This document shows, piece by piece, positions 1-64,000 of a stretch of 64,000 bases of DNA. Both the position numbers and the translations under genes were made by a program. Source of the DNA: Candidatus Methanophagaceae archaeon. GTDB taxonomy: Archaea > Halobacteriota > Syntropharchaeia > Alkanophagales > Methanospirareceae. Below the pieces are notes generated by a model. That model worked only from the letters and a program-made list of their open reading frames with translations. It was not told where the DNA came from and searched no databases. How positions within the stretch are numbered: position 1 is the first letter of the stretch; every line of letters begins with the position of its first letter. The stretch is taken from assembly GCA_003194425.1 (NCBI GenBank), contig PQXB01000001.1, positions 199,265-263,264 of the forward strand. Direction: 5' to 3'.

Positions 1-197
1 TCAAGATTTCTTACCAACACCTCCGTCATAGTAGGGTCAACCGTGTCAATCAAAGCCGTCTTTTCGCTTCCTTTCACCAAATAAGCGTTGTAACTCGTTC
101 CGTCGGGTAGCGGAATTAGTTCGTCAAATAACCTCCTGTCCCAGTCAACTGCGCCCACCGAATAAATGCTCGGTTTCAGTTCTCTTTGAAAACTCAT
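1..197 (-). CDS. Flavo-diiron protein (FprA / rubredoxin:oxygen oxidoreductase), N-terminal part only. The gene continues past the window start.
   Basis: The reverse complement of 1-197 translates to [55 protein letters not shown]..., the typical FprA metallo-beta-lactamase-like N-terminus. Its start codon directly abuts the rubredoxin stop codon. Confidence 0.65.
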
Positions 198-335
198 TTA
201 AACCTCCTCCTCAAACGCTTCTTTGCCTACACCGCAAGCGGGGCACACCCAGTCGTCAGGTAAATCTGCAAATGCCGTTCCGCTCTCTTCTTCGTCGTAA
301 ATATATTCACAGACGGTGCATTTCCATTTTGCCAT
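198..335 (-). CDS. Rubredoxin, 45 aa
   Basis: Hand translation gives [45 protein letters not shown], with the two CxxCG knuckles of rubredoxin. It is not in the ORF track because it is under 60 aa. Confidence 0.8.
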
Positions 336-373
336 TTTTCATTTCCCCCCTTTATTGCCTTCTCTTTATTTCT

Positions 374-817
374 TTATTTTATCCGCTCCGCAATTTTCTT
401 GCCGAACTCTCGGCATTCTTCCAAGCCCTTTTCTGTGGGTCTGCGTTTTATTCTCAGTCCCGGCTCTATCACTTCCATCCCAGCGAGGTTCTTCATCGTC
501 TCAGTCAGTATTTCAATGGATTCGCCGCTCCAGCCGTAAGATCCAAATGCCGCCCCTACTTTGCCTTTCAAGTCCGCTTTATCCATCTCAAAAAGGAAAG
601 TTTTCACCGCTGCGATTAGATTGCGAACATAAGTCGGAGAGCCGAGAACCACAGCGTCCTCTTCTTTGAGGTCGTCCGCATTTGCACGTGCTGCTTTTTT
701 CACTCCGACTTCAACACCCGCCTCTTTCAGTCCCGTCTCGATTGCTCTTGCCATCAATTCCGTATTCCCCGAGCGGGTTTCGTAAATTACCACTGCTTTT
801 GCCATTTTTTGCAGCAC
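374..817 (-). CDS. Short-chain flavodoxin
   Basis: N-terminal VVIYETRSGNTELMARAI matches the flavodoxin FMN-binding signature. The product is 147 aa. Confidence 0.7.
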   Translation of the reverse strand: MLQKMAKAVVIYETRSGNTELMARAIETGLKEAGVEVGVKKAARANADDLKEEDAVVLGSPTYVRNLIAAVKTFLFEMDKADLKGKVGAAFGSYGWSGESIEILTETMKNLAGMEVIEPGLRIKRRPTEKGLEECREFGKKIAERIK

Positions 818-843
818 CCATTTTAGTTTTCACTCTTTAGTTT

Positions 844-1095
844 TCACTCACCTACGAGTGGCATCTTACATTTGGGGCACTTCATCGAACGGCAGGGCAG
901 ACCACGCTTCTTCGGCGCCTCGTACCCGCACTGAGGGCAGACGCATTTCGTGGGCGCTCTTCCCATTCGCCCAAGACCTTGCCTGGGTCCTCCAACGCCT
1001 TGTCCCCTTCCTAAACCTCTTCCCTGCCCTCTCACGCCTTCCTGTCCTCCTTGTCCTTCTCCTCTCTCTCCACTTCTTCCTCTTCCAAATCCCAT
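844..1095 (-). CDS. Small zinc-ribbon protein. The G/R-rich N-terminus is probably not real, so the true start may be the internal Met at MGRAPTK.
   Basis: C-terminal CPQCGYEAPKKRGLPCRSMKCPKCK has two CxxC pairs. Confidence 0.35.
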   Translation of the reverse strand: MGFGRGRSGERGEGQGGQEGVRGQGRGLGRGQGVGGPRQGLGRMGRAPTKCVCPQCGYEAPKKRGLPCRSMKCPKCKMPLVGE

Positions 1096-1169
1096 TTTCG
1101 TTTTCTCCTTTTTTATTTACCCTTCTTCCTTTACTTCTTTTATCTTTCCTTATTTACTTCTTTTTCTCC

Positions 1170-1694
1170 TCAGCCACCGCGGGGTGCAGGAGGCGTAAAG
1201 ACCCGTGCCGCCAGCTCTTTGTCGAGCATTAGCAAGCCGTTTCCACCCCCCTCGCCCTCGCCAACGAGTTTCAATTTTGAAATTATTTCGTTGTCGTTGC
1301 CTTCCTCCTCGATCTGCTCGGTAACGAACCACTGCAGGAAAATGTTCGTGGCGTGGTCTTTCTCAGCGATCGCGAGGTCAACGAGCTCGTTAATGCTCCT
1401 CGTGATGAACCTCTCGTGCTCCAGCGTCTTCTCAAACATCTCCTGCGGCGACTCAAATTCCGTCGGCGGCTGCTCAATCGCCGCCAACTTTACCTGCCCG
1501 CCCTGGTCGTTAATGTAGTCGTAGATTTTCATCGCGTGCGTCTGCTCTTCCTGGTACTGCACCAAGAACCAGTTTGCGAACCCCTTCAGTCCGATCCGCG
1601 TGCTGTGCGCGGACATTGCCAAATACAAATACGCCGAGTACAACTCCTTGTTGAGTTGGCTGTTCAGCGCTTCCAGCATCTTTTCGCTCAACAT
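1170..1694 (-). CDS. Ferritin (non-heme, bacterial/archaeal type)
   Basis: LNSQLNKELYSAYLYLAMSAH...EEQTHAMKIYDYI has the ferritin-like diiron helices. A Gly-rich low-complexity tail follows. Confidence 0.75.
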   Translation of the reverse strand: MLSEKMLEALNSQLNKELYSAYLYLAMSAHSTRIGLKGFANWFLVQYQEEQTHAMKIYDYINDQGGQVKLAAIEQPPTEFESPQEMFEKTLEHERFITRSINELVDLAIAEKDHATNIFLQWFVTEQIEEEGNDNEIISKLKLVGEGEGGGNGLLMLDKELAARVFTPPAPRGG

Positions 1695-1719
1695 TTTATC
1701 TCCCTTTCTCTCCCTCTCC

Positions 1720-2415
1720 TTACTCTCCCTCCCCTTTCTCTCCCTCTAATTTTTTGTGGCAGAACCACCAGTCGAAGCACTCGTACTGCTTCACCCGTTC
1801 CTTCGCGGTCTGCTCGTCTAACGCCGGCGGAATTACAACTTCGCTGCCGATCAAGTCGTTCTTTGGCCAATTTGCAGGTGTTGCGACGCCGTTCTCGTCG
1901 ACGGTCTGAAGCCCTCGGACCATTCGCAGTATTTCGTCAATGTTCCTGCCAAGTTCCTGCGGGTAGTAAATCATCGCTCTCAGGATTCCCCGCGGGTCAA
2001 CCGCAAAAACCGCCCGAACCGTGTTCGTGCCTTTGTTTGGGTGAATGAGTCCCAGCAGCTTTGCAACCCGACCGGTGTCGTCTGCGATTATCGGAAACTT
2101 TATCTCCACGCCCAGGCTCTCTTTTATCCACTCCACCCATTTTATGTGGCTAAACACTTGATCAATGCTCAAACCCACAAGCTCGCAGCCAAGTTTCTCA
2201 AACTCCTCGAACCGGTTTTGAAACGCCACGAACTCGGTCGTGCAGACCGGTGTAAAGTCCCCTGGATGGCTGAACAGGACGAACCACTTGCCCTTAGCCT
2301 TAAACTCTTCTGGCAGCCTCTTCCTTCCGTGAGTCGTCTGCACTTCAATCTCCGGGAATTCCTCCCCAATCAACGGCATTCTCCCCTCCCCTTCTTCTTC
2401 CATTTTCCGTCTCAT
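1720..2415 (-). CDS. Peroxiredoxin (thiol peroxidase). The real start is probably the internal Met at [13 protein letters not shown], near 2379.
   Basis: [18 protein letters not shown] is the peroxidatic-Cys motif. The C-terminus is Prx-like. Confidence 0.85.
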
Positions 2416-2432
2416 TTTTTGCTCCTTCCTTT

Positions 2433-2789
2433 TTATTCAAGCTCTACACAATTTTCCCACAAACCGTGAACGTTGCAGTAAGCGAGCGCACAGAACGCTT
2501 TAAACTCTGCCACGGGGACTTGAAACCTCGCGTTTGGGTTGGTGTAACCCGCACCGAATACGGCTCGCCCGAGAGAGACCACCTGCTCCTCTACCTCTTT
2601 CTTAACGCCGAAGAGTTCTACCCAAGCGATGTGGTGCTCTGCGGTGTTGGGGTGCGGCACCTCCTTGCCCACAACCACTCGCACAACTTCCACACCTTCT
2701 CTCCCTCTCCCCTTTCCTACTTCAATCTGCGGGACGTGCTTCTCCTTACCCTCCGCTTCTACACCCTTCAACAAATCTCCAAAATTCAT
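2433..2789 (-). CDS. Superoxide reductase (neelaredoxin/desulfoferrodoxin class)
   Basis: EKHVPQIEV...H...C..H is the typical SOR centre II ligand pattern. The product is 118 aa. Confidence 0.75.
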
Positions 2790-3245
2790 TCTCTCACTTC
2801 CTCCTCTTTTTTACCCTTTTACTCAACATCCTCTCTCCCCTTCAAAATCCTTCCACCCTTCATTCTCCTTTCAGGATTAATTATTTTTTTCTTTGTTTGG
2901 ATTTTATTCTTTGTTTGGATTGTTGAATAAAATAAAACAAGTGATTTTATGATAAAAAGAGATAGGAAGGGAAGGATTATAAAGGAAGGCATGGTCAAGA
3001 GGTTCGTGAAGTTTTTTTTGATTTTTGTCTACAGAGATTAGAAATGAGGTGGGTTGCAGAGTCCACGGTGAGTTTGTGAGAGCAACCAATTGTGAGAACA
3101 ACTAAGTTTGAGAATATTGTTAAAGAAGTTGTGCTGAACTGCCTTGTTCAGATTTTGATTGATTATAAAACTATGCTGAGTTGTTAATTATTAGACAAAC
3201 CAATTCAATTAAAAAAACAAACCAAAGGAAGGAGAAATAAAAAAA

Positions 3246-4055
3246 ATGTTTGAAGCCAAGATAGATTTGGGCGTGCTGCGGGGCTGCATAGAAGCGATTA
3301 CAGCAGTAGCGGACGAGGGACGGTTGAGAATAACGGAGGACGGGTTGAAACTGCGGTCGGTGGATCCTGCGAATGTGGCGATGGTCTCGTTTGAGCTGCA
3401 GAGCGACGCTTTTGACGATTTTTCGCTTGAGCTTGCAGGTGCGGTGGAGACAGAGAAAGAGGGGAAGGGAGAAGAAGGAAAAGAGACGAGCATCGGAATG
3501 GATTTTGTGAAGTTGCTTGGGATTCTTGGAATAGGCGGCAGAGGAGGGGAGGAGATTGAGTTGAAATTGGACGAGAAGGGGCAGAAACTGTTCACGAGGA
3601 TGGGCAGTCTCGCCTACACGATTTCGTTGCTCGCTTCTGATTCGCTGCGTAAGGACCCGAAGGTGCCGGAGCTTGAGTTTCCAGCGCAGGTAATTCTGGA
3701 GATTGAGGATTTTAAGCGGGGGATTCGTGCTGCCGAGAAAATCGCCGAGAATATCGTTCTTGGAGTGGACGGCGAGAGCGAGGAGTTTTTTATGGAGGCG
3801 GAAGGCGAGATGGACAAACTGCGGCTGGGCTTGAGGAAGGAGCAGTTAATTTATTTAACGCCGCCCGCGGAGAAGGTTCGTTCGTTGTACTCGCTGGACT
3901 ACCTCTCGGCGATGAGCAGGGGGATTTCTGCCTGCCACGCGGAGCAATTAACACTCAATCTGGGCAAGGACTACCCGCTGCAGATTGATTTTGAGGTGGC
4001 AGACGGCAGGGGAAAGGTCAGTTACTTGGTGGCGCCGAGAATAGAGTCGGAATAG
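3246..4055 (+). CDS. pcn: DNA polymerase sliding clamp PCNA
   Basis: MFEAKIDLGVLRGCIEAITAVADEGRLRITEDGLKLRSVDPANVAMVSFEL is a PCNA N-terminus. An internal Gly/Glu-rich insertion is present. An AT-rich promoter region with a TATA-like box and an RBS lies upstream. Confidence 0.8.
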   Translation: MFEAKIDLGVLRGCIEAITAVADEGRLRITEDGLKLRSVDPANVAMVSFELQSDAFDDFSLELAGAVETEKEGKGEEGKETSIGMDFVKLLGILGIGGRGGEEIELKLDEKGQKLFTRMGSLAYTISLLASDSLRKDPKVPELEFPAQVILEIEDFKRGIRAAEKIAENIVLGVDGESEEFFMEAEGEMDKLRLGLRKEQLIYLTPPAEKVRSLYSLDYLSAMSRGISACHAEQLTLNLGKDYPLQIDFEVADGRGKVSYLVAPRIESE

Positions 4056-4065
4056 TTTAGTCAGG

Positions 4066-5814
4066 TTGGTAAGGGCGGGACAAATGTTGGTCCGTAACTG
4101 CGACTACCGAGTGGCGTTGGCGCAGATAAACGCGACCGTAGGGGATGTAGAAGGCAACGCCGAGAAGGTGATTGGGTGCGTCAAGAAAGCGAAGTGGGCG
4201 GGGGCGGATTTGGTGGTCTTCCCTGAATTGACGACCACAGGCTACCCACCGAAAGACCTCCTGCTAAAACCCTCTTTCATTTCCGCGAACAAGGAAGGTC
4301 TAAAAAAAATCGTGCGTGCAACGAGCGGGAGCGGAATTGCGGTTGTCGTCGGCTTTGTTGACGGGGTTGCTGACGCTGACCTTGACGCTGACCAAGGGGA
4401 GAACTACAACGCAGCCGCTCTTATTCGGAACGGGCGAGTGGTGGGCGTGCAACGTAAGACGCACCTGCCGAACTACGATGTCTTTGACGAGAAAAGATAT
4501 TTCAAGCCCGCAACAGCAACAGAGACGAGCGTCTTTGAACTGGAGGGGGAGGAGGGAGGAAGGGAGGGGCTCAGGGAGGGGCTCAGGGAGGGGCTCAAGC
4601 TGGGAATAAACATCTGCGAGGACATTTGGGCGGGGAACGGCCCCACGACAGCACAAGCGAGGCTCGGGGCTGACCTCGTCGTAAACCTCTCAGCGTCACC
4701 GTTTTACGCAGGCAAAAGCAGGACGAGGCGGGAACTAATTTCGAAAAGAGCACGGGAGAACAGGATTCCAATCGCGTGTGTCAATTTAGTCGGCGGTCAG
4801 GACGACCTTGTCTTTGACGGCGGGAGTTGCGTCTTTAACGCAGCGGGCTCTCTAATCGCAGAGTGCAGGCAGTTTGAGGAAGATCTCGTGGTCGCAAATT
4901 TGGAGGGGGGAGGAAAAATAAAAATTCCAGAGAAGGAAGACCCGGTTAGAGAGATTTTCGGTGCTTTGGTGTTAGGAATTCGGGACTACGTGCGAAAGAA
5001 CGGGTTTGAGAAGGTCGTCGTTGGGCTGAGCGGCGGCGTGGACTCGGCGCTCTGTGCTGCTCTGGCAGTAGAGGCGTTGGGTGCGGAAAATGTCGTCGGC
5101 GTCTCGATGCCAAGTGCAGTCACCTCGCAAGCCAGCAAAGAAGACGCCGTGCGGCTGGCTGCGAACCTCGGAATAGAACTCAAGGTCGTTCCGATTGTTC
5201 CTGCGGTTGACGCTTACACTGAAATGCTCTCTGCGGAATTCAGCCGAGAGCCAGAGACAGAGCCAGAGACAGAGCCAGAGACAGAGCCAGAGTCAGAGCC
5301 AGACGCGACAGAAGAGAACATTCAGGCGCGGATTCGCGGGAATGTCTTGATGGCACTCTCAAACAAGTTCGGCTACCTCGTGCTCTCAACAGGGAACAAG
5401 TCCGAGTTGGCGGTCGGCTACTGCACTCTGTACGGCGACCTGGCGGGCGGGCTGGCGGTGCTCTCGGATGTCTCGAAGACGACCGTCTACAAACTCGCAA
5501 AATACACTAAAGTCATTCCAGAGGAGATTTTAATAAAACCGCCTTCTGCAGAGCTGCGGGCGGGGCAGAAGGACACGGACTCGCTCCCGCCTTACGAGGT
5601 GCTTGACCCGATTTTGCAGGCTTACATCGAGGAGAACAAGAGCAGAGAGGAAATAATTGCGCGGGGTTTTGACGCAAGCGTGGTGAGCGAAGTCGCCTGG
5701 AAGGTGGACCGCAACGAGTACAAGCGGCAGCAAGCCCCGGTGGGCATAAAAATAACGTCAAAAGCTTTTGGCTCTGGCAGGCGAATGCCGATTACAAACC
5801 GATACAACGACTGA
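4066..5814 (+). CDS. nadE: Glutamine-dependent NAD+ synthetase (N-terminal CN-hydrolase domain plus C-terminal NAD synthase domain)
   Basis: VVFPELTTTGYPPKDLL is nitrilase-like. GLSGGVDSALCAALAVEALG is the PP-loop SGGxDS motif. It carries a perfect 12-bp x4 in-frame repeat encoding EPETEPETEPETEP. Confidence 0.85.
   Translation: MVRAGQMLVRNCDYRVALAQINATVGDVEGNAEKVIGCVKKAKWAGADLVVFPELTTTGYPPKDLLLKPSFISANKEGLKKIVRATSGSGIAVVVGFVDGVADADLDADQGENYNAAALIRNGRVVGVQRKTHLPNYDVFDEKRYFKPATATETSVFELEGEEGGREGLREGLREGLKLGINICEDIWAGNGPTTAQARLGADLVVNLSASPFYAGKSRTRRELISKRARENRIPIACVNLVGGQDDLVFDGGSCVFNAAGSLIAECRQFEEDLVVANLEGGGKIKIPEKEDPVREIFGALVLGIRDYVRKNGFEKVVVGLSGGVDSALCAALAVEALGAENVVGVSMPSAVTSQASKEDAVRLAANLGIELKVVPIVPAVDAYTEMLSAEFSREPETEPETEPETEPESEPDATEENIQARIRGNVLMALSNKFGYLVLSTGNKSELAVGYCTLYGDLAGGLAVLSDVSKTTVYKLAKYTKVIPEEILIKPPSAELRAGQKDTDSLPPYEVLDPILQAYIEENKSREEIIARGFDASVVSEVAWKVDRNEYKRQQAPVGIKITSKAFGSGRRMPITNRYND
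5247..5303. repeat. Perfect in-frame tandem repeat, 12-bp unit GAGCCAGAGACA about four to five copies, inside nadE
   Basis: Direct reading of the sequence. It encodes (EPET)n. Confidence 0.9.
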
Positions 5815-5904
5815 AACATTTTTCATATTTTTTATGAATTTAGAAATAAAATATAGAAAGGATTGTTTTAATTTAACAGCAAGTAGGTAGAGGTAGCAAA
5901 ATCA

Positions 5905-7275
5905 ATGCGAGGAACGAAAATGCAACGACAAAAAACAAGGACGAAGGAAGCAGTGTTTGAAGCGGTGGAGAAGCAAAATGTGAGGTTCATTCGGCTGTGG
6001 TTCACGGACATTTTGGGGCAGTTGAAGAGTTTTGCAATCACGCCGAAGGAGTTGGAGGGTGCGTTTGACGAAGGGATGGGTTTTGACGGGTCTTCGATAA
6101 AGGGGTTTGCGAGGATTGACGAGAGCGACATGCTTGCGAGACCCGACCCTGCGACTTTCCGGATTGTGCCGTGGCGACCGAAGGAGATCGCGGTTGCGAG
6201 GATGTTCTGCGATATTTTACAGCCCGACGGCAGTCCTTACGAGGGCGACCCGCGGTTCGTGCTGAAGCGAAATTTGGAGCGGTTGCGAGAGGGAGGCTAC
6301 TCTTTTTTTGTCGGTCCGGAGCTGGAGTATTTTTACCTGCGGGACAACAAGAGCAAGAACCCGGAGGGGTTGGACGAGGGTGGGTATTTTGATTTAACGA
6401 CGCTGGACGCGGGGAGCGACTTGCGGCGGGACACGATTCTGACGCTCGAGGAGTTGGGAATTGATGTGGAGTACAGCCACCACGAGGTCGCACCGTCGCA
6501 GCACGAGATTGACCTTCGCTACAAGGACGCGCTGACGATGGCGGACCAGGTGATGACTTATCGGATTGTAGTGAAGGAGATTGCGCAGCGGCACGGCTGC
6601 TACGCCACTTTTATGCCGAAGCCGATTTTCGGCGTGAACGGCTCGGGAATGCACGTGCATCAGTCGTTGTTCAAGGGCGAGAAGAACGCGTTCTTCGACT
6701 TGGACGCGGAGTACCAACTCTCAGAGCTGGGCAGGGGCTACATCGCGGGACTGCTTCGGCACGCACCCGAAATCACTTCGGTCACTAACCAGTGGGTGAA
6801 TTCGTACAAAAGGCTGGTTGCGGGCTACGAGGCGCCGGTCTACATTTTGTGGGGGCGGCGTAACCGCTCTACGCTCGTCCGCGTGCCGATGTACAAGCCG
6901 GGGAAGGAGAAAGCGACACGAGTGGAATACCGCAGCCCTGACCCTGCGTGCAACCCGTACTTAGCGTTCTCGGTGATGCTCGCTGCGGGGCTGGCGGGGG
7001 TGAAGAACAAGGAGAAGGACGAGTACGAATTGCCGCCGCCGACCGAGAAGGATGTTTATTTGATGACTGGGTCGGAGAAGGAGCGGGAGGGGATAAAATC
7101 GCTGCCTGGGAGTTTGATTGAGGCGGTTGCACTGACCGAGGAGAGTGAGCTGGTGCGGGAGGCTCTCGGAGAGCACGTCTTCGAGAATTTCATCACCTCA
7201 AAGAAAGTCGAGTGGGACAGGTACCGCGTCGCTGTGACGGAGTGGGAGTTGAAGGAGTATTTGGGGGTGCTGTGA
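5905..7275 (+). CDS. glnA: Glutamine synthetase type I
   Basis: RFIRLWFTDILGQLKSFAI, the GS beta-grasp, and the catalytic signatures NGSGMHVHQS and KPIFGVNGSGMH. Confidence 0.9.
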   Translation: MRGTKMQRQKTRTKEAVFEAVEKQNVRFIRLWFTDILGQLKSFAITPKELEGAFDEGMGFDGSSIKGFARIDESDMLARPDPATFRIVPWRPKEIAVARMFCDILQPDGSPYEGDPRFVLKRNLERLREGGYSFFVGPELEYFYLRDNKSKNPEGLDEGGYFDLTTLDAGSDLRRDTILTLEELGIDVEYSHHEVAPSQHEIDLRYKDALTMADQVMTYRIVVKEIAQRHGCYATFMPKPIFGVNGSGMHVHQSLFKGEKNAFFDLDAEYQLSELGRGYIAGLLRHAPEITSVTNQWVNSYKRLVAGYEAPVYILWGRRNRSTLVRVPMYKPGKEKATRVEYRSPDPACNPYLAFSVMLAAGLAGVKNKEKDEYELPPPTEKDVYLMTGSEKEREGIKSLPGSLIEAVALTEESELVREALGEHVFENFITSKKVEWDRYRVAVTEWELKEYLGVL

Positions 7276-7598
7276 AATAATTTAATAGATGGTTTTGTGT
7301 TTACCTCCTTTTTAACGAGGTGGAGAAAAAAGCTTGAAAGGAGGAGAAAGATATGGCGGCGGTGCGGTAGAGGAGGTGGTAGAGGAGGTGAAAAATATAT
7401 TAACTCTTGTGCCAGAGTTGTTGGAGGTTCCACATTCAATGGACCTCCTACAAATGAATGACAAAATGAATGACAGAGACAAAATCGAACGGGGATTATC
7501 GCGGAAAGATTGAAAGTTGGAGTACGGGCACGGAGACAGAAGAACCGAACGAAGAACCGAACGAAGAACCGAACGCAAGGAGGAGGTAGAGGAACTAA

Positions 7599-8921
7599 AT
7601 GTTTAGTTTTTATGGTTTTTATTTTTATAGTATTATTGCAATAATAAAAAAATCAAAAACAGAGGTAGAAGAAATGGTAAAAGAGAGCGCATTTAGAAAT
7701 GCACAAAGACAGTTGGATGAGTGTGCAAAGATACTCAAGTTATATCCCAATGCACACGCGATCCTGCGAATGCCGTTGCGTGAACTGCACGTATCATTGC
7801 CCGTTCGTATGGATGATGGCTCTATAAGAGTATTTCAGGGATTTCGGGTGCAGTACAACGATGCACGGGGTCCAACAAAAGGGGGAATTCGATTTCACCC
7901 TGACGAAACGATTGATACGGTGCGAGCACTCGCAGCTTGGATGACCTGGAAGTGTGCCCTCCTGGACTTGCCACTTGGCGGCGCAAAAGGCGGCGTTATC
8001 TGCAATCCCAAGGAAATGTCTCAAGGAGAGTTGGAGCGTTTAAGCAGGGTATATGTGCAAGCAGTATACCAGTTCGTTGGTCCAGATAAAGATGTCCCTG
8101 CCCCTGATGTCTATACAAATCCGCAGATTATGGTCTGGATGATGGACGAGTACTCAAAAATTGCAGGGAAGTGTCAATTTGGCGTTATTACCGGCAAACC
8201 ACTCTGTCTTGGTGGTTCTGCAGGGCGTGGAACCGCAACAGCCCAGGGAGGTTGGTACACTATTCGTGAAGCGGCAAAAGAATGCGGGATAGACCTTAAA
8301 AAAGCTACTGTTGCCATACAAGGTTACGGTAACGCTGGAGCCAATGCTGCATATATTGGTAAATCGCTATTCGACTCTAAAATAGTGGCTATTAGTGATA
8401 GTAAAGGAGGAATATACAATAAGGAGGGGCTTGATCCCGAGGCAGTTACAGAGTGCAAAGATAAGACGGGTTCGGTAATTAATTTGCCGGATGCGGAGCG
8501 TATATCTAACGAGGATCTTTTAGAACTTGATGTGGATATACTTATACCCGCAGCTTTAGAAAGCGTTATTACCGAGGAGAATGCTCCGAATATAAACGCT
8601 AAGATTGTCGCTGAGTTAGCCAACGGTCCAACGACACCCGAAGCGGACGAGATACTTTATAAAAATGGCGTCCACATAATCCCAGACTTTTTATGCAATG
8701 CAGGAGGCGTAACCGTTTCGTATGTAGAGATGGTGCAAAACTTTTATATGTACTACTGGGACGAAAAAGAAGTTCAAGAGCGTTTAGATAGCAAAATGAC
8801 CGCTGCATATCGCTCTGTATTAAACTGTTCCAAGAGCTATAAAATAAACATGCGCCAGGCAGCCTATGTGGTTGCTGTTGAACGAGTAGTTGAAGCAATG
8901 AAACTTCGTGGCTGGATTTAA
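7599..8921 (+). CDS. gdhA: Glutamate dehydrogenase. The true start is probably the Met at 7674 (MVKESAF...), because a TATA-like ttttatag at about 7625 lies inside the longer ORF.
   Basis: LPLGGAKGGVICNPKEMS is the GDH catalytic-lysine motif. GYGNAGANAA is the NAD(P)-binding motif. GC content and codon usage are markedly lower than in neighbouring genes. Confidence 0.9.
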   Translation: MFSFYGFYFYSIIAIIKKSKTEVEEMVKESAFRNAQRQLDECAKILKLYPNAHAILRMPLRELHVSLPVRMDDGSIRVFQGFRVQYNDARGPTKGGIRFHPDETIDTVRALAAWMTWKCALLDLPLGGAKGGVICNPKEMSQGELERLSRVYVQAVYQFVGPDKDVPAPDVYTNPQIMVWMMDEYSKIAGKCQFGVITGKPLCLGGSAGRGTATAQGGWYTIREAAKECGIDLKKATVAIQGYGNAGANAAYIGKSLFDSKIVAISDSKGGIYNKEGLDPEAVTECKDKTGSVINLPDAERISNEDLLELDVDILIPAALESVITEENAPNINAKIVAELANGPTTPEADEILYKNGVHIIPDFLCNAGGVTVSYVEMVQNFYMYYWDEKEVQERLDSKMTAAYRSVLNCSKSYKINMRQAAYVVAVERVVEAMKLRGWI

Positions 8922-9174
8922 TGTATCTCGACAGGCTTGCTCAAAATTGGAAACTGCATTGCAGGAGAGTGAGCAGGAAGGAGAGGGGACAGGAAGGAGA
9001 GTGAGCAGGAAGGAGAGTGAGCAGGAAGGAGAGTGAGCAGAGCAGGTGTAGGAGGTGCAGGAAACAGGAGTGCAGAAGCAGTTTGGCGAGACGGTGGGGA
9101 GATTTCCGTTACTGCACCGTCGTAAGTTTGATCAGTAGTATTTCTTATGTACGGATAAAGAGGAAATAAAGAAA

Positions 9175-9993
9175 ATGACGAAACGAATAATTCCCTGCCT
9201 TGACACGACATTTGACGAGCAGGGTAAAGCGGTTGTAGTGAAGGGCGTAGAATTTGAGCAGCTCAAGTACGCAGGAGACCCGGTTGAACTCGCAAAGCGG
9301 TACGACGAGCAGGGGGCGGACGAACTCGTTTTTCTCGACATTTCTGCCTCTTTAGAGCGGCGGGAGACGATGATTTCGGTCGTAGAGGAAATAGCCGAGC
9401 AGGTCTCTGTTCCTCTCTGCGTGGGGGGCGGGATAAAAAGCGTAGCGGATTTTGAGCGGGTCTTTGGCGCTGGTGCGGAGAAGGTGGGCGTAAACACCGC
9501 TGCGGTTAGGAATCCCGGTTTGGTAAAAGAAGCAGCAGAGAGGTTTGGTGGAGAACGCGTCGTGGCCGCAATTGACTGCAAGCGGAAGTTCGAGGGAGCA
9601 GAAGAAGAAGGGAAGACGCAGGTGCGGTTAGAAGACGGGACGAGTGCGTGGTACGAGGTGGTAATTTACGGGGGGCGTGAGAACACGGGAATTGACGCGG
9701 TAAAGTGGGCGGAGGAGGTGCAGGCGCTCGGGGCTGCCGAGATTTTGCTGACTTCAAAGGACAGGGACGGGACGACCGACGGGTACGACATTCCAATTAC
9801 AAGAGCAATTTCTGAGGCGGTGGAGATTCCTGTAATCGCTTCTGGAGGCGTTGGGACGGTAGAACACATTTACGAGGGGTTTGTCTGCGGTGCGGACGCC
9901 TGCCTGGCAGCGAGTATTTTTCACTACGAAAAGTACACGGTTGGCGAAATAAAGCGATATTTAAGGGAGAGGGGGATTTCTGTGCGGTTGTGA
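9175..9993 (+). CDS. hisF: Imidazole glycerol phosphate synthase cyclase subunit
   Basis: [27 protein letters not shown] and [11 protein letters not shown] are typical HisF, as is the C-terminal IASGGVG. It has an internal insertion. Confidence 0.9.
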
Positions 9994-10023
9994 TTTAATA
10001 AGGACTACGCAAAAGTTTATTCA

Positions 10024-10557
10024 ATGTTGCCACCCACTGCAGAAACAGTTCTTACCGCGGTTTGGTTAATGCTGCCCGCGTACGTAACAAACTCAAGTGC
10101 AGCCTTCTTTGGCGGTAAGACACCTTTAGACCGCGGCATTAGTTGGGGCAGAAACAGGCTGCTCGGCGACGGCAAGACCTACGAAGGTCTCTTAAAAGGC
10201 TTCTCGTGCGGCTTCCTCGTCGGCGTCGCTCAGCAGCAGGTCTCAGGCTCGTTTGGAGATTCCCCCTGGTTTTTGGTCTCGCTCTTCTGCCTCTCCGCGG
10301 GTGCGATGCTCGGCGACATTCTCGGTAGTTTCGTAAAACGGCGGGTTGGAGTGAAACGCGGTGCTCCTGTTCCTCTGCTCGACCAACTGGACTTTGTGGC
10401 TGGTGCGTGGCTGCTTCTGTTCGTGTTCGCGCGGGACTGGTTCGTTGAGGCGTTCAGTTGGGAAGTGGCGGTTGCGGTTCTCCTCGTTACTCCGCCGTTG
10501 CACCTGCTCGCAAATTACGCGGGCTTTAAACTGGGGCGGAAGAGCGTTTGGTGGTGA
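10024..10557 (+). CDS. Small polytopic membrane protein, possibly CDP-archaeol synthase (CarS/DUF46-like)
   Basis: 177 aa with several predicted TM helices. The size and hydropathy resemble CarS. No diagnostic motif is confirmed. Confidence 0.4.
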   Translation: MLPPTAETVLTAVWLMLPAYVTNSSAAFFGGKTPLDRGISWGRNRLLGDGKTYEGLLKGFSCGFLVGVAQQQVSGSFGDSPWFLVSLFCLSAGAMLGDILGSFVKRRVGVKRGAPVPLLDQLDFVAGAWLLLFVFARDWFVEAFSWEVAVAVLLVTPPLHLLANYAGFKLGRKSVWW

Positions 10558-10716
10558 GAGAGTAGCGAAAAAGCGAAAAATATATTTAAAGCGGGGCAAA
10601 AAATACTTGAGACACGAGGCGAGAATGCGTAGAAGAGAAGAAGGCGAGAAAGGGGAAGGGGAAGAGAAGGCGAGAGAAACGCAAGGGAAAGCGAGGAACA
10701 GGGACGGGAGGAAAGG

Positions 10717-12309
10717 GTGGTAGGATTGTTTTTAGGTGAGCATTTTCCAGTGCTTGTTGTTGTGATTTCGCTGTTCTCGGCGTTCACGATTCTGCTTGCG
10801 GGTTGGTGGGAGAAGAGGACCTGCCTGCCGATTTCGCTCGCCACAATTTCAGTGCAGCTTTTTATGGCTCTTTACATTCTGCGGGAGGTCGTGAGCAGCG
10901 GCGAGGCGATTCACTACTGGCTCGGGGGTTGGGCGCCGCCTTGGGGGATTGAATATGTTCTGGACGCGTTCAACGCCTACGTGCTGGTCGTGGTTTTGTT
11001 CGTCTGCTTGCTGACTGCGGTTTTTTCGAAGCGGAGCGTTGAGAAGGAACTGCCCGGTAAGGTCGTGCAGTTTTATGTTCTTTTTCAACTGCTCGTGACC
11101 GGTTTGTGCGGGATTTTGGTAACCGGTGACATTTTCAACCTCTACGTCTTCCTTGAAATCTCCTCGTTGACGACTTACGCGTTGATCGCAGCCGCACGCG
11201 GGCGGGCGCTGAAAGCGAGCTACAATTATGTAATTTTCGGCTCAATCGGCGCCTGCTTCTACCTGCTCGGCGTCGGCTTCCTCTACGCAGTAACAGGCTC
11301 GCTAAATATGCACGACCTCGCACTGCTCCTTCCACCGCTCTACGAGAACAAGGTAGTGCAGGCGGCGTTCGTCTTCTTCGTCGTGGGAACGAGCATAAAA
11401 ATGGCGCTCTTCCCGCTGCATATTTGGCAGCCCGACGCCTACACCTACGCCCCCTCTGCGGTCAGCGTGGTAATTGCGGCGGCGATGTCGAAGGTCTCGA
11501 TTTACGCCTTCATCCGCGTCTTCTTCTCGGTCTTCACCACGAAATTCCTCCAAATTTATGTCCCGATTGATACTGCACTCTGCTGGGTCGCTGCGGTCGC
11601 GATAATTGTAGGCTCGGTCATCGCGATAACGCAGACCAACCTGAAGCGAATGCTCGCCTACTCGAGCGTCTCGCAGGTGGGCTACATCGTGCTCGGAGTG
11701 GGGCTTTACTCGACGCAGTGGGGGCTTTACGGGGCTTTGATGCACATCTTGAACCACGCTGTGACGAAGGGCTGTCTCTTCGTAGTCGCTGGTGCGATAA
11801 TTTACAGAACCGGGCTGTTAGACATTCGCGATTTCGCGGGGCTGGGGAAGAAAATGCCTTTCACTTGCGCGGCGTTCACTCTTGCGGCGCTTTCGATGAT
11901 TGGGGTGCCGCCGAGCGTGGGGTTCGTAACGAAATTGTGTCTGCTGGCGGCGTCGTTGGAAGCGGTGGAATACGGGCTTGTAGCAGTTGTTCTTGCCAGC
12001 ACGCTGCTCAACCTCGTTTATTTCTGGCGTGTGATTGAGCGGATGTATTTTGTGAAGCCAGGAAGAGAAGGAAAAGGAGCGGCAAGAGAGGAGAGAGCGG
12101 CAAGAGAGGAGAGAGCGGCAAGAGAGGAGAAAAGTGGAAGAAAGATAATGAAGGACGAGGCACCTGTAAGTATGCTTATTCCAGCGTTAGTTCTCGGCTC
12201 GCTCTGCGTCGTCCTTGGACTGCTCTGGCTCGCAGGTTCGGCGACGCCGCTGCTGCCTGTAGTTGAGCAGGCGGTTGAAGGGCTGTTAAGCACGGGGGTG
12301 GTAAAATGA
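10717..12309 (+). CDS. Proton/cation-translocating antiporter-type subunit (NuoL/NuoM/MnhD family)
   Basis: A 530-aa polytopic protein with conserved Complex I antiporter-module helices (WQPDAYTYAPSAVS). It contains an 18-bp x3 in-frame repeat encoding AREERAAREERAAREE. Confidence 0.75.
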   Translation: MVGLFLGEHFPVLVVVISLFSAFTILLAGWWEKRTCLPISLATISVQLFMALYILREVVSSGEAIHYWLGGWAPPWGIEYVLDAFNAYVLVVVLFVCLLTAVFSKRSVEKELPGKVVQFYVLFQLLVTGLCGILVTGDIFNLYVFLEISSLTTYALIAAARGRALKASYNYVIFGSIGACFYLLGVGFLYAVTGSLNMHDLALLLPPLYENKVVQAAFVFFVVGTSIKMALFPLHIWQPDAYTYAPSAVSVVIAAAMSKVSIYAFIRVFFSVFTTKFLQIYVPIDTALCWVAAVAIIVGSVIAITQTNLKRMLAYSSVSQVGYIVLGVGLYSTQWGLYGALMHILNHAVTKGCLFVVAGAIIYRTGLLDIRDFAGLGKKMPFTCAAFTLAALSMIGVPPSVGFVTKLCLLAASLEAVEYGLVAVVLASTLLNLVYFWRVIERMYFVKPGREGKGAAREERAAREERAAREEKSGRKIMKDEAPVSMLIPALVLGSLCVVLGLLWLAGSATPLLPVVEQAVEGLLSTGVVK

Positions 12310-13862
12310 TTGGAGTGCAAGAAGCGGTCTTGAGTTCGACTACGACTTTGTCTTACAGACCGTTGTTGGCGATTTTGTGCCCTGCCACCGCTGCGGTTCT
12401 AATTCTGCTCTCGAGCAAGCGACCGAACCTGCGGGAGAGTTGGACGATTCTTGCGGGCGTGCTGCAGTTCTCGCTCGTTGCCTCGCTCGTGCCGACGATT
12501 TTGGACGGCAAGGTAGTGAAGTGCACTTTCTTCGAGACGATGTTTGAGGGTGTTGCGTTTGGGTTTAAGGTGGACGCGTTTGGGCTTGTCTTCGCACTCA
12601 CCGCCTCGTTTCTCTGGATTCTCGTCTCCTTCTACTCGGTAGGCTACATGCGGGCGTTGAAGGAGCACGCGCAGACGCGGTACTACTTCTGCTTTGCGAT
12701 CGCGATCTTCGGTGCAGTCGGCGTTGCACTCTCCGCGAACCTGCTCTCGATGTTTATTTTCTTTGAGGTCTTGACTGTCTCGACCTACCCGCTGGTGATT
12801 CACGAGCAGAACGAGGAGGCGTTGAGGGCGGGTCACAAATATTTCGCGTACCTAATCACAGCCGGCGTTTTCCTCCTGTTCGCGATAATGCTGACCTACC
12901 ACCTCACGGGAACAACAGACTTCACGAACCGCGGAATAAAAGCGTTGGCAGAGCTCGGTCCCGCGTACAAGACGACTTTGGTGGTTCTTTTCTTCTGTTT
13001 CCTGCTCGGTTTTATGAAGGCTGCGTGGATGCCGTTTCACTCGTGGCTGCCGACTGCGATGGTTGCGCCGACGCCGGTAAGTTCGCTTCTACACGCGGTC
13101 GCGGTCGTGAAGGCTGGCGTCTTCGGCATCGTGCGGATTGTCTGCTACATTTACGGCGTTGATTTGATGTCCTCGCTTGGACTGGGGTTTGTGCTTGCCT
13201 GCATTGCTGCTTTTACAATGATCGTCGCTAACCTGCTCGCGATTTCGCAGGACAACCTGAAACGCCGACTCGCCTACTCCACGATTAACCAGCTCTCCTA
13301 CATAATTCTGGGTGCTGCGTTGCTGACTTCCGAGGGGATTCGCGGTGCGATGCTTCACATTCCTTTTCACGGGTTTATGAAAATTACGCTCTTCCTCTGC
13401 GCGGGTGCGATAATGGTCGCGTCGGGCAAGAAGAACATTAGCGAGATGGCGGGGATCGGGAAAAGAATGCCCGTAACGATGCTGGCTTTCACAATCTGCG
13501 CGTTCGGAATGTGCGGGATTCCGCCTGCCTGCGGTTTTATAAGCAAGTGGTTCCTCTGTCAAGGCACGCTGCAGGCAGGCGAAATGGTCTTCTTGTTCGT
13601 CCTCTTACTCGCCTCGTTCTTGGATGTCATTTATTTCTTCCCCATAATTCTCACCGCGTTCTTCAAGAAACCCGAGGGGGTTGTAGAAGGAGAGGGTGCT
13701 GCTGCTGTAGAGGTAAAGGAGGCGCCGTTGTTTATGCTCGTTCCGCTGACATTAACAGCGATTTTCTCGGTCCTCTTTCTTCTAGATTTCATTCTGGGGC
13801 TGAACATAATCTCGTTCTACTTTTACAGGATTGTGGAAGTGGCGGTGGGAAATGTGGTTTAA
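12306..13862 (+). CDS. Second NuoL/MnhD-family antiporter-type subunit, a paralogue of the upstream gene. Its start overlaps the upstream stop by 4 nt.
   Basis: A 518-aa polytopic protein. WMPFHSWLPTAMVAPTPVSSLLHAVAVVKAGVFG is the conserved TM7-8 core of this family. Confidence 0.75.
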   Translation: MIGVQEAVLSSTTTLSYRPLLAILCPATAAVLILLSSKRPNLRESWTILAGVLQFSLVASLVPTILDGKVVKCTFFETMFEGVAFGFKVDAFGLVFALTASFLWILVSFYSVGYMRALKEHAQTRYYFCFAIAIFGAVGVALSANLLSMFIFFEVLTVSTYPLVIHEQNEEALRAGHKYFAYLITAGVFLLFAIMLTYHLTGTTDFTNRGIKALAELGPAYKTTLVVLFFCFLLGFMKAAWMPFHSWLPTAMVAPTPVSSLLHAVAVVKAGVFGIVRIVCYIYGVDLMSSLGLGFVLACIAAFTMIVANLLAISQDNLKRRLAYSTINQLSYIILGAALLTSEGIRGAMLHIPFHGFMKITLFLCAGAIMVASGKKNISEMAGIGKRMPVTMLAFTICAFGMCGIPPACGFISKWFLCQGTLQAGEMVFLFVLLLASFLDVIYFFPIILTAFFKKPEGVVEGEGAAAVEVKEAPLFMLVPLTLTAIFSVLFLLDFILGLNIISFYFYRIVEVAVGNVV

Positions 13863-13973
13863 ATTTTTAGACAACCCTGCCTAGGTGTGGTGCAGTTGAT
13901 CCTGCAGATGTGAATGCGGCATTCAATACAGAGATGCAACGAAGGGGAACCGCAGAAACCCCTATTCTTTAGC

Positions 13974-14402
13974 TTAGGGAGTATGTCTGTTACGCCGAGC
14001 CTTCTCCTTCTTCTCGAAGAGCGAGGGCAGGTGAATTGCGTAAGAGCCGTCCTCTTTCAGTCTCATTATTATTCCCCTCCTGCCTAACAAAGTATCCAAA
14101 TTGAGTTCGTAAACGCCCGGGCTTACAATCTTCAGACTCTCAATCTTGTCCCCCTCAGACGAGAGCTCCCCCCCACCCCCAGCCTCTTCCAACGGCTCCA
14201 CTCCTTCTAACGCCGCTCCTTCTAACGGCAGTTTCCCAGCCGTCTCTGTCTTCTTTTCTAACCGCCGCACCAACTCGGTGGCGTGCTCTTCCTCGCCTTC
14301 TCGAACATACAGAAAAAGTTTGCTACCACACTCTGGGCAACCCCCAAACATCCCCTCATTCATCTTCTCGAAGTCCTTACCGCATCTTAAACACTTGTGC
14401 AT
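13974..14402 (-). CDS. Zinc-ribbon protein (archaeal conserved, function unknown)
   Basis: N-terminal CLRCGKDF...GGCPECGS has two CxxC pairs. Confidence 0.45.
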   Translation of the reverse strand: MHKCLRCGKDFEKMNEGMFGGCPECGSKLFLYVREGEEEHATELVRRLEKKTETAGKLPLEGAALEGVEPLEEAGGGGELSSEGDKIESLKIVSPGVYELNLDTLLGRRGIIMRLKEDGSYAIHLPSLFEKKEKARRNRHTP

Positions 14403-14405
14403 TTC

Positions 14406-14804
14406 TCAAATCTCCGAAATTACCGCACTTATCCAGTCCTTCCCCTTCTTTATCGTGTGCATCGTCTTCGCAGGGCCCACAACGGTAAGCCGCGTCTTCT
14501 TTCGGAGGTTAAAAAAACCCTTCTTGCTCGGGTACCCGCTCATTTCAATGCCCGTAAAATCCTCGTCCACCTCCAACATCGCGAGTTCTATCAATTTCAT
14601 CTGCTCCTCCGAAGTCAGACCGCCCTCCAAAACAACAATATTTCCGGACTTCACCCCGTCCAGCACGAACCTTATTTTTTCCATCGAGCCCATTGAATTT
14701 ACTTTATCTTCCGAGATTAAGTCCATCTTTATGTTCATATTTCTCTTCTCTCTTTCCTCCCCTCCTTCCTCTCTTTCCTCCCCTCCTTCCTCACTTCTCT
14801 TCAC
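14406..14804 (-). CDS. Uncharacterised conserved protein. The real start is probably MNIKMDLISEDKV. The N-terminal EEGGEERE repeats come from a tandem repeat.
   Basis: The ORF sits directly upstream of the Zn-ribbon gene on the same strand and has a globular-looking core. Confidence 0.4.
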   Translation of the reverse strand: MKRSEEGGEEREEGGEEREKRNMNIKMDLISEDKVNSMGSMEKIRFVLDGVKSGNIVVLEGGLTSEEQMKLIELAMLEVDEDFTGIEMSGYPSKKGFFNLRKKTRLTVVGPAKTMHTIKKGKDWISAVISEI

Positions 14805-14873
14805 TTCTCTTCACTTCTCCTCTTCCCTCCACATCTAAACCGCTCGCCCCTAAACCGCTAAACCGCTCACTGC

Positions 14874-15653
14874 TCACCTGAACCGCCTTACCATCGCCGC
14901 ATAAAACTCAGGCATATTCTCGCCAGTCAACGCAGAAATAGGAATAACAAAGTGTTGAGGGAAGGCTTTTTTTATTTTTTGCGGTGCCGCACTTGAGAGG
15001 TCTATTTTATTCGCAGCGATGACGACTGGAATCCCCCGTGCTTCCATATTTCCGATGATTACGACATTAGTTTGTGTGTAGGGGTCTTGAGTAGCGTCCA
15101 TTAGGAGAATGACGCCGTCAATGTCGTCAAGCCATTTTATCGCTTCAATGACGCCCTCGGTCGCCTCTTTCGCCCGCTGCTTCGCCTCCTCCTCCCTCAA
15201 GCCGTAAGCCAAGAAGTCGTGAAAGTCGATTTTCGTCGCCAACCCCGGTGTGTCCACTACATCCAACTTTAACTTCGCTCGTCCTTTCCGCCCGCTTTTT
15301 GTGCTGGGGTTTGTGCTGGGGTCTCCGTTTCTGGTTGGGTCTCCGTTTCTGGTTGGGTCAGACAGAGGTTGAGGGTTTGAATTGAAGTTTGTTCTTTGGA
15401 ATTGTTTTAGATTTTGCTTCAGGTCAATGAGAATTCCGCCCCGCCTGACCGCTCTTCTCGTCTCGTGCGGAATTTCTGAGGCTGTTCCAACGTCCTCCTC
15501 CTCGTCCGCAAAAGTGTGAATTATTCGGTTTGTCAGCGTTGTCTTCCCTGCGTTCGGCGGTCCGTAAATGCCGATTTTTACGCTCCTCTTTTTGAAAAAC
15601 AACGCCTCCAGCAGCCACGCTAAAATCCCGCTTGTTCTTCTTCTCCGCACCAT
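14874..15653 (-). CDS. Small GTP-binding protein (P-loop GTPase)
   Basis: GIYGPPNAGKTTLTNRI is a Walker A motif, DTPG is a G3 motif, and NKID is a G4 motif. A repeat-derived insertion, PTRNGDPTRNGDP, is present. Confidence 0.65.
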   Translation of the reverse strand: MVRRRRTSGILAWLLEALFFKKRSVKIGIYGPPNAGKTTLTNRIIHTFADEEEDVGTASEIPHETRRAVRRGGILIDLKQNLKQFQRTNFNSNPQPLSDPTRNGDPTRNGDPSTNPSTKSGRKGRAKLKLDVVDTPGLATKIDFHDFLAYGLREEEAKQRAKEATEGVIEAIKWLDDIDGVILLMDATQDPYTQTNVVIIGNMEARGIPVVIAANKIDLSSAAPQKIKKAFPQHFVIPISALTGENMPEFYAAMVRRFR

Positions 15654-15688
15654 TTTCTTTCCCTCAAACCTGATTTAATAATTCCCTG

Positions 15689-15772
15689 CCTCCTTCAACA
15701 CTTTTCCTACTTCCTTCAACACTTCCCCTACTTCCTTCAACACTTTTCCTACTTCCTTCAACACTTTCCCCA
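15689..15772. repeat. Intergenic tandem repeat, 22-bp unit (TCCTTCAACACTTTTCCTACTT) x4, in the divergent promoter region between the GTPase gene and aIF1A
   Basis: Direct reading. The copies are contiguous with no unique spacers. Confidence 0.9.
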
Positions 15773-15829
15773 CTCTTTATTTAAAATTAAACTTAAATAT
15801 TTTACGAGAGCAAAGCAAGAGGAAGAAAA

Positions 15830-16129
15830 TTGAGAGGGGCAGAAGGGGCAGAGGAAGTAGTGCGCGTGCGACTCCCACAAAGGAGGGAGCGGGAAGTGTT
15901 AGCAGTAGTTGAGAAGTTGTTAGGCGGGCGGAGGGCGAAGGTGCAGTGCCTGGACGGTGTGGAGCGGCTGGCACGGATTCCGGGCAGGCTGAAGCGGCGG
16001 AAGTGGGTAAAAGCAGGGGATGTTGTAATAATTGTGCCGTGGGATTTTCAGGACGCGAAGGCAGACCTCATTTACAGGTACGAACAACCTCAGGTGGAAT
16101 GGCTGCGAAAGAAGGGCTACTTGAATTAG
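15830..16129 (+). CDS. eif1a: Translation initiation factor 1A (aIF-1A)
   Basis: VVRVRLPQRREREVLAVVEKLLGGRRAKVQCLDGVERLARIPGRLKRRKWVKAGDVVIIVPWDF is an S1-like OB fold typical of aIF1A. Confidence 0.85.
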   Translation: MRGAEGAEEVVRVRLPQRREREVLAVVEKLLGGRRAKVQCLDGVERLARIPGRLKRRKWVKAGDVVIIVPWDFQDAKADLIYRYEQPQVEWLRKKGYLN

Positions 16130-17172
16130 AAGCGGAGGCAGAAGAAGCCGTAGAGGTAGAAGAAGGGCGGTGGCTGAGGGTAGAAGAAGGGCGGTGGCTG
16201 AGAAAGGAAGGGAAGCTGCAGTCCAAGGGAAAGAGGAGGAGGAAGGATTTTCGGGACAGGAAAACGGAGTTGGAGGTTCTCGACACGCTGACTTTGGAAA
16301 CGCTCTACAAACTCTCGAAGCAGGGGATTTTAAAAGCGTTGGGCGGACCCGTGAGTAGCGGCAAAGAAGCAGTCGTCTTTCACGCAGTAGGTGGAGGCGG
16401 TGCAGAAGGAGAGTTGGCGGTAAAAATCTACAAGACCAGCACCTCTAATTTTAATACAATGTTGGACTACATTCTCGGCGACCCCAGGTTTGCGAGGGTG
16501 AAAAGAGACCGCAGGAGCGTCGTTTTCGCGTGGGCTCGTAAGGAGTTCAAGAACCTGAAGCGGGCGTTTGACGCGGGCGTGCGAGTTCCGAAGCCGATTG
16601 CCTGCGAGAAAAATGTGCTTGTGATGGAGTTCGTAGGAGAAGGGGAAGGGGCAGGGACAGAAGGAGCAGGGGAGGAAGGGGAGGCGGTAGCGGCGCCGAG
16701 GTTGAGAGACGTGCCCGTGGAAGTGCTTGAGCGAGAGTTTTGCGGTGGCGTTGAAGAACTTTTTTTGCGTGTCGTCGCCGCTGTGAAGATTTTGTACGCG
16801 AAGGCGGGGCTGGTGCACGCTGACCTCAGCGAGTTCAATATTTTGCTCAACTTCAACTTTTTCTCTAAAGAGAAAACCTTGACTAAAAGAGGCTCTGAAG
16901 AGAACTCCTTCACTAAAAGAGGCTCTGAAGAGAACTCCTTCACTAAAAGAGGGACAGAGGAGGCAGCAGAGCCCGTGATAATAGATATGGGGCAGTCTGT
17001 GCTTTTGGAGCACCCTAACGCGGACGCTTTCTTAAGGCGAGATGTGAAAAATATCGTCGCGTTCTTTAACAAACTCGGATTGGACTGTGCAGGCTCAGAA
17101 GACGAAATACTGAGGAAGGTGAAGGGGGAGAGGGAAAGGAGGGGGAGGGAAGAGGGTGAGAAGGAGAGGTAA
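16099..17172 (+). CDS. rio1: RIO-type serine/threonine protein kinase (Rio1). The track ORF starts at 15946. The start used here, 16099 (MAAKEG...), is a guess.
   Basis: LKALGGPVSSGKEAVVFHA is the ATP-binding loop. LVHADLSEFNILL is the catalytic loop. The conserved order aIF1A-Rio1-KH supports the call. It contains a 30-bp x3 in-frame repeat encoding TKRGSEENSF three times. Confidence 0.8.
   Translation: MAAKEGLLELEAEAEEAVEVEEGRWLRVEEGRWLRKEGKLQSKGKRRRKDFRDRKTELEVLDTLTLETLYKLSKQGILKALGGPVSSGKEAVVFHAVGGGGAEGELAVKIYKTSTSNFNTMLDYILGDPRFARVKRDRRSVVFAWARKEFKNLKRAFDAGVRVPKPIACEKNVLVMEFVGEGEGAGTEGAGEEGEAVAAPRLRDVPVEVLEREFCGGVEELFLRVVAAVKILYAKAGLVHADLSEFNILLNFNFFSKEKTLTKRGSEENSFTKRGSEENSFTKRGTEEAAEPVIIDMGQSVLLEHPNADAFLRRDVKNIVAFFNKLGLDCAGSEDEILRKVKGERERRGREEGEKER
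16883..16952. repeat. In-frame tandem repeat, 30-bp unit x about 2.5, inside the Rio1 kinase gene
   Basis: ACTAAAAGAGGCTCTGAAGAGAACTCCTTC is repeated. It encodes TKRGSEENSF repeated. Confidence 0.9.
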
Positions 17173-17174
17173 AA

Positions 17175-17738
17175 ATGGCAACGCAACAACACAAACAGCA
17201 GATTAGGGTTAGGATTCCTCTGGACAGAGTGGGCGCTCTAATCGGGCGTGACGGTGCTGTAAAGGGGATTTTAGAGAAAAAATCAGAGACGAAAATAGCA
17301 GTGGACAGCAACGAAGGAGAAGTGTGCGTAGAGGGCGTAGAAGGTGGAGACCCCGTAAAAGTGCTCGGAGCTGCAGAGGTGGTAAAGGCAGTAGGCAGGG
17401 GTTTTTCGCCCGAAAAGGCTCTTGCACTGCTTGACGATGATTTTGTCCTGCTCGACCTCGTCTCCCTTGCCCACCTCTCGCCGAAGACGCTGAAACGGGT
17501 GAAGGGGCGAGTAATCGGGCAGAACGGGCGAACGAGGCGGACGGTAGAGAACTTGGCGGGCGTTAAAATCTCGGTCTACGGGAAGACCGTCGGCTTAATC
17601 GGACATTCGCACCAGATAAGGACTGCGCGTGAGGCTGTCGAAATGCTGATAAACGGCTCGCCGCACAGCGCGGTCTACTCCTTCTTGGAACGGCGGCGAG
17701 CGGAGGAGAGAGGGAAGGAGGGCGTTCGTGAGTCGTGA
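17175..17738 (+). CDS. KH-domain RNA-binding protein (Dim2/Krr1-like)
   Basis: IGRDGAVKGILEKKSETKIAV and a second IGQNGRTRRTVENLAGVKISV are two KH motifs. Its position after Rio1 is conserved in archaea. Confidence 0.75.
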   Translation: MATQQHKQQIRVRIPLDRVGALIGRDGAVKGILEKKSETKIAVDSNEGEVCVEGVEGGDPVKVLGAAEVVKAVGRGFSPEKALALLDDDFVLLDLVSLAHLSPKTLKRVKGRVIGQNGRTRRTVENLAGVKISVYGKTVGLIGHSHQIRTAREAVEMLINGSPHSAVYSFLERRRAEERGKEGVRES

Positions 17739-18430
17739 GGAACTTTGAGGAGGAACGGCGGCGGCTGGTGGAGCGTCTCAGGGCTCAAGGCGTCGGCAGT
17801 GAGGAAGTGTTGGCGGCGCTGGGGCGTGTTAAACGGCACTTTTTTGTCCCGCAGCACCTTGCAGAGCAGGCGTACGCCGACTACCCGCTGCCGATTGGCG
17901 AGGGTCAGACGATTAGCGCACCGCACATTGTTGCGCTAATGTGCACTTATTTGGAGTTGCGGCGGGGGGAGAAGGTGCTTGAAATTGGCGCTGGCTCGGG
18001 CTACCACGCCGCGGTCGTTGCAGAACTCGTGGGCGAGGAGGGACAGGTGTACTCAGTGGAAAGGGTTGAGTGGTTGGCGGAATTTGCAAGGGCGAACCTG
18101 AGGCGGGCGGGCTACACGCAGGCGAGTGAGGGCGTGGTGCGGGGCGACGGAACTCTGGGGCTGCCCGAGCACGCGCCGTACGACAAAATAAGCGTTGCCT
18201 GCGCTGCCCCTGATGTGCCACCGCCGTTGCTTGAGCAGTTGCGAGCAGGCGGGAGAATGGTCATTCCAATTGGGAAATTTATGCAGACGTTGTATCTGGT
18301 GAAGAAGGAGAAGGGAAAAGAGAAGGAGCGAGAGAGGCAGGAGGGCAGGGAAGAGGTAGTGCGGGAGAGGAAGTGCAGTGTGGTCTTTGTGCCTCTGGTG
18401 GGGCGGTACGGGTTCAGGGAAGAAGATTAA
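17735..18430 (+). CDS. pcm: Protein-L-isoaspartate O-methyltransferase
   Basis: QTISAPHIVALMCTYLELRRGEKVLEIGAGSGYHAAVVA carries the PIMT motifs. Confidence 0.85.
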   Translation: MRNFEEERRRLVERLRAQGVGSEEVLAALGRVKRHFFVPQHLAEQAYADYPLPIGEGQTISAPHIVALMCTYLELRRGEKVLEIGAGSGYHAAVVAELVGEEGQVYSVERVEWLAEFARANLRRAGYTQASEGVVRGDGTLGLPEHAPYDKISVACAAPDVPPPLLEQLRAGGRMVIPIGKFMQTLYLVKKEKGKEKERERQEGREEVVRERKCSVVFVPLVGRYGFREED

Positions 18431-18597
18431 AAGAATGCAGAAGAGATTATTTGAAGGAAATGTTGAGCAGGGGGAAGACAGGAATAAGAGGGAGGGGTTT
18501 GTGATAAAGGATCGGGAAAAGAAGCAGAAATATTCTGCTGAAGAGATAAAAAATAAAGTTATCTCGGGAGATGCTTTCAAAGTTCTTAAGAAAATGA

Positions 18598-19365
18598 GTG
18601 AGTAAAAATGTTCAAAAGGAGTTTTTGAAAATGGTTACTAAAGTAGAAGCAATCAAAAAGGTTTTGGAGGATTTTAATGGCGTGGCAACTTGGGAGCAAA
18701 TTTATGAGAATATTGAAAATTTTTATCCGTCAGCTAAAGTAAGTAGAGAATGGAAAGCGGGGATACGGGGGGTTTTATACAGAGAACTCAAGAATAACAG
18801 AATTTTTAAAAAGATAGGTTTGGGAATTTATGCGTTAAAAGATTATGAGGAGGAAGAGAAGCCAAAGCCTGAGGAGAGGAGAAGAATGCACCCTTACATT
18901 GAAGGTATTTGCTTGGAGATCGGCAGGTTTGAAGGTTTTGAGACTTACACACCTGATAAATCCGCTGTATTCACGGACGGTATTTATTTAGGTCAAATCG
19001 CAACACTTTTAGAAATTCCTCAATTCACTTATCCAGAAATCGTAAATGTCGTGAGAAGAATAGATGTTTTGTGGTTCAACAGCGTAGGCTTTAAGTTTCC
19101 CAAATACGCGATTGAGGTAGTAGATGCCGCTGGAACGCTTACCGACGCTCTGAACAGGTGCTTTCAATTGGTCTATTTTAACACTAACTTTACAATCGTG
19201 GGACCTGTGGAATACAAGGATAAATTTGAAGGGAAGATGAACAATGAACCTTACTTGAGGATTAGAGAGCGATTTGAGTTTAAGGACTACAAAATAGTTA
19301 CGGATTTCTACGAATATTCAGTGAAAATGGACGAAGTTAGAAAAGGATTTTTTAGGGGTGTGTAA
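18598..19365 (+). CDS. Uncharacterised protein of the AT-rich island. The N-terminus looks like a HARE-HTH/Mrr-N-like winged helix. The C-terminal roughly 160 aa are an unknown globular domain, possibly nuclease-like.
   Basis: VATWEQIYENIENFYPSAKVSREWKAGIRGVLYRELKNNRIFKKIGLGIYAL ends with the G-x-G-x-[YW]-x-L pattern typical of HARE-HTH/Mrr_N. The GC content, about 40%, contrasts with about 60% in flanking genes. Confidence 0.45.
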   Translation: MSKNVQKEFLKMVTKVEAIKKVLEDFNGVATWEQIYENIENFYPSAKVSREWKAGIRGVLYRELKNNRIFKKIGLGIYALKDYEEEEKPKPEERRRMHPYIEGICLEIGRFEGFETYTPDKSAVFTDGIYLGQIATLLEIPQFTYPEIVNVVRRIDVLWFNSVGFKFPKYAIEVVDAAGTLTDALNRCFQLVYFNTNFTIVGPVEYKDKFEGKMNNEPYLRIRERFEFKDYKIVTDFYEYSVKMDEVRKGFFRGV

Positions 19366-19395
19366 GCAAGCGGAAGCAAGCGGGAGGAAAATAAA

Positions 19396-20286
19396 ATGAA
19401 CTATGAAAAGTTTTGTTCAATTATGAACGAGCAGATATTCAGGGAGGATAAGAAAAAACTGCTGAGAATAATTGCTTCACAGGAGCTGTATTTTGGAGAT
19501 TTCAGCCTGTTAAATTCGCAAATATTCCTGGGCAGTTGTTTGCAGCATCTCTTGCAGTCCCGCGAGATTAGATTTGGAGATGCGATGGAAGAGTTGATTT
19601 CGGAGTTGCTGCGTGAGTGGGGATTTAAGGTGCTTCCAAAAATAATCCTGCCCGACGCCGCGAATAAAAGGAAGAGGCTTGAAATAGACCAATATTTTAC
19701 GAAGTCCGAGGGGGGGGAGGTTTTTTATTTCATCGAGCAGAAGGTTAGAGACGACCACGATTCCACGAAGAAGAAAGGACAACTGAACAATTTTGAGGCG
19801 AAGTTGGAGTTTCTTTACAAGAAGCACGGCGAGAGGCTTGAGGGAATTATGTATTTTGTCGACCCTGATTTGAGCAAGAACAGGAATTTTTATGCGGAAG
19901 AACTGAAGAAGATGGAAGAGACTTACGGGCTAAAATTGGAGATTCTTTACGGCAAGGAGCTCTTTGAATATTTTGGGAGAGGGGAGTTGTGGGAGGCGAT
20001 TTTGGAGTGGTTAGGGGAGTGGAAGGAGGGTTTGCCAGAACTGCCGGAGATAAACTTTGATACCAGTCCAAGAGAGAGTTTTGAAGAGATCAAAGATTTG
20101 GAGGTAAGGTATTGGAGAAGAATCTTAGGGAACGAGAGGCTGTGGGAAGGAGGAATAATGAAAGCGATTTTTAGAGAAGGTGAGACTTTGCGGAGTTTGT
20201 TAGAATTTTTCAGATTGGAGGAGCAGGATCTCGCACACGAACGGTTGGCTGAGTTGCTTACTCAAAGATTAAAAGAATTTTACTGA
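19396..20286 (+). CDS. Putative PD-(D/E)xK-family endonuclease, a candidate restriction endonuclease. Island gene 2.
   Basis: ILPDAANKRKRLEIDQYF...VFYFIEQKVRDD gives PD, then about 27 residues, then E-Q-K. It lies in the AT-rich, compositionally foreign island. No similarity to neighbouring housekeeping genes was seen. Confidence 0.45.
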   Translation: MNYEKFCSIMNEQIFREDKKKLLRIIASQELYFGDFSLLNSQIFLGSCLQHLLQSREIRFGDAMEELISELLREWGFKVLPKIILPDAANKRKRLEIDQYFTKSEGGEVFYFIEQKVRDDHDSTKKKGQLNNFEAKLEFLYKKHGERLEGIMYFVDPDLSKNRNFYAEELKKMEETYGLKLEILYGKELFEYFGRGELWEAILEWLGEWKEGLPELPEINFDTSPRESFEEIKDLEVRYWRRILGNERLWEGGIMKAIFREGETLRSLLEFFRLEEQDLAHERLAELLTQRLKEFY

Positions 20287-20300
20287 CACAAATAACACCA

Positions 20301-20759
20301 ATGACCGAGCAGATGCTTTCGCCTGCGAGCGGGAAGGTAACGAGGGTTGAAGAAGGAGGAGACCGAGAAGACCGAGGAGACCGAACGATTTCTATTTTTA
20401 TGCACCTCCACAACGTGCACGTCACTGCCGCACCGTTAGACGGAGTGGTGAAAAAAATAACACCCGAGCTGGGAGGTACTTTCAAGCCCGCATTTCTCCG
20501 CAGCAGCGATTTCAACACGAGGAACACGATTGAACTCGCGACGAAATACGGGGAGGTGAAAGTAGTGCAAATAGCGGGATTTTTTACGCGGAAGATCAAG
20601 TGCGAGGTGAAAGTAGGGCAGGAGGTCGCTAAAGGAGAGAGAATGGGTAAAATCTGCTTTGGCTCTCGCGTGGATGTGAGCGTTCCCGAGGGGCTTGAGA
20701 TTTTGGTGCAGAAGGGGGAGAAGGTGCGGTGTAGGAGGACTGTTTTGGCGGAGCGGTAA
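20301..20759 (+). CDS. Phosphatidylserine (archaetidylserine) decarboxylase-related protein, short archaeal form
   Basis: A 152-aa protein with a C-terminal GKICFGSRVDV that resembles the Psd processing-site region. The call is weak. Confidence 0.4.
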   Translation: MTEQMLSPASGKVTRVEEGGDREDRGDRTISIFMHLHNVHVTAAPLDGVVKKITPELGGTFKPAFLRSSDFNTRNTIELATKYGEVKVVQIAGFFTRKIKCEVKVGQEVAKGERMGKICFGSRVDVSVPEGLEILVQKGEKVRCRRTVLAER

Positions 20760-20787
20760 GCAAAAGCCTTTACGGTGCTTTGCACAC

Positions 20788-21927
20788 TCACTCCGTGACC
20801 GAGTGCTGCAGCCATTTTAAAATGTACTCGGGCAGTTTTAACCCCCGCTCGTTCAACCGTTCCACCAAGTGCAGCGGCAGCGGGCTGAGCGCAAAGGTCG
20901 CACGCTCGTAGAAGGTCGTGGCGGAGGATTTAATTATGAAACTGCCTGACTCGGACGCTCGCGACAAGGTAGATTCCTTGCCCACGATTGAATAAACGAA
21001 ACCGCCCGCTTTCTTCTGCCCTTTGCACCACTCCAAGAGCGGCTCGGTCTCGCCAGACCACGAGAGTAGAAAGAGAATGTCGCCTGCTCGGGAGCGTGGT
21101 GCGAACGGGCCAGACAAGTAAGCCTCGTCTCCGATTGCCCGCTTGACGTGCTGCAGGCGAATTGCAGTCATCTTCGCGACATTTCTCGCAGGTCCGAGCC
21201 CGCCCATCGTTATTCGGCTTCGGGTCTCGAGGTTGTCAAGAATCCGCTCGTAGCTCTCGGTCTTGACGAAACTACGCACGAACTTTTTTATTTTTTTAGA
21301 TTCCGCCTCTATTTTCTTTGGCACGCTCCCGTAGCCTGCCTGCTCGTTAATTGCCTCCTTCGTCTTCTGAAGTAGCAGCAGCGAGCCGAGTTCGTAAACA
21401 TCGTTCATTATGCCGTGTTTCAGGAAACCGTTGGAGGAGTAGGGACGGTTCTCCCTGCCCTTCAGCTCGACCACGCAGCCATAATTTTTCTCTGCGATTT
21501 TTCCGATCGAGGACTCGGTCTCCGAGACGATGGCGTTGATCGTAAATTTCTCGCTCCTCGTTCGCTCGATGTAGTCCGAAAGTTGCTTAACCACGATTTT
21601 TGGCGTTGAGGTCTCGCCGCTGCCGGAATTAACGAGCAGTGCGATTTTGTCGTATTTCTTCTCCAAGACCGGCGCTGCCTCGACGATGTCTCTGCCGGGG
21701 AAGTCGATGTCTACCATTGTTTTCACCGTCTTCTCTTTCATTTGCCCCATTCCGATGTACAACGCACTCTGCGACCTTCCTTCGCCGACGAGGACGACGC
21801 AGTCCGCGGCGTTGAGGTCGTCGTAAAAAGCCCTGAACTCGCTGGGGTCGACGCTGCGAACATTTCGCGTTACTTTGTTGAGGTAGCCTATTTTTCTCTC
21901 GTTTTCTCTTGGTGCCATAAGTTGCAA
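20788..21927 (-). CDS. SIS-domain sugar-phosphate isomerase (two SIS domains)
   Basis: VLVGEGRSQSALY and ILFLLSWSGETEP are SIS motifs. The product is 379 aa. Confidence 0.65.
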   Translation of the reverse strand: MQLMAPRENERKIGYLNKVTRNVRSVDPSEFRAFYDDLNAADCVVLVGEGRSQSALYIGMGQMKEKTVKTMVDIDFPGRDIVEAAPVLEKKYDKIALLVNSGSGETSTPKIVVKQLSDYIERTRSEKFTINAIVSETESSIGKIAEKNYGCVVELKGRENRPYSSNGFLKHGIMNDVYELGSLLLLQKTKEAINEQAGYGSVPKKIEAESKKIKKFVRSFVKTESYERILDNLETRSRITMGGLGPARNVAKMTAIRLQHVKRAIGDEAYLSGPFAPRSRAGDILFLLSWSGETEPLLEWCKGQKKAGGFVYSIVGKESTLSRASESGSFIIKSSATTFYERATFALSPLPLHLVERLNERGLKLPEYILKWLQHSVTE

Positions 21928-21975
21928 AAAAGAGGGCTTAACACTCTTTAAGACTTTCGGTTTTTTTCTATTTTT

Positions 21976-23457
21976 TTAATACGACCTTGCGATGTACACC
22001 CTCTTCCCGCCTCTCGCGCAAATTACGCATTTTCCTTCGCTTCCTCCCTTGCCCTCTCGTCCGCCTTCTTCTCTTTCTCCGCCTTCCCCACTTTCTCCGC
22101 TTTTCCCCTCCGCCACTGCTCCTCTTTCTCCTCCTTCCCTGTTTTCCGCCACTGCCTCTCCCAACACACTCACTCCAAGCCGCTCCTCCACTTCCCGCCC
22201 GCACCGTTCTTGCCCGCAGAGGAACACGGAGGAAAAGCCGCGGAAAGCCGTTTTTGCTCGCTCGTGAATTTGGTCTTGGATCTCGCTCAGCGCCCTCTTC
22301 ACCTCCGAGACCACCTCGGCGAGTGGGACTTGTGTCCTCGAGAAGTCGTGCCTGCAGACGAGTTCGCAGCTCTTCGCCCTCAAATCCCGCGGACCGACCT
22401 CAACCCGCAACGGCACGCCCTTCAACTCCCACTTGAAATACTTCGCCCCCGGCCTCTCGTCCGAGTCGTCCAAAAGAACCCGCACACCCGCCTCTTTCAA
22501 CTCTTTGACCACACCAACGCCCGCCTGCAACACTTCTTCTGCACCCCCTTCTGCACCCCCTTCTGTACCGCTTCGCCCCCGCGAGTACAAAATCGGCACG
22601 ACAACAACCTGCACGGGCGCGACCTCGGGAGGCAGCACCAGACCCCGCTCGTCGCCGTGCACCGAAATCACCGCGGCGACGCACCGCTCTGAAATGCCGT
22701 AGCAGGTCTGGTTAACGAACTTCAGCGAGCCGTCTCGGTCCTCGAATTTTATCTCAAAAGTCCTCGCAAAACTCTCACCGAGCAGGTGAATTGTCGCAAC
22801 CTGCAACGCCCGCCCGTCAGGCAGCAGCGTGTCAAACGCGAGGGTGTAGTCCGCCCCCGGGAACTTGTCCCACTCCGGCCGCCGCGTTACCAAGTAGGGA
22901 ACTGCGAGTCGGTCGAAGAATTCTTTGTAAAGTGTGACCGCTTTCTTCACCTGCTCCTCCGCCTCGGCTCGGCTTGCGTGCACGGTGTGCGCCTCTTTGA
23001 ACGAGGTGATTTCACGCAGCCGAATTAGCGGTCGCGTGTGCTTCGTCTCGTACCTGAAAGTGTTCACGATTTGGTAAATCCGGAGCGGCAAGTCCCGGTG
23101 CGACCGAATCCAGACCTTAAACACAGGGTAAATCGCGGTCTCCGAAGTGGGGCGGAGTGCGAGAGGGACCTCCAACTCCGTGCTGCCTCCCTTCGTTACC
23201 CAAAAAACCTCCTCCTCAAACCCTTTTATGTGCTCCTTCTCCTTCAGCAACTCGTCCTCGGGAATCAAAAGCGGGAACAACACTTCCTCGTGCTCCTCGT
23301 CCAAGAGCGACCGCAGAATCCCGTAAATCAGATTCCGCAGTTTGTAGCCGTGCGGAAACCACACGTACGCCCCCTTCACCGGGTACCGCACGTCCAAAAT
23401 CTCCGCCCGCTTCAAGATCTCGCTGTACCACTCACTGAAATCGCTTTTGCGTTCCAT
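21976..23457 (-). CDS. proS: Prolyl-tRNA synthetase, archaeal/eukaryal type
   Basis: N-terminal [36 protein letters not shown] and class II aaRS motifs. A C-terminal G/E/R low-complexity extension is present. Confidence 0.9.
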
Positions 23458-23465
23458 TTTCTTCT

Positions 23466-23537
23466 TGCGTTAGAGAGCCGCTGGTGGGACTTGAACCCAC
23501 GCTCTGCTGATTACGAATCAGCCGCTTTACCTCTAAG
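23466..23537 (-). tRNA. tRNA-Thr (anticodon CGU)
   Basis: Hand-folded cloverleaf: GCCGCUG acceptor stem, anticodon loop UUCGUAA, T-loop GGUUCAAGUCC. Confidence 0.8.
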
Positions 23538-23583
23538 CCACAGCGGCGTAACTTTTAGAGACTGACACTACTGACACTAGATT

Positions 23584-23623
23584 TAGTTTAGAATGTTTAG
23601 TTTAGAATGTTTAGTTTAGAATG
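23584..23623. repeat. Tandem repeat, 13-bp unit GTTTAGTTTAGAAT x3, adjacent to tRNA-Thr
   Basis: Direct reading. Confidence 0.85.
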
Positions 23624-23684
23624 CAACATTTAAATACTAACAGAACAATTAAAATCACAGGAACAATTGTAAATCACAGAAAAA

Positions 23685-23918
23685 ATGAAGAAAGAGGAAG
23701 TAGTGCATTTGCATTTGTTGCTGGCACAGTTGAAGAAATATTGTGAGGAGAACGGAGGGAACGGTGAGTTTGTGAAGTACAACAAGTTGGGCATTACACC
23801 TTTTCAGGTGCACCGAAGCAAAGCAGAACACAAACAAGCGATTTTCGTTCTCGGAACCGAACTTGTGTCAGTGACTGCAGGGAACAACGGCAATTTCCTG
23901 GTGACTAACAAAAAGTGA
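23685..23918 (+). CDS. Small hypothetical protein in an AT-rich tRNA-adjacent segment
   Basis: A 77-aa ORF in a roughly 500-bp AT-rich patch next to tRNA-Thr. No recognisable motif. Confidence 0.25.
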   Translation: MKKEEVVHLHLLLAQLKKYCEENGGNGEFVKYNKLGITPFQVHRSKAEHKQAIFVLGTELVSVTAGNNGNFLVTNKK

Positions 23919-24037
23919 AGAAACTCTACTTGGCAGATCTGACAGGTCTAACAGGGTCTGCTTCTTCACTAAAGAGGGGGTTAATTTGTATTTTTTAGAA
24001 GGAGTAAGAAAAAAAGTGATTTTTGACATATTTTATT

Positions 24038-24733
24038 TTATTTAAAAAAAGTTTTGTACGCTTTTATTATTTCCTTTCCTTCCAGAAATACTAAGCCGCG
24101 TTCCGCCGCGAAAGATTTTGCGTCAGATTTGGAGACCGCATTCCCGGTCTTGCTGTCCAGCATTTCACAGATTACCGCAGCCGGAGGAGAAATGCCCGCG
24201 AGCAGTGCCAACGCCACCGAGAGCTCGGTCTGCCCCCTCCGCTCCTCGAGTAGTCCGTTTGCAGCACGCAGAATCGAGACGTGCCCGGGGGTTCGGAACT
24301 CCGAGTAAAAGTCATAATCTTTGCCGCTTAGCACTTTCTCAACCGCCTCACCCACCTTTTTTATCGTCAGCGACCTGTCCCGGTCGGTTATTCCTGTAAA
24401 AGTTTCGCGGTGGTTCACCCACAGCGAGAAAGAGGAGCGTCTGTCGTACGAGAGGTCGCCCGTCCCCTCGACCATTTTTTTTAGCGGCGCGAAGTTCCTC
24501 AAAATATCGCTCATCAAAGGGAGACCGAGTCGCTCCGCGGCGGCAGCGTGAACGGCGACGCAAATTAGCCCGCCCGCCTCTCTTCTAAAATACGCGACCT
24601 TCCGTGGCGTCACAAAAGAAGCCGGCAGCACAAAGTCCGTCTCGCCCTCTCTGTCCTCAGCGTCGTAAATCAAGACGAGCCTGCCCTTCTTTACTTCTTC
24701 AATTCCACGCTCTACCGAGTCTGGGATTTTCAT
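24038..24733 (-). CDS. ribB: 3,4-dihydroxy-2-butanone 4-phosphate synthase
   Basis: LVLIYDAEDREGETDFVLPASFVTP and GLICVAV are typical DHBP synthase motifs. Confidence 0.85.
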   Translation of the reverse strand: MKIPDSVERGIEEVKKGRLVLIYDAEDREGETDFVLPASFVTPRKVAYFRREAGGLICVAVHAAAAERLGLPLMSDILRNFAPLKKMVEGTGDLSYDRRSSFSLWVNHRETFTGITDRDRSLTIKKVGEAVEKVLSGKDYDFYSEFRTPGHVSILRAANGLLEERRGQTELSVALALLAGISPPAAVICEMLDSKTGNAVSKSDAKSFAAERGLVFLEGKEIIKAYKTFFK

Positions 24734-24735
24734 TT

Positions 24736-25428
24736 TTATGTCACCACCTTCGCCCGCACCTCGTCGCCGTCGTTCAGTTTGAGTTCGCAGCGCAGGAAAA
24801 TCGGCGAAATTATCTCCAAAACATCCTCAGGGTAGTGCGTGCGGTGCGGAATTATTACGGCACTCTTAACCCCCTCCGCTCGGTTGCAGGCGATTTTACA
24901 GGGGAAGCACTTGCCTCCCCCGAAAGTCCGCTTCGCCCTCTTCGACTCAAAACCCTCTAATTTAATCCCCTTTCGCACATCCAAAATCCCCCGCGCCGCA
25001 ATTCCTTGCGCGTCCAACCTGAGATTCAGAGTGCCGGGAAACGGCGTAAAGCCCAATTTCCCCTCAAACTGCCTCTTGTAGCCCTCAAGCGTCGTGTAAT
25101 ATTTCCCCTCGCCCAAGCCCGTAATCACACGCCCGACGAACTCAAGTTCAACGCTGCTCGCGGAAAAAAATATTTCCTGGTACTCGTAGCACTCCTCTTT
25201 CAACTGCACAATTCCCGTCTTCGTTAGCACAATCCACTGCCCGTCCGCAGTAATTCTGCGGTGCACGAACCCCTCCCGCTCGAGTTCCTGAAGTCGCCTC
25301 GCAGCCGTCTGCCCGCTTGAATTTATCATCTCCGCGAACTGCAGAGCGGACAGTTTAACGGGCTGCTCCACCGCACCAAGCAGCGCAAGTTTCCTTAACG
25401 AGAGCGTCGTCTCCCCACTTATTTTCAT
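24736..25428 (-). CDS. ribK: Archaeal CTP-dependent riboflavin kinase with N-terminal wHTH. The track ORF extends to 25515. The start used here is the Met at 25428 (MKISGE...).
   Basis: C-terminal GKLGFTPFPGTLNLRLD matches archaeal RibK. The N-terminal ~90 aa are an HTH domain. Confidence 0.75.
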   Translation of the reverse strand: MKISGETTLSLRKLALLGAVEQPVKLSALQFAEMINSSGQTAARRLQELEREGFVHRRITADGQWIVLTKTGIVQLKEECYEYQEIFFSASSVELEFVGRVITGLGEGKYYTTLEGYKRQFEGKLGFTPFPGTLNLRLDAQGIAARGILDVRKGIKLEGFESKRAKRTFGGGKCFPCKIACNRAEGVKSAVIIPHRTHYPEDVLEIISPIFLRCELKLNDGDEVRAKVVT

Positions 25429-25525
25429 CTTTTCTTCTTCTTTCTTTTTTGTTTTTGTGTTTATCAATTTTGAGAGGCATCTCATAAATAAGAATATCCA
25501 AAACAAGAAGTCCAAAACAAGAAGA

Positions 25526-25634
25526 TGCGGGGGGAGGGATTTGAACCCTCGTATTCCTACGAAACAGGATTTCTCAGGTACGAAGTTCTTTCCCTCTTAA
25601 GTCCTGCGCCTTTGTCCTGCTCGGCTACCCCCGC
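25526..25634 (-). tRNA. tRNA-Leu (anticodon UAA) with a roughly 25-nt intron after position 37
   Basis: GCGGGGG acceptor stem, anticodon loop CUUAAGA followed by an intron, long variable arm CGUAGGAAUACG, T-arm GGGUUCAAAUCCC. Confidence 0.7.
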
Positions 25635-25704
25635 TTTTTACTCTTTTCACTAACTAACAAATCAAATAAATAAAAAGATAAATTAACGAAAGGCTGGAAA
25701 AACG

Positions 25705-26049
25705 ATGAAATTAGGAATTGTAATTTATTCGGGAGATTCGGAGACCGTGTGGAACGCGTTTCGGTTCGGTAATTTCGCGCTGCAAACAGACGGCACGGGT
25801 GGCGACGGCGAAGGAAACGAAGTGAAAGTGTTCCTGCTTGGCAGAGGAGTGGAGTGCGAGTCGCTGGACAAGGGGAAATTTAGGGTGACCGAAGAAATGC
25901 GGAAGTTGGTAGAGAGCGGTGGCGAGATTTTTGCGTGCGGCAGTTGCCTGAAGATCCGGCAGTCTGAGGGCTCGGAGTTGTGTCCGCTCTCGACGATGCG
26001 GGATTTGTATGAAATTGTGGCGGACTGCGAGAAAGTTGTTACATTTTAA
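25705..26049 (+). CDS. DsrE/DsrF-like (YchN-like) family protein
   Basis: N-terminus MKLGIVIYSGDSETVWNAFRFGNFAL is typical of the DsrE/F fold. The product is 114 aa. Confidence 0.55.
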   Translation: MKLGIVIYSGDSETVWNAFRFGNFALQTDGTGGDGEGNEVKVFLLGRGVECESLDKGKFRVTEEMRKLVESGGEIFACGSCLKIRQSEGSELCPLSTMRDLYEIVADCEKVVTF

Positions 26050-26318
26050 GAGTGATGAAAAAAATTTGGTGGGTTGTGATTGTGCCGGGAATCTTGGCGG
26101 TGGCTGCGGGGGCGTTTGCGCTACTTCTGTTCCTGATAAAATTGCTCTGGGCTTGGACTGTTCCCGACCTCTTCCCTGGCGCGGTTGAGCAGGGCTTGGT
26201 GGTAGGGACAATCTCCTGGGTCACCGCACTCAAGCTCGCTGTCTTTGTCGCTGTGCTGAGTGGGCTCGCGAGCGCGCTCGCGTCTCGGCACGGGAGTAAA
26301 GAAGGGTAGAGAAGAAGA

Positions 26319-27155
26319 ATGGAAAAAAGCCTTAGACCGTTTGTTTTCATAAACGCGGCGACGAGTGCGGACGGTAAAATCTCGACCGTAGAGCGGCGGC
26401 AGACGAGAATAAGCGGTAAGGAGGATTTTGAGCGGGTGGACTCGCTGAGGGCGGGGAGCGACGCAATAATGGTCGGTGTAGGCACGGTCTTGGCTGACGA
26501 CCCTTCTTTGACTGTGAAAGCAGGAGCGAGGAGGGCAGCGAGGGCGAGGGCAGGGAAAGACGCAAATCCGCTGCGAGTCGTTGTGGACAGCAGGGCGAGG
26601 ACTCCTCCTAATGCTGAGGTGCTGTGCAAAGGCGAGGGCAGGCGAATAATCGCGGTCTCTGAACTCGCGAACGCGGACGGCGAGAGAGTGGCGGAGTTGG
26701 GGAAGAGAGCGGAGGTTCTGGTCTGCGGGGGGAGCGGTGCTGCGGAGAGCGGTGCTGTGGAAAGCGGTGCTGCGGAAAGCGGTGCTGCAGGAGGAGGGGG
26801 GGGAGGAGGAGGGAAGGTGGATTTGGGGAAACTTCTCGCTCGGTTGCGGCAGCGGGGCGTGGAGAGACTGCTGGTTGAGGGAGGGGCGACACTTAACTGG
26901 TCGTTGATTTCGCAGGGGCTCGTCGACGAGATTTTTGTTTATGTGGGCAACCTGATTCTGGGCGGCGAAGACGCACCTACGCTCGTTGACGGCGCGGGGT
27001 TCGTTGCGGGGGCAGGGGTGGTGAAGTTGGAACTCTTAAGTGCAGAGAGGCTGGGTGAGGGCGTTTTGCTAAAATGGCGGGTCGTGAGTGAGGGAGAAAG
27101 AGAAAAGGTCAGAGGGAAGGAGGGGAGCGCCGCGCAGTCAGGGCGCAAGGCGTGA
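26319..27155 (+). CDS. 2,5-diamino-6-ribosylamino-4(3H)-pyrimidinone 5'-phosphate reductase (RibD C-terminal/DHFR-like fold)
   Basis: PFVFINAATSADGKIST and AIMVGVGTVLADDPSLT are present. It sits in a riboflavin gene neighbourhood. An internal repeat encodes SGAAESGAVESGAAESGAAGGGGGGGG. Confidence 0.75.
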   Translation: MEKSLRPFVFINAATSADGKISTVERRQTRISGKEDFERVDSLRAGSDAIMVGVGTVLADDPSLTVKAGARRAARARAGKDANPLRVVVDSRARTPPNAEVLCKGEGRRIIAVSELANADGERVAELGKRAEVLVCGGSGAAESGAVESGAAESGAAGGGGGGGGKVDLGKLLARLRQRGVERLLVEGGATLNWSLISQGLVDEIFVYVGNLILGGEDAPTLVDGAGFVAGAGVVKLELLSAERLGEGVLLKWRVVSEGEREKVRGKEGSAAQSGRKA

Positions 27156-27195
27156 AGATATTTATAAAAAATAGGGCAAAGTATAGTACGGAAAG
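27118..27195. repeat. Copy 1 of a duplicated roughly 75-bp element: a GC hairpin (GAGCGCC...GGCGCT) followed by a promoter-like GTGAAGATATTTATAAAA-TAGGGCAAAGTATAGTA-GGAAAGG
   Basis: Copy 2, at 27744-27880, has a near-identical hairpin and TATA-containing segment. The two hairpins are 27123-27148 and 27747-27772. Confidence 0.7.
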
Positions 27196-27206
27196 GGGCG
27201 AGAAAA

Positions 27207-27270
27207 GGTAAGGGCAAAAGCGGTAAGGGCAAAAGCGGTGAGGGCAAAAGCGGTGAGGGCAAAAGCAAAA
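27207..27270. repeat. Tandem repeat, 15-bp unit GGGCAAAAGCGGT(A/G)A x about 4, intergenic
   Basis: Direct reading. Confidence 0.9.
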
Positions 27271-27743
27271 GCAGTAGGCGCAAGTAACGCCGAAAGGGGA
27301 AAAAAGAGAGAAGGTGCGAGTAGCAGTAGCAGTGCTGCTGTCTGCGAGTGCGCAAGCAGCTGGAATTGGAGGAGGAGAAGAAGGTTTATTTATCATAAAA
27401 TTAAGAAGGAGCAAAAGCAGAAAAGGGAAGAAGGAAGAAGGAGTGAAAGCGGAAGAGGAAGTAAAGTCGGAGGCTGCGGAAAGAAGGGAGAAGGAATAAG
27501 AGATAATGAGAGCGATAAAAGAGTTAAAGGAACTGAAGCGGAGGATAGAAGAGCGGGGGGAGAGTCTGTCCTCTGTCTCTGATGTTTTTATGGCTCAGGT
27601 TTTTACTCTTTCTAAAATGAGTGCGGTGAATAGAGGAATAGAAGGAGCTATGCTCTTTGTCGTAATATCTAATGTCTATAATAATATCTAATGTTTAGTT
27701 ATAAAATGCAAAAGAAAGAAATGTCTCACGCTCATCTTGTCCA

Positions 27744-27880
27744 GATGGGAGCGCCGCGCGGTCGGGGCGCTAAAACGAAAAAATAAAAAGGGAAAGGAAA
27801 AAGCAGAAAAATGCCGACCAACAGGAAAAAACCGTGAAGATATTTATAGAAGGTAGGGCAAAGCATAGTAAGGAAAGGAG
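27744..27880. repeat. Copy 2 of the duplicated hairpin plus TATA-box element, upstream of the secreted-protein gene
   Basis: GGGAGCGCCGCGCGGTCGGGGCGCT ... GTGAAGATATTTATAGAAGGTAGGGCAAAGCATAGTAAGGAAAGG. Confidence 0.7.
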
Positions 27881-28030
27881 AAAAAACAGGATGAAGACTA
27901 AGGCAAAAGCAGTAGAAGTAACCAATGCCGAGAACGGCAACAGGCGAGAGGATAGGGTACCATATTCTCGACTGACTTTTGTCTTTGCTCTCTCTTATCT
28001 GCAATTCTTCCTTTCCAGGAGTAAAAAAAA

Positions 28031-28056
28031 GATTAGGAGGTGAAAACGAAAAAATG
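28031..28056 (+). promoter_or_regulatory. Conserved 5' leader with an extended Shine-Dalgarno (ATTAGGAGGTGAAAACGAAAAAATG)
   Basis: It is identical to the 25-mer at 48793-48819. AGGAGGTGA is a perfect 9-nt complement of the 16S 3' end (CCUCCU plus adjacent residues). Confidence 0.6.
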
Positions 28057-28776
28057 AAAACACAAAAGCAAAAAAGAGGAAAAGCGATAATAGGAATTGC
28101 AATCGCAGCGATTATGCTGACTTCGGTCTTCGCAGCGCTGACACTGACAGGTAGTGCTACTACCTCAACGACTACTCTGCCTGCCTCTGTCACTGCAGGG
28201 ACAACAGAAGAGTTTAGTATAAAGATACGGGAAGACACCGATGGAGATTTTGCAGTTGGTGATGTGATAAAGATAAAACTTCCGGAGGGATTCACACTGA
28301 CCAAAGCACCTACAATAGAATATCCTGCAACAACAGTTACCGTTGGACCGGTCACAGGTAAAGCAAATGACACAGAGATTACAATACCAATAACAGCTGT
28401 AACAGCAGCAGCCCCCGACGTACTGCAAGTCACTCTCAGTGTGGATGTATCAGAAGATGCATATGGAACAGCGACATTTACTTTGACAGATTCAACAGAA
28501 CCAGATATACCAGATGTAACGACGATGGTAATAAGCACAAAAACTAGGCCTGAGCGCAATTTGATACGCAGCGGAGCAACGATATTCATCAGCGAGCAGG
28601 GGTTGAAATTTGATGTGGACGACGATGGCGATTTCGGTGAGGATGGAAGTTTGGACACTACAACATTGACAGCTGTTAACACAGACATAGCCGACACATT
28701 GTCCTTGTCATCGACTTACACGGTGGAGGATGTAACGAGGAGATTGCGGATTTCGTCGGCGTTGAGAACATTTTGA
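28054..28776 (+). CDS. Secreted or surface protein with an N-terminal signal/anchor. The track ORF starts at 27979. The Met at 28054 is preferred because of the strong SD.
   Basis: MKTQKQKRGKAIIGIAIAAIMLTSVFAAL is a signal/TM segment. Thr-rich beta-strand-like repeats follow. A perfect AGGAGGTGA lies 7 nt upstream of the ATG. Confidence 0.5.
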   Translation: MKTQKQKRGKAIIGIAIAAIMLTSVFAALTLTGSATTSTTTLPASVTAGTTEEFSIKIREDTDGDFAVGDVIKIKLPEGFTLTKAPTIEYPATTVTVGPVTGKANDTEITIPITAVTAAAPDVLQVTLSVDVSEDAYGTATFTLTDSTEPDIPDVTTMVISTKTRPERNLIRSGATIFISEQGLKFDVDDDGDFGEDGSLDTTTLTAVNTDIADTLSLSSTYTVEDVTRRLRISSALRTF

Positions 28777-29198
28777 GCGGGGTGGTTCGAAAGAATGAGA
28801 ATGGCGTTGCAGAGGTGGAAGTCGTGTCGGGCGGCAAAGCGGGCGGCAAAGCGGGCGACAAAAAAGGGTGCAACATTTTCGCAGTTTCGGAGTACCGTGC
28901 AGGAGCAGTAAAAGTGCTCCTAAGACCCGAGGAGGTGATTTTGTCTAAAAGAAGAAGTGGGGGAAAGGGAGAGAGCAGTGCAAGCAGTGCAAGCAGTGCA
29001 AGCAGCACGAGCAGTGCGAGGAATGCGGTTAAGGGGAAAATAGAAGAGCTAACCGATTTGGGTCCTTTGACGCGTGTTAGGACTGACGCCGGGCTTGTCG
29101 CTCTTGTTACGAAGCCGTCTCGTGAGAGTCTGGAGCTGCGAGAGGGGGACGAGGTTTTTGCGACTTTTAAAGCCACCTCGGTGCATTTGGTGCGGTGA
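28773..29198 (+). CDS. TOBE-domain (molybdate/tungstate-binding, Mop-like) protein
   Basis: NAVKGKIEELTDLGPLTRVRTDAGLVALVTK...GDEVFATFKATSVHLV has the TOBE fold pattern. The repeat SSASSASSAS is present. Confidence 0.55.
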   Translation: MSGVVRKNENGVAEVEVVSGGKAGGKAGDKKGCNIFAVSEYRAGAVKVLLRPEEVILSKRRSGGKGESSASSASSASSTSSARNAVKGKIEELTDLGPLTRVRTDAGLVALVTKPSRESLELREGDEVFATFKATSVHLVR

Positions 29199-29210
29199 GA
29201 TAGGAGGGAA

Positions 29211-29717
29211 TTGAAAATGTTAGAGAAGGTGACCTACAAGCCAATCGGAATAATACACACGGGATTTCGGGACAAAAGAAATGCTCCAATTCAAGGCGTG
29301 TTTGCAAAAGACGCTAAGGGCGTGGTTGAGGTGTTCCCCGAATATGCAGAGGGGCTAAAAGACATCAAAGGCTTCTCACATCTTATCCTCCTTTACCATT
29401 TCCATCTCGCCGACGCCGACACCGAGAGCTACTCTTTAACCTCAAAGCCCTTTTTAGAAGACGAAGAGCACGGAATTTTCTCAATTCGGCATTTCAAGAG
29501 ACCCAACCCAATCGGGCTGTCTGTGGTGCGGTTGGAGAGCGTGAGAGGGAATCGGCTGGAAATCCGCGAGGTTGACATCTTGGACGGGACACCACTCCTC
29601 GATCTAAAACCCTTTGTGCCGCGGTTTGACAACAGACTGGAAGCAAAGACCGGGTGGCTTGCGAATCCGAATTTGGACTGGGCTAAAGGTGAATCCGGAA
29701 AGCACAGAAGCGAGTAG
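29211..29717 (+). CDS. TsaA/YaeB-family SAM-dependent methyltransferase (TrmO-like)
   Basis: KPIGIIHTGFRD...NAPIQG...LILLYHFH...NPIGLSVVRL...LDGTPLLDLKP matches the TsaA family. Confidence 0.8.
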   Translation: MKMLEKVTYKPIGIIHTGFRDKRNAPIQGVFAKDAKGVVEVFPEYAEGLKDIKGFSHLILLYHFHLADADTESYSLTSKPFLEDEEHGIFSIRHFKRPNPIGLSVVRLESVRGNRLEIREVDILDGTPLLDLKPFVPRFDNRLEAKTGWLANPNLDWAKGESGKHRSE

Positions 29718-29812
29718 GGCGTAGAACTAGTAGGGCGTAGAACTAGTAGAGCGTAGAACTTACGGGAGTAGAAACTTAACAACAACAATTTTAAAAAAGT
29801 AAATGAAGATAA

Positions 29813-32266
29813 ATGTTTGATTACACGGTAGTTGTGGTTGGGGACGAGTCAGAAGCGTCTGAAGTAAGAGGGTTGGTGCGTTCTTTGGAGCGTTCTCCGC
29901 TGGGTGCGGGTCTCCGCACACTCAACACAAGGCTTGTGCCAGTCGCAGAGAGTGGCTGGAACGGTGCTGCAGGCAACGGGCTTGGGACGCTCTTCGCACT
30001 ACAAAATGCGAGCAGGGCTGTTGGGAAGGACCTCGTGAAAGAGGTGAAGGCAGGAAAGAGCGTTCTTGTCGTGCACACCGCGGGCGAGGGCACCCGAAAC
30101 CTGCTCACAAGAACCTGCAAGAACAAATCCTTTGTTCAGGTCCCGGGACTCTCACTGCTTGAGGGAGCGGTGAAGCAGTTTCAAGAGTTCGCAATTCCGT
30201 CCCGCATTTTGGTTTCTTGGGCAGACCAGTTCCTGCTGCTTGAGGACAGTCCAGAAGCGGTAAGGCAGTGCGCAGAGAACGCACACCTCCTGCTCTTTGG
30301 ATTGAAGTTGAAGGCTGGACTTACAGAGGAGGTGGCGAAAAAATACGGCGTTCAAATCGTCAGGTGCGCGGAAGGGGTGGAAGGTTGCGAACTTCTTGAC
30401 TTCGACGACACGCGGGACTACAAAGCGGTGAAGAGGAAGTTGGAAAGGCAGCGGGAGAAGGGGGGTGAAGCGAGGGTGAATTTGGGGATGTTTGCGATGA
30501 GTAGTCTCTTGGCAGAAAAAATGTTCGACGCGTTTAGCGAGAATCTCAAGGAGCGGAGGGGTAAGTTCAACTCAGACGCGTTGTGGCAACTCTGGGTCTC
30601 GCCCGCAGACCGCGAGGACCGCGAGGACGAGGACGGAGCAGACCAGTGGCTCAGAGGGCGGGCGGAGAGGCTAAAAAAAGATTTGGTTCGGGCAGAGCCG
30701 CAGCCGTCGGAGCCGTCACTCGCACTAGTAAGAAGTTTCCCGCTGAGCGAGAGGACGGCGTGGCTGGACTTCGGGACGAACGCGGGTTTTTACGAGAATG
30801 TGATGCGGGTTTTGGCAGAGGACGAGGTCGGGAGGAGGCTGCGGGAGTTTTTAGGTTTACCCCTTGAAGTTTCCTCCTCGGGCTCGGTCTTCTGTGAGGC
30901 AGCGGAGTTTGAGAGCGGGCTGGTAAAGAGCAGCGTTGTCTCTAACTCGAGTGCGAAGCACGCAGAACTCGAGCAGGCGTGCGTGCTGAATTCACGGCTG
31001 AACCGAGTGCGGGGGAGGCGGTGCGTTCTTTACAATGTGGTTGACTTCGGCTCGGTCGAGGTCGAGGACTGCGTTTTAGTAGATGTTTTTCACCCGAGCA
31101 GAGGCAGGGTAAGGCTAAAAATGCGAATCGGCGAGGAGGCGGGTGCGAAGCAGGACTGGTGGGAGAAGCGACTTCCGGGCAACGATTTCTCGCTGCGCGA
31201 GGTTGCGGAAATGTTGAAGAGTGTTTCAGGGGAGGAACTGGAGAGGGCGAAGAGGAGATTTGAGGAGGTTGCGGGGGAAGTTGCGGGGGAGGTTGCGGAG
31301 GAGGTTGTAGAGAGACCGCTGAAGATTAAGCCGTTCGTTGAGGAGAAGCCTTGGGGCTACGAGCTCTGGTCTGCGTCGCCGAGGAATTGTTGCGAGGTTT
31401 TTGTAGAAGGGACGAGGCTGGAGTTCACGCTCGAGGAACTGTCTTCTTTGTTTCCAGCGAAGGTTTTGGGGGCAGGAGCAGGAGGAGCAGGAGGAGCAGG
31501 GGCAGGAGCAGGGGCAGGAGCAGTGGAAAGAGAGGAGAAGTTCCCGCTGATTGTGAAAATAATAAAGGCGGACGAGAACCTCTCGGTTCAGGTGCACCCA
31601 GACGACGAGTACGCGAGGAGGCGGTTTGGCGACGCTTTTGGTAAAGACGAGGCGTGGCAGGTTCTTGAAGCGTCGGCGGGAGCGAAGATTTATCTCGGTT
31701 TTCGGGATTTCTTGAGCAAGGAGGAATTTAAAAAGGCGGTGAAAAGCAAGGATTTTATTTCGCGTTTGAACGCTTTTGACGCGCAGGTTGGAGAGACTTA
31801 TTACATTCCTGCGGGCGTCGTTCACGCGTTGGGCGCCGGGACAAAGGTGTACGAGGTAAGCACAGCATCTGAACGGACTTTCAGGATTTTTGACTACGGC
31901 AGGGGACGGGAACTGCATTTAGAGGACGCTGCGCGGGTTTTGAAGTTTGGTGTAGAAGAGAGAGGCGAGGGTTTGAAGAAGGCAGGGAAGGAGCGTTTGG
32001 TTCTGCGTAAGTTTAAGGTTCGTGGGTTTAAGGTTCGTGGGTTTAAGGTTCGTGGTGGCGAGGGAGAGGCGAAAGTTTTTTTAGAGGAGAGGAGGCTGCG
32101 AGTGCTTACTTGCGTGCGTGGTCGCGTTAGGCTAAAGACGAGTGGAGGGGCGGTGCTTTCTTTAACGCCCTTTGAGACAGTGTTACTGCCTGCGTGTCTT
32201 GGGGATTTTGAACTGCGTGGCGAGGGAGAGGGGGAGGAGGCGGAGGTGGTCTGTGCTAAATGGTGA
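29813..32266 (+). CDS. Large bifunctional sugar-metabolism protein: N-terminal fucokinase-type nucleotidyltransferase-like domain plus C-terminal type I phosphomannose isomerase (cupin)
   Basis: HTAGEGTRNLL is a GxGTR-like motif of NDP-sugar pyrophosphorylases. The C-terminal LSVQVHPDDEYA...YIPAGVVHALGAGT is a class I PMI signature. The repeat FKVRGFKVRGFKVRG comes from a 15-bp x3 unit. Confidence 0.65.
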   Translation: MFDYTVVVVGDESEASEVRGLVRSLERSPLGAGLRTLNTRLVPVAESGWNGAAGNGLGTLFALQNASRAVGKDLVKEVKAGKSVLVVHTAGEGTRNLLTRTCKNKSFVQVPGLSLLEGAVKQFQEFAIPSRILVSWADQFLLLEDSPEAVRQCAENAHLLLFGLKLKAGLTEEVAKKYGVQIVRCAEGVEGCELLDFDDTRDYKAVKRKLERQREKGGEARVNLGMFAMSSLLAEKMFDAFSENLKERRGKFNSDALWQLWVSPADREDREDEDGADQWLRGRAERLKKDLVRAEPQPSEPSLALVRSFPLSERTAWLDFGTNAGFYENVMRVLAEDEVGRRLREFLGLPLEVSSSGSVFCEAAEFESGLVKSSVVSNSSAKHAELEQACVLNSRLNRVRGRRCVLYNVVDFGSVEVEDCVLVDVFHPSRGRVRLKMRIGEEAGAKQDWWEKRLPGNDFSLREVAEMLKSVSGEELERAKRRFEEVAGEVAGEVAEEVVERPLKIKPFVEEKPWGYELWSASPRNCCEVFVEGTRLEFTLEELSSLFPAKVLGAGAGGAGGAGAGAGAGAVEREEKFPLIVKIIKADENLSVQVHPDDEYARRRFGDAFGKDEAWQVLEASAGAKIYLGFRDFLSKEEFKKAVKSKDFISRLNAFDAQVGETYYIPAGVVHALGAGTKVYEVSTASERTFRIFDYGRGRELHLEDAARVLKFGVEERGEGLKKAGKERLVLRKFKVRGFKVRGFKVRGGEGEAKVFLEERRLRVLTCVRGRVRLKTSGGAVLSLTPFETVLLPACLGDFELRGEGEGEEAEVVCAKW

Positions 32267-32289
32267 GTGAAGAAAAATTCACTTTAAAA

Positions 32290-32363
32290 TGCCGGGGGCG
32301 GGGTTCGGACCCGCGACTTCCAGATTATGAGTCTGGCGCCCTAACCAACTAGGCCACCCCGGC
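32290..32363 (-). tRNA. tRNA-Met (anticodon CAU), elongator-like
   Basis: GCCGGGG acceptor stem, anticodon loop CUCAUAA, T-arm GGGUCCGAACCC. Confidence 0.8.
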
Positions 32364-33381
32364 AGGATTTTCTCTCTTCTCCTTCCTCCTCTCCTTCTTT
32401 CAACTCTCTACGGAGGTCGCCCAGAGTCGCAACCCGTTCTGCGACTGCGTCGTGCTGGTGAATGCTCTCCTCGTTCACCTGCTTCAGCGTAACAACCGAA
32501 TCGTCGGGCAGTTGCTCAAAAGTCTCGACCACCCGCTTCGCCATCTCACGAACGCAGTCCTCGACGAACATCGGGCGTTTGTGCGCCGCCGCGACGACCT
32601 CCGCCTCGTCTGCCCGCTTCAGCAGTTCGTAAGTCTTCGCACTCATCGACGCCTCAATAATTTTTATAATCTCCTCAAGCGAGACTTTTACGCTGTCGTC
32701 CACCTCGATCGAGATTAGCCCCCGACCCCGTTGGTTGTGCGTCGCCACAGGCACGGCATTCAAAAAATCCAACAACTCCTCTCCCCCGACCCCCAGCTTC
32801 GCCAATTCCTCTGCCGCCCGCTCCCGCATCAGTTCCTGCGCACAGGGACAGGTCGTCATTCCCACAATCTCCGCCCCGATTAGTTTCTTTATTCTGCATC
32901 CAGTTTTGCTTCCACTCCCGCTCTCGCCTGAAGTTGTAGGGGGCGTGGGGGGCGGCGTGCGAAAGGCTTTCGCTTCGGCGAAGATCGTTGCAGGCTCTTG
33001 GCACTGAATCTTTAGCGTCGGCGTCCGCCGCTTCAACATATAAACGCTCCTCATTCCAACCTCGGCGGTGGAAGCGTAGTCGTGGCGGAGGAGCAGCCGC
33101 TTCGCCACCTCGCTGCACAACTCCTCAACCTCGTAGGTCGGCTCGCTGACCGCCTCCTCCAGCACTTCGTACATCGCCTCGAAGTTCCTTGAAAAGTTCG
33201 CACCTTTTATCTCGCTCGGCAGGTCGACGAAGATGTAGAAGTCCGAGACGAGAATTACAGGTCGTTTCCCGCCCTCTCTCGCTACCTCCACCAACTTCTT
33301 CACATTCTCTACGCCTACCCTCGTCAGGTTTATTTTCACTTTCGGGCTGCTCGCTTGCACATCCGGCAGAGGTAACGACAT
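32341..33381 (-). CDS. mptA: GTP cyclohydrolase MptA (FolE2/MptA family). The 3' end overlaps the tRNA-Met 5' end by about 23 nt. The low-complexity tail may not be real.
   Basis: [29 protein letters not shown] matches the N-terminus of the FolE2/MptA family. Internal insertion. Confidence 0.7.
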
Positions 33382-33663
33382 TTTCGCTCTTTTTCTCCTC
33401 CTTCTTCTGTCTCTCTCTGTTTTTGTCTTTTACCTTATTTTCCCTTCCTTACCTTATTTTCCCCCTTATTTTCCCTTCCTTTTATTCTTTCTCCCTTTCC
33501 TTCTTTGTCTCGGCTCTTAAAATTGTCTCGGCTCTTAAAAAGAAGACGAGAAGAAGGAGAGAAAAAGACGAGAAAAACAGCAGTAAAAAATAGAAAAGTT
33601 TATATGTCTGCCTGTCTTCTAATCCAAATATTTAACAGAGGGAGAGAGAATAAATAAGGGAAA

Positions 33664-34416
33664 ATGATTGCGCAAGAGCAGAAGCCAATTGAGGAGATTT
33701 TAGGCTACCTCAAGGGCAAGCGAAAGGTGGCTGTGGTGGGCTGCGGGGGCTGTTCTACTTTCTACAGGACAGGGGACAAAGCAGCAGTGGAGAAGAGGGC
33801 TGAGGAACTGATGAGCAAAGGCAAGGAGGTCCTCAAAATCGTCCTGCCGTTCAGCATTCAAGCCTGCGAGATTGAGAAGAGTGGTGTGTGGCTGGAGAAG
33901 AACAGGAAGAAGCTTGAGGGTTACGACGCGGTCTTGGTCTTGAGTTGCGGTAGCGGGGTGCAAGTGGTGGCGGACTACATTAACGAGAAGATGGGTTTTG
34001 CGGTGCCTGTAATTCCAGCGAACGACGCAATTGGGCTCGTCGGCGGCGGTCCGAGGAGTTTAAAGGAGACCTGTCAGTCCTGCGGAATGTGCGAGTTGGG
34101 GAAGACGGCGGGGATTTGTCCGCTGACTGAGTGTGGTAAAGGGCTGATGAATGGGCCTTGCGGTGGCGTGCGAGAGGGCGACAAGTGCGAGATTGACGAG
34201 AAGAAGGACTGTGCGTGGGTGAAGATTTACAAGCGGATGGAACAGCTAGGGGAACTCGATAAATTTGAGGAAATCCGAGACCCGCACGAGTGGAGCAAGA
34301 TGAAGCGACCGCGTTTGTTTGAGATTGAGAATCCTGTGGGAATAAGCGAAATGATGGGTGCGTTACCCGGAATGCTGTCCACGATGCTCGGTCCGAAGCC
34401 GAAGCTGGACGAGTGA
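33664..34416 (+). CDS. MetV-like protein (methylene-tetrahydrofolate reductase C-terminal-like Zn/Cys-rich domain)
   Basis: VAVVGCGGCSTFY and CQSCGMCELGKTAGICPLTECGKGLMNGPCGG are cysteine clusters. It lies directly upstream of the MetF-like gene. Confidence 0.55.
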   Translation: MIAQEQKPIEEILGYLKGKRKVAVVGCGGCSTFYRTGDKAAVEKRAEELMSKGKEVLKIVLPFSIQACEIEKSGVWLEKNRKKLEGYDAVLVLSCGSGVQVVADYINEKMGFAVPVIPANDAIGLVGGGPRSLKETCQSCGMCELGKTAGICPLTECGKGLMNGPCGGVREGDKCEIDEKKDCAWVKIYKRMEQLGELDKFEEIRDPHEWSKMKRPRLFEIENPVGISEMMGALPGMLSTMLGPKPKLDE

Positions 34417-34488
34417 AGGAGAAGAGAGAGAAAGAGAAGAGAGAGAGAAGGAGAAGAGAGAGAGAAAGAGAAAGAGTGAGGAGAAAAA

Positions 34489-35418
34489 ATGAAAAGAAGG
34501 AGTGACGAAATTTACAGCGACTTGATGAGGGAGTTAGAAGAGGGGAGGTATGTTTTCACGGGCGAGTTAGAGCCGGAGAAGGCGGGGGATGTGAACGAGC
34601 CGATTGAGATGGCACGCGAGTTGCTGGACTTGGTAGTAGCCTGCAACGTGACCGACAACCCGCAGAGTTTTGCTTACGTCAGCAGCCTTGCAGCGTCCTA
34701 CCAAATCCAAAAGGAGACCGGAATGGAGTGCGTTTACCAACTGCGGTGCGCGGACAGGAACCGAATGGCTCTTCTTTCAGACGTGCTCGGTGCGGGCGTG
34801 CTGGGGATAAAAAATATTCTGGCGTTAGCGGGCGACCACGTCTCGCTCGGGGACACGCCAGACGCGAAGCCTGTCTTTGACCTTGACTCGACGACGCTGA
34901 TTAAACTGATAAGAACGGTCGTGAGCGAGGGGAAAGACTTGGCAGGGAACGAAATTCACAACCCCCCGAAACTGCACGTCGGTGGTGCAGCAGCACCCGG
35001 AGCGGCACACTTGAAGGCAGAGGTTGCGAAGGTGAAGCGTAAAATCAAAGCCGGCGTTGAGTACCTGCAGACCCAGGTTGTTTACTTCACCGACGTTCTG
35101 GACAGGTTTTTCAAGGAACTGGGACCTGTGGACGTTCCGATTTTGGTCGGGATTTTCCCTGCACGGACTTTCGGGCAGGCAGACTTCTTCGACAAGTTCG
35201 TCGCGGGCGTGGACGTTCCGCCGGACTACTTGGAAAATATGCGGGCGACGAAGCAGATTAAGGACAAGGAGAAGAGGAAGGAAGAGGTGGACAGAGTGAA
35301 TGTGGAGTTCTTCACAGGGTTCCTTGAGCACTTGAAGGGAACACCGGCTGCGGGCTGTCATATGATGGCTGTCGGCTACCCCCGAGTAATTCCCGCGCTT
35401 AAGAAAATTATGGAGTAG
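34489..35418 (+). CDS. metF: 5,10-methylenetetrahydrofolate (or -pterin) reductase MetF-like
   Basis: A 309-aa protein with the MTHFR TIM-barrel pattern (VTDNPQSF, LALAGDH, AGVEYLQTQVVYF). Confidence 0.7.
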   Translation: MKRRSDEIYSDLMRELEEGRYVFTGELEPEKAGDVNEPIEMARELLDLVVACNVTDNPQSFAYVSSLAASYQIQKETGMECVYQLRCADRNRMALLSDVLGAGVLGIKNILALAGDHVSLGDTPDAKPVFDLDSTTLIKLIRTVVSEGKDLAGNEIHNPPKLHVGGAAAPGAAHLKAEVAKVKRKIKAGVEYLQTQVVYFTDVLDRFFKELGPVDVPILVGIFPARTFGQADFFDKFVAGVDVPPDYLENMRATKQIKDKEKRKEEVDRVNVEFFTGFLEHLKGTPAAGCHMMAVGYPRVIPALKKIME

Positions 35419-35536
35419 GCGTGTGTAAGGGAAGAGCAGCAGTGAAGAGAGAAGAGGGGGAGTGAAGAGAGAGGGGGAGTGAAGAGAGAGGGGGAGTGAA
35501 GAGAGAGGGGGAGGAGGGGAGGATTTCCCTCCCTTT

Positions 35537-36031
35537 TTAATTCCCCACCGCGTGCCGCACCTTCACTGCCACCCCGTGCTCAAAAACTTTCATCTCCTCG
35601 CCCGACAAGACCGCTCGCCCAGTCGCGAGCAGAGCGTCCGCCTCGTCAACCAAAATAACCTCGTCGTAAGCCCGCACCGCCGGGTCGGCGTCAACCACGT
35701 GCTTGCAAAACGCAGTCCCGCCTGCCCTCACAAATTCGCTGCTCTCTTCGTTCACCACAACCCGCAGTCTCGGGTATTTGAAGGACCTCTGCAACCGCTC
35801 TGCTCCTTCCAACCCCAGAGTCAGCAGACCGTCAGAACTCCGCAGCGTCGCAATTCTCCTCTCACTACCTGCCTTTTTATCTTTTATCTGCGATATTCTC
35901 CCGGTCTTTGAGAGCAGAAAAGCCACCCTACCGTTAAACAGAACCTCTCCTGCTCCCGCGCCGAACTGAAAGTCTGCAATGATTTTCGCCTTCTTGAGCA
36001 GGTTATTTGCGTCCGTGCCCGCTTTCTCCAT
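35537..36031 (-). CDS. PUA-domain protein
   Basis: The C-terminal region RAYDEVILVDEADALLATGRAVLSGEEM is PUA-like. The product is 164 aa. Confidence 0.35.
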   Translation of the reverse strand: MEKAGTDANNLLKKAKIIADFQFGAGAGEVLFNGRVAFLLSKTGRISQIKDKKAGSERRIATLRSSDGLLTLGLEGAERLQRSFKYPRLRVVVNEESSEFVRAGGTAFCKHVVDADPAVRAYDEVILVDEADALLATGRAVLSGEEMKVFEHGVAVKVRHAVGN

Positions 36032-37334
36032 TTTTTTCTTTTTCTCTGCTCTCGATCTTCAATCCAAAGCAGTCAAAAACCAAGTCCGCCTCTCCCACCT
36101 CCTCTAACTCCAAAAACCTCAAACCAAGCCCCTCCTCTACCTCCGCCCTCGAAAACAACTCGTCGTAAACAAAAACATTCAGCCCCTTCTCCGAGAGCGA
36201 CCTCGCCAACGCCAAATTCCTGCTATGATACAACTCTTTCACCCCCTCTCTAAATGTTATTCCTTTCACGCAAATTTTAACCTCGCTCAGCGGTTTGTTT
36301 ACTCGGAGGCAGCCCAAAATAATCCGCTCCGCCCAATACTCAACCATTTCATCGTTCCCCCCCCTCGCAGCCCTCAACAACCTCGCAGACCCGAACTTCC
36401 CCCGCTGCTCCGCCCGTTCCGCTGCCCTAATCAAGAACCACGGGTACACAGGAATGCAATGCCCTCCAACGCCCGTAGAAGGCAGAAGCAGGTGGCAATA
36501 TTCGTGGTTCGCAAACTCCCTCGCCTCATAAAAATCCACACCCAACTCCTCTGCAATCCTGAAGAGCTCGTTCGCCAGCCCAACATTCACATCCCGGTAA
36601 CACCCCTCCGCAATTTTTATGAACTCCGCAACCCGCGCAGACGAGACCAAGTGCAAGTTCGGAACAAAATTTTTATAAACCTCAAATGCCCTAACCCCGC
36701 TCTCTCTGTTCGCACCGCCCACGACCTTCGGAAACTCACGCAGCCTCGAAATGCTGTACCCTGTCATTATTCGCTCAGGCGAGTGTGCAAGGTAAAATCC
36801 CCTCTCCTGCTCCCCCTCCTGCCCCTGCTCCTGCCCCTGCTCCTGCCCCTGCTCCTGCTCCTCCTGCCCCTGCCCCTGCTTCAGCCTCAGTCCACTCTCC
36901 TCTTCCAACCAACCCCTCGCAACTCCTTCCGTCGTCCCAGGCGGAACAGTCGTCTCCAAAACCACCAAGTCCCCCTTCTTCAAAACTCCACCGACTTTCC
37001 TAAACGCACTCTCGAGAGCGCTGAACTCCGGGTTCTTGTCCTCGTCCGTGAACAGCGGCACAATCACAACAAAGACCTCACAGCCCCTTGCATCCTCAAA
37101 ATTAGGCGTCGCAACCAACTCCTTCCCGCCGTGCCTCGCAACCAACTCGTCCAACCCGCTCTCCTCGGGGATTGGATTTTCACCATTGTTAATTGCCTCG
37201 CACCTCCTCTCGTCAATGTCCACGCCAACGACCTCAAAACCGCTCCCGCTGTCCGCCATGACGCTCGCAAGCGGCAAGCCCGCTTTTCCTAAACCAACTA
37301 CCGCAATCCTTACATCCCTCTTCTTAATCCTCAT
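36003..37334 (-). CDS. UDP-sugar / nucleotide-sugar dehydrogenase (UDP-glucose / UDP-ManNAc dehydrogenase family)
   Basis: N-terminal IAVVGLGKAGLPLA is a Rossmann motif and GGHCIPVYPWF is the catalytic Cys motif. The repeat-derived insertion QGQGQEEQEQGQEQGQEQGQEGEQE is present. Confidence 0.85.
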   Translation of the reverse strand: MRIKKRDVRIAVVGLGKAGLPLASVMADSGSGFEVVGVDIDERRCEAINNGENPIPEESGLDELVARHGGKELVATPNFEDARGCEVFVVIVPLFTDEDKNPEFSALESAFRKVGGVLKKGDLVVLETTVPPGTTEGVARGWLEEESGLRLKQGQGQEEQEQGQEQGQEQGQEGEQERGFYLAHSPERIMTGYSISRLREFPKVVGGANRESGVRAFEVYKNFVPNLHLVSSARVAEFIKIAEGCYRDVNVGLANELFRIAEELGVDFYEAREFANHEYCHLLLPSTGVGGHCIPVYPWFLIRAAERAEQRGKFGSARLLRAARGGNDEMVEYWAERIILGCLRVNKPLSEVKICVKGITFREGVKELYHSRNLALARSLSEKGLNVFVYDELFSRAEVEEGLGLRFLELEEVGEADLVFDCFGLKIESREKEKNGESGHGRK

Positions 37335-37398
37335 TGTCTCAGCCTGCCTTCCCGATATTCTTCAGTTTGAACTTCAGTTTGAATATTTAGTGAAAGCG

Positions 37399-38805
37399 TT
37401 AGTCGTGGTTAAATGAAATAAGTGGCGTAGGTAGGACTCTACACATCACAACGCCCTCGGCAACCTTCGGCAGGAAGAGCGTGGACTTCTGCGGAAATGC
37501 CTTCCTCTCCTCTCGTGCCTTGTGCTCTACTTCTGCGATTCGCAGCGGTTTCAGGAAAAACGCAACCCTGCACTCACCCGCGTCCACCTTTCTAACCGCC
37601 TCCCGCGGACTGGCGACGAAAGCAATTTCACTAACCGTCGGGTCAGGCACAGAGTCAGGACCAAGAACCCACTCGTGCAGGCTTATCAAATCCAGCCCCA
37701 CTCGTTCGCCCCGCTCCTCTGCTAACGCCCTTATTTTTCGCTCGTCCACCCGCAGCAAAAAAAAATTGTCGCCGTCGTACATTCCCAACCTGACCCTAAA
37801 TTCGTTCTCGTCGTTCTCGTTCTCGTTCTCGCTCTCGCTCTCACACCACTTGCTCTCACACCACTTGCTCTCACACCACTTGCTCCTCTCGTAGCTTTCA
37901 ACTTTTTCAACTTTTTCAACACAAAAATTCGCCTCTACCCGCGACCACAAATCCTGCATCCGAGATTCTCCCACTTTCACGCACCTGTGCCAGGGAAGGA
38001 GTAAAAGCCCTTTCCCCTCGTCCCTGCCGTCCAAGAGCATCGTCAGCGCGTACGCCGCCGTTCCCAGCCGGGAAGAAGCGGCGTAGCGGTGGTGCCCGTC
38101 GAGAATAATAATTTTCTCCCCCTTCATCAGCGACTGAATCCTGCCGACAATTTCCGTGTCCGAAATTTCCCAAAGCAAGTGCCGAGCACCGTCTAACTCA
38201 ACGTCCACAATCGGGTCGCGCCTCAAATAATTCTCAAAAATACGACTCATTTCGCTCTTCCCCTCACCCTCGTGGTCGTGGCTCGACATCTTGTACGCGG
38301 CAACAATCGGAGAGAAGTGCAGGTCGCACGCTTTCATCAGCCGGCACCGCTCCCGCGTCTTCGCCTCAAAAGTCTTCTCGTGCCCAAAAATCTCGCCCTC
38401 GTTCAGCCGCTCGGTTTTCACCAGCGCCACCAGCCCGAGTGCGAAGTAGATCTCTCGTCGGTCTTCCTCCGGAATTTGCTCCAGAACCTCTCCCGAGAGG
38501 CTGTACCTGACGCCGTAAATGTAGAACGCGGGCTTCTCTCGCTCGACCAGAAGCCGCTCGCGGAAGAACCTGTTGAGGTTCTGCTTCGCAGCCACCACAA
38601 ATTCCCGCTCTTCTACGCCCTCTTTTCGTGTGGTAAAGCAGATTACATTGTTCTTTTTGGCGGAATATTTCTCGTACAGGGCTGCGTCAATCGTGTCATA
38701 AACCGGGCAGACCATTTCCGCCCGGCTCCCCTTTCCCCCCTTCCCCGTCTCCCGCTCCAATTCCGGGTTCAGAACTACCGCCTTGAAAGGTTTGATCTTT
38801 ACCAT
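37399..38805 (-). CDS. DUF1015-family protein
   Basis: IILDGHHRYAAS is the DGHHR motif characteristic of DUF1015. The product is 468 aa. The repeat SKWCESKWCESKWCES is present. Confidence 0.6.
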   Translation of the reverse strand: MVKIKPFKAVVLNPELERETGKGGKGSRAEMVCPVYDTIDAALYEKYSAKKNNVICFTTRKEGVEEREFVVAAKQNLNRFFRERLLVEREKPAFYIYGVRYSLSGEVLEQIPEEDRREIYFALGLVALVKTERLNEGEIFGHEKTFEAKTRERCRLMKACDLHFSPIVAAYKMSSHDHEGEGKSEMSRIFENYLRRDPIVDVELDGARHLLWEISDTEIVGRIQSLMKGEKIIILDGHHRYAASSRLGTAAYALTMLLDGRDEGKGLLLLPWHRCVKVGESRMQDLWSRVEANFCVEKVEKVESYERSKWCESKWCESKWCESESENENENDENEFRVRLGMYDGDNFFLLRVDERKIRALAEERGERVGLDLISLHEWVLGPDSVPDPTVSEIAFVASPREAVRKVDAGECRVAFFLKPLRIAEVEHKAREERKAFPQKSTLFLPKVAEGVVMCRVLPTPLISFNHD

Positions 38806-38807
38806 TT

Positions 38808-39785
38808 TTGTTTAATTCAATTTTGATATCTTTATTTGTAATGAAATTCTCGGGCTCGCTCTCAGAGGCGGAGAAGGAGAAGGCGTCGTACGAAATAGTT
38901 GGCGTGCCGTTCGACGGTAACGCCTTCAAGAAAGGCGCGAGGGAAGGACCGAGAGCGGTAAGAAAAGCGTCGCAGCGGCTTGAGACTTTCTTGTGGCACG
39001 AGAAACTCGAGCTCTCGGATTTGCTGTACTACGACCGTGGGGATTTGGATTTGAGCGGGTTTGGCGAGTTTGGCGAGTTTGGCGAGTTTGGCGGGTTTGG
39101 CGAGTTTGGAGGTTTAGTGAGTTTGGAGGGGTTGGAGGGGTTGGACCTGCGGAAGAAGAAGGTTTTTATCGGCGGAGACCATTCCGTCTCCTTTCCTCTC
39201 GTCAAACATTTCTTCGAGCGGGGTGAGGTCGAGAGGGTGGTAGTTTTAGACGCCCACACCGACTTCAGAGACTCCTACAAGAGCAACAAATTCTCCAACG
39301 CCTGCGTGGTGCGGCGGGTGGCGGAGTTGGTAGGACTTGAGCGGGTGGTTGAGATTGGGGTTCGGTCGTCTTCCGAGGAGGAGTACGCGCTGCTTAAAGA
39401 CAACGACAAACTCCGGATTTACGACGCAGGGACGCTGAGGCGGGAAGGAGGAAGAGCAGGAGAAGGGGAAGGAGGAAGAAGTGAAAGAGGAAGAAGTGAA
39501 AGAGGAGGAAGAGAAGAGGCGACTTACCTCTCGATTGACATTGACGTGCTTGACCCAAGCGTAGCGCCGGGAGTGGAGAATCCAGAGCCTTGCGGGTTCT
39601 CGCTGGAGCGGTTGATTTCTGTGGTGCGTGGCGTGATAAAATCTGAGGGAGTGAGAGTGGTTGCGGCGGATGTGGTTGAGGTGAACCCGCGACAGGACAA
39701 CCCAAACGGAATTACAAGCCTCAACGCTGCAAGGCTCGTGTTTGAGATCTTGGCAGGCTACTGGGAAAGGGACAGCCGTTATTAA
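38808..39785 (+). CDS. speB: Agmatinase / arginase-family hydrolase
   Basis: GGDHSVSFPL, VVLDAHTDF and SIDIDVLDPSVAPG are manganese-ligand motifs. The repeat GFGEFGEFGEFGGFGEFGG is present. Confidence 0.85.
   Translation: MFNSILISLFVMKFSGSLSEAEKEKASYEIVGVPFDGNAFKKGAREGPRAVRKASQRLETFLWHEKLELSDLLYYDRGDLDLSGFGEFGEFGEFGGFGEFGGLVSLEGLEGLDLRKKKVFIGGDHSVSFPLVKHFFERGEVERVVVLDAHTDFRDSYKSNKFSNACVVRRVAELVGLERVVEIGVRSSSEEEYALLKDNDKLRIYDAGTLRREGGRAGEGEGGRSERGRSERGGREEATYLSIDIDVLDPSVAPGVENPEPCGFSLERLISVVRGVIKSEGVRVVAADVVEVNPRQDNPNGITSLNAARLVFEILAGYWERDSRY
39057..39110. repeat. In-frame tandem repeat, 12-bp unit TTTGGCGAGTTT x about 4.5, inside the agmatinase gene
   Basis: It encodes (GEFG)n. Confidence 0.9.
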
Positions 39786-39812
39786 TTTACACAAAAACAA
39801 ACTACTACAAAA

Positions 39813-41525
39813 ATGCACTGGTCGTTGGCGATTGCGAAGGAAATCGTAAAGCGTGGAAGAGAGAAAGAGAAGCAAGGAGAAGAGAGGGGAGGTGAGAAGC
39901 GTGGTGAGAAGCGCGGAGAAAGGGGAGGAGAGAAGCGTGGTGAGAAGAGGCAGGTGGTTGCGACAGGAATTACGCCGTCTGGCGAGATTCACGTGGGCAA
40001 CCTGCGAGAAATAATTACAGGAGCAGCGGTGCATTCCGCTCTCGTGGATCTGGGTGTGGAGGCTAGGCTAATTTACATCGCGGACACTTTCGACCCGCTG
40101 CGGCGAAGGTACTCTTTTCTGCCCGAAGAGTACGAGGTAGAGGTTGGGAGACCGCTGTCCGAGATTCCTGACCCGCGGGGGTGCCACTCGTCTTACGCCG
40201 AGCACTTTCTGCAGCCGTTCCTCGAGTCGTTGGAGGAGTTGGGCATAAAAGTGGAGGTCTTCAGAGCCGACGAAATGTACAAGTCGGGGCAGTACGCGGA
40301 GGCGATAAAAGAGGCAGTTGCGAGAAGAGCGGAGTTGTCGCGAATTCTTGAGGAGGTCTCGGGCAGGCGACTACCCGAGGGCGAGGGTTGGTCGCCTTTT
40401 AATCCGCTCTGCGACGCCTGCGGCAGAATTACAACCGCGGTCGTGAAAGAGTCCAGCTTGGACTTGGAGAGCCTGGAGAGAGAGGAGGTGCGTTACGAGT
40501 GCGAGTGCGGGAACGAGGGCGTCGCCTCGTTTAAGGGTGGTGGGAAGTTGGCGTGGCGGGTGGACTGGGCGGCGAGGTGGAAAATATTGGGCGTTACAGT
40601 CGAGCCGTTTGGCAAGGACCACGCCGCTCCCGGGGGGTCGTTCGAGACTGGAAAGCGAATTTCCGCCGAGATTTTCAATTACGAGCCACCTTTCCCTGTC
40701 CCGTTTGAGCACATTCTTTTGAAGACGAAGCGGGAAGGAGAAGGGGCAAAGGCAAAAGTTACGGCAATGTCCTCGTCCCGGGGAACGAACGTTCCAGTGC
40801 ACGAGGTTTTGGAGACGGTGCCGCCGGAGGTCTTGAAGCACCTCATTTTGAGAACCCGCCCCGAGAAGCACATTGAGTTTGACCCTGGTTTACCGCTGCT
40901 CAATTTAATTGACGAGTACGAGCGGGAGAAGGGCGGAATCGGAAAAGGAACCGCGGGTAAAATCCCGTTCAGGCATCTCTTAACGTTGGTGCAAATTGCA
41001 CGGGGCGATTTCTCCGAACTCCTCGAGGTCGTCAAAAGGAGCGGGTACGAGGTTCGTGTGGAGAGCGAAGAAGAGAGCGAAGAAGAGAGCGAAGAAGAGA
41101 GGAAGGAAATAAAAAAGAAGGCGGGCTACGCGGAGAATTGGCTGCGGAAGTACGCACCCCCGAGTTTGAAGTTCGAGCTGCAGTCCGCGTTGCCGAGCGA
41201 GGAGGTGAAAAATCTGTCAGAAGGGCAGAAGAGGGCGTTGGGGCAGTTGGCAGGGCAAATAAAAGGGAGGGGAAAGGGAGAAGAGGGAAGGAACTTGAGT
41301 GCTGCGGAGTGGCAGGATAAAATCTACGAAGTCGCTGCGGCTACCGAGACGGAGGCGAAGGAGATTTTTAAGGCGGTTTACTTGGCTCTGTTGGGAAAGC
41401 CTTCGGGACCGCGGGCTGGCTGGCTGCTCGCTTCTCTGGACGCGGAATTCCTGAGAGGGCGGTTTGAGGCGGTGCGGGAGTGCGAAGCAAATCCAAAGGA
41501 ATTGCCCGGTCGTGAACCGCGGTAG
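39813..41525 (+). CDS. lysK: Lysyl-tRNA synthetase, class I
   Basis: VATGITPSGEIHVGNLREI is the HIGH motif and KMSSSRG is the KMSKS motif. The N-terminal GEKRGEKRGERGGEKRGEKR repeat is present. Confidence 0.9.
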   Translation: MHWSLAIAKEIVKRGREKEKQGEERGGEKRGEKRGERGGEKRGEKRQVVATGITPSGEIHVGNLREIITGAAVHSALVDLGVEARLIYIADTFDPLRRRYSFLPEEYEVEVGRPLSEIPDPRGCHSSYAEHFLQPFLESLEELGIKVEVFRADEMYKSGQYAEAIKEAVARRAELSRILEEVSGRRLPEGEGWSPFNPLCDACGRITTAVVKESSLDLESLEREEVRYECECGNEGVASFKGGGKLAWRVDWAARWKILGVTVEPFGKDHAAPGGSFETGKRISAEIFNYEPPFPVPFEHILLKTKREGEGAKAKVTAMSSSRGTNVPVHEVLETVPPEVLKHLILRTRPEKHIEFDPGLPLLNLIDEYEREKGGIGKGTAGKIPFRHLLTLVQIARGDFSELLEVVKRSGYEVRVESEEESEEESEEERKEIKKKAGYAENWLRKYAPPSLKFELQSALPSEEVKNLSEGQKRALGQLAGQIKGRGKGEEGRNLSAAEWQDKIYEVAAATETEAKEIFKAVYLALLGKPSGPRAGWLLASLDAEFLRGRFEAVRECEANPKELPGREPR

Positions 41526-42255
41526 CGACCAACGCACCTTTCACCCCGACCGCCTCCAGCCGAGACAAGTCCTCGCAGCCCCTAACTCCGCCACCGCACA
41601 AAATTGAGTGCTCCGAGCACTCAACGCAGCGAGCTAGGAAATCAAAGTCAATCCCGCGTTTTGTCCCCACACGGTCCAGTTCCAGCACAATTATTTCCTC
41701 AACCGAAAACGCGTTCAACTTCTCTAACAGCCCCAGCGGTTCAACCCTCAAACTCTCGTCCCGAGCCAACACCTTTTTGTTGAAGAGGTCGAGGCTCACA
41801 CTCGCACTCGCACTCGTGCCGCAAGAACAAAAAACATTAGACGCCGCCTCAAGCAGCGACAAAGACGCGGTCTCTGTCCCTAAAACAATTGTGTCAGCAA
41901 GTCCTGCCTCCGCTACTTCTCTCAACTCCACCACCCCCCGCACGCCACAATCCAGCATTAGTCTCGCCTCGTTGTTCTTCGCTCTTATTTCGCTAACTGC
42001 TTCTTTGTTAGAGCCGCCTGTCCCCGTAAGCCTGTTCAGGTCTGCGAGATAAATTTCCGCAGGTCTCACCGCTTCCAGAACCCGAAGAGGGTCCGAGGTC
42101 TCAACAACAGAACTGAAGCGGTGAATCGGCTCGTACTTCTCTCGCTCGCCTCGCTTCGCGTGCACCACCACGCCGTCGAGCAAGTCCAACACAAAAATCA
42201 GTCGGAACATTTTTACCGCCACACCGTTACCGCCACACCGCACCGTTACCGCCAC
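41368..42255 (-). CDS. HisA/HisF-family (beta/alpha)8 barrel protein. The start is probably MFRLIFVLDL at about 42207. The C-terminal tail overlaps lysK convergently and may not be real.
   Basis: FVLDLLDGVVVH...ADLNRLTG...ILCGGGVR is the HisA-like pattern. Confidence 0.55.
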   Translation of the reverse strand: MAVTVRCGGNGVAVKMFRLIFVLDLLDGVVVHAKRGEREKYEPIHRFSSVVETSDPLRVLEAVRPAEIYLADLNRLTGTGGSNKEAVSEIRAKNNEARLMLDCGVRGVVELREVAEAGLADTIVLGTETASLSLLEAASNVFCSCGTSASASVSLDLFNKKVLARDESLRVEPLGLLEKLNAFSVEEIIVLELDRVGTKRGIDFDFLARCVECSEHSILCGGGVRGCEDLSRLEAVGVKGALVATAVHDRAIPLDLLRTPAPPQTALSGIPRPEKRAASQPAVPKAFPTEPSKPP

Positions 42256-42259
42256 ACCG

Positions 42260-44398
42260 TCACACCGGGAAGACGCAGTAAGCCACGAACAAGGACGAGA
42301 AGAGAATCGCGACCATCGTCATCGCCTTAATCAGCGGATTTATCGCAGGACCTGCAGTGTCTTTAAAAGGGTCACCGACCGTGTCGCCAACGACCGCGGC
42401 TTTGTGTGCCTCGCTGCCTTTCCCGCCCAAGTAGCCGTCCTCAATCAGTTTCTTGGCGTTGTCCCACGCTGCACCGCCGTTCGCCATCATCAGTGCGAGC
42501 ATCAAGCCCGAAATAATCACGCCAATTAGCAGCCCGCCGAGTGCAACCGGACCGAGCAGAAGCCCCACAGCCACCGGCACGACGATCGCAATCAATCCCG
42601 GCACCACCATTTCACGCAGCGCCGCCGAAGTAACGATGTCCACGCACTTGCCGTACTCCGGTTTCGCGGTGCCGTCCCAAATGCCCGGAATCTCCTTGAA
42701 CTGCCTTCTCACTTCTTCGACGACCTTGAACGCTCCCTTCCCTACCGCCCGCATCATCACGGAACTGAACAAGAAGGGAAGGAGACCGCCGAGCAGGAGT
42801 CCGACGAGCACGAGCGGGTTGAAGAGGCTGAACTCCTCCGCAGGCACGCCTACTTTGTGCAGGTAGTCAGAGAAGAGAGCTAAAGCCGCGATTGCCGCCG
42901 ACGCGATTGCGTAGCCCTTTGTTACCGCTTTCGTGGTGTTTCCGACCGCGTCGAGCTTGTCGGTCGTCGCCCTGACCTCAGGAGGCAGGTCCGCCATCTC
43001 CGCAATCCCGCCCGCGTTGTCCGTAATCGGACCGTAGGAGTCGAGTGCGACGATAATTCCAGTGGTCGAGAGCATCGCGACCGCGGCGATTGAAATCCCG
43101 TAAAGCCCGGCAATGCTCGCTGCTGCTCCGCCCCCGTCTGTCCCTCCCGTAGCCAAGAAAGGCACGAAGTAAGCGGCCAAAATCCCACCGCAAATTATCA
43201 CGACCGGCAGCCCCGTAGACTGCATTCCTACCGCCAGACCTGTGATCAGATTCGTGCCAGCGCCTGTCTTGCTCGCGTCTGCAATTGAACGCACAGGGGC
43301 GTGCAGTTGCGTGAAGTATTCGGTGACGACGACCATTAAAGCCATAATTATTATTCCGACGACCGCTGAGACGAAGATTGAAATTCCGAACGGGTCGGTC
43401 CCGATTAACGCCGCGGTTACGGGGTAGAACAAAATTACGCTCAGCACCGAGGCTGTAGCAACGCCCTTGTAGAGCGTTTTCATAATGTCTCCGTGCTTCC
43501 CCATTCTGACTGCGAAGACCGCGACGATCGAGGCGAAGATCGCGACTGCTCCCAAGACCAGCGGGTACTCAATCGCGTGGACTGGGACTGCAAAACCTCC
43601 TGCCCCCGTTCCGCTTCCCCCCGTTCCGCTTCCTCCCTTCAACATCAAACCCCCGATTAGCATCGCTGCGATCGAAGTCACAACATAAGTCTCAAACAGG
43701 TCGGCGCCCATTCCCGCGCAGTCGCCCACATTGTCGCCCACATTGTCCGCGATTACGCCTGCGTTTCGCGGGTCGTCCTCTGGAATCCCCGCCTCTACCT
43801 TGCCTACCAAGTCCGCACCGACGTCAGCGGCTTTTGTGTAAATCCCGCCGCCAACCCGTGCGAAAAGCGAAATCAGCGAGGCACCGAAGCCGTAGCCCAC
43901 GACGAGGTCGACTGCGTGCGAGTCGCCGCCGAAGAGAATGTAGAGGCAGCTCGTCCCGAGCAGTGCGAGCCCCACGACTGCGAGTCCTGTTACCGCACCG
44001 CCGCGGAACGCGATCGTGAGTGCCCTGCGAACTCCTGACGAAGCGGCTTGAGCAACGCGGACGTTCGCCCTCGTCGAGACGAACATTCCGATGTAGCCCG
44101 CTGCGGCGGAGCAGACCGCACCAGCCAAGAAACCCGCTGCGACCCTGCCCGAGTCGAAGAACCCGCCCGCGAAACCGCCTGAAAGAGCAACGAACAAGAC
44201 CGCTGCGACCACGACTGCGACGACGCTGACGGTCTTGTACTGCCTCTTCAAGTAAGCGGCTGCTCCCTCTTGAACCGCCTCCGAGATTGCGTTCATCTTC
44301 TCGCTGCCCTTCTCCTGCCTGAGCGTCTGTGCAGCGAAGACCGCTGCGAACGTCAAACTTACGAGCCCTGCAACCGGCGCCAAGAATAACAAGTCCAT
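42260..44398 (-). CDS. hppA: Membrane-bound H+-translocating pyrophosphatase
   Basis: A 712-aa polytopic protein with [19 protein letters not shown] and DNVGDNVGD, the H+-PPase signatures. Confidence 0.9.
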
Positions 44399-44477
44399 TT
44401 CTCTCTTCTCCTTCTTTCTTCTCTCTTTATCTTTTTATACTAAATAAAAGTAGAAAGAAAGGAAAGGAGAAAAATAA

Positions 44478-44551
44478 GGGGCAGTAGGGTAGCCAGGTCA
44501 TCCTCGTGGCTTTGGGAGCCATGGACCCCAGTCCAAATCTGGGCTGCCCCA
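44478..44551 (+). tRNA. tRNA-Pro (anticodon UGG)
   Basis: GGGGCAG acceptor stem, anticodon loop UUUGGGA, T-arm CCAGUCCAAAUCUGG. Confidence 0.8.
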
Positions 44552-44563
44552 TTTCTCTCGCAA

Positions 44564-44672
44564 TGCGGGGGGCGTGACTCGAACACGCGGACTCCTACGA
44601 GACAGGGTCTCTCCGCAACTCCTTTAAGTTGCTCCTAAGCCCTGCGCCTTTTCCTATCTCAGCAACCCCCGC
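44564..44672 (-). tRNA. tRNA-Leu (anticodon UAG) with a roughly 25-nt intron after position 37
   Basis: GCGGGGG acceptor stem, anticodon loop CUUAGGA followed by an intron, long variable arm, T-arm GUGUUCGAGUCAC. Confidence 0.7.
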
Positions 44673-44706
44673 AAACAACCACGAAGCGTTTTTGGTCAAA
44701 CTTTTC

Positions 44707-45186
44707 TTAAAAGTTTGTTCTTAAAAGTTTGTTCTTCTCCTTCCGCTCCACCTTCACCTCCTCCACCCGAGTGTGCGGGTAATTCCCTGTCTCGTCCTTC
44801 TCCTCCTGCTTTACCATATCCCAAACCGTGAGCAACGCCACACTCACGCCGTGCAGCGCCTCCATTTCTACGCCCGTCTTTCCAACCGACTTCACCGTTA
44901 CCACCGCCCTCACTTCCCGCTCCTCCCCCTGCTCTCCCTGCTCCCCCTCCTCCTCGCCCACCGAAAATTCAACCTTCACCGCCTCAATATTTATCGGGTG
45001 GCAGAGCGGAATCACACTCGGCGTTTTTTTCACCGCCAACACCGCCGCCGTCTCTGCACTCCCAAGCACATTTCCCTTCTCTACACGCCCGCTTTTAATC
45101 TTTTCGAGAGTGCTGCCCTTCAATTTTATCCTGCCCGAGGCTACTGCTACTCGCTCAACCTCTTCTTTCCCGCTAATGTCCACCAT
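44707..45186 (-). CDS. moaC: Cyclic pyranopterin monophosphate synthase MoaC. The track ORF starts at 45282 with a Gly/Ser homopolymer leader. The start used here is the Met before VDISGKEE.
   Basis: IKSGRVEKGNVLGSAETAAVLAVKKTPSVIPLCHPI is the MoaC core. A repeat insertion is present. Confidence 0.8.
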   Translation of the reverse strand: MVDISGKEEVERVAVASGRIKLKGSTLEKIKSGRVEKGNVLGSAETAAVLAVKKTPSVIPLCHPINIEAVKVEFSVGEEEGEQGEQGEEREVRAVVTVKSVGKTGVEMEALHGVSVALLTVWDMVKQEEKDETGNYPHTRVEEVKVERKEKNKLLRTNF

Positions 45187-45309
45187 TCTACTGCTGCTGC
45201 TACTGCTACTGCTGCTACTGCTACTGCTACTACCACCGCCACCGCCTCCGCCACTGCTCGCACCTTGACCTTGCCGATTCATCGTCGTTAAACTTGACCT
45301 TACGCCGGC

Positions 45310-45525
45310 CTACACCGGCCAAACCCCAAAATAAATCTCCAGCCCCAAGATCACCACGCCAATAAACACGCCCACGAGCAGAACGGTCTTCGGCGACAAC
45401 CTGACAGCAGACTCCTCAACATCGTAATATCGCATTAACCCTGCAGAGGACATTAGCCCACGCTCTTCGGATTTTCCGCCCTTCCCTCCTTTCTTCGCCT
45501 TCTTCGCCGCTTTTCCTTTCGCCAT
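45310..45525 (-). CDS. Preprotein translocase subunit Sec61beta (SecG, archaeal)
   Basis: A 71-aa protein with a Lys-rich N-terminus, GLMRYYD and a single C-terminal TM helix. Confidence 0.65.
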   Translation of the reverse strand: MAKGKAAKKAKKGGKGGKSEERGLMSSAGLMRYYDVEESAVRLSPKTVLLVGVFIGVVILGLEIYFGVWPV

Positions 45526-45609
45526 ATTTCTCTCTCTATTTTACCTTCTAATAAAAAATAAACTGAAAGGAAACTGAAAGGAGATGAAAGGAAACTGAAA
45601 GGAGAAAAA

Positions 45610-46455
45610 ATGGGAATAAGTTGGCAGGCGATTTATGTGCTGTGGCTCAGGGAGATGAAAGGAATGTGGAGGGCAAAGAGCAGAGTGGTCGGTGCGTTAG
45701 GAATGCCGATTTTCTTCCTCGCGTTCCTGGGCTTGGGGTTTGGGCAGGCGTCGATTCCGGGAATTCCCGCGGGAGTGAGTTATGTTGAGTTTCTAACGCC
45801 TGGGATAATTGGAATGACGATGCTCTTCAGTTCGATGTTCGCGGGAATCTCCGTTCTCTGGGACAAGGAGTTCGGGTTTCTCAAGGAGGTGATGGTAGCG
45901 CCGGTCTCGAGGCTCTCAATCGTGCTTGGAAGAGTAGCAGGCGGCTCCACCGTTTCAGTGCTGCAGGGCTGTTTAATCTTGACGCTGAGCAGTTTGATGA
46001 TGGGGTTTAGAGTTCGGGGGAGTGCTGGAGGGGTGGCGCCCGTTCCCGTTAGCCTTCTGCTCGCGTTGATTTTTATGTGCTTAATTTCGGTTACTTTTAT
46101 CGGGCTGGGCTTGATTTTCGCTTCGCGGATGCGGGATATGCAAGGCTTCTCATTGGTGGTGAATTTCGTGATGTTCCCGATTTTCCTGCTCTCTGGTGCG
46201 TTGTTCCCTGTGGAGACGCTGCCTGCTTGGCTCGTTCCTCTCTGTTACGCAAATCCGCTGACTTACGGCGTTGACGGTTTGAGGGGCGTTCTGCTCGGCG
46301 GGCTCGGTGGGCTCGGTGGGCTCGGCGGGGCGGGAGCAGGGGTAGGAGTGGCGGAATTTCCTGTGCTGCTCGATCTTTTGCTGACCGCTGCAAGTTCGGT
46401 TGGAATGGTGAGCGTGGGCTCGTATTTGTTTGAGAGCACCGAGGTGGAGCGGTGA
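45610..46455 (+). CDS. ABC-2 type transporter permease
   Basis: YVLWLREMKGMWRAKSRVVGALGMPIFFLAFLGLGFG is the ABC-2 signature start. There are six TM helices. No cognate ATPase is adjacent. Confidence 0.7.
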   Translation: MGISWQAIYVLWLREMKGMWRAKSRVVGALGMPIFFLAFLGLGFGQASIPGIPAGVSYVEFLTPGIIGMTMLFSSMFAGISVLWDKEFGFLKEVMVAPVSRLSIVLGRVAGGSTVSVLQGCLILTLSSLMMGFRVRGSAGGVAPVPVSLLLALIFMCLISVTFIGLGLIFASRMRDMQGFSLVVNFVMFPIFLLSGALFPVETLPAWLVPLCYANPLTYGVDGLRGVLLGGLGGLGGLGGAGAGVGVAEFPVLLDLLLTAASSVGMVSVGSYLFESTEVER

Positions 46456-47594
46456 GGAGGCGGTGTTTTGCAACCGAGATTATCGCAATTCTGCTTATCG
46501 CAATTCTGCTGGCGGTAAAGATTTTCTCATTTCTTTTAGCCACTCTCTCGTGGGCGGTTTTTAAGGGGCAGCCTGCGGACATTATTTTTCTTTGGAACCG
46601 CTGGGACGCCCCGCATTATGTGGAAATCGCAAAGAACGGCTACACAGCAGTCGGAGAAGCGAGGTATTTTATCGTTTTTATGCCCCTCTTCCCGTTTCTG
46701 ATAAAGGTCGTAGCGGTCTTCGTCAGGAACTACGAGGTCGCTGCACTGCTAATCTCAAACTCCGCGTCAGTCCTCGCAGCTCTCTACCTTTACCGACTCG
46801 CAAGACTCGACTACCCTCACGGCACGGCACTGAAGAGCGTTTTTTATTTCTGCATCTTTCCCACCTCCTACTTCTTAATCGCAGGCTACACCGAGAGTCT
46901 GTTTTTGTTGTTGACGATTGCCTGCTTTTACTACGCGAGGCGAGGGAAGTGGTTCTCGGCGGGCGTGTTGGGAATGCTTGCGTCCGCCACAAGAATCACG
47001 GGGCTTGTCCTAATTCCTGCGTTGTTCTTTGAACTTTTCTCGCAAACGCAAAATGCGGAGACGCAAAATGCGGAGACCAAGACCAGGAAGAGCGTCCTTC
47101 ACGCTCTTTCAGTCTGCTGCCTAATTGGGCTGGGTTTTGTCTCTTACCTCGTCCTGAATTATGCGGTCTTTGGCGACGCGTTTGCGTTCCTCGCAGTGCA
47201 GCAGGAGCACTGGTCGAAGCACCTCGCACCGCCTTGGGAGGGGCTGTTGGGGGCGTTGAGTAGCGTTTTTTGGCGAGACGCTGCGGGAAAAGTGCTTGTC
47301 GGCGGTGCAGAACTCGTCTTCGGCTTGCTTGGCTTGGCGTGCATTCTTTACGCAGTCGCTGCGAGGCTACGCCCCTCTTACACAATTTACACGCTTCTCA
47401 CCTGGCTCGTGGTGACTTCGACCAGTTTTTGGCTGAGCGTTCCGCGTTACACGCTCTCTCTGTTCCCGATTTTCATCCTGCTCGCTGTTCTTGGGGAGAA
47501 GCGGGAGGAGTTGCATTACGCGATGACCGTAGGTTTTCTGCTCTTTTTTGGCTTCTTCCTCGTTCTTTTCACGCAGGGACAGTGGGCGTTTTGA
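46452..47594 (+). CDS. GT-C-type integral membrane glycosyltransferase (PIG-V/DUF2029-like mannosyltransferase)
   Basis: LWNRWDAPHYVEIAKNGYT matches the W-x-R-W-D-[AS]-x-H-Y motif of this family. Polytopic. Confidence 0.55.
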   Translation: MRRRCFATEIIAILLIAILLAVKIFSFLLATLSWAVFKGQPADIIFLWNRWDAPHYVEIAKNGYTAVGEARYFIVFMPLFPFLIKVVAVFVRNYEVAALLISNSASVLAALYLYRLARLDYPHGTALKSVFYFCIFPTSYFLIAGYTESLFLLLTIACFYYARRGKWFSAGVLGMLASATRITGLVLIPALFFELFSQTQNAETQNAETKTRKSVLHALSVCCLIGLGFVSYLVLNYAVFGDAFAFLAVQQEHWSKHLAPPWEGLLGALSSVFWRDAAGKVLVGGAELVFGLLGLACILYAVAARLRPSYTIYTLLTWLVVTSTSFWLSVPRYTLSLFPIFILLAVLGEKREELHYAMTVGFLLFFGFFLVLFTQGQWAF

Positions 47595-47619
47595 CTTCTC
47601 AAACCCTTAAAACTAACCC

Positions 47620-48603
47620 CTAGGTCTCCTCCTCTCTCCTGCCGATTTTCTTGGTTGACTCTGCGTAGTCCCACTTGTAAGGTATTTTGTTGAGGTGGAA
47701 GAGGAGGAACGCGAGAGCCTTTGCAGAGCCCTCAAGAAAAATCGCAGCCACAAAAAAGTGCACCTTTTTCAATTTTATCATTTTTTTCAGAGCTCGCAGA
47801 ACCTCGCGTGTTTTTACGGTCTGCGGGACGTAGCCGCCGGTCAAGCGAGCGATTTGGTAGTGCCCGATGTGAATTCTCACGCGTTGTCGCATAAAATCCC
47901 GCAGCGTATCAGGACCTTTCATTTGCGAGACCGCGTTCAACGCCTGTTCAATTTTGTAGCCCTGCTCCTTTATCTTTGCCTCTACAAAAAGGTCGTCGTT
48001 CACGACCTGCCGCGGAATCTCACGCACCAAACTCGGCTTAATCGCGTAAAACTCGCCGGTCAACTTCACACCACCCTCGCCGGTCAGCGACAGAGCGTAG
48101 TGCAGGTCCCAAATAAGGTGCGAGACGAATCCAAAGAGCGTGGCTCGGTCGTTGACAGGAGTTGGACGACTGCTAACTGCTCCTACTTTCGCTTCTTCTC
48201 CTCCTTCTTTTCCTTCTCCTTTTTTTTGTGCCAACAGCGGTTTTACGAGGTTGCTAACTGCTCCCGTTTCGGGTAGGTTATCCGCGGAGAGCATTACCAA
48301 AACATCCTTCCCCCGCGCCGCCCTCAAAATCAAATTCACCGCAGAACTCTTCCCTCGCCTCTCTGGCTCCGAAATGTGCCTCACCCTCCTCTCTCTCCCT
48401 GCCCTCGCCCTCGCTGCGAACTCTGCCACGATTTCGTCCGTCCTGTCGGTGCAGCCACTCGTGACAACAATTATCTCGTCCAACCGCGCTGCTCCTTCTA
48501 ACGAGGCTAACGGCTGATTCAGCAGGTTTTCAAGCAGCCTGCCGATGTTTGCCTCCTCGTTGTGTGCTGCGATTCCAATTCCCACCGTCGCCTCTTTCAT
48601 CAA
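47620..48603 (-). CDS. Family 2 glycosyltransferase (dolichyl-phosphate sugar synthase-like)
   Basis: VGIGIAAHNEEANIGRLLENL...IIVVTSGCTDRT is the GT2 N-terminal pattern. Confidence 0.8.
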   Translation of the reverse strand: MMKEATVGIGIAAHNEEANIGRLLENLLNQPLASLEGAARLDEIIVVTSGCTDRTDEIVAEFAARARAGRERRVRHISEPERRGKSSAVNLILRAARGKDVLVMLSADNLPETGAVSNLVKPLLAQKKGEGKEGGEEAKVGAVSSRPTPVNDRATLFGFVSHLIWDLHYALSLTGEGGVKLTGEFYAIKPSLVREIPRQVVNDDLFVEAKIKEQGYKIEQALNAVSQMKGPDTLRDFMRQRVRIHIGHYQIARLTGGYVPQTVKTREVLRALKKMIKLKKVHFFVAAIFLEGSAKALAFLLFHLNKIPYKWDYAESTKKIGRREEET

Positions 48604-48792
48604 ACACTCCTCCTCTTTCTGCTCCTCTTTCTGCTCCTCTTTCTGCTCCTCTTTCTGCTCCTCTTCTTCTCACTCTTTTTCTCACACTTTTTCTCACACC
48701 TTTATATAGAAGCAGCGTTATTGTTTTAATGTCCCTGCTTCCTCGCTCTACTGATAAAAGGGAAAAGGAGGGGGGAGAAAAGGGGCAGAAAA

Positions 48793-48819
48793 AAATTAGG
48801 AGGTGAAAACGAAAAAATG
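48793..48819 (+). promoter_or_regulatory. Second copy of the conserved leader with an extended Shine-Dalgarno
   Basis: It is identical to the 25-mer at 28031-28056. Both precede genes for signal-peptide proteins. Confidence 0.6.
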
Positions 48820-49398
48820 GATAAAAAAATAGCCGTCGCGGGAATAGCCGCAATCGCGGTCGTTGTAGTAACTCTGCTCGTCGCTCAGCCAATAATGTCG
48901 CAAGAAGAGACCGTCTCGCCGGAGATTGACGATGCGAGGATAACTGCCGTTCTCGATGAAATATTAGCAGGGCAGCAGGGCGGAGAAGTGAGCCCTTCGC
49001 TGAATGGTCTTGACAACGGACAAGCGTCCAGCACCAGCACCGACACAGCAACAGCGAACCCTTGGGTCTCCAATGTCTCTTACAGCACAGCGGTCACAAA
49101 AGTGAAGGAAAGCCGTTCTGGAAGCGAAAATATGTACTGGATGAATTACAGGCCAACCAAAGCAAACAAGCAACTGGACTTCATAATTTTGTACATGGGA
49201 AAAGGGAAATCGGTAATAGATTACGAGTGGCAGCATTTTGACTTCACCAAACTCTACCCAAGCGGATACAGCGGAGGTACATCGACACCCTTTGGTGTAA
49301 CCTACTGGGGTGGCGACCCCATAATTGGACCAGCGTATCTTGTCGTGTTTGCTGACGGCGCCTACCAAGGCTACTACGCCTTCGAAGTAGTGAAGTAA
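48817..49398 (+). CDS. Membrane-anchored secreted protein, function unknown
   Basis: MDKKIAVAGIAAIAVVVVTLLVAQP is an N-terminal TM anchor. The 25-nt leader ATTAGGAGGTGAAAACGAAAAAATG is identical to the one before the secreted protein at 28054. Confidence 0.5.
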   Translation: MDKKIAVAGIAAIAVVVVTLLVAQPIMSQEETVSPEIDDARITAVLDEILAGQQGGEVSPSLNGLDNGQASSTSTDTATANPWVSNVSYSTAVTKVKESRSGSENMYWMNYRPTKANKQLDFIILYMGKGKSVIDYEWQHFDFTKLYPSGYSGGTSTPFGVTYWGGDPIIGPAYLVVFADGAYQGYYAFEVVK

Positions 49399-49535
49399 GA
49401 CTAACAGAACCGCGACGGTTTTGTAAAGGACTAAAAAAATAGGGGGTTTTTCTTTTTTATCCCCCTCGTTTATTTTCGTTTATTTTTCTATTTTTAAACC
49501 AACCGTTACAAAACAACCGTTACAAAAGCAGACGA

Positions 49536-49610
49536 TGCTCCGGTCGGGATTTGAACCCGAGTCCTCGGCTCGAAAGGCCGAAATGATTGGCCGAGCTACA
49601 CTACCGGAGC
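49536..49610 (-). tRNA. tRNA-Glu (anticodon UUC)
   Basis: GCUCCGG acceptor stem, anticodon loop CUUUCGA, T-arm CGGGUUCAAAUCCCG. Confidence 0.8.
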
Positions 49611-49719
49611 AAAACAAAACTTTTAAGAACAAACTTAAAAAAAAGTCTGATCAAAATGCTTCGCGGTTGTTTCTTTACTAAATTTCCTTTCCAAAGAAAA
49701 GTTTCTTTTTAAGAAAAAT

Positions 49720-50073
49720 TTAGCCGAAGAGCGAAGCAAGTCCTTCCATCCCTGTCTCTTCTCCTTTTTCTTCCTCCTCCTCTTCCTTCTTCTCCTCTTT
49801 CTTCTCCGCCTTCGCCTCTTCCGTCGTCGCTGCTGGTGCTTGTGCCTGCGGTGCCTGCGCAGGAGAGGGGATTGCCGTAGCCGCAGCGTAAGCAGGCGAC
49901 TGGGCTTGTGCCATCGCCTCGTCAATGTTGACTCCGTCGAGCGCCGAAATCAGTGCCTTTACTCTCCCCTTCTCTGTTTCTATCCCCGCAGCGTCCATCA
50001 CCGCTGTTATCCCGTCCTCTGTAATCTCCTTGCCCGAGTTGTGCAAGAGCAATGCAGCATAGATATATTCCAT
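49720..50073 (-). CDS. rpl12: 50S ribosomal protein P1 (L12, stalk)
   Basis: [32 protein letters not shown]... followed by an Ala/Glu-rich hinge and C-terminal GLASLFG. Confidence 0.85.
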
Positions 50074-50190
50074 CTTCGTTCTGCCTCCTTTTTTTCGCTT
50101 TACTTTTGTTTTGCTTTCTTTTATTTTTGTTGTTTAAATAGTTAAAGAATTTCCTGCTGCGTTCCGTCGCACTTCGCTGTTCTACTTACC

Positions 50191-51555
50191 CTACACTGCG
50201 CCCTCTGCCTCTGCCTCTACCTCTGCCTCTGCCTCTACCTCTGCCTCTGCCTCTACCTCTGCTCCTGCCTCTGCGCCTGCCCCTGCTCCACGCCACTGCT
50301 CCTGAGCCTGCGTAGCGAAATTCGCCAACGCCTTCTTAAGCGCGCTCAAGCCCGAACTGCGAAGGAAAAAGCAGGGCTTGTTCCGCAGTTTGCACGCCTC
50401 CTTGACCAGCCTGCAGGCGTTGTGGCTGTTTATGTCAATCGGGCAGAAGACGACATCAATTTTTTCCACGAGATTCTCAATCCCCCTCCTCCCCCGCTCG
50501 CAGTGCCCGCAGTGGTAGCAGAAGGCGCAGCCGAAAGATTGTGCGACCTCCTCGTAGCACGACTCAAGCGACTCCACTCCGCCGACGTAAGCCACTCGCG
50601 TGTCTTTGAGATTGAGATTAAGATTGAAATTCGGCGCAACTTTACACTCGTTCACTGCCGCCGCGGGCGCCGCTGTTGGCGCGGGTTCTGAAGCGAAGAT
50701 TTTTACCAACTCCGCGTTCTCCTTGTTCAGCCGCTTCATTTCTTCTCTCAACGCCTGAATCTCTGTTCTCATCGCCCCAACCCGTTCAACCTGCTCAAAG
50801 ACCGCTTCCCCGCCCAACTTCGCCACCTTCCTCCGCAACTCCTCGCTCTCCCGCCTCTGCTCCGCCAACTCCTGAACGAGCCTGCTCTTCTCCGCTCTAA
50901 CCGCCTCTCGCTCGGAAATTAGCTCTTCCCTCTTCTGCTCCAGCCGTTTAAAATTGCGTTGCAGTTTTTCGTTTGTTTCTAAAGCCGTTCTCAGCTCCTC
51001 AACCACATTTTCCACCTTCTTTCCTCCTGGCAGCCTGCGAGAGAGTTCGTCGTAAAACCGCAGAGCCTGCTGCTCTTTTAGAGAGACCGCAGAGGAGAGC
51101 CTCGTCGCGATTTCGTTGCTCTTGTTGCTTTGCTCTTTGCCGTTTCCGTTGCGTGCCGCGTTGCGTGCCGCGTTGCGTGCCGCGAACCAGAGCAGAGCGG
51201 AGAGAGGAACTGCTCTAAACCCGTTTGCCCCGTTTTCCGTTTCAATAAACTCGCAAATTTCTTCGGGGTCTGCCCACCCGACTTCCTTCTTGTAGGGGGC
51301 GAACTTCTTTTCAAGCAGTTTTTCCACTCGCTTGGCGTGCTGGCTCGGCGTCCTGCAGACCTGCGCCAAATTCTGCTGCATTTCAAGTGCCGTTAAAAAC
51401 TGCGTGCTGCTGCTACTGCTCCTGCTGCCACCGCCGTTGCTAAGTTTCAACTCTTTAAAGACACGCTTCAGTCCTGCTTCGTCAAAGCTCAAGCCCAGGA
51501 TTTTAGAGGACATAAAAGACGGGAACTCCCAAATCCTCTTTCTCTTTGCGTTCAT
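50191..51555 (-). CDS. Coiled-coil protein with C-terminal DUF2325-like domain (uncharacterised)
   Basis: The C-terminus VAYVGGVES...HCGH...IDVVFCPIDINSHNACRLVKEACKLRNKPCFFLRSSGLSALKKAL is the DUF2325-type pattern (vGG, H.G, D.V, t/d..sH, K.a.k..kp). The central ~130 aa are heptad-rich. Repeat tails AARNAARNAARN and AEAEVEAEAE are present. Confidence 0.5.
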   Translation of the reverse strand: MNAKRKRIWEFPSFMSSKILGLSFDEAGLKRVFKELKLSNGGGSRSSSSSTQFLTALEMQQNLAQVCRTPSQHAKRVEKLLEKKFAPYKKEVGWADPEEICEFIETENGANGFRAVPLSALLWFAARNAARNAARNGNGKEQSNKSNEIATRLSSAVSLKEQQALRFYDELSRRLPGGKKVENVVEELRTALETNEKLQRNFKRLEQKREELISEREAVRAEKSRLVQELAEQRRESEELRRKVAKLGGEAVFEQVERVGAMRTEIQALREEMKRLNKENAELVKIFASEPAPTAAPAAAVNECKVAPNFNLNLNLKDTRVAYVGGVESLESCYEEVAQSFGCAFCYHCGHCERGRRGIENLVEKIDVVFCPIDINSHNACRLVKEACKLRNKPCFFLRSSGLSALKKALANFATQAQEQWRGAGAGAEAGAEVEAEAEVEAEAEVEAEAEGAV

Positions 51556-51573
51556 TTTCAGTAACCCCCCTAC

Positions 51574-51735
51574 TTACGAGGCTTGGTAAAGCTGGCAGCC
51601 CTCGAGGAACCACGAGCCTAACTCTTCTTTTATCCGCCCAATCCTTTCGTCCAAGCCGTCCAAGTCTTCCAACTCGTCCAAGTCCTCGATCTTTCTCAAC
51701 TCCTTCAACAATTTCGTTATTTCCATTTCGTTCAT
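51574..51735 (-). CDS. Small acidic protein (53 aa) immediately upstream of the DUF2325 gene, possibly co-transcribed
   Basis: Hand translation gives MNEMEITKLLKELRKIEDLDELEDLDGLDERIGRIKEELGSWFLEGCQLYQAS. It is too short for the ORF track. Confidence 0.25.
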   Translation of the reverse strand: MNEMEITKLLKELRKIEDLDELEDLDGLDERIGRIKEELGSWFLEGCQLYQAS

Positions 51736-51874
51736 TCGCTTACTCTCCTTCTTTATTTGTTTTAGGTTTTCCTAAATACATATAAAAACACATATAAAAT
51801 AAGAAAATTAGGCACACAAATAGCAACCCCTAAAAATCTTTGGTCTGTTAAAGCAAGCCCAAATAAGTTCGGTT

Positions 51875-52363
51875 TTAGTGAGAGAACCGAAGCCCTTTCC
51901 CTTTTTTTTCCCGCCGCCGCTCTCCAGGTTTGCAGGAATGCACCCCAGTCGCGCAGAAAATCTCAAAATGCTTCAGCCACTGTGGATAATCTGGCGCCGA
52001 CTGCACAAACCTTACCAAATTCTTTATCTGCTCAATCGTCTTCGCTTCCAACTCGTGCTCAATTATGCAGGCGTCTTTGTCCGCCGTCTCCTTCGGCACA
52101 TTGATAATTTCCAGAAACGCCCTTATAATTTCGTGCCGGTCCCTCACAATTTCTGCTATTTCTTTTCCCTTTGGTGTTAAGGTAACGCCGTCGTACTTGC
52201 GATAAATAACGAGACTCTTGTCGTCCAGTTTCTTTGCCATTTCTACAGCGCTCGCAGGCGTAACGCTCAAAGCTCGTGCAATGTCCCTTATCCTCGCGTA
52301 GCCCTTCTGCTCCGAGATGTTCAGAATCGCCTCGAGGTAGTCCTCCGCTTTTCTTGTCAGCAT
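51875..52363 (-). CDS. DtxR/MntR-family metal-dependent transcriptional repressor
   Basis: TRKAEDYLEAILNISEQKGYARIRDIARALSVTPASAVEMAKKLDDKSLV is the HTH plus metal-site pattern of the DtxR family. Confidence 0.8.
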   Translation of the reverse strand: MLTRKAEDYLEAILNISEQKGYARIRDIARALSVTPASAVEMAKKLDDKSLVIYRKYDGVTLTPKGKEIAEIVRDRHEIIRAFLEIINVPKETADKDACIIEHELEAKTIEQIKNLVRFVQSAPDYPQWLKHFEIFCATGVHSCKPGERRREKKGKGLRFSH

Positions 52364-52491
52364 ACCTAATATTGTTAGGGTAGCCCTTATTTAAATTTTC
52401 AATTTGAACTTCAAAGATTGTTACCGCTTTGACTTAGAATTATTGTCGAAAACGACAATTATTTAAAGATAAATTTATTTTAAAATTAAAA

Positions 52492-55400
52492 ATGAAAAAA
52501 ATAGGAAAATTATCGGTTGTTAGTGTTCTTTGCGCGTTTGTTTTTGTGAGTGTCCTGCTACTAACTGCAGCAGTGCCAGCGTCGGCAACTTCGTCGGCAA
52601 CTTCGTCGGCAACTTACCCGACGCTTCAGTACGACGCACAGCGAACTGGGAACGTGGGCGGTGCTGCACCAGAAACCGCCTCTCTGCTGTGGCAGTCGGG
52701 CGAGAAGACCGCAGGCTGCGTGCAAGCAGGTCCGGTTGTCTTGGACGGCAGGGTCTTTTTCACTACTTGGTGGTCGGGAGGAATGGGAGTTGAGGGGAAC
52801 GCCAGCGACGCTCTCTACTGCCTCGACGAGGAGACGGGTGAGGAGGTTTGGAACAACACCGCAGTCTTCGGCGCTTCTACTGCGGCGGTCGCAGCGGCAG
52901 AAGGGAAGTTGTTTGTGGGCACGCACCGCGGGAATTTCACTTGCGTTGACACCACGAGTGGCGAGATTTTGTGGAGCAGGCGGGTAGAAGAGAACCCGTC
53001 GTGGTACGGAGTTGGATCTTCTCCGCTCGTCTTTGACGGGACGGTCTTTGTGCTAACCTTCTCGGACGGCACGCTGCACGCCTTCTCTTTCGAGGGTGCA
53101 GAACTCTGGAACTTCTCCACAGGTGAGGAAATATTTAAGTACGCGTCGCCCTCCGCTTACGAGGACAAAATCTTCTTCGCAGGCAACTCCACAGCGGCCG
53201 CGGGGCAGCACGGACGGCACGCCTTGTACTGCCTTAACTTGAGCACGCACGAGGAGGAGTGGAATTTCACGACTGACACAGAGGTCCGGGGGACGCCTAC
53301 GATTTGGAGCGAAGGAGGGGAAGGCGGGCTGGTCTTCTTTACCACGAAATATGTCTTTGGAAAGGAGTACGGGATTTACGCGCTTAACGCAACCACAGGC
53401 GAGGAGGTTTGGTACAAAAAACACAAATCCAGCTGGGCTTCGCCTGCGGTGAGCAACGGACGGCTCTACATCGGCGGTTCTTCTGTCGACACCACTTTCT
53501 ACTGCTACGACGCGAGGGACGGCACGCTAATTTGGGAGAACGAGGAAATGGGCGGAGCGGTAGATTCGTCGCCTGTGGTCGCCGACGGCAAGGTCTATTT
53601 TGGCGAGAGCAAGGTCAACGGAACGGTCTACTGTTTAGACGCTGAGAACGGTTCGGTGCTTTGGAACTACACTCTCTACATTCCGCCGGGCTTCGGTGGA
53701 GGCTTCAACTCGGCTTCGCCCCCCGCGGTTGCAGACGGCACACTCTTTGTCGGGGTAGACAACGTGGGCGTTCTCGCGTTCCGAGACCCTCTCCTCCCAG
53801 ACCCACTCTTTTGGGAAGGCGAGGTGACGCTAACCGAGAACGCAACGACCACAGTTACCGCGCACGACAGCGGTGCGAGCTACGAAATTAACCAAACGAC
53901 CGCACTCGGAGCGCTCGCCGCAGCGGCAGCCGCAGGCGGGTTCAACTACACCGTGAGCGACAAGTGGTACGCGAGCTGGGGTTCACTGCTCGTGGATTCG
54001 ATCGCGGGAAAGTGGAACGACCCGGTCACTTGGGACGGCTGGCTGTACTGGGTGAACTACCCGGACGACCCGATGCCTGGGGTTGGTCCGAACAAATACG
54101 AAGTGGAAGACGGCGACCTCGTGACCTTTTACTACGGTGGAATGAGCGCGACGCCCGAGAACACCCCGATGCTACTGCGGATTCGTGTTCGTGTCACCGG
54201 TGCGAGCGTAGTTCAATGGAACAGCGTGACCAAAGACGACGCCACTAATTTTTCAGTGGAAGTCGGGTTAGACGAGAGCGAGGAGGTGGAGTTCCGCGTC
54301 TCCTCGGACTCTGGCGCAGGCACGGCTTACGAGTGGTCGTGGTCAGTGAACGGAGCGGAGACAAAAAAATCTGAAGGAGAAAGCACAAATTTATCGTTTG
54401 TCTTTGAAGAATACGGCATTTACAATGTCAGCGTCGTGGGAGTAGGAGTAGGTGAGGCAGAAAATGAAACTGTGTCTGCGACTTGGAATGTCTCGATCTG
54501 GCTGGTAGTAGGAGAAGAGAACGACGCTTGTGAACTGGAGGGGCTTGAGGAGTACCAGCTGCGGTTTTTAAAGCGACCCGAGCGGCTGGTTTCGATGGCG
54601 CCGAGTTGCACCGAGATTTTATTCGCGGTGGGTGCAGGCGAGAGCGTTGTCGGCGTTACCGAGTTCTGCGACTACCCGCCAGAAGTGAAAGAGAAGAAGG
54701 AGAGCGGGGAGATTGCAGTAATCGGGGGGTATTCAACTCCGAATTTTGAGAAAATCGTGGATTTGGAGCCGGATTTGGTCGTTGGTGCTCACGGCAACCC
54801 TGCTGGTGTGATTTATTACCTGCTGGAGTCGGAATATCCGGTTTACGCGATGCATCCAAAAAGCATTGACGAGATTTTTGCACACATAAAAGTCGCAGGC
54901 GCGGTAACGAGCTGCGATGAAAACGCGTCTTCGCTCTTGGAAAATTTGAGTGAGCGGCTGGAGACTGTGAAGGAGAAGACGGAGCTGTTAGAAGAGGAGC
55001 AGAAGCCGAGAGTGTTTTACAACATCGGCGACTTCTTTACCGCGGGCAAGGAGACATTTGCAGACGAGATAATTGAAATCGCAGGCGGCAAAAACATCGC
55101 GGCTGCAGACGGCAAGACAGGATATTTTATAATGAGCCTTGAGGAGCTCATTGAAAAGAATCCGCAGGTAATCCTCTGCGACAGCGGAATGGGCGAGATG
55201 AGTTTTGCGTACGAGCAAATAATGAACGACGAGCGGCTGAAGAATGTGAGTGCTGTGAAGAATAATCGGGTTTATGTAATCGACGGAGATATAATATCAA
55301 GACCAGGTCCGAGGGTGGTAGACGGGGTGGAAGCGGTTCATCAGAATTTCAGTGATTTTTTCGCCGCTAACACCCAAGAGTGCGAACTGAAAATTTCCAC

Positions 55401-55803
55401 CGACAAACTCAACTACAGCCCCAACGAGACGATGAATGTCGCTCTACGCATCTCAAACCCAACTAACAGCACGCTAACATTCAACTGGTTTGCAGGGATT
55501 CCGCAGTTCGAGTTCTGGACGCACCTTTACTCAACGCCGATTTCCCCAGGCTTTAACCAGTCTCTCAATACGACACTACAAGTGGGCGACTGGGGTGCGA
55601 CGCCTTTCGGTCTCGTGTTTTACGTGGACTTGCAGGAGCCAGAGACACTTCAGCCGCTAACCGCGGATGTTTGGTGGTGCCTGTATTCGCCTGGCGAGGC
55701 AGGAGTAGGAGAAGGAGTGCCAGAAAGCATAGAAAATATCGGAGATTTCGTTCTCTTGAATGTTTTACATAAAACTTCACATCACCAAAAACCTCTCTCG
55801 TGA
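52492..55803 (+). CDS. Large secreted fusion protein: signal peptide, PQQ-like beta-propeller repeats, a middle region, a BtuF/FhuD-type binding-protein domain (cobalamin or iron-siderophore) and a C-terminal domain. The last ~20 codons run into an AT-rich element and may not be real.
   Basis: The N-terminus has a signal peptide and repeated LYCLDxxTGEEVW / VYCLDAENGSVLW motifs (PQQ/BamB-like). Residues about 690-960 read RLVSMAPSCTEILFAVGAGESVVGVTEFCDYP...PDLVVG...NPQVILCDSGMGEMS...RVYVIDGDIISRPGPRVVDGVEAV, a typical class III periplasmic binding protein. Confidence 0.7.
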   Translation: MKKIGKLSVVSVLCAFVFVSVLLLTAAVPASATSSATSSATYPTLQYDAQRTGNVGGAAPETASLLWQSGEKTAGCVQAGPVVLDGRVFFTTWWSGGMGVEGNASDALYCLDEETGEEVWNNTAVFGASTAAVAAAEGKLFVGTHRGNFTCVDTTSGEILWSRRVEENPSWYGVGSSPLVFDGTVFVLTFSDGTLHAFSFEGAELWNFSTGEEIFKYASPSAYEDKIFFAGNSTAAAGQHGRHALYCLNLSTHEEEWNFTTDTEVRGTPTIWSEGGEGGLVFFTTKYVFGKEYGIYALNATTGEEVWYKKHKSSWASPAVSNGRLYIGGSSVDTTFYCYDARDGTLIWENEEMGGAVDSSPVVADGKVYFGESKVNGTVYCLDAENGSVLWNYTLYIPPGFGGGFNSASPPAVADGTLFVGVDNVGVLAFRDPLLPDPLFWEGEVTLTENATTTVTAHDSGASYEINQTTALGALAAAAAAGGFNYTVSDKWYASWGSLLVDSIAGKWNDPVTWDGWLYWVNYPDDPMPGVGPNKYEVEDGDLVTFYYGGMSATPENTPMLLRIRVRVTGASVVQWNSVTKDDATNFSVEVGLDESEEVEFRVSSDSGAGTAYEWSWSVNGAETKKSEGESTNLSFVFEEYGIYNVSVVGVGVGEAENETVSATWNVSIWLVVGEENDACELEGLEEYQLRFLKRPERLVSMAPSCTEILFAVGAGESVVGVTEFCDYPPEVKEKKESGEIAVIGGYSTPNFEKIVDLEPDLVVGAHGNPAGVIYYLLESEYPVYAMHPKSIDEIFAHIKVAGAVTSCDENASSLLENLSERLETVKEKTELLEEEQKPRVFYNIGDFFTAGKETFADEIIEIAGGKNIAAADGKTGYFIMSLEELIEKNPQVILCDSGMGEMSFAYEQIMNDERLKNVSAVKNNRVYVIDGDIISRPGPRVVDGVEAVHQNFSDFFAANTQECELKISTDKLNYSPNETMNVALRISNPTNSTLTFNWFAGIPQFEFWTHLYSTPISPGFNQSLNTTLQVGDWGATPFGLVFYVDLQEPETLQPLTADVWWCLYSPGEAGVGEGVPESIENIGDFVLLNVLHKTSHHQKPLS

Positions 55804-56212
55804 GAGATTGAAACCTCTCCGCCAATTTTTGTGAATGCGTTGTGTAGTGAACTCTCCATCTCGCATCTATTCCACCATCAAAAAGCAAATGACCAAAAAA
55901 TTCCATAAGGTCTCCATTTATAGAAATCCTCATTTTTGGATTCCTTATTTCATCACTCGCCTTTTCTGTTTTGATGAGTTGGATGCCAGATTCGAGTTCC
56001 AACCCAACATCGTTGCAAATATTGTTCAACACTTTTAGCGGATAATTGTTCTTCGCTTCTTTCCATTTGTACAGTTGTCGTTGTGAGAGGTTGAACTGTT
56101 TAGCGACATTTTTTACAGTGCCATATTTCACTAACAGCTGTCTCCACAATTTTTCTCTTAATCTCTCAGTAGGCATTGCATAAATCCCGTCCATCTGAAT
56201 TTGCACCTTCAT
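55565..56212 (-). CDS. HTH-domain protein, possibly a degenerate LAGLIDADG-type homing endonuclease or transposase fragment, in an AT-rich element abutting the 23S break. Only roughly the first 165 aa (to about 55720) lie in the AT-rich element. The rest is read-through antisense to the upstream gene.
   Basis: It has its own SD (AAGGTG, 4 nt, ATG). The N-terminal LWRQLLVKYGTVKNVAKQFNLSQRQLYKWKE is an HTH. GHLLFDGGIDA loosely resembles a LAGLIDADG motif. Confidence 0.35.
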   Translation of the reverse strand: MKVQIQMDGIYAMPTERLREKLWRQLLVKYGTVKNVAKQFNLSQRQLYKWKEAKNNYPLKVLNNICNDVGLELESGIQLIKTEKASDEIRNPKMRISINGDLMEFFGHLLFDGGIDARWRVHYTTHSQKLAERFQSLTREVFGDVKFYVKHSRERNLRYFLCFLALLLLLLPRQANTGTTKHPRLAAEVSLAPASPRKTRDRKASHPSRPLVVSY

Positions 56213-56642
56213 TTTACACCTTCGTTTCTGTCCTTTGTTTTTATTAAAATGCTACCGCTTGGATTTCTGACCCACCTGAGTCAACCTTAGGGCGCCCTCG
56301 ATATTTTTTCAAGGGCATGGCGCCCCACCTGAACAGCCCACCTACCGGTGTTCTCTCGCGTCAAGCAAGAGTAAGGGTCACAACTTCGGAAGGGTAGTGT
56401 TCCATTGGCGGCTCTGTGCCTCCTGGCGAAGGCACTTCACTGCCTCCTACCTACGCTCTACATCCGAAGTCGTAGCTCAACGGCAGACTGCTGTAAAACT
56501 CCACGGGGTCTTCGCTTCCCCTTGGGGGTCCCCGGTCTTTTCGCCGGGACGATGATTTCGCCGGTTTCCAGCTAGGGACAGTGGAAGGCTCATTCCTTCT
56601 TTCGTGCAAGCCGCCAATTAAGCGGCTAGGTACTACGCTACC

Positions 56643-56807
56643 TTTCTCCCCTCCTCCGCTGCTGAGTGCCTTACTTCTGCTTAGCTTGCCTTAAATTCGC
56701 TTAGCTTTGCTTCTGCTTGGCTATTTTATAGGAGGTAAAAAAGCAATGAAAAACGAAAAGAAAAAGGGTTCTTTTCTCAAATTCGTGCTTAGTAGCAGAA
56801 GAGGAGG
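56643..56807 (-). other. Small 23S rRNA intron (about 165 nt) at roughly E. coli position 1927, just 5' of the conserved GGTAGCG
   Basis: An AT-rich, low-complexity insertion interrupts ...GTAACTCTGACCCTCTTAA | GGTAGCGTAGTACC. The intron termini are mutually complementary (CCTCCTCTTCTGC ... GCAGAAG..GGAGG), consistent with a bulge-helix-bulge substrate. Boundaries are accurate to about 3 nt. Confidence 0.55.
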
Positions 56808-57352
56808 TTAAGAGGGTCAGAGTTACCCCCGCCGTTTATAGGTCCTTCAACCCCTTGAAAAGGGCTTTCAGATACCTACACTGGGCAGGAGTCAGTGACC
56901 GTACTAACCCTTACGGGCTTGCGGTCACCTGTGTTGTTATTAGACAGTTAGCCTTCCCTTGTCACTGCGACCTGCCTCTCGCAAGGCAGGCACTCCTTCT
57001 CCCGAAGTTACAGAGCGATTTTGCCGATTTCCCTTAGCTGGATTTCCCCGACACGCCTGAGCCTTCTCAGCTAGGGGCACCTGTGTCGGTTCTCGGTACG
57101 AACGACCAGCCGCCTTTTTCACGGGCTCCTGGGCTTGACTGACTTCCTTGCGGAAGCCTTAACACATTCGCCCGCTTCTCGCCGTTACGGCTCTCCACGG
57201 GCTTCGGTGCTTGGACAGTGCGATGACACTGCTCAATCTACCCAGAAGCGTCAGGTGTCCTGTCCTCGCGGACGGACGTAGGCTGGACGGCGCAGGAATA
57301 TTAACCTGCTTCCCATTTGATGTGCTCCAGTTGGGACACATCTTAGGATCGG

Positions 57353-57383
<31 letters not shown>

Positions 57384-58629
57384 AACCTAGCCCCTTCGGC
57401 GGTCGGGATTCTCACCCGACTTTGCTGCTACTATCGCCAGGATTCTCGTTTCTGCCCGGTCCACACCTTCTCACGAAGATGCTTCCGCCCAAGCAGAACG
57501 CCCCTCTACCGGATCTCCCGCCTTAAGCAGGAGCCCTGGGGTCTCGGTGGTCGGCTTGAGTCCCTTCCATTTTCGATGCTACAGACCTCGGCTGGTGAGC
57601 TATTACGCTTTCCTTAGAGGGTAGCTGCTTCTAAGCTAACCTCCCAGCTGTTTGTGGTCTGCAACGCTCTTTAGTGTTAACACTTAGCCGACACTTGGGG
57701 ACCTTAACCTCAGTCTGGGTTATTTCCCTCGCGGACTGGGAGCTTACCCCCCAGCCCGGACTCCGACCTTCTACAACGATGGCGCCTTCGGAGTTTGACA
57801 GGAGGGCGAGGTCTTTCGACCCCGGGTCCTCCAATCGGTAGCTCTACAACGTCATCAATCTCCAGTCGGGTCATACTTTGGTATGTTTCGAGGGGAACCA
57901 GCTATCGCCGGGTTTGATTGGCCTTTTACCACTAAACGCAGGTCATCCGAGAGATTTGCAAGTCATCACCGGTTCGGCCCTCCATCCTCCTTTCGGAGAA
58001 CTTCAGCCTGCCCACGCTTAGATCACCCGGCTTCGGGTCATATTCCAATGACTCCACGCAGTTCGTACGTCGTTCCTCTCCCTACCTTCCTTTCGAAAAG
58101 ATGCGGATGCGAACTTGTTGGTTACCCTGCGGCTCCCCTTTTTCAGGTTAGCCTCGCCACTGAAATATACTCCCTGGCCCGTTCTCCAGAACGTACGATG
58201 CGACCCTGTTCCAGAACCCTCGTACTCACCCCTCGCGGGATTTTCCTTCGGACCCCTTCGTCACTTTCAAGCCGCATCACTCTATCACCATTTAATTTCA
58301 GGCTCTTTTCACCTCCTTATTTGGGGTACTTTTCAGCTTTCCCTCACGGTACTATTCCGCTATCGGTCTCAAGACGTGTTTAGTTTTGGAGGTTGGTAGC
58401 CCCCAGATTCCCGCAGGAAATTCAACCTACGGTACTCAAGTAAAGAGTCAAGCCCTCTGCCTTACGCCTACGAGGTTTTCACTCTCTTTGGCGCCGCGTT
58501 CCAGCGGACTTCGGCTTCAACAGGTCGGGCTTACACGACCCCCACTTACAACACCACATCTCCCTTCCCTTTCGAGAGGGATTCGGTTTGAACTCCGCCG
58601 TTTTCACTCGCCGTTACTCACGGCATCTC

Positions 58630-58741
58630 AAACCCCTTTCTTAAAACATTTTCTTAAAAAAAAAATCTTTACCAAAAGAACCAAAAGATTCTTTCCGTAA
58701 AGGCTTTCTTCTAAAGAAAGGCTTTTAAGAAAGGGTTTATT
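58630..58741 (-). other. Small 23S rRNA intron (about 110 nt) near E. coli position ~222 (between AGAAATCAA and GAGATGCCGTGAGTA)
   Basis: An A/T-rich palindromic insertion has complementary termini (AACCCCTTTCTTAAAA ... TTTTAAGAAAGGGTTT). Flanking sequences are conserved 23S domain I. Boundaries are approximate. Confidence 0.5.
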
Positions 58742-59125
58742 GATTTCTCTTCCTGCTCCTACTAAGATGTTTCAATTCAGAGCGTTCCCAATCCCACTAC
58801 TAACGCAGCAGGACCGACCCCGAAGGGTCAAGAGTTCCCATTAGGGCATCCTCGGTTCAAAGGCTCCTTGTACCTACCCGAGGCTTCTCGCAACTTGGCA
58901 CGCCCCTCTTCAGCGCTTGAGCCGAGCCATTCATTAAATGGCATAAATACCAGCATTTCACCTCTCCCAAGCTCATTAAATGTCAGAGTTGCAAAGTGCG
59001 TGTGACGACTTCACCTGGCAGAACGAGACAGTGCAACCTTAACTCACTGCACTGCCCTCTGCCATCAGTCCTTCGCTGAACGACAACCCGTGTCGTCAGG
59101 TGCATTTTTTCCTTTCCACCAAGAG

Positions 59126-59198
59126 TGGACTCGCTGGGATTTGAACCCAGGGCCTTCGCCTCGCAAAGGCGACGATCTTCCAACTGATCTACGAGCCC
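59126..59198 (-). tRNA. tRNA-Ala (anticodon UGC) in the 16S-23S spacer
   Basis: GGGCUCG acceptor stem with a G3-U70 pair, anticodon loop UUUGCGA, T-arm CUGGGUUCAAAUCCCAG. Confidence 0.8.
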
Positions 59199-59360
59199 CG
59201 TTCCGTTCTCTACCCAGCCACTTATTTGATTTATTCTAACTTAAACTTACTTTACTAAGTTTAGTTTTACTTTACCTAACCCGACGCTCTTTCAGTTCTG
59301 ACTGGTAAGAAAAAATTAGGAGGTGATCCAGCCGCAGATTCCTCTACGGCTACCTTGTTC

Positions 59361-60096
59361 ACGCGGTTCCCCATGTCGCCATGAGGCGTGGACTATATCA
59401 CCATCTCAAGGACTTGCTTCTTTCTGGGATGATTCGAGCCGATCAAATATGCAAAATCCCTGTAGGATTCACATCGGACAAAGAATCTCCAGTAGCACGG
59501 GTCATTTTTCTTACTCGGGTTGTGGATTTTTCCGCATTTTATCCCAAGCTCGGTAAGAAACGAACATACTTCTTCAAGGTCTTTCTTATCCTTTTGTGCG
59601 AAGTAAATGTACATTCGTGCACCCGGCTTCTTCGGAACACTACCTTCTGCATCGAAGTATCCACGAACGTAGTCTATTTTGTTCTGTCGAGTCTCGATTT
59701 TTGCATCGCGCAAAATAAATTTGGAGAACTCGACAACATAGACATTTCGCGATTTTCCTTCGCGGTAAATCCACGCATTGTATCCCATTTTACGAATCAT
59801 CGCTGTGATGAAGTAGATGAATGATTCATCGTTCTGGGTAACACGATATGTGTATTTCCGCTCAGTTGCATCATGCAGTATTCCTATGAGATAGGCTTTC
59901 GTCATCCCTTCTTTACCTTGAGAGCTCGGCGTGTAGTCTCTGAGGGGTCAAGAACCTAAACAAAAAAAGAAAAGGTTCCGACTTCCCTGCTGATTGACCC
60001 CACCCAACCCGTTGCCAGGTTGGGATACACGGGTGTTTCCAGCATATAGCCAAGTTTTTCCCAATCCCTCGCGGGAAAGGGGTCGCAACTTTCTTA
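59361..60096 (-). mobile_element. 16S rRNA intron (about 735 nt) at roughly E. coli position 1499/1500, within the universal AAGTCGTAA|CAAGGTAGCC, carrying a homing-endonuclease ORF
   Basis: The conserved 3'-terminal motif is split: ...GGGGGCTAAGTCGTAA [insertion] AACAAGGTAGCCGTAGAGG.... The insertion is AT-richer than the exons and contains the LAGLIDADG ORF. Boundaries are accurate to about 2 nt. Confidence 0.75.
59393..59905 (-). CDS. LAGLIDADG-family homing endonuclease (double-motif, intron-encoded)
   Basis: Motif 1 is KAYLIGILHDATE and motif 2 is VRGYFDAEGSV, the canonical LAGLIDADG/GFFDAEGS motifs. The 170-aa ORF lies entirely inside the 16S intron. Confidence 0.8.
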   Translation of the reverse strand: MTKAYLIGILHDATERKYTYRVTQNDESFIYFITAMIRKMGYNAWIYREGKSRNVYVVEFSKFILRDAKIETRQNKIDYVRGYFDAEGSVPKKPGARMYIYFAQKDKKDLEEVCSFLTELGIKCGKIHNPSKKNDPCYWRFFVRCESYRDFAYLIGSNHPRKKQVLEMVI

Positions 60097-60173
60097 CGAC
60101 TTAGCCCCCCTTGCGAGACTTAGGTTCGAACGCGTCAAGAAACGCGGCCTCACCTAAACCCCACTCGGCTGGC

Positions 60174-60214
<41 letters not shown>

Positions 60215-60627
60215 CCCCATTTTGAGGGGCGATTACTACGGATTCCTCGTTCACGAGGGCGAGTTGCAGCCCTCGATCCCAACCAGGAGCAGCTTTAGGG
60301 GATTACCTTCCCCTTTCGGGGTCGTTACCCATTGTACTGCCCATTGTAGCACGCGTGTAGCCCGGAAGATTCGGGGCGTACTGACCTACCGTGGCCCGCT
60401 TCTTCCTCCACCTTAGCGGCGGCAGTCCTCGCAGAGTGCCCATCTTCCTTGCGGAAATGCTGGCAACTGCGAGTGCGGGTCTCGCCCGTTGCCTGACTTA
60501 ACAGGATGCTTCACAACACGAACTGCCGACGGCCATGCGCCACCTCTCAGCTAATCCAGTAAGGTCTTCAGCCTGACCTTCATCTCGCTGTCCCCTCCGG
60601 TGAGTTTTCCGGCGTTGAATCCAATTG

Positions 60628-60678
<51 letters not shown>

Positions 60679-60792
60679 GCTGCCACCGCTCGCTCTCGCC
60701 TCTCTCCCTGTTTTTCAAAAAAATGTTGAAAGAAAAAAAAGAAAAAAGAAAAGTAGGGAATTAGGATTTTGGGTTGAGCGAGTGCTGGTTTC
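60679..60792 (-). other. Small 16S rRNA intron (about 112 nt) at roughly E. coli position 908 (GGCTGAAAC|TTAAAGGAATTGGCGG)
   Basis: An A-rich insertion with complementary ends (CCGCTCGCTC ... GAGCGAGTG) interrupts the universally conserved 907-926 region. Confidence 0.6.
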
Positions 60793-60910
60793 AGCCTTGC
60801 GACCGTACTCCCCAGATGGCGGGCTTAACGGCTTCCCTTCGGCGCTGACATCGCTCGCAGCAATGCCAACACCCAGCCCGCATCGTTTACAGCCAGGACT
60901 ACCCGGGTTT

Positions 60911-61110
60911 TTAGTGAGAAGGGAGAAAACATTTGAGTTTGATGACTTTGTCCGGATGAATAATCTTCACTTACTGTCACTCTTAGACTTACTGTCAAAG
61001 ACTTACTGACAACCTTAACGATCTTGGTGTAAGTCTTCAAGAACGATTCTACTCTGCGTTCCAATTTCACATTGGCATCATCCATTTGTTTTGTTTTCTC
61101 CCTCACTCAT
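60911..61110 (-). other. Small 16S rRNA intron (about 200 nt) at roughly E. coli position 793/794 (GGATTAGAT|ACCCGGGTAGTCC)
   Basis: The insertion splits the universal 785-805 motif. The termini form an inverted repeat (AGTGAGAAGGGAGAAAACA ... TGTTTTCTCCCTCACT). Internal CTTACTG(T/A)CA tandem units are present. Confidence 0.6.
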
Positions 61111-61352
61111 ATCTAATCCGGTTCGCGACCCTGGCCTTCGTCCCTCACCGTCGGACCCGGTCTGGTCAGACGCCTTCGCTGCCGGTGGTCCCCCAAGGAT
61201 TAAAAGATTTCACCCCTACCCCTGGAGTACCTCTGACCTCTCCCGGTCCCAAGCCGAGCAGTATTCCCTGAACGCCTGACCGTTAAGCGGTCAAATTTCC
61301 CAAGGAACTTACCCAGCCGGCTACGGACGCTTTAGACCCAATAAACGTGGCT

Positions 61353-61397
<45 letters not shown>

Positions 61398-62079
61398 ACC
61401 CAGCCCTTCCTTCAGGTGCTCTTTAGACACCTGAACAGCCTCCGTTGGAGGCACTCAGAGTTCCCTTATCGCGCTTCCGCGCATTGTAAAGTTTTCGCGC
61501 CTGATGCGTCCCGTAGGACCTGGGTTCTTCTCTCAGAACCCATCTCCGGGCTATTGCTCTCACAACCCGTACCGATCGTCGGCTTGTTAATCCGTTACAT
61601 TAACAACGACCTAATCGGCCGCAGACCTATCCTTGGGCGCCCCGCCTCTCGACGCGGCTTTCGAGCATCGCGCATTCCAGCTGCCGATGCCCTATCCGGT
61701 ATTAGCCCCAGTTTCCCAGGGGTTGTCCCAGACCCAAGGGCAAGTTGTCCACGTGTTACTGAGCCGTCCGCCGGGTTACCTCGCATTCTTCTCCCGAAGG
61801 AGAAAAAAGGAGGCACCCACGACTAACATGGCTTAATCGAACTCTGATGGCAGTAGCCTCTGGCAGGATCAACCAGTATTGAACTGCAGGGTTTCACAAC
61901 ACATTGCACACACTTCTCTGCACTTACCTACCTTCTACACTGTTTCTTACTCACCAATCAGATTTACTGGCTCGTCAGATTAGGCTTACGTCGGACACGA
62001 ACCTGCTTTCTTTCGCGGCCCCACTTTTTTTGCAGCGCAGCGGAAGTCAATTCCGCTTGCTACAAATACACATTTAATC

Positions 62080-62098
62080 TGTCTCTATAAAAACCTTC
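62080..62098 (-). promoter_or_regulatory. Putative rRNA operon promoter (archaeal TATA box)
   Basis: The minus-strand reads GAAGGTTTTTATAGAGAC about 200 nt upstream of the 16S 5' end. Confidence 0.4.
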
Positions 62099-62105
62099 AA
62101 TTTTT

Positions 62106-63614
62106 TTATCGTGATTTTATCCTGAATATCCGCTCTCGTGCCTTCTTTTCCAACTCGTCCGCGGAGATCCCTATTTTTGCTGCGCCCTGCCCCTGCGCGG
62201 TCATCCCCACCGCGACCGCCTCGCGCACGTACATCTCGCTCTCGTCCATTCCGGGAATTATGTAGCCCTCGCTTAACCCTTTCCCCTTCCCTTCTTCCTC
62301 CGCGTACTTCGCGATTGCGTTCGCCGCCGCGAGGCACATCTCGTCTGTTATGCATGTGGCACGCACATCTAGAGCGCCCCTAAAGACCGCAGGGAAGCCC
62401 AGAGAATTATTTACTTGATTCTCGAAGTCGCTCCTCCCGGTGGCAACAATCCTCGCCCCCGCCTCCTTCGCTTCCCCGGGCCAAATCTCTGGCACCGGAT
62501 TCGCACACGCAAAGACAACCGCGTCGTCCGCCATTCCCTCCACCCACTCCTTTTTTATCACGCCCGGACCCGGCGTCGAGAGCGCGACGCAAACATCCGC
62601 CCCGCGCATCGCCTCTTTAATTCCTCCGCTTCTACCTTCTTTGTTCGTCTTCTCGCAGATTTCCCACTTGCTCTTGTCCCCGCTCTCTCCACTCTCTCCA
62701 CTCTCTCCACTCTCTCCGCTCTCTCCCGCTCTCTCCCCAGCTCTCTCCTCCCCTCTCCCTCGCACGTCCTCTCTCTCCCGGTTCAAGATCCCGCGGCTGT
62801 CCACCACTACCAAATTTCCCCACTTCGCCCCCGCAACGCGCAAGTATTTCGCGACGCAAATATTCGCCGCACCCGCGCCGACCAGCGCAACAGTCACCTC
62901 GCTCAGCCGCTTCCCCACCACTTTCAACGCGTTCAGCAGCCCTGCGAGAATTACCAACGCCGTCCCCTGCTGGTCGTCGTGCCAAACCGGCACCCCCAAC
63001 TCAGGCAACTCCGCCTGCAGCCGCTCCAGAATGTAGTAGCACTTCGGACTCTCAATGTCTTCCAAATTCACGCCCCCAAACCCGGGCGACAGCCACTTCA
63101 CCGCGTTTATTATCTCCTCCGCATCTGTCGTCGCCAAGCAAAGCGGGAACGCGTCCACGCCGCCCAAATATTTGAAGAGCATTGCTTTGCCCTCCATCAC
63201 AGGAAGCGCCGCCTCCGGTCCCACATTTCCCAGCCCCAGCACCCGCGTCCCGTCGGTAACAATCGCCACCGAATTGCCCTTGTTCGTGTACTCAAAGACC
63301 CTCTCTCTGCTGTTTTTTATCGCACGGCTCGGCACCGCCACTCCCGGCGTGTACCAGACTGCGAAATCGTCGTAGCTCTGAACCGGCGCCTTCAGCCCGA
63401 TTTCGATTTTCCCTCTGTATTGAGCGTGGCGTTCTAAAGCGAGCTCTTCGGGCTCGGACTTGTTTGGCGCCACTAACGACTCTTTCTTCACCTCTCCCTT
63501 CTCCTTCTTCTCTTGTCTCCTCTTGATAATTACTCTTGTCTCTTCTTGGTCTTGATAAACTTTCCTCTCTTCTTGGGAATTCTTTTTAATCTCTAATAAG
63601 AGAGAAAATATCAA
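62106..63614 (-). CDS. NAD(P)-dependent malic enzyme. The true start is probably downstream of the AT-rich N-terminal extension.
   Basis: DDFAVWYTPGVA, AIVTDGTRVLGLGNVGPEAALPVMEGKAMLFK and GAGAANICVAKYL are malic-enzyme signatures. It contains a 12-bp x5 in-frame repeat encoding GESGESGESGESGESG. Confidence 0.85.
   Translation of the reverse strand: MIFSLLLEIKKNSQEERKVYQDQEETRVIIKRRQEKKEKGEVKKESLVAPNKSEPEELALERHAQYRGKIEIGLKAPVQSYDDFAVWYTPGVAVPSRAIKNSRERVFEYTNKGNSVAIVTDGTRVLGLGNVGPEAALPVMEGKAMLFKYLGGVDAFPLCLATTDAEEIINAVKWLSPGFGGVNLEDIESPKCYYILERLQAELPELGVPVWHDDQQGTALVILAGLLNALKVVGKRLSEVTVALVGAGAANICVAKYLRVAGAKWGNLVVVDSRGILNREREDVRGRGEERAGERAGESGESGESGESGESGDKSKWEICEKTNKEGRSGGIKEAMRGADVCVALSTPGPGVIKKEWVEGMADDAVVFACANPVPEIWPGEAKEAGARIVATGRSDFENQVNNSLGFPAVFRGALDVRATCITDEMCLAAANAIAKYAEEEGKGKGLSEGYIIPGMDESEMYVREAVAVGMTAQGQGAAKIGISADELEKKARERIFRIKSR
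62681..62745. repeat. In-frame tandem repeat, 12-bp unit x about 5, inside the malic enzyme gene
   Basis: The plus strand reads CTCTCTCCACT... It encodes (GESG)n on the minus strand. Confidence 0.9.
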
Positions 63615-64000
63615 ATGAAAATATCAATGGACATTGAGCTGAAGGACATTCCGGGTCAGTTGGTGCTGGCACTGAAGCCTGTCTCGGACTTCGGCGGAAA
63701 TATCCTCAGCGTGCTGCACCAGCGAGAGAAGAAGACTCCCTCGGGCAAAATCCCTGTTCAAGTGGTGCTCGAAATCGCAGAGACTGCGACTGCAGAGAGG
63801 CGGTTGGAGGGGCTGGTAGAGGAGTTAAAGAAGCAGGGGGTGAATGTTGTAAGGGTGGGAAAAGAGCGGCTGCGGGAGTCGGTGGTCGTTCTCCTGATCG
63901 GACACATCGTGCACACAGACCTGCGAGAGACGATTGACAAAATAGACCGCACGGGGTTCGCAGAAGTAGTCGCACTCACTCTTTCAATGCCCGGCGTGAA
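63615..64000 (+). CDS. ACT-domain-like small-molecule-binding protein (partial, continues past the window end)
   Basis: Hand translation from ATG 63615 gives MKISMDIELKDIPGQLVLALKPVSDFGGNILSVLHQ...VVLEIAETATAERRLEGLVEELKKQGVNVVRV, a beta-alpha-beta-beta-alpha-beta ACT-like pattern. Confidence 0.4.
   Translation, partial: MKISMDIELKDIPGQLVLALKPVSDFGGNILSVLHQREKKTPSGKIPVQVVLEIAETATAERRLEGLVEELKKQGVNVVRVGKERLRESVVVLLIGHIVHTDLRETIDKIDRTGFAEVVALTLSMPGV

Follow-up and report, generated by a model that had tools for sequence, protein, structure and literature searches.

Strain-variable short tandem repeats in the genes and intergenic DNA of an ANME-1c archaeon

In a 64-kb stretch of archaeal DNA (the window), short tandem repeats form young, strain-variable, disordered inserts in more than half of the genes, those of essential enzymes among them. 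The window is an ordinary part of the chromosome of a thermophilic (heat-loving), methane-oxidising ANME-1c archaeon, probably Ca. Methanospirare jalkutatii, and encodes an rRNA operon, tRNAs, aminoacyl-tRNA synthetases and PCNA; Pfam bore out the gene assignments of the initial annotation. We consider it probable that the arrays arise through a lineage-specific, ongoing process of short duplication, most likely template slippage or switching, with its output filtered by reading frame and foldability. To call this process genome-wide is to extrapolate from the 64 kb, together with conspecific loci that total about 80 kb and two sister-genus loci.

Using TRF with a score of at least 40, we called 87 non-overlapping tandem arrays that occupy 3,630 bp, or 5.7% of the window's bases, against 0-4 arrays in each of the ten third-order Markov shuffles that served as background. 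Of the 51 genes that encode 100 aa or more, 28 hold at least one array. Perfect arrays number 16 at period 9, 18 at period 12 and 10 at period 15 (shuffle means 0.4, 0 and 0, respectively); enrichment begins at 6 bp and continues upward, and microsatellites of 1-5 bp show no excess in the window. Units are 6-36 bp long, mostly 9-18 bp, with 2-6 copies per array, and arrays also occur beyond the range initially annotated (3400-62750), at 822-3114 and 63521-63576. The match qualities form a continuum of ages, with 28 of 87 arrays perfect, 56 of 87 at least 90% matched and the remainder degenerate. No dispersed copies of the units were found, and the units have only low-complexity 10-mers in common; each is restricted to its own locus, which shows a local origin.

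The proposal that the expansions are recent and ongoing is confirmed by whole-unit indels among strains that are more than 99% identical. Conspecific assemblies share 99.1-99.6% of their DNA sequence, yet they are separated by gains and losses of whole units: a comparison of copy number among these strains found indels of at least 6 bp in 50 of 117 array comparisons (43%) at a substitution divergence of 0.70%, and 93 indels versus 560 substitutions were counted across 79.7 kb of aligned conspecific sequence. Were the repeats ancient, related lineages would be expected to carry the same insertions in degenerate form, but in orthologues from outside the species the array positions are mostly gaps, and the inserts of the sister genus are different ones, degenerate in part. 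Assembly artefact is excluded as well, as the arrays reach 93 bp at most, recur in 4-5 independent assemblies and have their counterpart in a long-read MAG of the sister genus.

Among 80 archaeal loci of the corresponding neighbourhood, the trait is confined to ANME-1c. Array density per 10 kb is 10.0 in the window, 10.9 in L001, 7.6 in L002, 7.1 in Methanoxibalbensis L052 and 4.8 in AOM70 L055; the remaining 78 loci, among them those of thermophilic ANME-1 (G60 and THS), of Sulfolobales and of Desulfurococcaceae, have densities of 0-2.9, for the most part 0-1. The inserts are missing from other ANME-1 and from other archaea, whose corresponding loci hold roughly 10-20-fold fewer arrays, and the sister genus Methanoxibalbensis possesses the trait at different sites. 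Among 120 listed homologues each of Rio1 and agmatinase, perfect amino-acid repeats occur in conspecific sequences only.

The arrays initially described in NadE, the Mrp-like subunit, Rio1, agmatinase, LysRS and the UDP-sugar dehydrogenase are present at or near the places reported, and those in the PMI-like, DUF2325, MoaC, RibD_C and ABC-2 permease genes were also recovered. NadE (+; Pfam) contains a perfect 12-bp unit in 3.1 copies at 4561-4597 (REGLREGLREGL; REGLx3) and another 12-bp unit in 4.8 copies (97% match, EPET) at 5247-5303. In the Mrp/Nuo-like antiporter subunit (+; Pfam), a perfect 18-bp unit x3.0 (AAREER, 12077-12130) has one unit fewer in L002. The OapB N-terminus (14748-14796, -) has a 21-bp unit x2.3 (EEGGEER), with a perfect core (14748-14792) whose sense strand is 100% purine; the OapA-like GTPase (15319-15359, -) has an 18-bp unit x2.3 (DPTRNG) where both other ANME-1c loci have a gap, and a nearby indel of 21-24 bp at 15298 varies among strains. 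Rio1 (+) holds a perfect 24-bp unit x2.0 (VEEGRWLR, 16155-16202), present once in allele P0002/L001, and the 30-bp unit TKRGSEENSF between the catalytic and metal-binding loops (16863-16952). The latter occurs in 1, 2, 3 and 3 copies in four conspecific alleles, the former in 1 or 2, and of 79 orthologues in other archaea about 74 lack the 30-bp-unit insert.

Two aminoacyl-tRNA synthetases hold arrays that vary among strains. ProRS (-) has an 18-bp unit x2.3 at 22060-22100, with one extra unit in L001 and a gap in L055, and a 12-bp unit x2.8 (GGAE) at 22536-22569, with 12 and 18 bp indels among strains; class I LysRS (+; Pfam) has an N-terminal GEKRG array of 12/36-bp units at 39867-39947 and a 12-bp unit x3.8 (ESEE) at 41061-41105, one unit fewer in L084. 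A 15-bp unit x4.1 (SGAAE) in the RibD_C reductase (26732-26793, +) is extended in L001 by a 45-bp insertion at the array end. The PMI-like 817-aa protein combines a perfect 15-bp unit x3.0 (FKVRG, 32011-32055, +), one unit fewer in L083 and L084, with further arrays at 31264-31307 and 31472-31523. The QGQE array of the UDP-sugar dehydrogenase (36799-36880, -; 12/24-bp units) is degenerate, at 82% match, and is 45 bp shorter in L083 and 9 bp shorter in L084. For the DUF1015 protein (37837-37885, -), the array was correctly located and its unit misread as SKWCES; it is a perfect 15-bp unit x3.3, SKWCE, adjoined by a 9-bp array at 37896-37920 (VEK). Similarly, the malic enzyme array (62683-62736, -) exists as a 9-bp unit x5.9, GES rather than GESG, and the one in PCNA exists in weak form (2.1 copies, 92% match).

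The ABC-2 permease (46293-46329, +) has a 9-bp unit x4.1 (LGG), 9 bp longer in L083 and 18 bp longer in L084. No array of score at least 40 lies inside the GT2 gene, to which one had been assigned; an intergenic 12-mer x5.8 on the upstream side abuts its start codon (48610-48678), is strain-polymorphic and has the sense-strand unit CAGAAAGAGGAG, which contains GAGGAG. The neighbouring gene, for a PIG-V-like mannosyltransferase, holds two arrays, including a hydrophobic 15-bp unit x2.1 (IAILL, 46480-46510, +) that is single-copy in L083 and L084 and hence a one-versus-two-copy strain difference. The DUF2325 protein (-) carries an 18-bp unit x3.9 (AEAEVE) at its C-terminus (50202-50272) and a perfect 12-bp unit x3.2 (AARN, 51147-51184), and an 1103-aa fusion of PQQ propeller and periplasmic-binding protein, apparently secreted and with a hydrophobic N-terminus, has a perfect 12-bp unit x3.0 (SATS) near that end (52580-52615, +).

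The placement of inserts in loops, as the initial annotation had suggested, is supported where solved structures or a model were compared. In orthologues from outside the species the arrays mostly correspond to gaps, and inserts also fall in alignment gaps against PDB 8b37, 3pzl and 2ekn. The 15-bp unit x2.3 (GGSGT) of the H+-pyrophosphatase (43603-43637, -) lies within a 17-residue insertion relative to 8b37, and the 9-bp unit x4.3 (EQG/EEG) of MoaC (44915-44953, -), 30 bp longer in L083, lies in an 11-residue insertion relative to 2ekn. MoaC also has an N-terminal poly-Ser array of 15/21-bp units (45191-45231, -), with 15-bp and 6-bp strain indels. Agmatinase (+) has a GEFG/GGFG array of 9/18-bp units (39050-39135), of several lengths among five conspecific alleles (P0123 and P0124 are the same here), and a strain-polymorphic 15-bp unit x3.5 (GRSER, 39468-39519) that is an insertion relative to 3pzl; its alleles encode 297, 303, 305 and 315 aa. 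In an AlphaFold model (pLDDT 74, pTM 0.81), no segments other than these two arrays fall below pLDDT 50, and both are predicted as coil (residues 76-93 and 208-224). A separate candidate, DNVGDNVGD of the H+-pyrophosphatase (43721-43747, -), has a perfect 12-bp repeat in its coding DNA and was rejected as an insert, being a universal family motif and a false positive that the initial annotation missed.

Selection filters the arrays that survive. Inside genes, the claimed preservation of frame holds: the unit is divisible by three in 35 of 35 perfect arrays with units of at least 9 bp, and in 52 of 54 TRF arrays in coding sequence, both exceptions being 1.9-copy matches of chance quality. Perfect intergenic or gene-edge arrays of the same unit size are divisible by three in 10 of 17-21 cases (35/35 versus 10/21 when unit lengths in coding and intergenic sequence are compared), and between-strain indels of at least 6 bp in 40 of 43 coding versus 6 of 24 intergenic cases. 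These counts show that only units and indels divisible by three survive in genes, and that the frame rule is absent from intergenic DNA. The claim that selection acts against frameshifts alone is overstated. Among repeat residues, E (2.5x), G (2x) and S (1.6x) are over-represented and I, Y, M, H, L and V under-represented, with E, G, S and R prominent in the inserts overall; surviving inserts avoid hydrophobic residues and occupy disorder-tolerant loops. Moreover, array density is about 0.67 per kb in coding versus about 2.5-3 per kb in intergenic sequence, about four times higher in the latter, so that coding density falls slightly under the one third predicted by a frame filter alone.

Intergenic units nevertheless exceed one-third divisibility by three and are not wholly frame-free, which may reflect either unannotated coding sequence or a bias in the length spectrum itself. 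The intergenic arrays reported near 7.53, 8.98 and 27.2 kb were found as a perfect 12-mer x3.1 upstream of glutamate dehydrogenase (7539-7575; L001 one unit fewer), a 16-mer x4.9 upstream of hisF (8963-9040; 88% sense-strand purine, AGGAG motifs) and a 15-mer x4.0 (27207-27266; 97% match). Two others stand with corrected units: the array at 15.69 kb, read as a 22-mer, has a 21-bp unit x4.4 and lies between the start of the GTPase gene and AT-rich sequence upstream of eIF-1A (15682-15774; two units, 42 bp, missing in L002), and the one at 35.45 kb, read as an 18-mer, has a 17-bp unit x3.8 (35448-35513; 95% purine, 32 bp shorter in L084). Further examples are a perfect intergenic 14-mer x3.0 (23582-23623; L002 one unit fewer), a 16-mer x3.0 across the TrmO stop codon (29713-29760; L083 one unit more, L084 one fewer), a 17-mer x3.6 immediately before the metF start (34423-34486; 98% purine, set apart from L083 and L084 by a 19-bp indel) and a perfect 21-mer x2.0 a short way upstream of where the ABC-2 permease gene starts (45564-45605; single copy in L084).

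Purines predominate on the sense strand of the arrays regardless of gene direction. The purine fraction of coding arrays is 0.71 versus 0.60 in their own flanks (p about 1e-4), and on the + strand it is 0.68 for arrays in + genes and 0.24 for those in - genes (p about 8e-8); among intergenic arrays, 24 of 29 match the purine orientation of the nearest gene. Transcription coupling may underlie this bias, for example if stable purine-RNA:DNA hybrids stall forks; the alternative explanation is selection acting on the mRNA or the protein. Coding strands of the genome are 58% purine in general, and the bias is ambiguous, as its source could be selection or this general purine loading, and not the mechanism of formation.

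As to that mechanism, a genome-wide mutational process in this lineage would continually create, expand, contract and erode short tandem duplications. The nascent strand would re-anneal out of register over one or few units, by slippage or template switching, during replication or repair, and the rate may have been raised by a trans-acting cause, specific to the lineage, that lies in its machinery of replication or repair. Classical, microhomology-primed slippage explains the origin of the duplications poorly, because 16 of 25 perfect two-copy arrays are without flanking microhomology, about the chance expectation; newborn duplications look blunt. PCNA, the sole replisome gene in the window, is not unusual, being 66-74% identical to other ANME-1 PCNAs. 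We found no report in the literature of such arrays in an ANME-1 chromosome; the closest known case is that of the Borg tandem repeats, whose pattern is closely alike, but here the arrays reside in a cellular genome.

Tandem Repeats Finder (TRF) returned 194 rows for the window, which we merged to non-overlapping arrays (runs of short tandem duplications) at a score of at least 40. The resulting 87 arrays cover 3,630 bp, or 5.7% of the window, while third-order Markov shuffles (n = 10) gave between zero and four arrays each. Their quality is uneven: 28 of the 87 are perfect and 56, the perfect ones counted in, are at least 90% matched, with the others degenerate, and this range suggests continuous birth and decay. 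In a separate scan for perfect arrays, the excess sets in at a period of 6 bp, with 27 arrays observed against a shuffle mean of 1.35; it continues with 16 against 0.4 at 9 bp and with 18, 6, 10 and 4 arrays at periods of 12, 14, 15 and 18 bp, respectively, for each of which the shuffle mean is 0. Microsatellites with periods of 1 to 5 bp occur at chance in the window (0, 0, 0, 1 and 3 observed; shuffle means 0.25, 0.1, 1.5, 1.05 and 2.05), which speaks against microsatellite instability of the mismatch-repair type, and we ruled that explanation out. A CRISPR array was likewise ruled out, as the units run head-to-tail and are free of spacers. All of the repeats listed in the initial annotation are found in the window, some needing small correction: the repeat of the DUF1015 protein is present with SKWCE rather than SKWCES as its unit, that of the malic enzyme with GES rather than GESG, and the arrays at 15.69 and 35.45 kb are built from a 21-mer and a 17-mer, not from a 22-mer and an 18-mer. 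An array does exist in the PCNA gene but is weak, and those ascribed to the GT2 glycosyltransferase are real but located upstream of its gene and in the neighbouring mannosyltransferase gene. Arrays occur within the range of 3400-62750 that had been proposed, but more lie beyond it, at 822-3114 and 63521-63576.

Genes were called with a codon-usage model and then checked with Pfam. The housekeeping genes so recognized encode PCNA, NadE, glutamine synthetase, glutamate dehydrogenase (GDH), HisF, CarS, two Mrp/Nuo-like subunits, OapC and OapB with a GTPase, eIF-1A, Rio1, a KH protein, PCMT, ProRS, RibB, riboflavin kinase, RibD_C, MptA, MetV/MetF, a UDP-sugar dehydrogenase, a DUF1015 protein, agmatinase, class I LysRS, H+-pyrophosphatase, MoaC, Sec61β, an ABC-2 permease, glycosyltransferases, ribosomal protein P1, a DUF2325 protein, DtxR and malic enzyme. 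Some calls are imperfect: Rio1 was begun at an upstream GTG and overlaps eIF-1A, the GDH start was placed too early, two small ORFs (7334-7513 and 27314-27499) may not be real genes, and a HisA/F-like gene at 41368-42255 was missed. This last gene (minus strand) and that for class I LysRS (39813-41525, plus strand) are convergent and overlap by about 158 nt, an arrangement annotated likewise in the conspecific strain locus L084.

At least one array is present in 28 of the 51 genes of at least 100 aa, mostly genes for housekeeping enzymes, and 14 of them carry at least two. The claim that units within genes are multiples of three holds for every coding perfect array with a unit of at least 9 bp (35/35) versus 10 of 21 intergenic or gene-edge arrays, and coding arrays never shift the frame. 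Coding sequence has about 0.67 arrays per kb, compared with about 2.5-3 per kb in the approximately 6.8 kb of intergenic DNA. The bacterial VNTR, minisatellite and contingency loci resemble these arrays in their fast copy change, presumably by strand slippage, and in differing between close strains. However, the units of contingency loci are 1-8 bp long and act as on/off switches for a small number of surface or virulence genes, through frameshifts or altered promoter spacing, whereas here short units are not enriched, frameshifts are excluded and more than half of the genes, mostly housekeeping ones, are hit by frame-neutral arrays; phase-variable contingency loci were therefore ruled out.

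The turnover of the arrays was assessed from consensus assemblies, namely GCA_026133975.1 (two contigs) and two ENA assemblies, all of which match the window in synteny and are 99.1-99.6% identical to it at the DNA level. Across four Rio1 sequences that are otherwise 98-99% identical, the unit TKRGSEENSF is present in 1, 2, 3 and 3 copies and the unit VEEGRWLR in one or two, while the Rio1 orthologs of other ANME-1 (about 280 aa) are without both inserts. Five conspecific alleles of agmatinase (297-315 aa) carry GEFG/GGFG, GRSER and EGGRAxEG inserts in several combinations. A pairwise DNA alignment of 79.7 kb contains 560 substitutions (0.70%) and 93 indels, 67 of them of at least 6 bp. Among the latter, 40 of 43 coding indels are divisible by three, the few exceptions being due to doubtful ORFs or mis-called starts, compared with 6 of 24 intergenic ones; of the coding indels, 33 fall in or beside arrays, and 28 repeat the adjacent sequence almost exactly. 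Copy number changed in 50 of 117 array comparisons at this divergence of 0.7%, and array copy change is thus about 60 times as frequent as substitution per site. Strain differences of one versus two copies can be seen in a 15-bp duplication at 46480 that is found only in the window and in a 24-bp insert at 32907 found only in the conspecific loci L083 and L084. The expansions are, as had been proposed, recent and ongoing, given copy-number alleles among near-identical strains and orthologs elsewhere without the inserts. The same comparison revealed two ORFs at 18598-20286 without a Pfam match that are found in the window and in the conspecific locus L002, whose annotation calls the second HinfI-like, but are missing from L001, also conspecific, in which the PCMT and phosphatidylserine decarboxylase genes are immediate neighbours; the segment looks like a strain-variable, restriction-modification-like insertion.

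These strain differences bear on whether the arrays are artefacts of assembling low-complexity reads, or ancient conserved protein repeats. The sequences do come from metagenome assemblies, and the DNVGDNVGD of H+-pyrophosphatase is a truly ancient motif, but the longest array, at 93 bp, is below typical short-read length, the same arrays recur in four to five independent assemblies with unit-sized differences, a long-read metagenome-assembled genome (MAG) of the sister genus shows the trait too, and the inserts are missing from orthologs elsewhere. This explanation is largely refuted and in our judgement scarcely credible. The DNVGDNVGD motif itself (43721-43747, minus strand) is universal, and its DNA forms a perfect 12-bp repeat with the same codons in both halves, which could reflect chance codon usage or homogenization by the slippage process.

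The window holds the rRNA operon of an archaeon along with five or six tRNA genes, has a GC content of 52% with genes on both strands, and shares synteny with MAG contigs of ANME-1c that are 80-140 kb long. The closest homologs of its Rio1 and agmatinase come from Methanophagales (ANME-1) assemblies at 94-97% identity, with all other ANME-1 homologs at 55-65%. At 33664-35418, a MetV-like (DUF5981) gene adjoins the MetF methylenetetrahydrofolate-reductase gene; the MetV/MetF pair, replacing Mer, is a hallmark of ANME-1, and its presence agrees with the taxonomic assignment. The thermophilic family ANME-1c comprises two genera, Methanoxibalbensis and Methanospirare (PMC9894754). The species representative of Ca. 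Methanoxibalbensis ujae (L052, isolate NA091.008_2) has a Rio1 that is 43-47% identical to that of the window and clearly belongs to another genus. The accession numbers of GCA_026133975.1 put this MAG among the genomes of the study in which the family was defined, and as L052 represents the other genus, we infer that the window belongs to Ca. Methanospirare jalkutatii (type genome CP110382.1, circular, 1.62 Mb).

The distribution of the trait was followed in 80 Rio1-centred loci, one genome per species, under identical TRF settings. The number of arrays per 10 kb is 10.0 in the window, 10.9 and 7.6 in the conspecific L001 and L002, 7.1 in M. ujae, and 4.8 in L055, the locus of the AOM70 long-read MAG of the same sister genus within ANME-1c, whereas the other 78 archaeal loci have 0-2.9 and mostly 0-1. 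Loci from the thermophilic ANME-1 G60 and THS, Sulfolobales and Desulfurococcaceae hold 0-2 arrays per 10 kb, so that heat alone is not the cause, and thermophily was rejected as a sufficient one. Where orthologs span the sites, 60-73% of the array residues are aligned to gaps, and the arrays of the window are usually missing from both other ANME-1c loci. In M. ujae Rio1, the same loop holds a different insert that is long, degenerate and acidic, and among the 120 listed homologs each of Rio1 and agmatinase, perfect amino-acid repeats are confined to conspecifics. Since elevated density extends across ANME-1c but the arrays themselves differ, the propensity is common to ANME-1c, while single arrays are young and specific to species or strains, as seen in the 64-kb window, about 80 kb of DNA from conspecifics and two sister-genus loci. 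An in-frame stop interrupts the M. ujae Rio1 gene (10154-11251 of L052) close to the N-terminus, and that of the AOM70 MAG (9896-10845 of L055) is split by a frameshift; both are probably sequencing or assembly errors, and gene lengths in these two MAGs need caution.

At the protein level, the repeats are enriched in E (2.5-fold), G (2.0-fold) and S (1.6-fold), as well as Q and R, and depleted in I, Y, M, H, L, V, P and C, with array positions uniform along proteins. The GGSGT array of H+-pyrophosphatase lies within a 17-residue insertion relative to structure 8b37, and the GRSER array of agmatinase and the EQG array of MoaC are insertions relative to 3pzl and 2ekn, respectively. An AlphaFold model of agmatinase (90-sequence alignment, mean pLDDT 74, pTM 0.81) drops below a pLDDT of 50 solely at residues 76-93 and 208-224, which are its two arrays, both predicted as coil. 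The placement of the inserts in loops, as had been suggested, is supported for these proteins by the gaps against solved structures and by this model. A model of Rio1 (30-sequence alignment, mean pLDDT 44) was too poor and was dropped. Outside genes, many arrays directly precede start codons, and GGAGG-like motifs are multiplied in them. Those at 8963-9040, 34423-34486 and 48610-48678, near starts, multiply Shine-Dalgarno-like purine motifs (AGGAG, GAGGAG), and five to six copies of CAGAAAGAGGAG abut the start of the GT2 gene; such start-proximal purine arrays might affect translation initiation.

The residues skewed to E, G, S and R, the surface loops and the arrays upstream of starts could be taken to mean that the repeats are kept as useful, either as disordered charged loops (serving thermal adaptation, solubility or condensates) or as repeat 5' UTRs that tune expression, and the trait does persist in both ANME-1c genera. 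We regard this as very unlikely, given that non-coding DNA holds arrays at about four times the density of coding DNA, copy number is free to vary among near-identical strains, the genera differ in units and sites, unrelated enzymes of all functional classes are affected with no preferred position along the protein, and other thermophilic archaea are without the trait. These observations favor mutation pressure and tolerance over positive selection.

The arrays also carry a bias in base composition. The sense strand of coding arrays has a purine fraction of 0.71 versus 0.60 in their own flanks (Wilcoxon p ~ 1e-4), with G at 0.43 and A at 0.31 versus a coding background of 0.33 and 0.25. Read on the plus strand, the purine fraction is 0.68 for arrays in plus-strand genes and 0.24 for those in minus-strand genes (p ~ 8e-8). 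The bias of intergenic arrays matches the nearest gene in 24 of 29 cases, and in divergent spacers the array closest to each gene takes the bias of that gene. As gene orientation alternates often in the window, the purine bias follows transcription or gene orientation, not the replication strand. Array formation could be coupled to transcription; the bias could equally stem from selection at the mRNA or protein level atop a general purine loading of the genome.

The unit sequences are unique to their loci: arrays have only low-complexity purine 10-mers in common, and direct searches place units in their own arrays only, without a dispersed copy. A dispersed repeat family or mobile element was accordingly rejected, and the arrays must have been born from local sequence. 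A partial unit of at least 3 nt ends 27 of 58 perfect arrays (chance about 2%), as slippage predicts, but among the 25 arrays of exactly two copies, 16 are without a partial flanking unit, so that first duplications often look blunt, which leaves room for another initiating step. The data show lineage-specific, ongoing short tandem duplication, with expansion and contraction, in all sequence classes. The most economical mechanism for unit-sized gains and losses is slippage or template switching, in which out-of-register re-annealing during replication or repair would add or remove units. Selection then purges genes of frame-breaking events, and the inserts left in them are hydrophilic and lie in loops.

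A lineage-wide spread also suits a trans-acting defect, in which a replication or repair function has been lost or weakened, be it in Okazaki-flap processing (Fen1, Dna2, RNase H) or in loop or mismatch repair. Yeast rad27 (FEN1) mutants accumulate tandem duplications of about 5-100 bp and show minisatellite instability, with homopolymer runs not primarily affected. The duplications of 6-36 bp seen here, with partial flanking repeats in about half, resemble this mutator signature, and homopolymers are spared in both. Nevertheless, rad27 duplications have short direct repeats on either side, as is typical when flaps mediate the duplication, and the blunt two-copy arrays (16/25) lack these; the chance-level 1-5 bp repeats go against a defect of the mismatch-repair type; we consider such a loss quite unlikely. 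No Fen1 is encoded in the 64-kb window, in which PCNA is the sole replisome gene. A divergent PCNA was rejected as a cause: its Pfam scores are weak, yet it is 66-74% identical to other ANME-1 PCNAs, a higher conservation than that of Rio1 or agmatinase. The genes for the origin-associated proteins OapC and OapB, with a GTPase gene, lie at 13974-15830 beside the 21-mer array (4.4 copies) and an AT-rich stretch at 15775-15810, and the window shows no Orc1/Cdc6 gene.

The closest likeness to the arrays is found in the tandem repeats of Borgs, giant linear extrachromosomal elements of Ca. Methanoperedens (Schoelmerich et al. 2023, PMC9879509), where perfect repeats that create disordered segments were described as a hallmark virtually absent from host genomes. 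Both systems have pervasive perfect or near-perfect direct repeats in genes and intergenic regions (here 87 arrays, shuffles 0-4), with units divisible by three in ORFs and unconstrained between them, a unit sequence particular to each locus without a dispersed family, and copy numbers that vary in the population, here between assemblies of one species. A skewed base composition of the strand that carries the genes, repeat peptides that promote disorder (here with E, G, S, Q and R up and hydrophobics down), and related genomes nearly free of the trait complete the resemblance. The flanking partial repeats of many Borg arrays have a partial counterpart here, in that they end 27 of 58 perfect arrays but are missing from 16 of 25 two-copy ones. 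In contrast, the arrays described here lie in a cellular ANME-1c chromosome, with an rRNA operon, tRNAs, aminoacyl-tRNA synthetase genes and PCNA, and at 52% GC with genes on both strands, whereas Borgs are giant, linear and low in GC, with co-oriented genes. The skew is analogous, not identical, being toward G and A here (G 43%, A 31%) and toward A in Borgs (48%); alternating gene orientation ties it here to the gene rather than to the replication strand. Our arrays are short, with 2-6 copies, and they target cytoplasmic housekeeping enzymes as much as secreted proteins.

This near feature-for-feature match, together with two-copy arrays mostly without microhomology, the lack of a microsatellite excess and the sharp confinement of the trait to one lineage, might point to a dedicated repeat-making activity, possibly common with Borgs, that would take the place of generic slippage as the source; it could be a specialized polymerase, or an enzyme akin to an integrase or nuclease that makes blunt duplications of short segments. 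We think this unlikely, since the window contains no candidate gene, Borgs go with Methanoperedens and not with ANME-1, Borg repeats are A-rich while those here are rich in G+A, nearly half of the perfect arrays end in the partial units expected from slippage, and ordinary archaeal PolB and PolD already slip on repeats in vitro, according to work cited in PMC9879509. A related and rather doubtful idea is that ANME-1c chromosomes run the same repeat-generating process as Borgs, in which case the process would be encoded by the cell and coupled to transcription, and independent of the replication strand and of any Borg polymerase. If this were true, ANME-1c, with a 70 °C enrichment culture and a closed genome of 1.62 Mb, would be a system for finding the enzyme or defect behind Borg-type repeats.

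The trait goes unmentioned in the descriptions of ANME-1c (PMC9894754, PMC9539880), in work from 2026 on genome variation in ANME-1 (PMC13385816) and in a tree-of-life survey of short tandem repeats (PMC12699852), and we found no report of it in ANME-1c or Methanophagales; as coverage was incomplete and absence is not proof, a Borg-like tandem-repeat syndrome in the ANME-1c chromosome is apparently unreported within the literature searched. The same syndrome in a free-living archaeal chromosome shows that the phenomenon is not confined to extrachromosomal elements, and a base-composition bias that follows gene orientation adds a constraint hard to obtain on Borgs. ANME-1c with the trait and ANME-1a/b without it, despite the same genes and synteny, offer a clean comparison for causal genes. 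Essential enzymes (among others aminoacyl-tRNA synthetases, NAD synthetase, H+-pyrophosphatase and Rio1) in an organism living above 70 °C tolerate strain-variable, low-complexity inserts, which makes the lineage a natural experiment on the birth of disordered regions. In practice, the arrays can be used as strain markers in ANME-1c populations, and they are a hazard for gene calling, for length filters on orthologs and for the polishing of MAGs.

The rRNA and tRNA genes of the window show features of their own. The 16S rRNA gene (59369-61879, minus strand) is interrupted by insertions of 203 nt (60907-61109, inside GGAUUAGAUA^CCGGGUAG) and 113 nt (60685-60797), which look like archaeal rRNA introns, and by a group I intron (RF00028) near the 3' end with a LAGLIDADG endonuclease ORF at 59393-59905. 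The 23S rRNA gene (56099-58943, minus strand) aligns end to end with the Rfam model, yet model positions 1968-2987 cover just about 600 nt, and about 400 nt of the 3' domains appear to be missing or misassembled. A tRNA-Pro at 44478-44551 was called by ARAGORN and is absent from Rfam at the gathering threshold. At 25526-25634 (minus strand), Rfam places a tRNA of 109 nt that was not called by ARAGORN; it matches the full 71-position model and probably contains an intron.

What the first reader, a model, noticed from the sequence alone, without database searches (positions are those of the whole stretch)
18435..20290. Compositionally foreign two-gene island (wHTH protein plus PD-(D/E)xK-like nuclease) between pcm and a psd-like gene: a candidate novel restriction or defence module
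GC content drops from about 60% to about 40% exactly between the stop of pcm (18430) and the start of the next high-GC gene (20301). Codon usage in the island is AAA/ATA/TTA-rich, unlike its neighbours. The island genes also lack the in-frame tandem-repeat insertions that litter nearly every native gene in this window. It encodes two same-strand genes. Gene 1 (18598-19365) has an N-terminal HARE-HTH/Mrr-N-like winged helix (...REWKAGIRGVLYRELKNNRIFKKIGLGIYAL) and an uncharacterised C-terminal domain. HARE-HTH domains are typical of restriction or modified-DNA-sensing systems. Gene 2 (19396-20286) has a PD-x27-EQK arrangement (ILPDAAN...FIEQKVRDD), the PD-(D/E)xK nuclease signature. No methyltransferase is present. 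A short upstream ORF fragment ending ...KVISGDAFKVLKKMSE* (about 18435-18605) weakly resembles the very N-terminus of N4/N6 DNA methyltransferases (i..GDa.e.Lk.l, which precedes the DPPY motif). That could be a decayed methyltransferase remnant. Taken together this looks like a horizontally acquired, possibly methylation-dependent (Type IV-like) or otherwise undescribed restriction or defence pair.
Basis: partly seen in the sequence, partly recalled or inferred. Interest (0 to 1): 0.78.

Follow-up and report, generated by a model that had tools for sequence, protein, structure and literature searches.

The report
Broken restriction operon carrying extra nuclease
The low-GC island is a horizontally acquired, HinfI/HpyAIV-type (GANTC) restriction-modification operon whose methyltransferase has shrunk to a 56-codon stub, while its restriction enzyme and an embedded, uncharacterised "winged-helix + nuclease" gene remain intact; that embedded gene recurs inside restriction operons of many bacteria and archaea, usually next to a broken methyltransferase.

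Summary
Window 18431-20300 has GC 0.40, against 0.60 for pcm and 0.53 for psd. Related ANME-1-like genomes have pcm and psd directly adjacent, so this is an insertion.

- **Gene 2 (19396-20286)** is not novel. It is an HpyAIV/HinfI-family Type II restriction enzyme (NCBIfam 205 bits, cut-off 160).
- **The upstream fragment (18435-18605)** is a real remnant of a CcrM/M.HinfI-like adenine methyltransferase. It covers residues 11-60 only and lacks the DPPY motif and the AdoMet site.
- **Gene 1 (true start 18631, 244 aa)** has a winged helix (HARE-type) joined to an NmeDI_C-type PD-(D/E)xK nuclease. Every homologue is annotated "hypothetical".

Gene 1 occupies the junction between methyltransferase (M) and restriction enzyme (R) genes in HinfI-, TdeIII/HinfI- and AlwI-type operons. 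In one lineage it is a discrete 935-bp substitution cassette. Next to it, M is truncated at at least 15 different points, often with R intact. In 54 gene-1-free operons M is never truncated.

I think gene 1 is most likely a stand-alone reader-nuclease of Type IV kind. How the host tolerates R without M is unresolved. The known components make this ordinary; the recurrent M loss is unexpected. I rate it a new variant of a known kind, interest about 0.55.

The parts
18431..20300 (+). Inserted low-GC island between pcm and psd
   Evidence: GC is 0.404, against 0.603 and 0.529 for the flanking genes. pcm and psd are adjacent in related contigs L091-L094.
18423..18436 (.). Left copy of the 14-nt direct repeat AAGATTAAAAGAAT. 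It spans the pcm stop codon and the first two bases of the methyltransferase-stub ATG.
   Evidence: No match this long in 5000 shuffles.
18435..18605 (+). 56-codon stub of a CcrM/M.HinfI-like beta-class N6-adenine DNA methyltransferase (pseudogene). It stops before the DPPY motif.
   Evidence: BLASTP E=9e-14 to residues 11-60 of the intact MTase L015:5054-5998. That MTase hits N6_N4_Mtase at 5.7e-54 and its best NCBIfam match is CcrM. The homologous stub in L002 still carries DPPY.
18631..19365 (+). Gene 1, a 244-aa reader-nuclease. Winged helix (HARE-type) is about residues 1-72 (18631-18846), an acidic linker follows, and the NmeDI_C-type PD-(D/E)xK domain is about residues 83-244 (18877-19362). 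Candidate active-site residues are E91 (18901-18903), D145 (19063-19065) and E162 (19114-19116).
19396..20286 (+). Gene 2, a 296-aa HpyAIV/HinfI-family Type II restriction endonuclease. Invariant residues are D98 (19687-19689) and E114-Q115-K116 (19735-19743). Residues about 29-48 depart from the canonical family motif.
   Evidence: NCBIfam NF045832 E=9.8e-61, 205.5 bits (cut-off 160). PADLOC REase_II 5e-66. PF09520 precomputed. Alignments.
20265..20278 (.). Right copy of the 14-nt direct repeat, inside the last codons of gene 2

Best explanation
**What it is.** The island is a horizontally acquired remnant of a three-gene operon. The operon's order is a CcrM/M.HinfI-like methyltransferase (M), then gene 1, then an HpyAIV/HinfI-family restriction enzyme (R, expected site GANTC).

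**What is shown.**
- M has been deleted down to a 56-codon N-terminal stub that cannot methylate.
- Gene 1 and R are full length and keep every family-invariant residue.
- Gene 1 is a separate module that has been placed in the M/R junction of restriction operons by recombination.

**What is inferred.**
- Gene 1 works on its own as a reader-nuclease. Its N-terminal HARE-type winged helix would recognise DNA, most likely a modified base, as in Type IV / DpnI-like enzymes. Its C-terminal NmeDI_C PD-(D/E)xK domain would cut nearby, like the cleavage modules of NmeDI and Type IIS enzymes.
- The M stub probably survives only as the 5' leader of the transcript.
- R must be kept harmless in some way. 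A GANTC methyltransferase could be encoded elsewhere in the genome. Alternatively, altered R activity could be linked to its remodelled residues 29-48, or gene 1 itself could restrain R.
For: **Family assignments.** R. M stub.

**Gene 1 fold.** A winged helix plus a PD-(D/E)xK domain. PF27126 NmeDI_C and PF05066 appear on homologues, and one UniRef name is 'HTH HARE-type domain-containing protein'.

**Modularity.** The same nuclease module is fused to an EVE reader domain in P0287 (hhalign 99.8%, E=1.5e-28). It sits at the C-terminus of proteins of 150-420 aa with varied N-termini.

**Stand-alone occurrence.** Gene 1 also occurs alone, with a small HTH ORF, among housekeeping genes (L005, L008). 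By my count, only about 10 of 80 gene-1 loci have an intact adjacent MTase. That is close to the 13% reported for proven Type IV winged-helix fusions (PMC11037411).

**Same slot, other cargo.** An EVE+nuclease gene (a typical Type IV architecture) occupies the same M-R junction in at least 9 gene-1-free operons.

**Intact reference operon.** M-gene1-R is intact in L015. At DNA level gene 1 there is a 935-bp substitution for about 190 bp of the M/R junction of otherwise 80-94% identical operons.

**Insertion in the window.**
Against: - No biochemical data exist for any family member.
- A direct Pfam scan of gene 1 found neither HARE-HTH nor NmeDI_C. The local Pfam copy appears to lack PF27126, so the domain label rests on precomputed hits to homologues.
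- About half of gene-1 loci have an MTase gene or fragment immediately adjacent, which is unusual for Type IV enzymes.
- The window has 164 GANTC sites (observed/expected 0.67) and no other DNA MTase candidate. An intact R is therefore unexplained.
- Intact M and intact gene 1 coexist in about 6 lineages. Gene 1 therefore cannot simply attack DNA methylated by that M.
Confidence: 0.5

Rival explanations
1. Gene 1 and R form a methyltransferase-independent two-nuclease module. Gene 1 restrains, gates or partners R. M therefore becomes dispensable and is lost, while R is kept.
For: - **M status.** In HinfI-type operons with intact R, M is truncated in 6 of 9 with gene 1 (4 distinct junctions). 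It is truncated in 0 of 54 without gene 1 (Fisher p=1e-6 and 7e-5).
- **Second R-M family.** The same pattern holds in an unrelated family. About 10 loci carry a D12-class MTase N-terminal fragment (Pfam positions 1-85 to 1-140 of 253), then gene 1, then a full-length 521-534-aa AlwI-family enzyme.
- **R is conserved but remodelled.** The R core stays conserved. Residues about 29-48 follow the canonical motif RPERF[IV]GLFRPTKPGAK, which is 80-91% conserved in gene-1-free and EVE-linked R. They are diverged in every gene-1-linked R, across several branches of the R tree.
Against: - Gene 1 is highly conserved yet sits next to unrelated R families, so a direct protein-protein fit to all of them is unlikely.
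- Gene 1 is common without any R.
- No precedent is known to me for a non-methyltransferase immunity protein for a Type II enzyme.
- The counts are not phylogenetically independent, and the two samples were collected differently (one by gene 1, one by R).
Confidence: 0.2
2. Gene 1 is a DpnI-like enzyme specific for the methylation made by the displaced M (Gm6ANTC or related). It forms the complementary allele of the R-M operon, as DpnI does for DpnII in S. pneumoniae. M is lost because it conflicts with gene 1.
For: - The winged helix + PD-(D/E)xK composition matches DpnI (own knowledge; PMC11037411).
- M is truncated on its gene-1-proximal side whatever the gene order: M'-gene1-R, and R-gene1-'M as in L069, L072, L078, L083.
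- In H. pylori HUP-B14 (L090) the cassette replaces the middle of an M-R pair, truncating both genes.
- The cassette is exchanged by recombination within M and R.
Against: - Intact M with intact gene 1 occurs in L015/L104, L026, L038, L043, L056 and L068.
- If GANTC is left unmethylated, the intact R in the window, L002, L047, L048 and L063 should be lethal.
- The associated MTases belong to two classes, probably with different sites.
Confidence: 0.15
3. The island is an inert, decaying remnant of an R-M operon with no current function.
For: - M is already destroyed.
- The island has no promoter region of its own upstream of the stub, with only 4 nt between the pcm stop and the stub ATG.
- Its GC has not moved toward that of the host.
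Against: - Gene 1 keeps 44 of 44 invariant positions, and R keeps all 73 positions invariant in a 9-sequence alignment.
- Both genes have Shine-Dalgarno-like motifs.
- The same arrangement (stub-gene1-R) is kept in a distant lineage, L002, at 69% and 56% identity.
- Gene 1 is intact in about 95% of 80 loci, while its neighbours decay.
Confidence: 0.1
4. Gene 1 is a homing-endonuclease-like selfish gene. It cuts gene-1-free R-M operons and is copied in during repair.
For: - It is a discrete substitution cassette with sharp boundaries inside M and R.
- It is polyphyletic on the R tree, and R-M contexts are intermixed on the gene 1 tree.
- Flanking deletions of variable extent are present.
Against: - Purifying selection on gene 1 is strong after fixation, and many copies lie outside R-M operons.
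- One conserved winged helix is unlikely to target both D12-class and N6_N4-class MTase genes.
- None were found in 2.9 million viral contigs.
Confidence: 0.05

Closest known systems
HpyAIV / HinfI Type II restriction-modification systems (GANTC; M upstream of R)
   Same: Gene 2 passes the curated HpyAIV family threshold. The stub is homologous to the CcrM/M.HinfI-like MTase that sits 9-30 nt upstream of R in 54 gene-1-free metagenomic operons.
   Different: The methyltransferase is destroyed and a third gene sits between M and R. Residues about 29-48 of R depart from the canonical family motif.
Winged-helix fusion endonucleases acting as m6A-dependent Type IV systems (DpnI, HhiV4I, FcyTI and others; Helbrecht et al. 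2024, PMC11037411)
   Same: A winged-helix DNA reader fused to a nuclease. Family members often occur alone, and an intact neighbouring MTase is rare (about 12%).
   Different: The domain order is wH then nuclease, and the nuclease module is different (NmeDI_C). The winged helix is HARE-type, which that paper suggests may read cytosine modifications. The paper does not mention NmeDI. No activity data exist. Gene 1 is physically nested in R-M operons.
R.NmeDI of Neisseria meningitidis (Type II; RCCGGY, cuts 12/7 on both sides; PMC2095814)
   Same: It shares the C-terminal NmeDI_C domain, according to the Pfam label on gene 1 homologues. Cutting at a distance fits a separable cleavage module.
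   Different: NmeDI is 351 aa with a different N-terminal region, and it has a cognate C5 methyltransferase. I did not have its sequence to compare directly.
DpnI/DpnII complementary cassettes of S. pneumoniae (own knowledge)
   Same: Alternative gene sets occupy one locus and are exchanged by recombination in shared flanks. One allele is an M+R pair and the other is a wH+PD-(D/E)xK nuclease without M.
   Different: Here the flanks are the R-M genes themselves. R often survives beside gene 1, and methyl-dependence is unproven.
Accessory genes embedded in R-M loci (PrrC in the EcoprrI Type I locus; hrgA replacing hpyIIIR in H. pylori; own knowledge)
   Same: An extra or replacing gene sits inside a restriction operon and is inherited with it.
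   Different: Those cases keep the methyltransferase. Here it is the methyltransferase that is lost.

Membership tests
HpyAIV/HinfI family Type II restriction endonuclease (NF045832 / PF09520) | Profile score above the curated family cut-off over the full length | tested here: met
   205.5 bits against a cut-off of 160, residues 1-266 on model positions 1-267 of 269. PADLOC REase_II 5.1e-66.
HpyAIV/HinfI family Type II restriction endonuclease (NF045832 / PF09520) | Conserved catalytic core (D...EQK) retained | tested here: met
   D98 and E114-Q115-K116 are invariant in A5. Only conservative changes occur in the core relative to 54 reference sequences.
HpyAIV/HinfI family Type II restriction endonuclease (NF045832 / PF09520) | Cognate GANTC methyltransferase encoded alongside | tested here: not met
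   Only a 56-aa stub remains. No other MTase candidate lies in the 64-kb window.
HpyAIV/HinfI family Type II restriction endonuclease (NF045832 / PF09520) | Cleavage of unmethylated GANTC | not testable with these tools
   Needs an enzyme assay.
Beta-class N6-adenine DNA methyltransferase (CcrM/M.HinfI-like, PF01555), for the stub | Catalytic DPPY motif and C-terminal AdoMet-binding FxGxG motif | tested here: not met
   The stub ends at ...KVLKKMSE*, before DPPY. The intact homologue has FIDPPYF and DPLAGTG. It is a remnant, not a member.
NmeDI_C domain (PF27126) | Significant match to the Pfam model | tested here: inconclusive
   The local Pfam copy gave no hit, and the model appears newer than the copy. 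Precomputed PF27126 hits are on most homologues of 50-82% identity.
NmeDI_C domain (PF27126) | PD-(D/E)xK nuclease fold with conserved acidic residues | tested here: met
HARE-HTH (PF05066) | Match to the HARE-HTH profile | tested here: inconclusive
   No hit for gene 1 itself at E<=1; Forkhead scored 0.02. PF05066 is recorded on 2 of 120 homologues. UniRef names a 49%-identical homologue an HTH HARE-type domain protein.
HARE-HTH (PF05066) | Winged-helix fold | tested here: met
Type IV (modification-dependent) reader-nuclease fusions | A DNA-reader domain fused to a nuclease, with reader domains swapped on the same nuclease | tested here: met
   wH+NmeDI_C in gene 1. EVE+NmeDI_C-type nuclease in P0287. 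Varied N-termini.
Type IV (modification-dependent) reader-nuclease fusions | Stands alone, without a cognate methyltransferase | tested here: inconclusive
   Solitary copies exist. An intact MTase is adjacent in about 10 of 80 loci, but MTase genes or fragments are adjacent in about half.
Type IV (modification-dependent) reader-nuclease fusions | Cleaves only modified DNA | not testable with these tools
   Needs assays on methylated, hydroxymethylated and unmodified DNA.

The most novel reading that the evidence does not exclude
Gene 1 defines a cassette that colonises the M/R junction of GANTC-type and related Type II operons, and it takes over from the methyltransferase as the partner of the restriction enzyme. 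The result would be an MTase-less two-nuclease defence module, with a reader-nuclease plus a remodelled Type II enzyme. Self-protection would then no longer depend on methylation. This would explain three things: why M is lost at at least 15 distinct junctions only when gene 1 is present, why the R core stays conserved, and why R residues 29-48 are rewritten in every gene-1-linked R.
Probability: 0.2. Interest if true: 0.8.

Novelty: new variant of a known kind. Interest (0 to 1): 0.55.

Why it matters
- **An inverted decay order.** Restriction enzymes are normally lost before their methyltransferases, because the reverse order kills the cell. A widespread gene family whose presence goes with the reverse order is therefore informative. 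The family spans Helicobacter, Bacteroides/Prevotella, candidate-phyla (CPR) bacteria, Nanoarchaeota, Thermoplasmatales and ANME-1. Its pattern points to hidden protecting methyltransferases, to a nuclease that conflicts with methylation, or to a new way of restraining a Type II enzyme.
- **A cargo slot.** The data show that the M-R junction of HinfI-type operons holds different cargo genes (a winged-helix nuclease, an EVE nuclease and others), exchanged by recombination inside the R-M genes.
- **A tractable target.** Gene 1 is a small, well-conserved and uncharacterised candidate for a new modification-reading or distance-cutting endonuclease.
- **For the window itself.** The island is evidence of recent gene transfer into an ANME-1-like archaeon.

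Tried and rejected
- **psd truncated by the insertion.** Rejected. Orthologues are 144-160 aa.
- **Gene 1 on phages.** No relatives in 2.9 million viral contigs, and no PHROG hit.
- **Annotated relatives.** The only plasmid hit is a 28%-identical hypothetical protein in Halobacterium, with an uninformative neighbourhood. All cluster members are named hypothetical.
- **Solved structures by sequence.** None found, with either the single sequence or the profile.
- **Foldseek against PDB.** Nothing below E=1e-3. The afdb50 library was not available.
- **Literature.** Searches for NmeDI, HARE-HTH, HpyAIV and a GANTC methyl-dependent enzyme found no description of this gene family or of the M-loss pattern. 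The Aravind & Iyer 2012 HARE-HTH paper is not held.
- **EVE-nuclease gX sharing gene 1's nuclease domain.** Rejected (hhalign probability 0.3%).
- **The last 40 nt of M retained upstream of gene 1.** Similarity to L015 is only 35 of 54 aligned positions, which is too weak to claim.
- **GANTC avoidance as a sign of long exposure.** Observed/expected is only 0.67, second lowest of 16 palindromes of the form NNnNN. This is not decisive.
Full report
**1. The observation.**

The composition break is real and sharp. GC is 0.603 in pcm (17735-18430), 0.404 across 18431-20300, and 0.529 in psd (20301-20759). Third-position GC is 0.40 in gene 1 and 0.55 in gene 2, against 0.70 in pcm and 0.61 in psd.

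Tandem Repeats Finder finds no repeat inside either island gene. The neighbouring native genes carry several in-frame arrays.

The host is an ANME-1/Methanophagales-like archaeon, judging from the closest psd homologues. Four related contigs (L091-L094) keep the window's gene order: RIO1, KH, pcm, psd, a 374-aa gene, ProRS, UPF0058, DHBP synthase. In all four, pcm and psd are directly adjacent. The 1.87 kb is therefore an insertion.

A perfect 14-nt direct repeat, AAGATTAAAAGAAT, lies at both edges (18423-18436 and 20265-20278). No match this long appeared in 5000 shuffles or in 3000 random pairs of genomic windows.

**2. Gene 2 (19396-20286).**

This is a member of a known family. NCBIfam 'HpyAIV family type II restriction enzyme' scores 205.5 bits (cut-off 160, E=9.8e-61). 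PADLOC REase_II gives 5e-66. The precomputed Pfam label is PF09520.

It keeps all 73 positions that are invariant in an alignment of nine relatives, including D98 and E114-Q115-K116.

**3. The upstream fragment (18435-18605).**

It aligns at 55% identity (E=9e-14) to residues 11-60 of a 315-aa methyltransferase, L015:5054-5998. That protein has a complete N6_N4_Mtase domain, and its best NCBIfam match is CcrM, the GANTC adenine methyltransferase.

The window copy stops before the DPPY motif. The homologous stub in locus L002 runs a little further and still reads FIDPPYFLQLQNKEL before stopping. The remnant hypothesis is therefore confirmed.

**4. Gene 1.**

*Boundaries and family.*
- Homologues all start M(V/T)TKVEAI, so the start is ATG 18631, with AAGGAG 8 nt upstream.
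- The family has more than 300 members in the 90% clusters. It was found in 127 species genomes at 45-80% identity. These include H. pylori, Bacteroides, Prevotella, Campylobacter, CPR bacteria, Nanoarchaeota and Thermoplasmatales.
- All are named 'hypothetical protein', except for one UniRef name, 'HTH HARE-type domain-containing protein'.
- Most homologues carry the precomputed Pfam label PF27126 (NmeDI_C), and two carry PF05066 (HARE-HTH).

*Structure.*

*Modularity.*
- The nuclease module alone finds 295 cluster representatives. It is always C-terminal, in proteins of 150-420 aa with varied N-termini.
- One of these, P0287, has an EVE domain in place of the winged helix, followed by the same nuclease (hhalign 99.8%, E=1.5e-28).
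Winged-helix fusions have been shown to be m6A-dependent Type IV enzymes (PMC11037411). This family is not covered in that paper.

**5. Context across genomes.**

Gene 1 sits inside restriction-modification operons, between M and R.

*HinfI-type operons.*
- An intact trio exists in L015: M 315 aa, gene 1, R 299 aa.
- Three gene-1-free operons (L096, L099, L102) align to L015 at DNA level over M (80-82% identity) and over R from codon about 45 onward (91-94%).
- The roughly 190 nt of the M/R junction are replaced in L015 by 935 nt. This segment holds the M tail, gene 1 and the first 50 or so codons of R.
- Gene 1 is therefore a discrete cassette, exchanged by recombination within the R-M genes.
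- In line with this, gene-1-linked R proteins are scattered over the R tree, and R-M contexts are intermixed on the gene 1 tree.

*Other R-M families.*
- In about 10 loci an N-terminal fragment of a D12-class (Dam-like) MTase precedes gene 1, covering Pfam positions 1-85 up to 1-140 of 253. A full-length 521-534-aa AlwI-family enzyme follows gene 1.
- In operons ordered R-gene1-M, it is the 5' part of M that is missing (L069, L072, L078, L083).

**6. The unexpected pattern.**

- *M is broken next to gene 1.* Next to gene 1 the methyltransferase is usually broken, at many different points. On the reference M (L015:5054-5998) the HinfI-type junctions fall at residues 60, 84, 95, 165, 177, 190, 222, 230 and 259. 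The AlwI-type and TdeIII-type loci add further distinct junctions.
- *R is often still full length.* This holds in the window, L002, L016, L047, L048, L063 and all the AlwI-type loci.
- *The control shows no such loss.* Of 80 metagenomic loci recovered with R as the query, 54 could be evaluated and lack gene 1. All 54 have a full-length M ending within about 60 nt upstream of R, or further upstream when other cargo is inserted. None is truncated.
- *Statistics.* For HinfI-type operons with intact R the split is 6 of 9 truncated against 0 of 54 (Fisher p=1e-6). Counting distinct junctions only, it is 4 of 7 (p=7e-5).
- *Caveats.* The two samples were collected differently and are not phylogenetically independent.
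- *R is remodelled only next to gene 1.* The N-proximal motif of R, RPERF[IV]GLFRPTKPGAK (residues about 29-48), is diverged in every gene-1-linked R. In gene-1-free R it is 80-91% conserved. It is also kept in R next to a different inserted gene, an EVE+PD-(D/E)xK protein of about 340 aa found in at least 9 operons, where M is intact.
- *Gene 1 is the best-preserved part.* It is intact in about 95% of 80 loci and keeps its invariant residues.

**7. What it most likely is and does.**

*Shown.* The window carries a degraded three-gene operon: an M stub, gene 1 and R.

*Inferred.* Gene 1 is an autonomous reader-nuclease of Type IV kind that rides in the M-R slot. The supporting points are these:
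- its domain logic;
- the EVE-swapped relative;
- the solitary copies, often preceded by a 53-60-aa HTH-like ORF that the window clade lacks;
- the low rate of intact neighbouring MTases, about 10 of 80 by my count;
- the presence of another Type IV-like gene in the same slot.

*Unexplained.* The window has 164 GANTC sites (observed/expected 0.67) and no other MTase candidate. An active R therefore needs protection from elsewhere.

The alternatives each explain part of the data and conflict with another part.
- *A DpnI-like enzyme against the displaced M's own mark.* This explains the M loss. It does not explain the intact trios or the surviving R.
- *A gene 1-R partnership that makes M dispensable.* This explains the M loss, the R retention and the R remodelling. 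It has no precedent, and it must work with unrelated R families.
- *Simple decay.* This is contradicted by the conservation of gene 1 and R.
- *Homing.* This is contradicted by the strong selection on gene 1 and by its many copies outside R-M operons.

**8. Comparison and verdict.**

Gene 2 and the stub belong to described families. Gene 1 is an uncharacterised member of a catalogued domain family, with an architecture of a known kind. The island is therefore not a categorically new system.

What appears new is gene 1's cassette behaviour in the M-R junction and the associated loss of the methyltransferase with retention of the restriction enzyme. I found no description of either in the searched literature.

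I rate the finding a new variant of a known kind, interest about 0.55. There is roughly a 20% chance that the more radical reading, an MTase-less two-nuclease module, is correct.

Noticed in passing
window 18423-18436 and 20265-20278: A perfect 14-nt direct repeat, AAGATTAAAAGAAT, sits at both island edges. The left copy overlaps the pcm stop codon. The right copy lies in the last codons of R, whose C-terminus (…QRLKEFY*) resembles those of homologues. It may mark the integration event (microhomology or terminal redundancy). I did not resolve the mechanism.
   Followed up: partly
L097, L121, L131, L132, L134, L161, L165, L168, L172 (between M and R, about 1 kb upstream of R): A protein of about 336-348 aa with an EVE domain (PF01878) and a C-terminal D...ELK nuclease-like motif sits in the same M-R junction of HinfI-type operons that lack gene 1. 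In these loci M is intact and R keeps its canonical N-proximal motif.
   Followed up: partly
L114, L116, L118 (about 171-173 aa) and L115, L120 (111 aa), between M and R: Two further unrelated small genes occupy the M-R junction. One has no Pfam hit (…KYLYHATSV…) and one is weakly HTH-like. The junction therefore behaves as a variable cargo slot.
   Followed up: no
Immediately upstream of gene 1 in L008, L014, L017, L024, L029, L033, L043, L044, L053, L054, L056, L061, L070, L073, L075, L082, L087, L090; downstream of gene 1 in L026, L068: A conserved 53-60-aa ORF, for example MDKIIIQIKCSSETCEKLRKEGLFFETIADALDIGRDDIIEVDD…. It has weak HTH_3/HTH_19 similarity and is possibly a controller-like regulator. 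It is absent from the window clade.
   Followed up: partly
L028 5191-6611 and about 9190-10610: The module HTH gene, D12 MTase fragment and truncated gene 1 (204 aa) appears twice, on either side of the AlwI-family gene.
   Followed up: no
L090 (H. pylori HUP-B14, NC_017733 1327952-1340632): Here the small ORF plus gene 1 lie between a 159-aa MTase fragment and a 135-aa C-terminal fragment of an R homologue. The gene 1 cluster has 293 members across H. pylori strains, all named hypothetical. This looks like an allelic replacement of an R-M pair.
   Followed up: partly
window 15946-17172, 20356-20384, 22060-22100, 22536-22569: Native genes carry in-frame tandem repeats. Examples are 30 nt x3 at 16863-16952 in the RIO kinase gene, 9 nt x3.2 in psd and 12-18-nt repeats in ProRS. 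Orthologues in related contigs are shorter in some cases (RIO1 is 282 aa in L091 and 408 aa here).
   Followed up: no
window about 23450-24200: A second low-GC patch (0.38-0.40) lies upstream of and around the UPF0058 gene. It has a perfect 14-nt x3 tandem repeat (TTTAGTTTAGAATG, 23582-23623) and a 19-nt x2 repeat (23643-23679). The gene order matches related contigs, so it is probably an intergenic or promoter region rather than an island.
   Followed up: no
P0287 (325 aa, from the representative library): An EVE domain (residues 2-138) is fused to the same nuclease module as gene 1 (38% identity over 154 columns). This is a natural reader-domain swap. Its genomic context could not be looked up.
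   Followed up: partly

Follow-up and report, generated by a model that had tools for sequence, protein, structure and literature searches.

A BHB intron and a private 3.6-kb omission, most likely an assembly error, at the interrupted 23S rRNA gene of an ANME-1 archaeon

An archaeal rRNA operon was found by Rfam search on the minus strand of the 64,000-nt stretch of DNA analysed here (the window, GC 52.4%). Its 23S rRNA gene stops short at the edge of an AT-rich element, beyond which an unrelated protein gene begins. Where is the 3' end of the gene, and is the interruption a property of the organism or of its published sequence? The initial annotation offered four answers: an ORF-carrying intron or mobile insertion that truncated the gene, a naturally fragmented 23S rRNA, a decaying copy of the operon, or a chimeric assembly junction.

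A BHB intron at the end of the 23S rRNA sequence

The Rfam model LSU_rRNA_archaea (model positions 16-2403) matches the 5' 80% of the 23S rRNA gene at 56265-58943 on the minus strand. The match is firm to about model position 2403, roughly E. coli 2300-2310, and is followed by low-probability filler. According to the alignment with intron-less relatives and the bulge-helix-bulge (BHB) fold described below, the 23S sequence ends with base 56265 and the intron begins with base 56264, which refines an end correctly put at ~56260 (~E. coli 2300) in the initial annotation. The absence of the 3' part from the 64 kb was confirmed as well: the window holds no further LSU match, CCCGGGGATAAC and the 3' arm of the intron have zero matches in it, and the sarcin-ricin motif has just one chance-level match with two mismatches. 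The missing piece, estimated before at ~600 nt, measures 580 nt in the colinear relative L021. Weak Rfam matches to CRISPR-DR21, mir-BART1 and Cobalamin in the region are far under threshold and were disregarded.

The AT-rich stretch of ~500 bp noted next to the gene is real by composition, with a GC content of 0.38-0.41 over 55700-56300 compared to 0.55-0.6 in the flanks. Composition and the match to contig L001, of which positions 1-2220 correspond to window positions 57983-55756 with 99.2% identity before L001 continues, identify it as the remnant of an AT-rich BHB intron (504 of 931 nt; 55761-56264, minus strand). Intact copies of the intron are 931 nt long, and in L001 and L021-L027 the rest of the 23S sequence follows them immediately.

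The 5' strand of the BHB splicing motif lies at 56251-56276 (minus strand), while its partner strand is absent from the window. It consists of GGUGGG (outer helix), UCAG (central 4-bp helix), AAA (3-nt bulge) and UCCAAGCGGUAGC (inner helix), with the 5' splice site, 56265/56264, within the AAA bulge. In intact copies this 26-nt strand, which includes the 5' splice site, is paired with the 3' end of the intron and the start of exon 2: in the minimum free energy fold of L001, GGUGGG-UCAG-[AAA]-UCCAAGCGGUAGC is paired with GCUGCCGUUUGGA-CUGA-[AUA]-UCCACC, resulting in two 3-nt bulges on opposite strands with a 4-bp helix between them and further helices on either side. In agreement with the fold, 11 intron-less relatives (GTDB genomes) join exactly at the predicted bulges, L001 1711/2643; their alignment to L001 extends to 1716 and restarts at 2643, and the 5-nt overlap ATCCA sets the join. 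L020 and L017 have homologous endonuclease genes at this position of the 23S gene, with UUAG/CUAA in place of UCAG/CUGA in the central helix and with inner helices that are unrelated in sequence and still pair; these compensatory changes concern three sequences only and were judged by eye and with duplexfold. The intron site is a hairpin loop in domain V of the 23S rRNA. The spliced exon junction is predicted to read ...GGGUCAGAA joined to AUCCACCGUAGAG and the junction of the circular intron ...GGACUGAAU joined to AUCCAAGCGG; the presumed intron-less target sequence in the 23S gene is GGTGGGTCAGAAATCCACCGTAGAG.

Together, the data show that the insert at 56265/56264 is an ordinary archaeal intron of the BHB type, carrying a LAGLIDADG homing-endonuclease gene. 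From what is established for this intron class, the BHB motif would be the substrate for the archaeal tRNA-splicing endonuclease, after which a ligase would join the exons. An ORF-carrying intron had been among the initial proposals, and for the boundary between 23S and AT-rich sequence it was the correct one, as the BHB fold and the intron-less joins demonstrate. The loss of the 3' end of the 23S gene is due not to the intron but to a separate junction 504 nt further on.

Two other identities of the insert were considered and rejected. A group I intron would need a ribozyme core, and the Rfam model Intron_gpI, at E<=1, matches neither 55400-56640 nor L001; moreover, the endonuclease ORF takes up 879 of the 931 intron nt (L001 1764-2642). 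For an IS element or transposon, as suggested by the initial annotation, there is just a sub-threshold match to HTH_Tnp_1 (18.7 bits, cutoff 24.1), and the ends of the insert coincide with the BHB splice sites and with the intron-less alleles.

The operon is rich in such elements. The 23S gene contains two ORF-less mini-introns (58632-58738 and 56645-56807, minus strand), the limits of which were taken from the intron-less relatives L006-L016, and a group I intron is located in the operon at 59360-60084. Overall, the rRNA operon of the window carries five BHB-type inserts and one group I intron, two of the six with LAGLIDADG genes, and the presence of the introns differs between strains that are 97-99% identical.

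A halved endonuclease gene and the breakpoint

The ORF of the intron starts with an ATG at 56212, preceded by AAGGTG-TAAA, in line with the SD sequence and start (AAGGTG-N4-ATG) described initially. BLASTP against P0001 and alignment A3 assign 55761-56212 (minus strand) to the first 150 codons of a gene for a 300-aa double-motif LAGLIDADG homing endonuclease. P0001 (300 aa) is 89% identical to the window ORF over 168 aa in BLASTP, with ~97% identity over residues 1-150 and divergence beyond. In Pfam, P0001 matches LAGLIDADG_3 with 29.1 bits, above the cutoff of 22.5, whereas the partial ORF of the window reaches 14.1 bits on the LAGLIDADG profile, which is under the cutoff. Two motifs are kept in alignment A3, E-F-x-G-H-L-L-x-D-G-G-I-D and A-A-Y-x-C-D-G, and in the PDB its profile matches LAGLIDADG-type endonuclease domains of the intein-containing V-ATPase chains 7qsu and 7qss (E=4.7e-5, 180 residues); a phmmer search of the PDB with P0001 gave marginal matches only. 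Among the GTDB species representatives no relative of the endonuclease was found. The piece in the window includes the first motif, EFFGHLLFDGGID, and an HTH-like region at the N-terminus, but has lost the second motif. What had been taken for an HTH protein is hence a LAGLIDADG homing endonuclease reduced to its N-terminal half, and all HTH matches remain below the Pfam thresholds. Because it stops at residue 150 with the first motif only, the copy in the window, as judged from its sequence, cannot be active. The 300-aa product of an intact gene presumably cuts intron-less 23S alleles, thereby spreading the intron.

Beyond residue 150, where the homology to P0001 ends, the 215-aa ORF of the window continues into a meaningless tail (55565-55760, minus strand), which is antisense to the neighbouring gene and matches a plus-strand gene of L002. 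A three-way alignment sets the breakpoint between 55760 and 55761: the left side is native to 55760 and is matched by L002-L005 and L021, the right side is native from 55761 and is matched by L001 and L021-L024. The breakpoint lies in the middle of the endonuclease gene, which is here fused to a plus-strand gene for a surface protein; the lower boundary of the element had been put at ~55735, somewhat too far to the left. The only similarity between the two sides at the breakpoint is TTGA(A/C), with a mismatch beside the junction. The native boundary sequences are ...CTCTTGAAAAATGAATGA and ...AAAACAGTCAAAGCGG; on the left side the native boundary reads ...GTTCTCTTGAAAAATGAATGA and in the endonuclease gene ...TATGTAAAACAGTCAAAGCGGAAG.

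The surface-protein gene (52492-55760, plus strand) encodes a secreted PQQ-like beta-propeller and periplasmic-binding protein (Pfam PQQ_2, Peripla_BP_2). Its final three codons are lost, and 55761-55803 adds a spurious 14-residue tail and a stop codon; the native end, ...FVLLKNE followed by the stop codon, is found in L002-L005 and in P0147. The BtuF/FhuD-type domain recognised initially exists but does not adjoin the element: Peripla_BP_2 covers residues 700-932 of the 1103-aa protein, and it is the C-terminal domain that is directly left of the junction.

The missing 3,613 nt and the cause of the omission

L021, a 140-kb contig roughly 97% identical to the window, is colinear with window positions 42513-55760 and 55756-62816, and between the two blocks it has 3,613 nt that the window lacks. 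These hold the 3' 422 nt of the intron, the last 580 nt of the 23S gene, including the peptidyl-transferase and sarcin-ricin regions, a tRNA-Cys gene and small toxin-antitoxin-like genes over ~2.4 kb; the skipped stretch also takes in the final three codons of the converging gene for the surface protein. The L021 locus has a complete 23S gene and an intact endonuclease gene, and its operon is flanked as in the window, by a malic-enzyme gene upstream and the surface-protein gene downstream. L004 has its tRNA-Cys gene 2 kb downstream of the left gene and contains a spacer resembling the 23S-tRNA-Cys spacer of the relatives.

The unbroken form was found in all native-type contigs examined: all five that cover the left side (L002-L005, L021) and all seven that cover the right side, with one contig spanning both. 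For the right side, L001 and L021-L024 were aligned, while L025-L027 were assessed by their intact 298-aa gene. A metagenome scan with a 25-mer of the left flank yielded three contigs, all with the native form. The protein with the fused tail, P0139, corresponds to one public record only, PXF51094.1 from a 1.19-Mb contig; of the other 13 members of its cluster, 12 are either complete or truncated at contig ends, and one of them, P0147, shows the native tail.

Several ways of producing the junction are not compatible with its geometry. A chimera or end-to-end joining of unrelated contigs was rejected, as L021 has both sides 3.6 kb apart in the same orientation. Of the chimeric assembly junction proposed initially, the assembly part is retained, since the junction acts like an assembly-level omission, while the joining of unrelated loci is not, because the sides are neighbours in L021. 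The flanks have kept their orientation, which makes this a deletion-type junction; an inversion would have flipped one side. A circularisation read from the 5-kb mate-pair library would give a duplication-type order, the opposite of the one observed. A graph mis-join at a repeat was also rejected, with TTGA(A/C) as the only shared sequence.

A 23S rRNA naturally split within the intron, with two transcripts that pair through the 23-bp BHB duplex, are cut and possibly ligated in trans, is hardly credible for this locus. The 5' strand of the BHB is intact (56251-56276) and could in principle pair in trans with a transcript of the 3' arm. However, the second piece was not found in the window, the junction is of the deletion and not the inversion type, and the gene is contiguous in close relatives. 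Since tRNA-Cys and unrelated protein genes lie in the missing block, too, the block would have to have moved as a whole, and tRNA-Cys is reported to be absent from the whole draft (PMC5947290). The fragmented 23S suggested initially is therefore disfavoured.

The published draft bears on the copy number of the operon and on the history of the record. The G37 ANME-1a draft comprises 1.40 Mb in five scaffolds with a GC content of 52%, one 16S and one 23S rRNA gene (Krukenberg et al. 2018, PMC5947290, Table 1). Its sole missing tRNA is that for Cys, a strain heterogeneity of 50% is given, and the assembly combined SPAdes 3.5.0, 5-kb mate pairs and a bin-targeted re-assembly (Krukenberg et al. 2018, PMC5947290). 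Because the identical 1103-aa protein, the GC content and the missing tRNA-Cys agree, the window and PXF51094.1 most likely belong to this genome, on circumstantial grounds; the G37 enrichment reads are those of BioProject PRJNA418316. The tRNA-Cys gene of the skipped block was found neither elsewhere in the window nor in the published draft.

The rRNA operons of several relatives, of L021 and of the window lie within contigs of 15-75 kb or longer, which suggests that the operon is present in a single copy. A decaying, truncated and non-functional second operon, next to an intact one elsewhere in the genome, is very improbable. Other organisms are known to have truncated rRNA copies, but here the same locus with the same flanking genes is a complete operon in L021, and the operons of relatives inside long short-read contigs are as expected for single-copy genes. 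Furthermore, the remnant shows only 18 differing alignment columns to L001 over 2,228 nt: 12 in a variable hairpin (57259-57275), one elsewhere in the 23S sequence, four in the endonuclease gene and one at base 55760. The 23S exons thus differ at one variable hairpin and one base over ~1,500 nt, and the published draft lists one 16S and one 23S gene (PMC5947290). An old pseudogene was rejected, as the remnant has no excess of substitutions relative to L001, and the decaying operon copy of the initial annotation is likewise disfavoured, given the few differences to an intact copy and its orthology to the complete L021 operon.

As the junction is private to one record and would delete tRNA-Cys and, from what is probably the single copy of the 23S rRNA gene, the essential 3' part, we conclude that it is not the working state of the organism's chromosome. 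Most likely, the 3.6-kb omission is an assembly artefact or a rare dead-end allele. With a probability of about 0.8, the locus combines a real intron with a private 3.6-kb omission that most likely arose as a metagenome-assembly error, and a complete, spliced 23S rRNA is expected in the cell. Such an error would have arisen in a population whose introns vary between strains and in which a gene island is variable; chimeric reads, or rare molecules that carry the deletion, may have given rise to it.

Some observations argue against an assembly error. A de Bruijn-graph assembler cannot invent a junction, so some reads, chimeric or genuine, carried it, and real deletion-bearing molecules may exist. 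No repeat is long enough for a graph mis-join, TTGA(A/C) alone being common to both sides, and the window contains no N run, which a scaffold gap would leave. The left breakpoint spares the neighbouring gene except for three codons, as a tolerated natural deletion would. These points lead to the rival of a genuine 3.6-kb deletion allele in part of the culture DNA, in dead-end mutants or in some chromosome copies of polyploid cells that also retain intact ones, which appears unlikely. The assembler would then have taken the simple path, the wild-type path being tangled by strain-variable introns and the variable gene island. A simple deletion suffices to join the two sides, which are true neighbours in the same orientation; the junction k-mers must have occurred in the reads, the left gene is nearly intact, and the strain heterogeneity of 50% (PMC5947290) fits with such an allele. 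The similarity of four out of five nt at the junction could reflect microhomology-mediated joining, but the microhomology is imperfect at the junction and a 4-of-5 match, with a chance expectation of ~0.016, is not compelling. The allele is in no other assembly of the species, and it cannot be fixed, as it lacks tRNA-Cys and, in what is probably the single copy of the 23S gene, the essential 3' part.

Relation to known systems

For curation, a widely used ANME-1 draft appears to have a seamless 3.6-kb omission that cuts the 23S gene and deletes tRNA-Cys, which explains the missing tRNA of the publication. The omission creates two false fusion ORFs, the 215-aa ORF and the 1103-aa PXF51094.1, and matters to users of the record in rRNA phylogeny, probe design, tRNA inventories and intron surveys. 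Local mis-assemblies and omissions at rRNA operons occur in metagenome-assembled genomes. The present case resembles these in its strain-variable inserts, the adjoining variable gene island, its restriction to one assembly and the removal of essential genes; unlike usual graph mis-joins, it is seamless, with neither Ns nor a long repeat, which implies junction-bearing reads. If the junction were real in molecules, it would illustrate how a polyploid or mixed population can carry a lethal deletion; no result obtained here calls for this.

Split tRNA genes that are joined through a BHB formed in trans are known from Nanoarchaeum equitans and Caldivirga maquilingensis, and a split 23S gene, if true, would be their rRNA counterpart. 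Under this hypothetical reading only, the likeness lies in a BHB duplex long enough for two separate transcripts; unlike in split tRNA genes, there is no sign of a separately encoded 3' piece, and the gene is contiguous in relatives.

Group I introns in archaeal rRNA genes are a subject of Nawrocki, Jones and Eddy 2018 (PMC6125680). The window itself carries one, at 59360-60084. In contrast, the endonuclease-bearing 23S intron has a canonical BHB instead of a group I core.

Closer to the latter are the archaeal rRNA BHB introns with LAGLIDADG enzymes, such as I-DmoI in the 23S gene of Desulfurococcus mobilis and I-PorI and I-ApeI of Pyrobaculum and Aeropyrum; 16S introns of Thermoproteales are reportedly the subject of a published paper. 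Nothing specific on rRNA introns of ANME-1 was found in the literature search. The intron described here differs from the known examples in its host, a methane-oxidising euryarchaeal ANME-1 (Methanophagales) and not a crenarchaeote, in an extra N-terminal HTH-like region, in an ORF that ends 24 nt inside exon 2, and in that the window's copy is cut in half. Its insertion site, placed at 2403/2404 on the archaeal LSU model (~E. coli 2300-2310), may differ as well. With the known introns it shares the location in a conserved rRNA loop, the BHB at the exon-intron junctions, the lack of a ribozyme core, an ORF that nearly fills the intron, a monomeric double-motif enzyme and a patchy occurrence among close relatives. 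ANME-1 rRNA operons can thus be densely populated by mobile introns, a modest extension of archaeal intron biology, and the intron in the window is of a known kind.

The end of the 23S rRNA gene

According to Rfam models, the minus strand of the window carries an archaeal rRNA operon with a 16S gene (60074-61879), tRNA-Ala (59125-59198) and a truncated 23S gene running from 58943 downwards; the neighbouring proteins have their homologues in ANME-1 / Methanophagales. Alignment of the 23S is reliable to about position 2403 of the archaeal LSU model and then continues as low-probability filler. Rfam and motif searches of the 64-kb window found no second 23S fragment, the PTC-proximal motif CCCGGGGATAAC and the intron 3' arm had zero matches, and the sarcin-ricin motif had a chance-level match only. 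Hence, the initial annotation was correct in describing a 23S gene whose 3' part is absent from the 64 kb.

The gene had been described as abutting an AT-rich element that encodes an HTH protein. Residues 1-150 of the 215-aa ORF in this element (56212-55565, minus strand) are ~97% identical to P0001, an intact LAGLIDADG homing endonuclease of 300 aa, and the similarity ends after residue 150. P0001 scores above the Pfam LAGLIDADG_3 threshold, two LAGLIDADG motifs are conserved in the alignment of the endonuclease family, and the profile of this alignment matches intein endonuclease domains in the PDB. The ORF and its boundary with the 23S gene are confirmed. The HTH matches are sub-threshold and located in an N-terminal extension; the supposed HTH protein is the N-terminal half of a homing endonuclease.

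The contig carrying P0001 (L001, 2,824 nt) is 99.2% identical to window positions 57983-55756; past this match it reads through the remainder of the ORF and then directly into 23S sequence as far as GGGGATAAC. Folding of L001 yields a textbook bulge-helix-bulge (BHB) motif, GGUGGG-UCAG-[AAA]-UCCAAGCGGUAGC paired with GCUGCCGUUUGGA-CUGA-[AUA]-UCCACC, which defines splice sites at 1711|1712 and 2642|2643 of L001 and an intron of 931 nt. The 5' splice site corresponds to 56265|56264 in the window. All 11 related-species genomes retrieved by the exon-2 pattern lack the intron and are joined exactly at the predicted splice sites. Two other archaeal 23S genes (L020 and L017) carry homologous endonuclease genes at the identical site; their BHB helices differ in sequence with the pairing kept, the central helix UCAG/CUGA becoming UUAG/CUAA. 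A group I core was not detected in this 23S intron. The boundary between 23S and AT-rich sequence is that of an intron. The stop codon of the endonuclease ORF lies, a little unusually, 24 nt inside 23S exon 2 (L001 2643-2666; the equivalent part is lost from the window). If the excised intron is circularised, the frame would instead read across the ligation site and terminate after 7 codons (…GLN-IQAVAF*).

The breakpoint and the skipped segment

The real break sits apart from the 23S/intron boundary, at 55760|55761. The window departs from L001 between 55761 and 55756, and the contigs matching the plus-strand 1103-aa gene at 97-99% (L002 from ENA, L003-L005 from three JGI metagenomes, and L021 from an NCBI MAG) all match the window through 55760. 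Beyond it they read AAATGAATGA, with the native end of the gene three codons later (...FVLLKNE*). Together, these matches fix the junction exactly and replace the lower element boundary of ~55735 proposed initially. Only TTGA(A/C) is common to both sides.

L021, a 22-kb excerpt of a 140-kb contig that is ~97% identical to the window, aligns with window positions 42513-54199, 55388-55760, 55756-59359 and 60085-62816 with order and orientation kept; its second and third blocks are separated by 3,613 nt not in the window. This segment carries tRNA-Cys (L021 14514-14586; Rfam and ARAGORN) and the final 580 nt of a 23S gene that is complete in L021 (14717-18890; Rfam). The endonuclease gene also has its intact 3' half there, and six small ORFs of toxin-antitoxin-like type are present. 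In the independent contig L004, tRNA-Cys lies 2 kb past the left gene, with a spacer like the 23S-tRNA-Cys spacer of other Methanophagales, and the order malic enzyme - 16S - tRNA-Ala - 23S - tRNA-Cys is kept in relatives. The two sides of the junction are natural neighbours. An inversion is ruled out by the orientation of both sides.

The 2.4-kb stretch between the surface-protein gene and tRNA-Cys, which is missing from the window, is a strain-variable island adjoining a tRNA gene. It holds small HicA/HicB-like and DUF5678 genes and differs among strains by indels and replaced segments (L002 3131-5147; L021 12106-14462; L005 beyond 6267). The surface protein itself, a PQQ beta-propeller protein, contains an in-frame cassette of 1,188 nt (54200-55387, plus strand) with an Ig-like module and Peripla_BP_2, which is replaced by 24 nt in L002-L005 and L021 and kept in an independent ENA contig (encoding P0147). 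The cassette is a strain-level gain or loss of domains in a secreted protein of metal- or cobalamin-binding type.

Origin of the 3.6-kb loss

Several observations speak against the loss being a fixed and functional state. It takes away the peptidyl-transferase part of 23S and the tRNA-Cys gene, and no other tRNA-Cys was found in the 64-kb window. The contigs in which the operon is embedded measure 15-75 kb or more in several relatives, in L021 and in the window; a single-copy operon would be expected to assemble this way, which suggests that there is one copy. The initial annotation had offered a decaying operon copy as one of four explanations; the 23S/intron remnant is not decaying, its differences from L001 being confined to a single variable hairpin, one further base, four positions of the endonuclease gene and the junction-adjacent base. 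The native-type contigs examined are unbroken on the left side (5/5) and the right side (7/7; L021 in both counts). The fused tail was found on one contig only, of 1,187,124 nt, in a protein identical to the window ORF (P0139; PXF51094.1, locus tag C4B55_01360); P0147 shares the strain-specific domain cassette of P0139, yet has the native tail.

The properties of the PXF51094.1 record fit the G37 ANME-1a draft, which comprises 1.40 Mb in 5 scaffolds with a GC content of 52% (Krukenberg et al. 2018, PMC5947290); that of the window is 52.4%. Table 1 of that paper gives one 23S and, as the sole missing tRNA, Cys. Assembly of the draft relied on SPAdes 3.5.0 and 5-kb mate pairs, and the binned reads were re-assembled; the population had a 'strain heterogeneity' of 50% (PMC5947290). 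Such bin-targeted re-assembly could lose the reads of an unbinned 3.6-kb block and keep a rare read bridging the binned flanks. The junction is seamless, with no Ns and no long repeat. As a graph assembler requires reads carrying the junction, it was seeded either by chimeric reads or by a real minority of deletion-bearing molecules. Mate-pair circularisation as the source of the read was rejected, as it would yield the opposite topology. A 23S that is truly split and processed in trans, one form of the naturally fragmented gene proposed initially, would require the entire block including tRNA-Cys to have relocated and is very improbable. Most likely, the living genome does not have this 3.6-kb truncation. 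The initial interpretation was partly right, as two of its proposals apply, an intron and a probable assembly-level junction. The result is chiefly of value for correcting a reference ANME-1 genome.

Other inserts and comparison with known introns

Near its 3' end the 16S gene contains an insert of 725 nt (59360-60084, minus strand) that scores 54.5 bits against the Rfam model for group I introns and holds a 170-aa single-motif LAGLIDADG ORF (59393-59905; LAGLIDADG_3, E=1e-16). It is present in contigs L022-L027, and absent from L021 and every GTDB relative. Four ORF-less inserts on the minus strand, in 23S (56645-56807, 163 nt; 58632-58738, 107 nt) and 16S (60679-60787, 109 nt; 60909-61109, 201 nt), occur in 0/11 related species, yet L021, at 97% identity, has them; each is predicted to fold with a long terminal helix, resembling mini BHB introns. 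In L022 (ENA ERZ27227320 k141_1026242, 1365-7185) identity to the window is 98% across the 23S with all its introns and only 89% across the 5' half of 16S, and the locus has other flanking genes (MlrC-like, Cdc6, RadA), a pattern reflecting either rRNA/intron exchange among ANME-1 species or a metagenome contig that is chimeric. Elsewhere, an Rfam tRNA match spans 109 nt (25526-25634, minus strand) where ARAGORN calls no tRNA, and is probably an intron-containing tRNA gene.

The 23S intron with its LAGLIDADG gene is a fresh example of a well-known class of elements. The group I match in 16S implies that group I and BHB-type introns coexist in one ANME-1 rRNA operon, a coexistence described for other archaea (Nawrocki et al. 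2018, PMC6125680).
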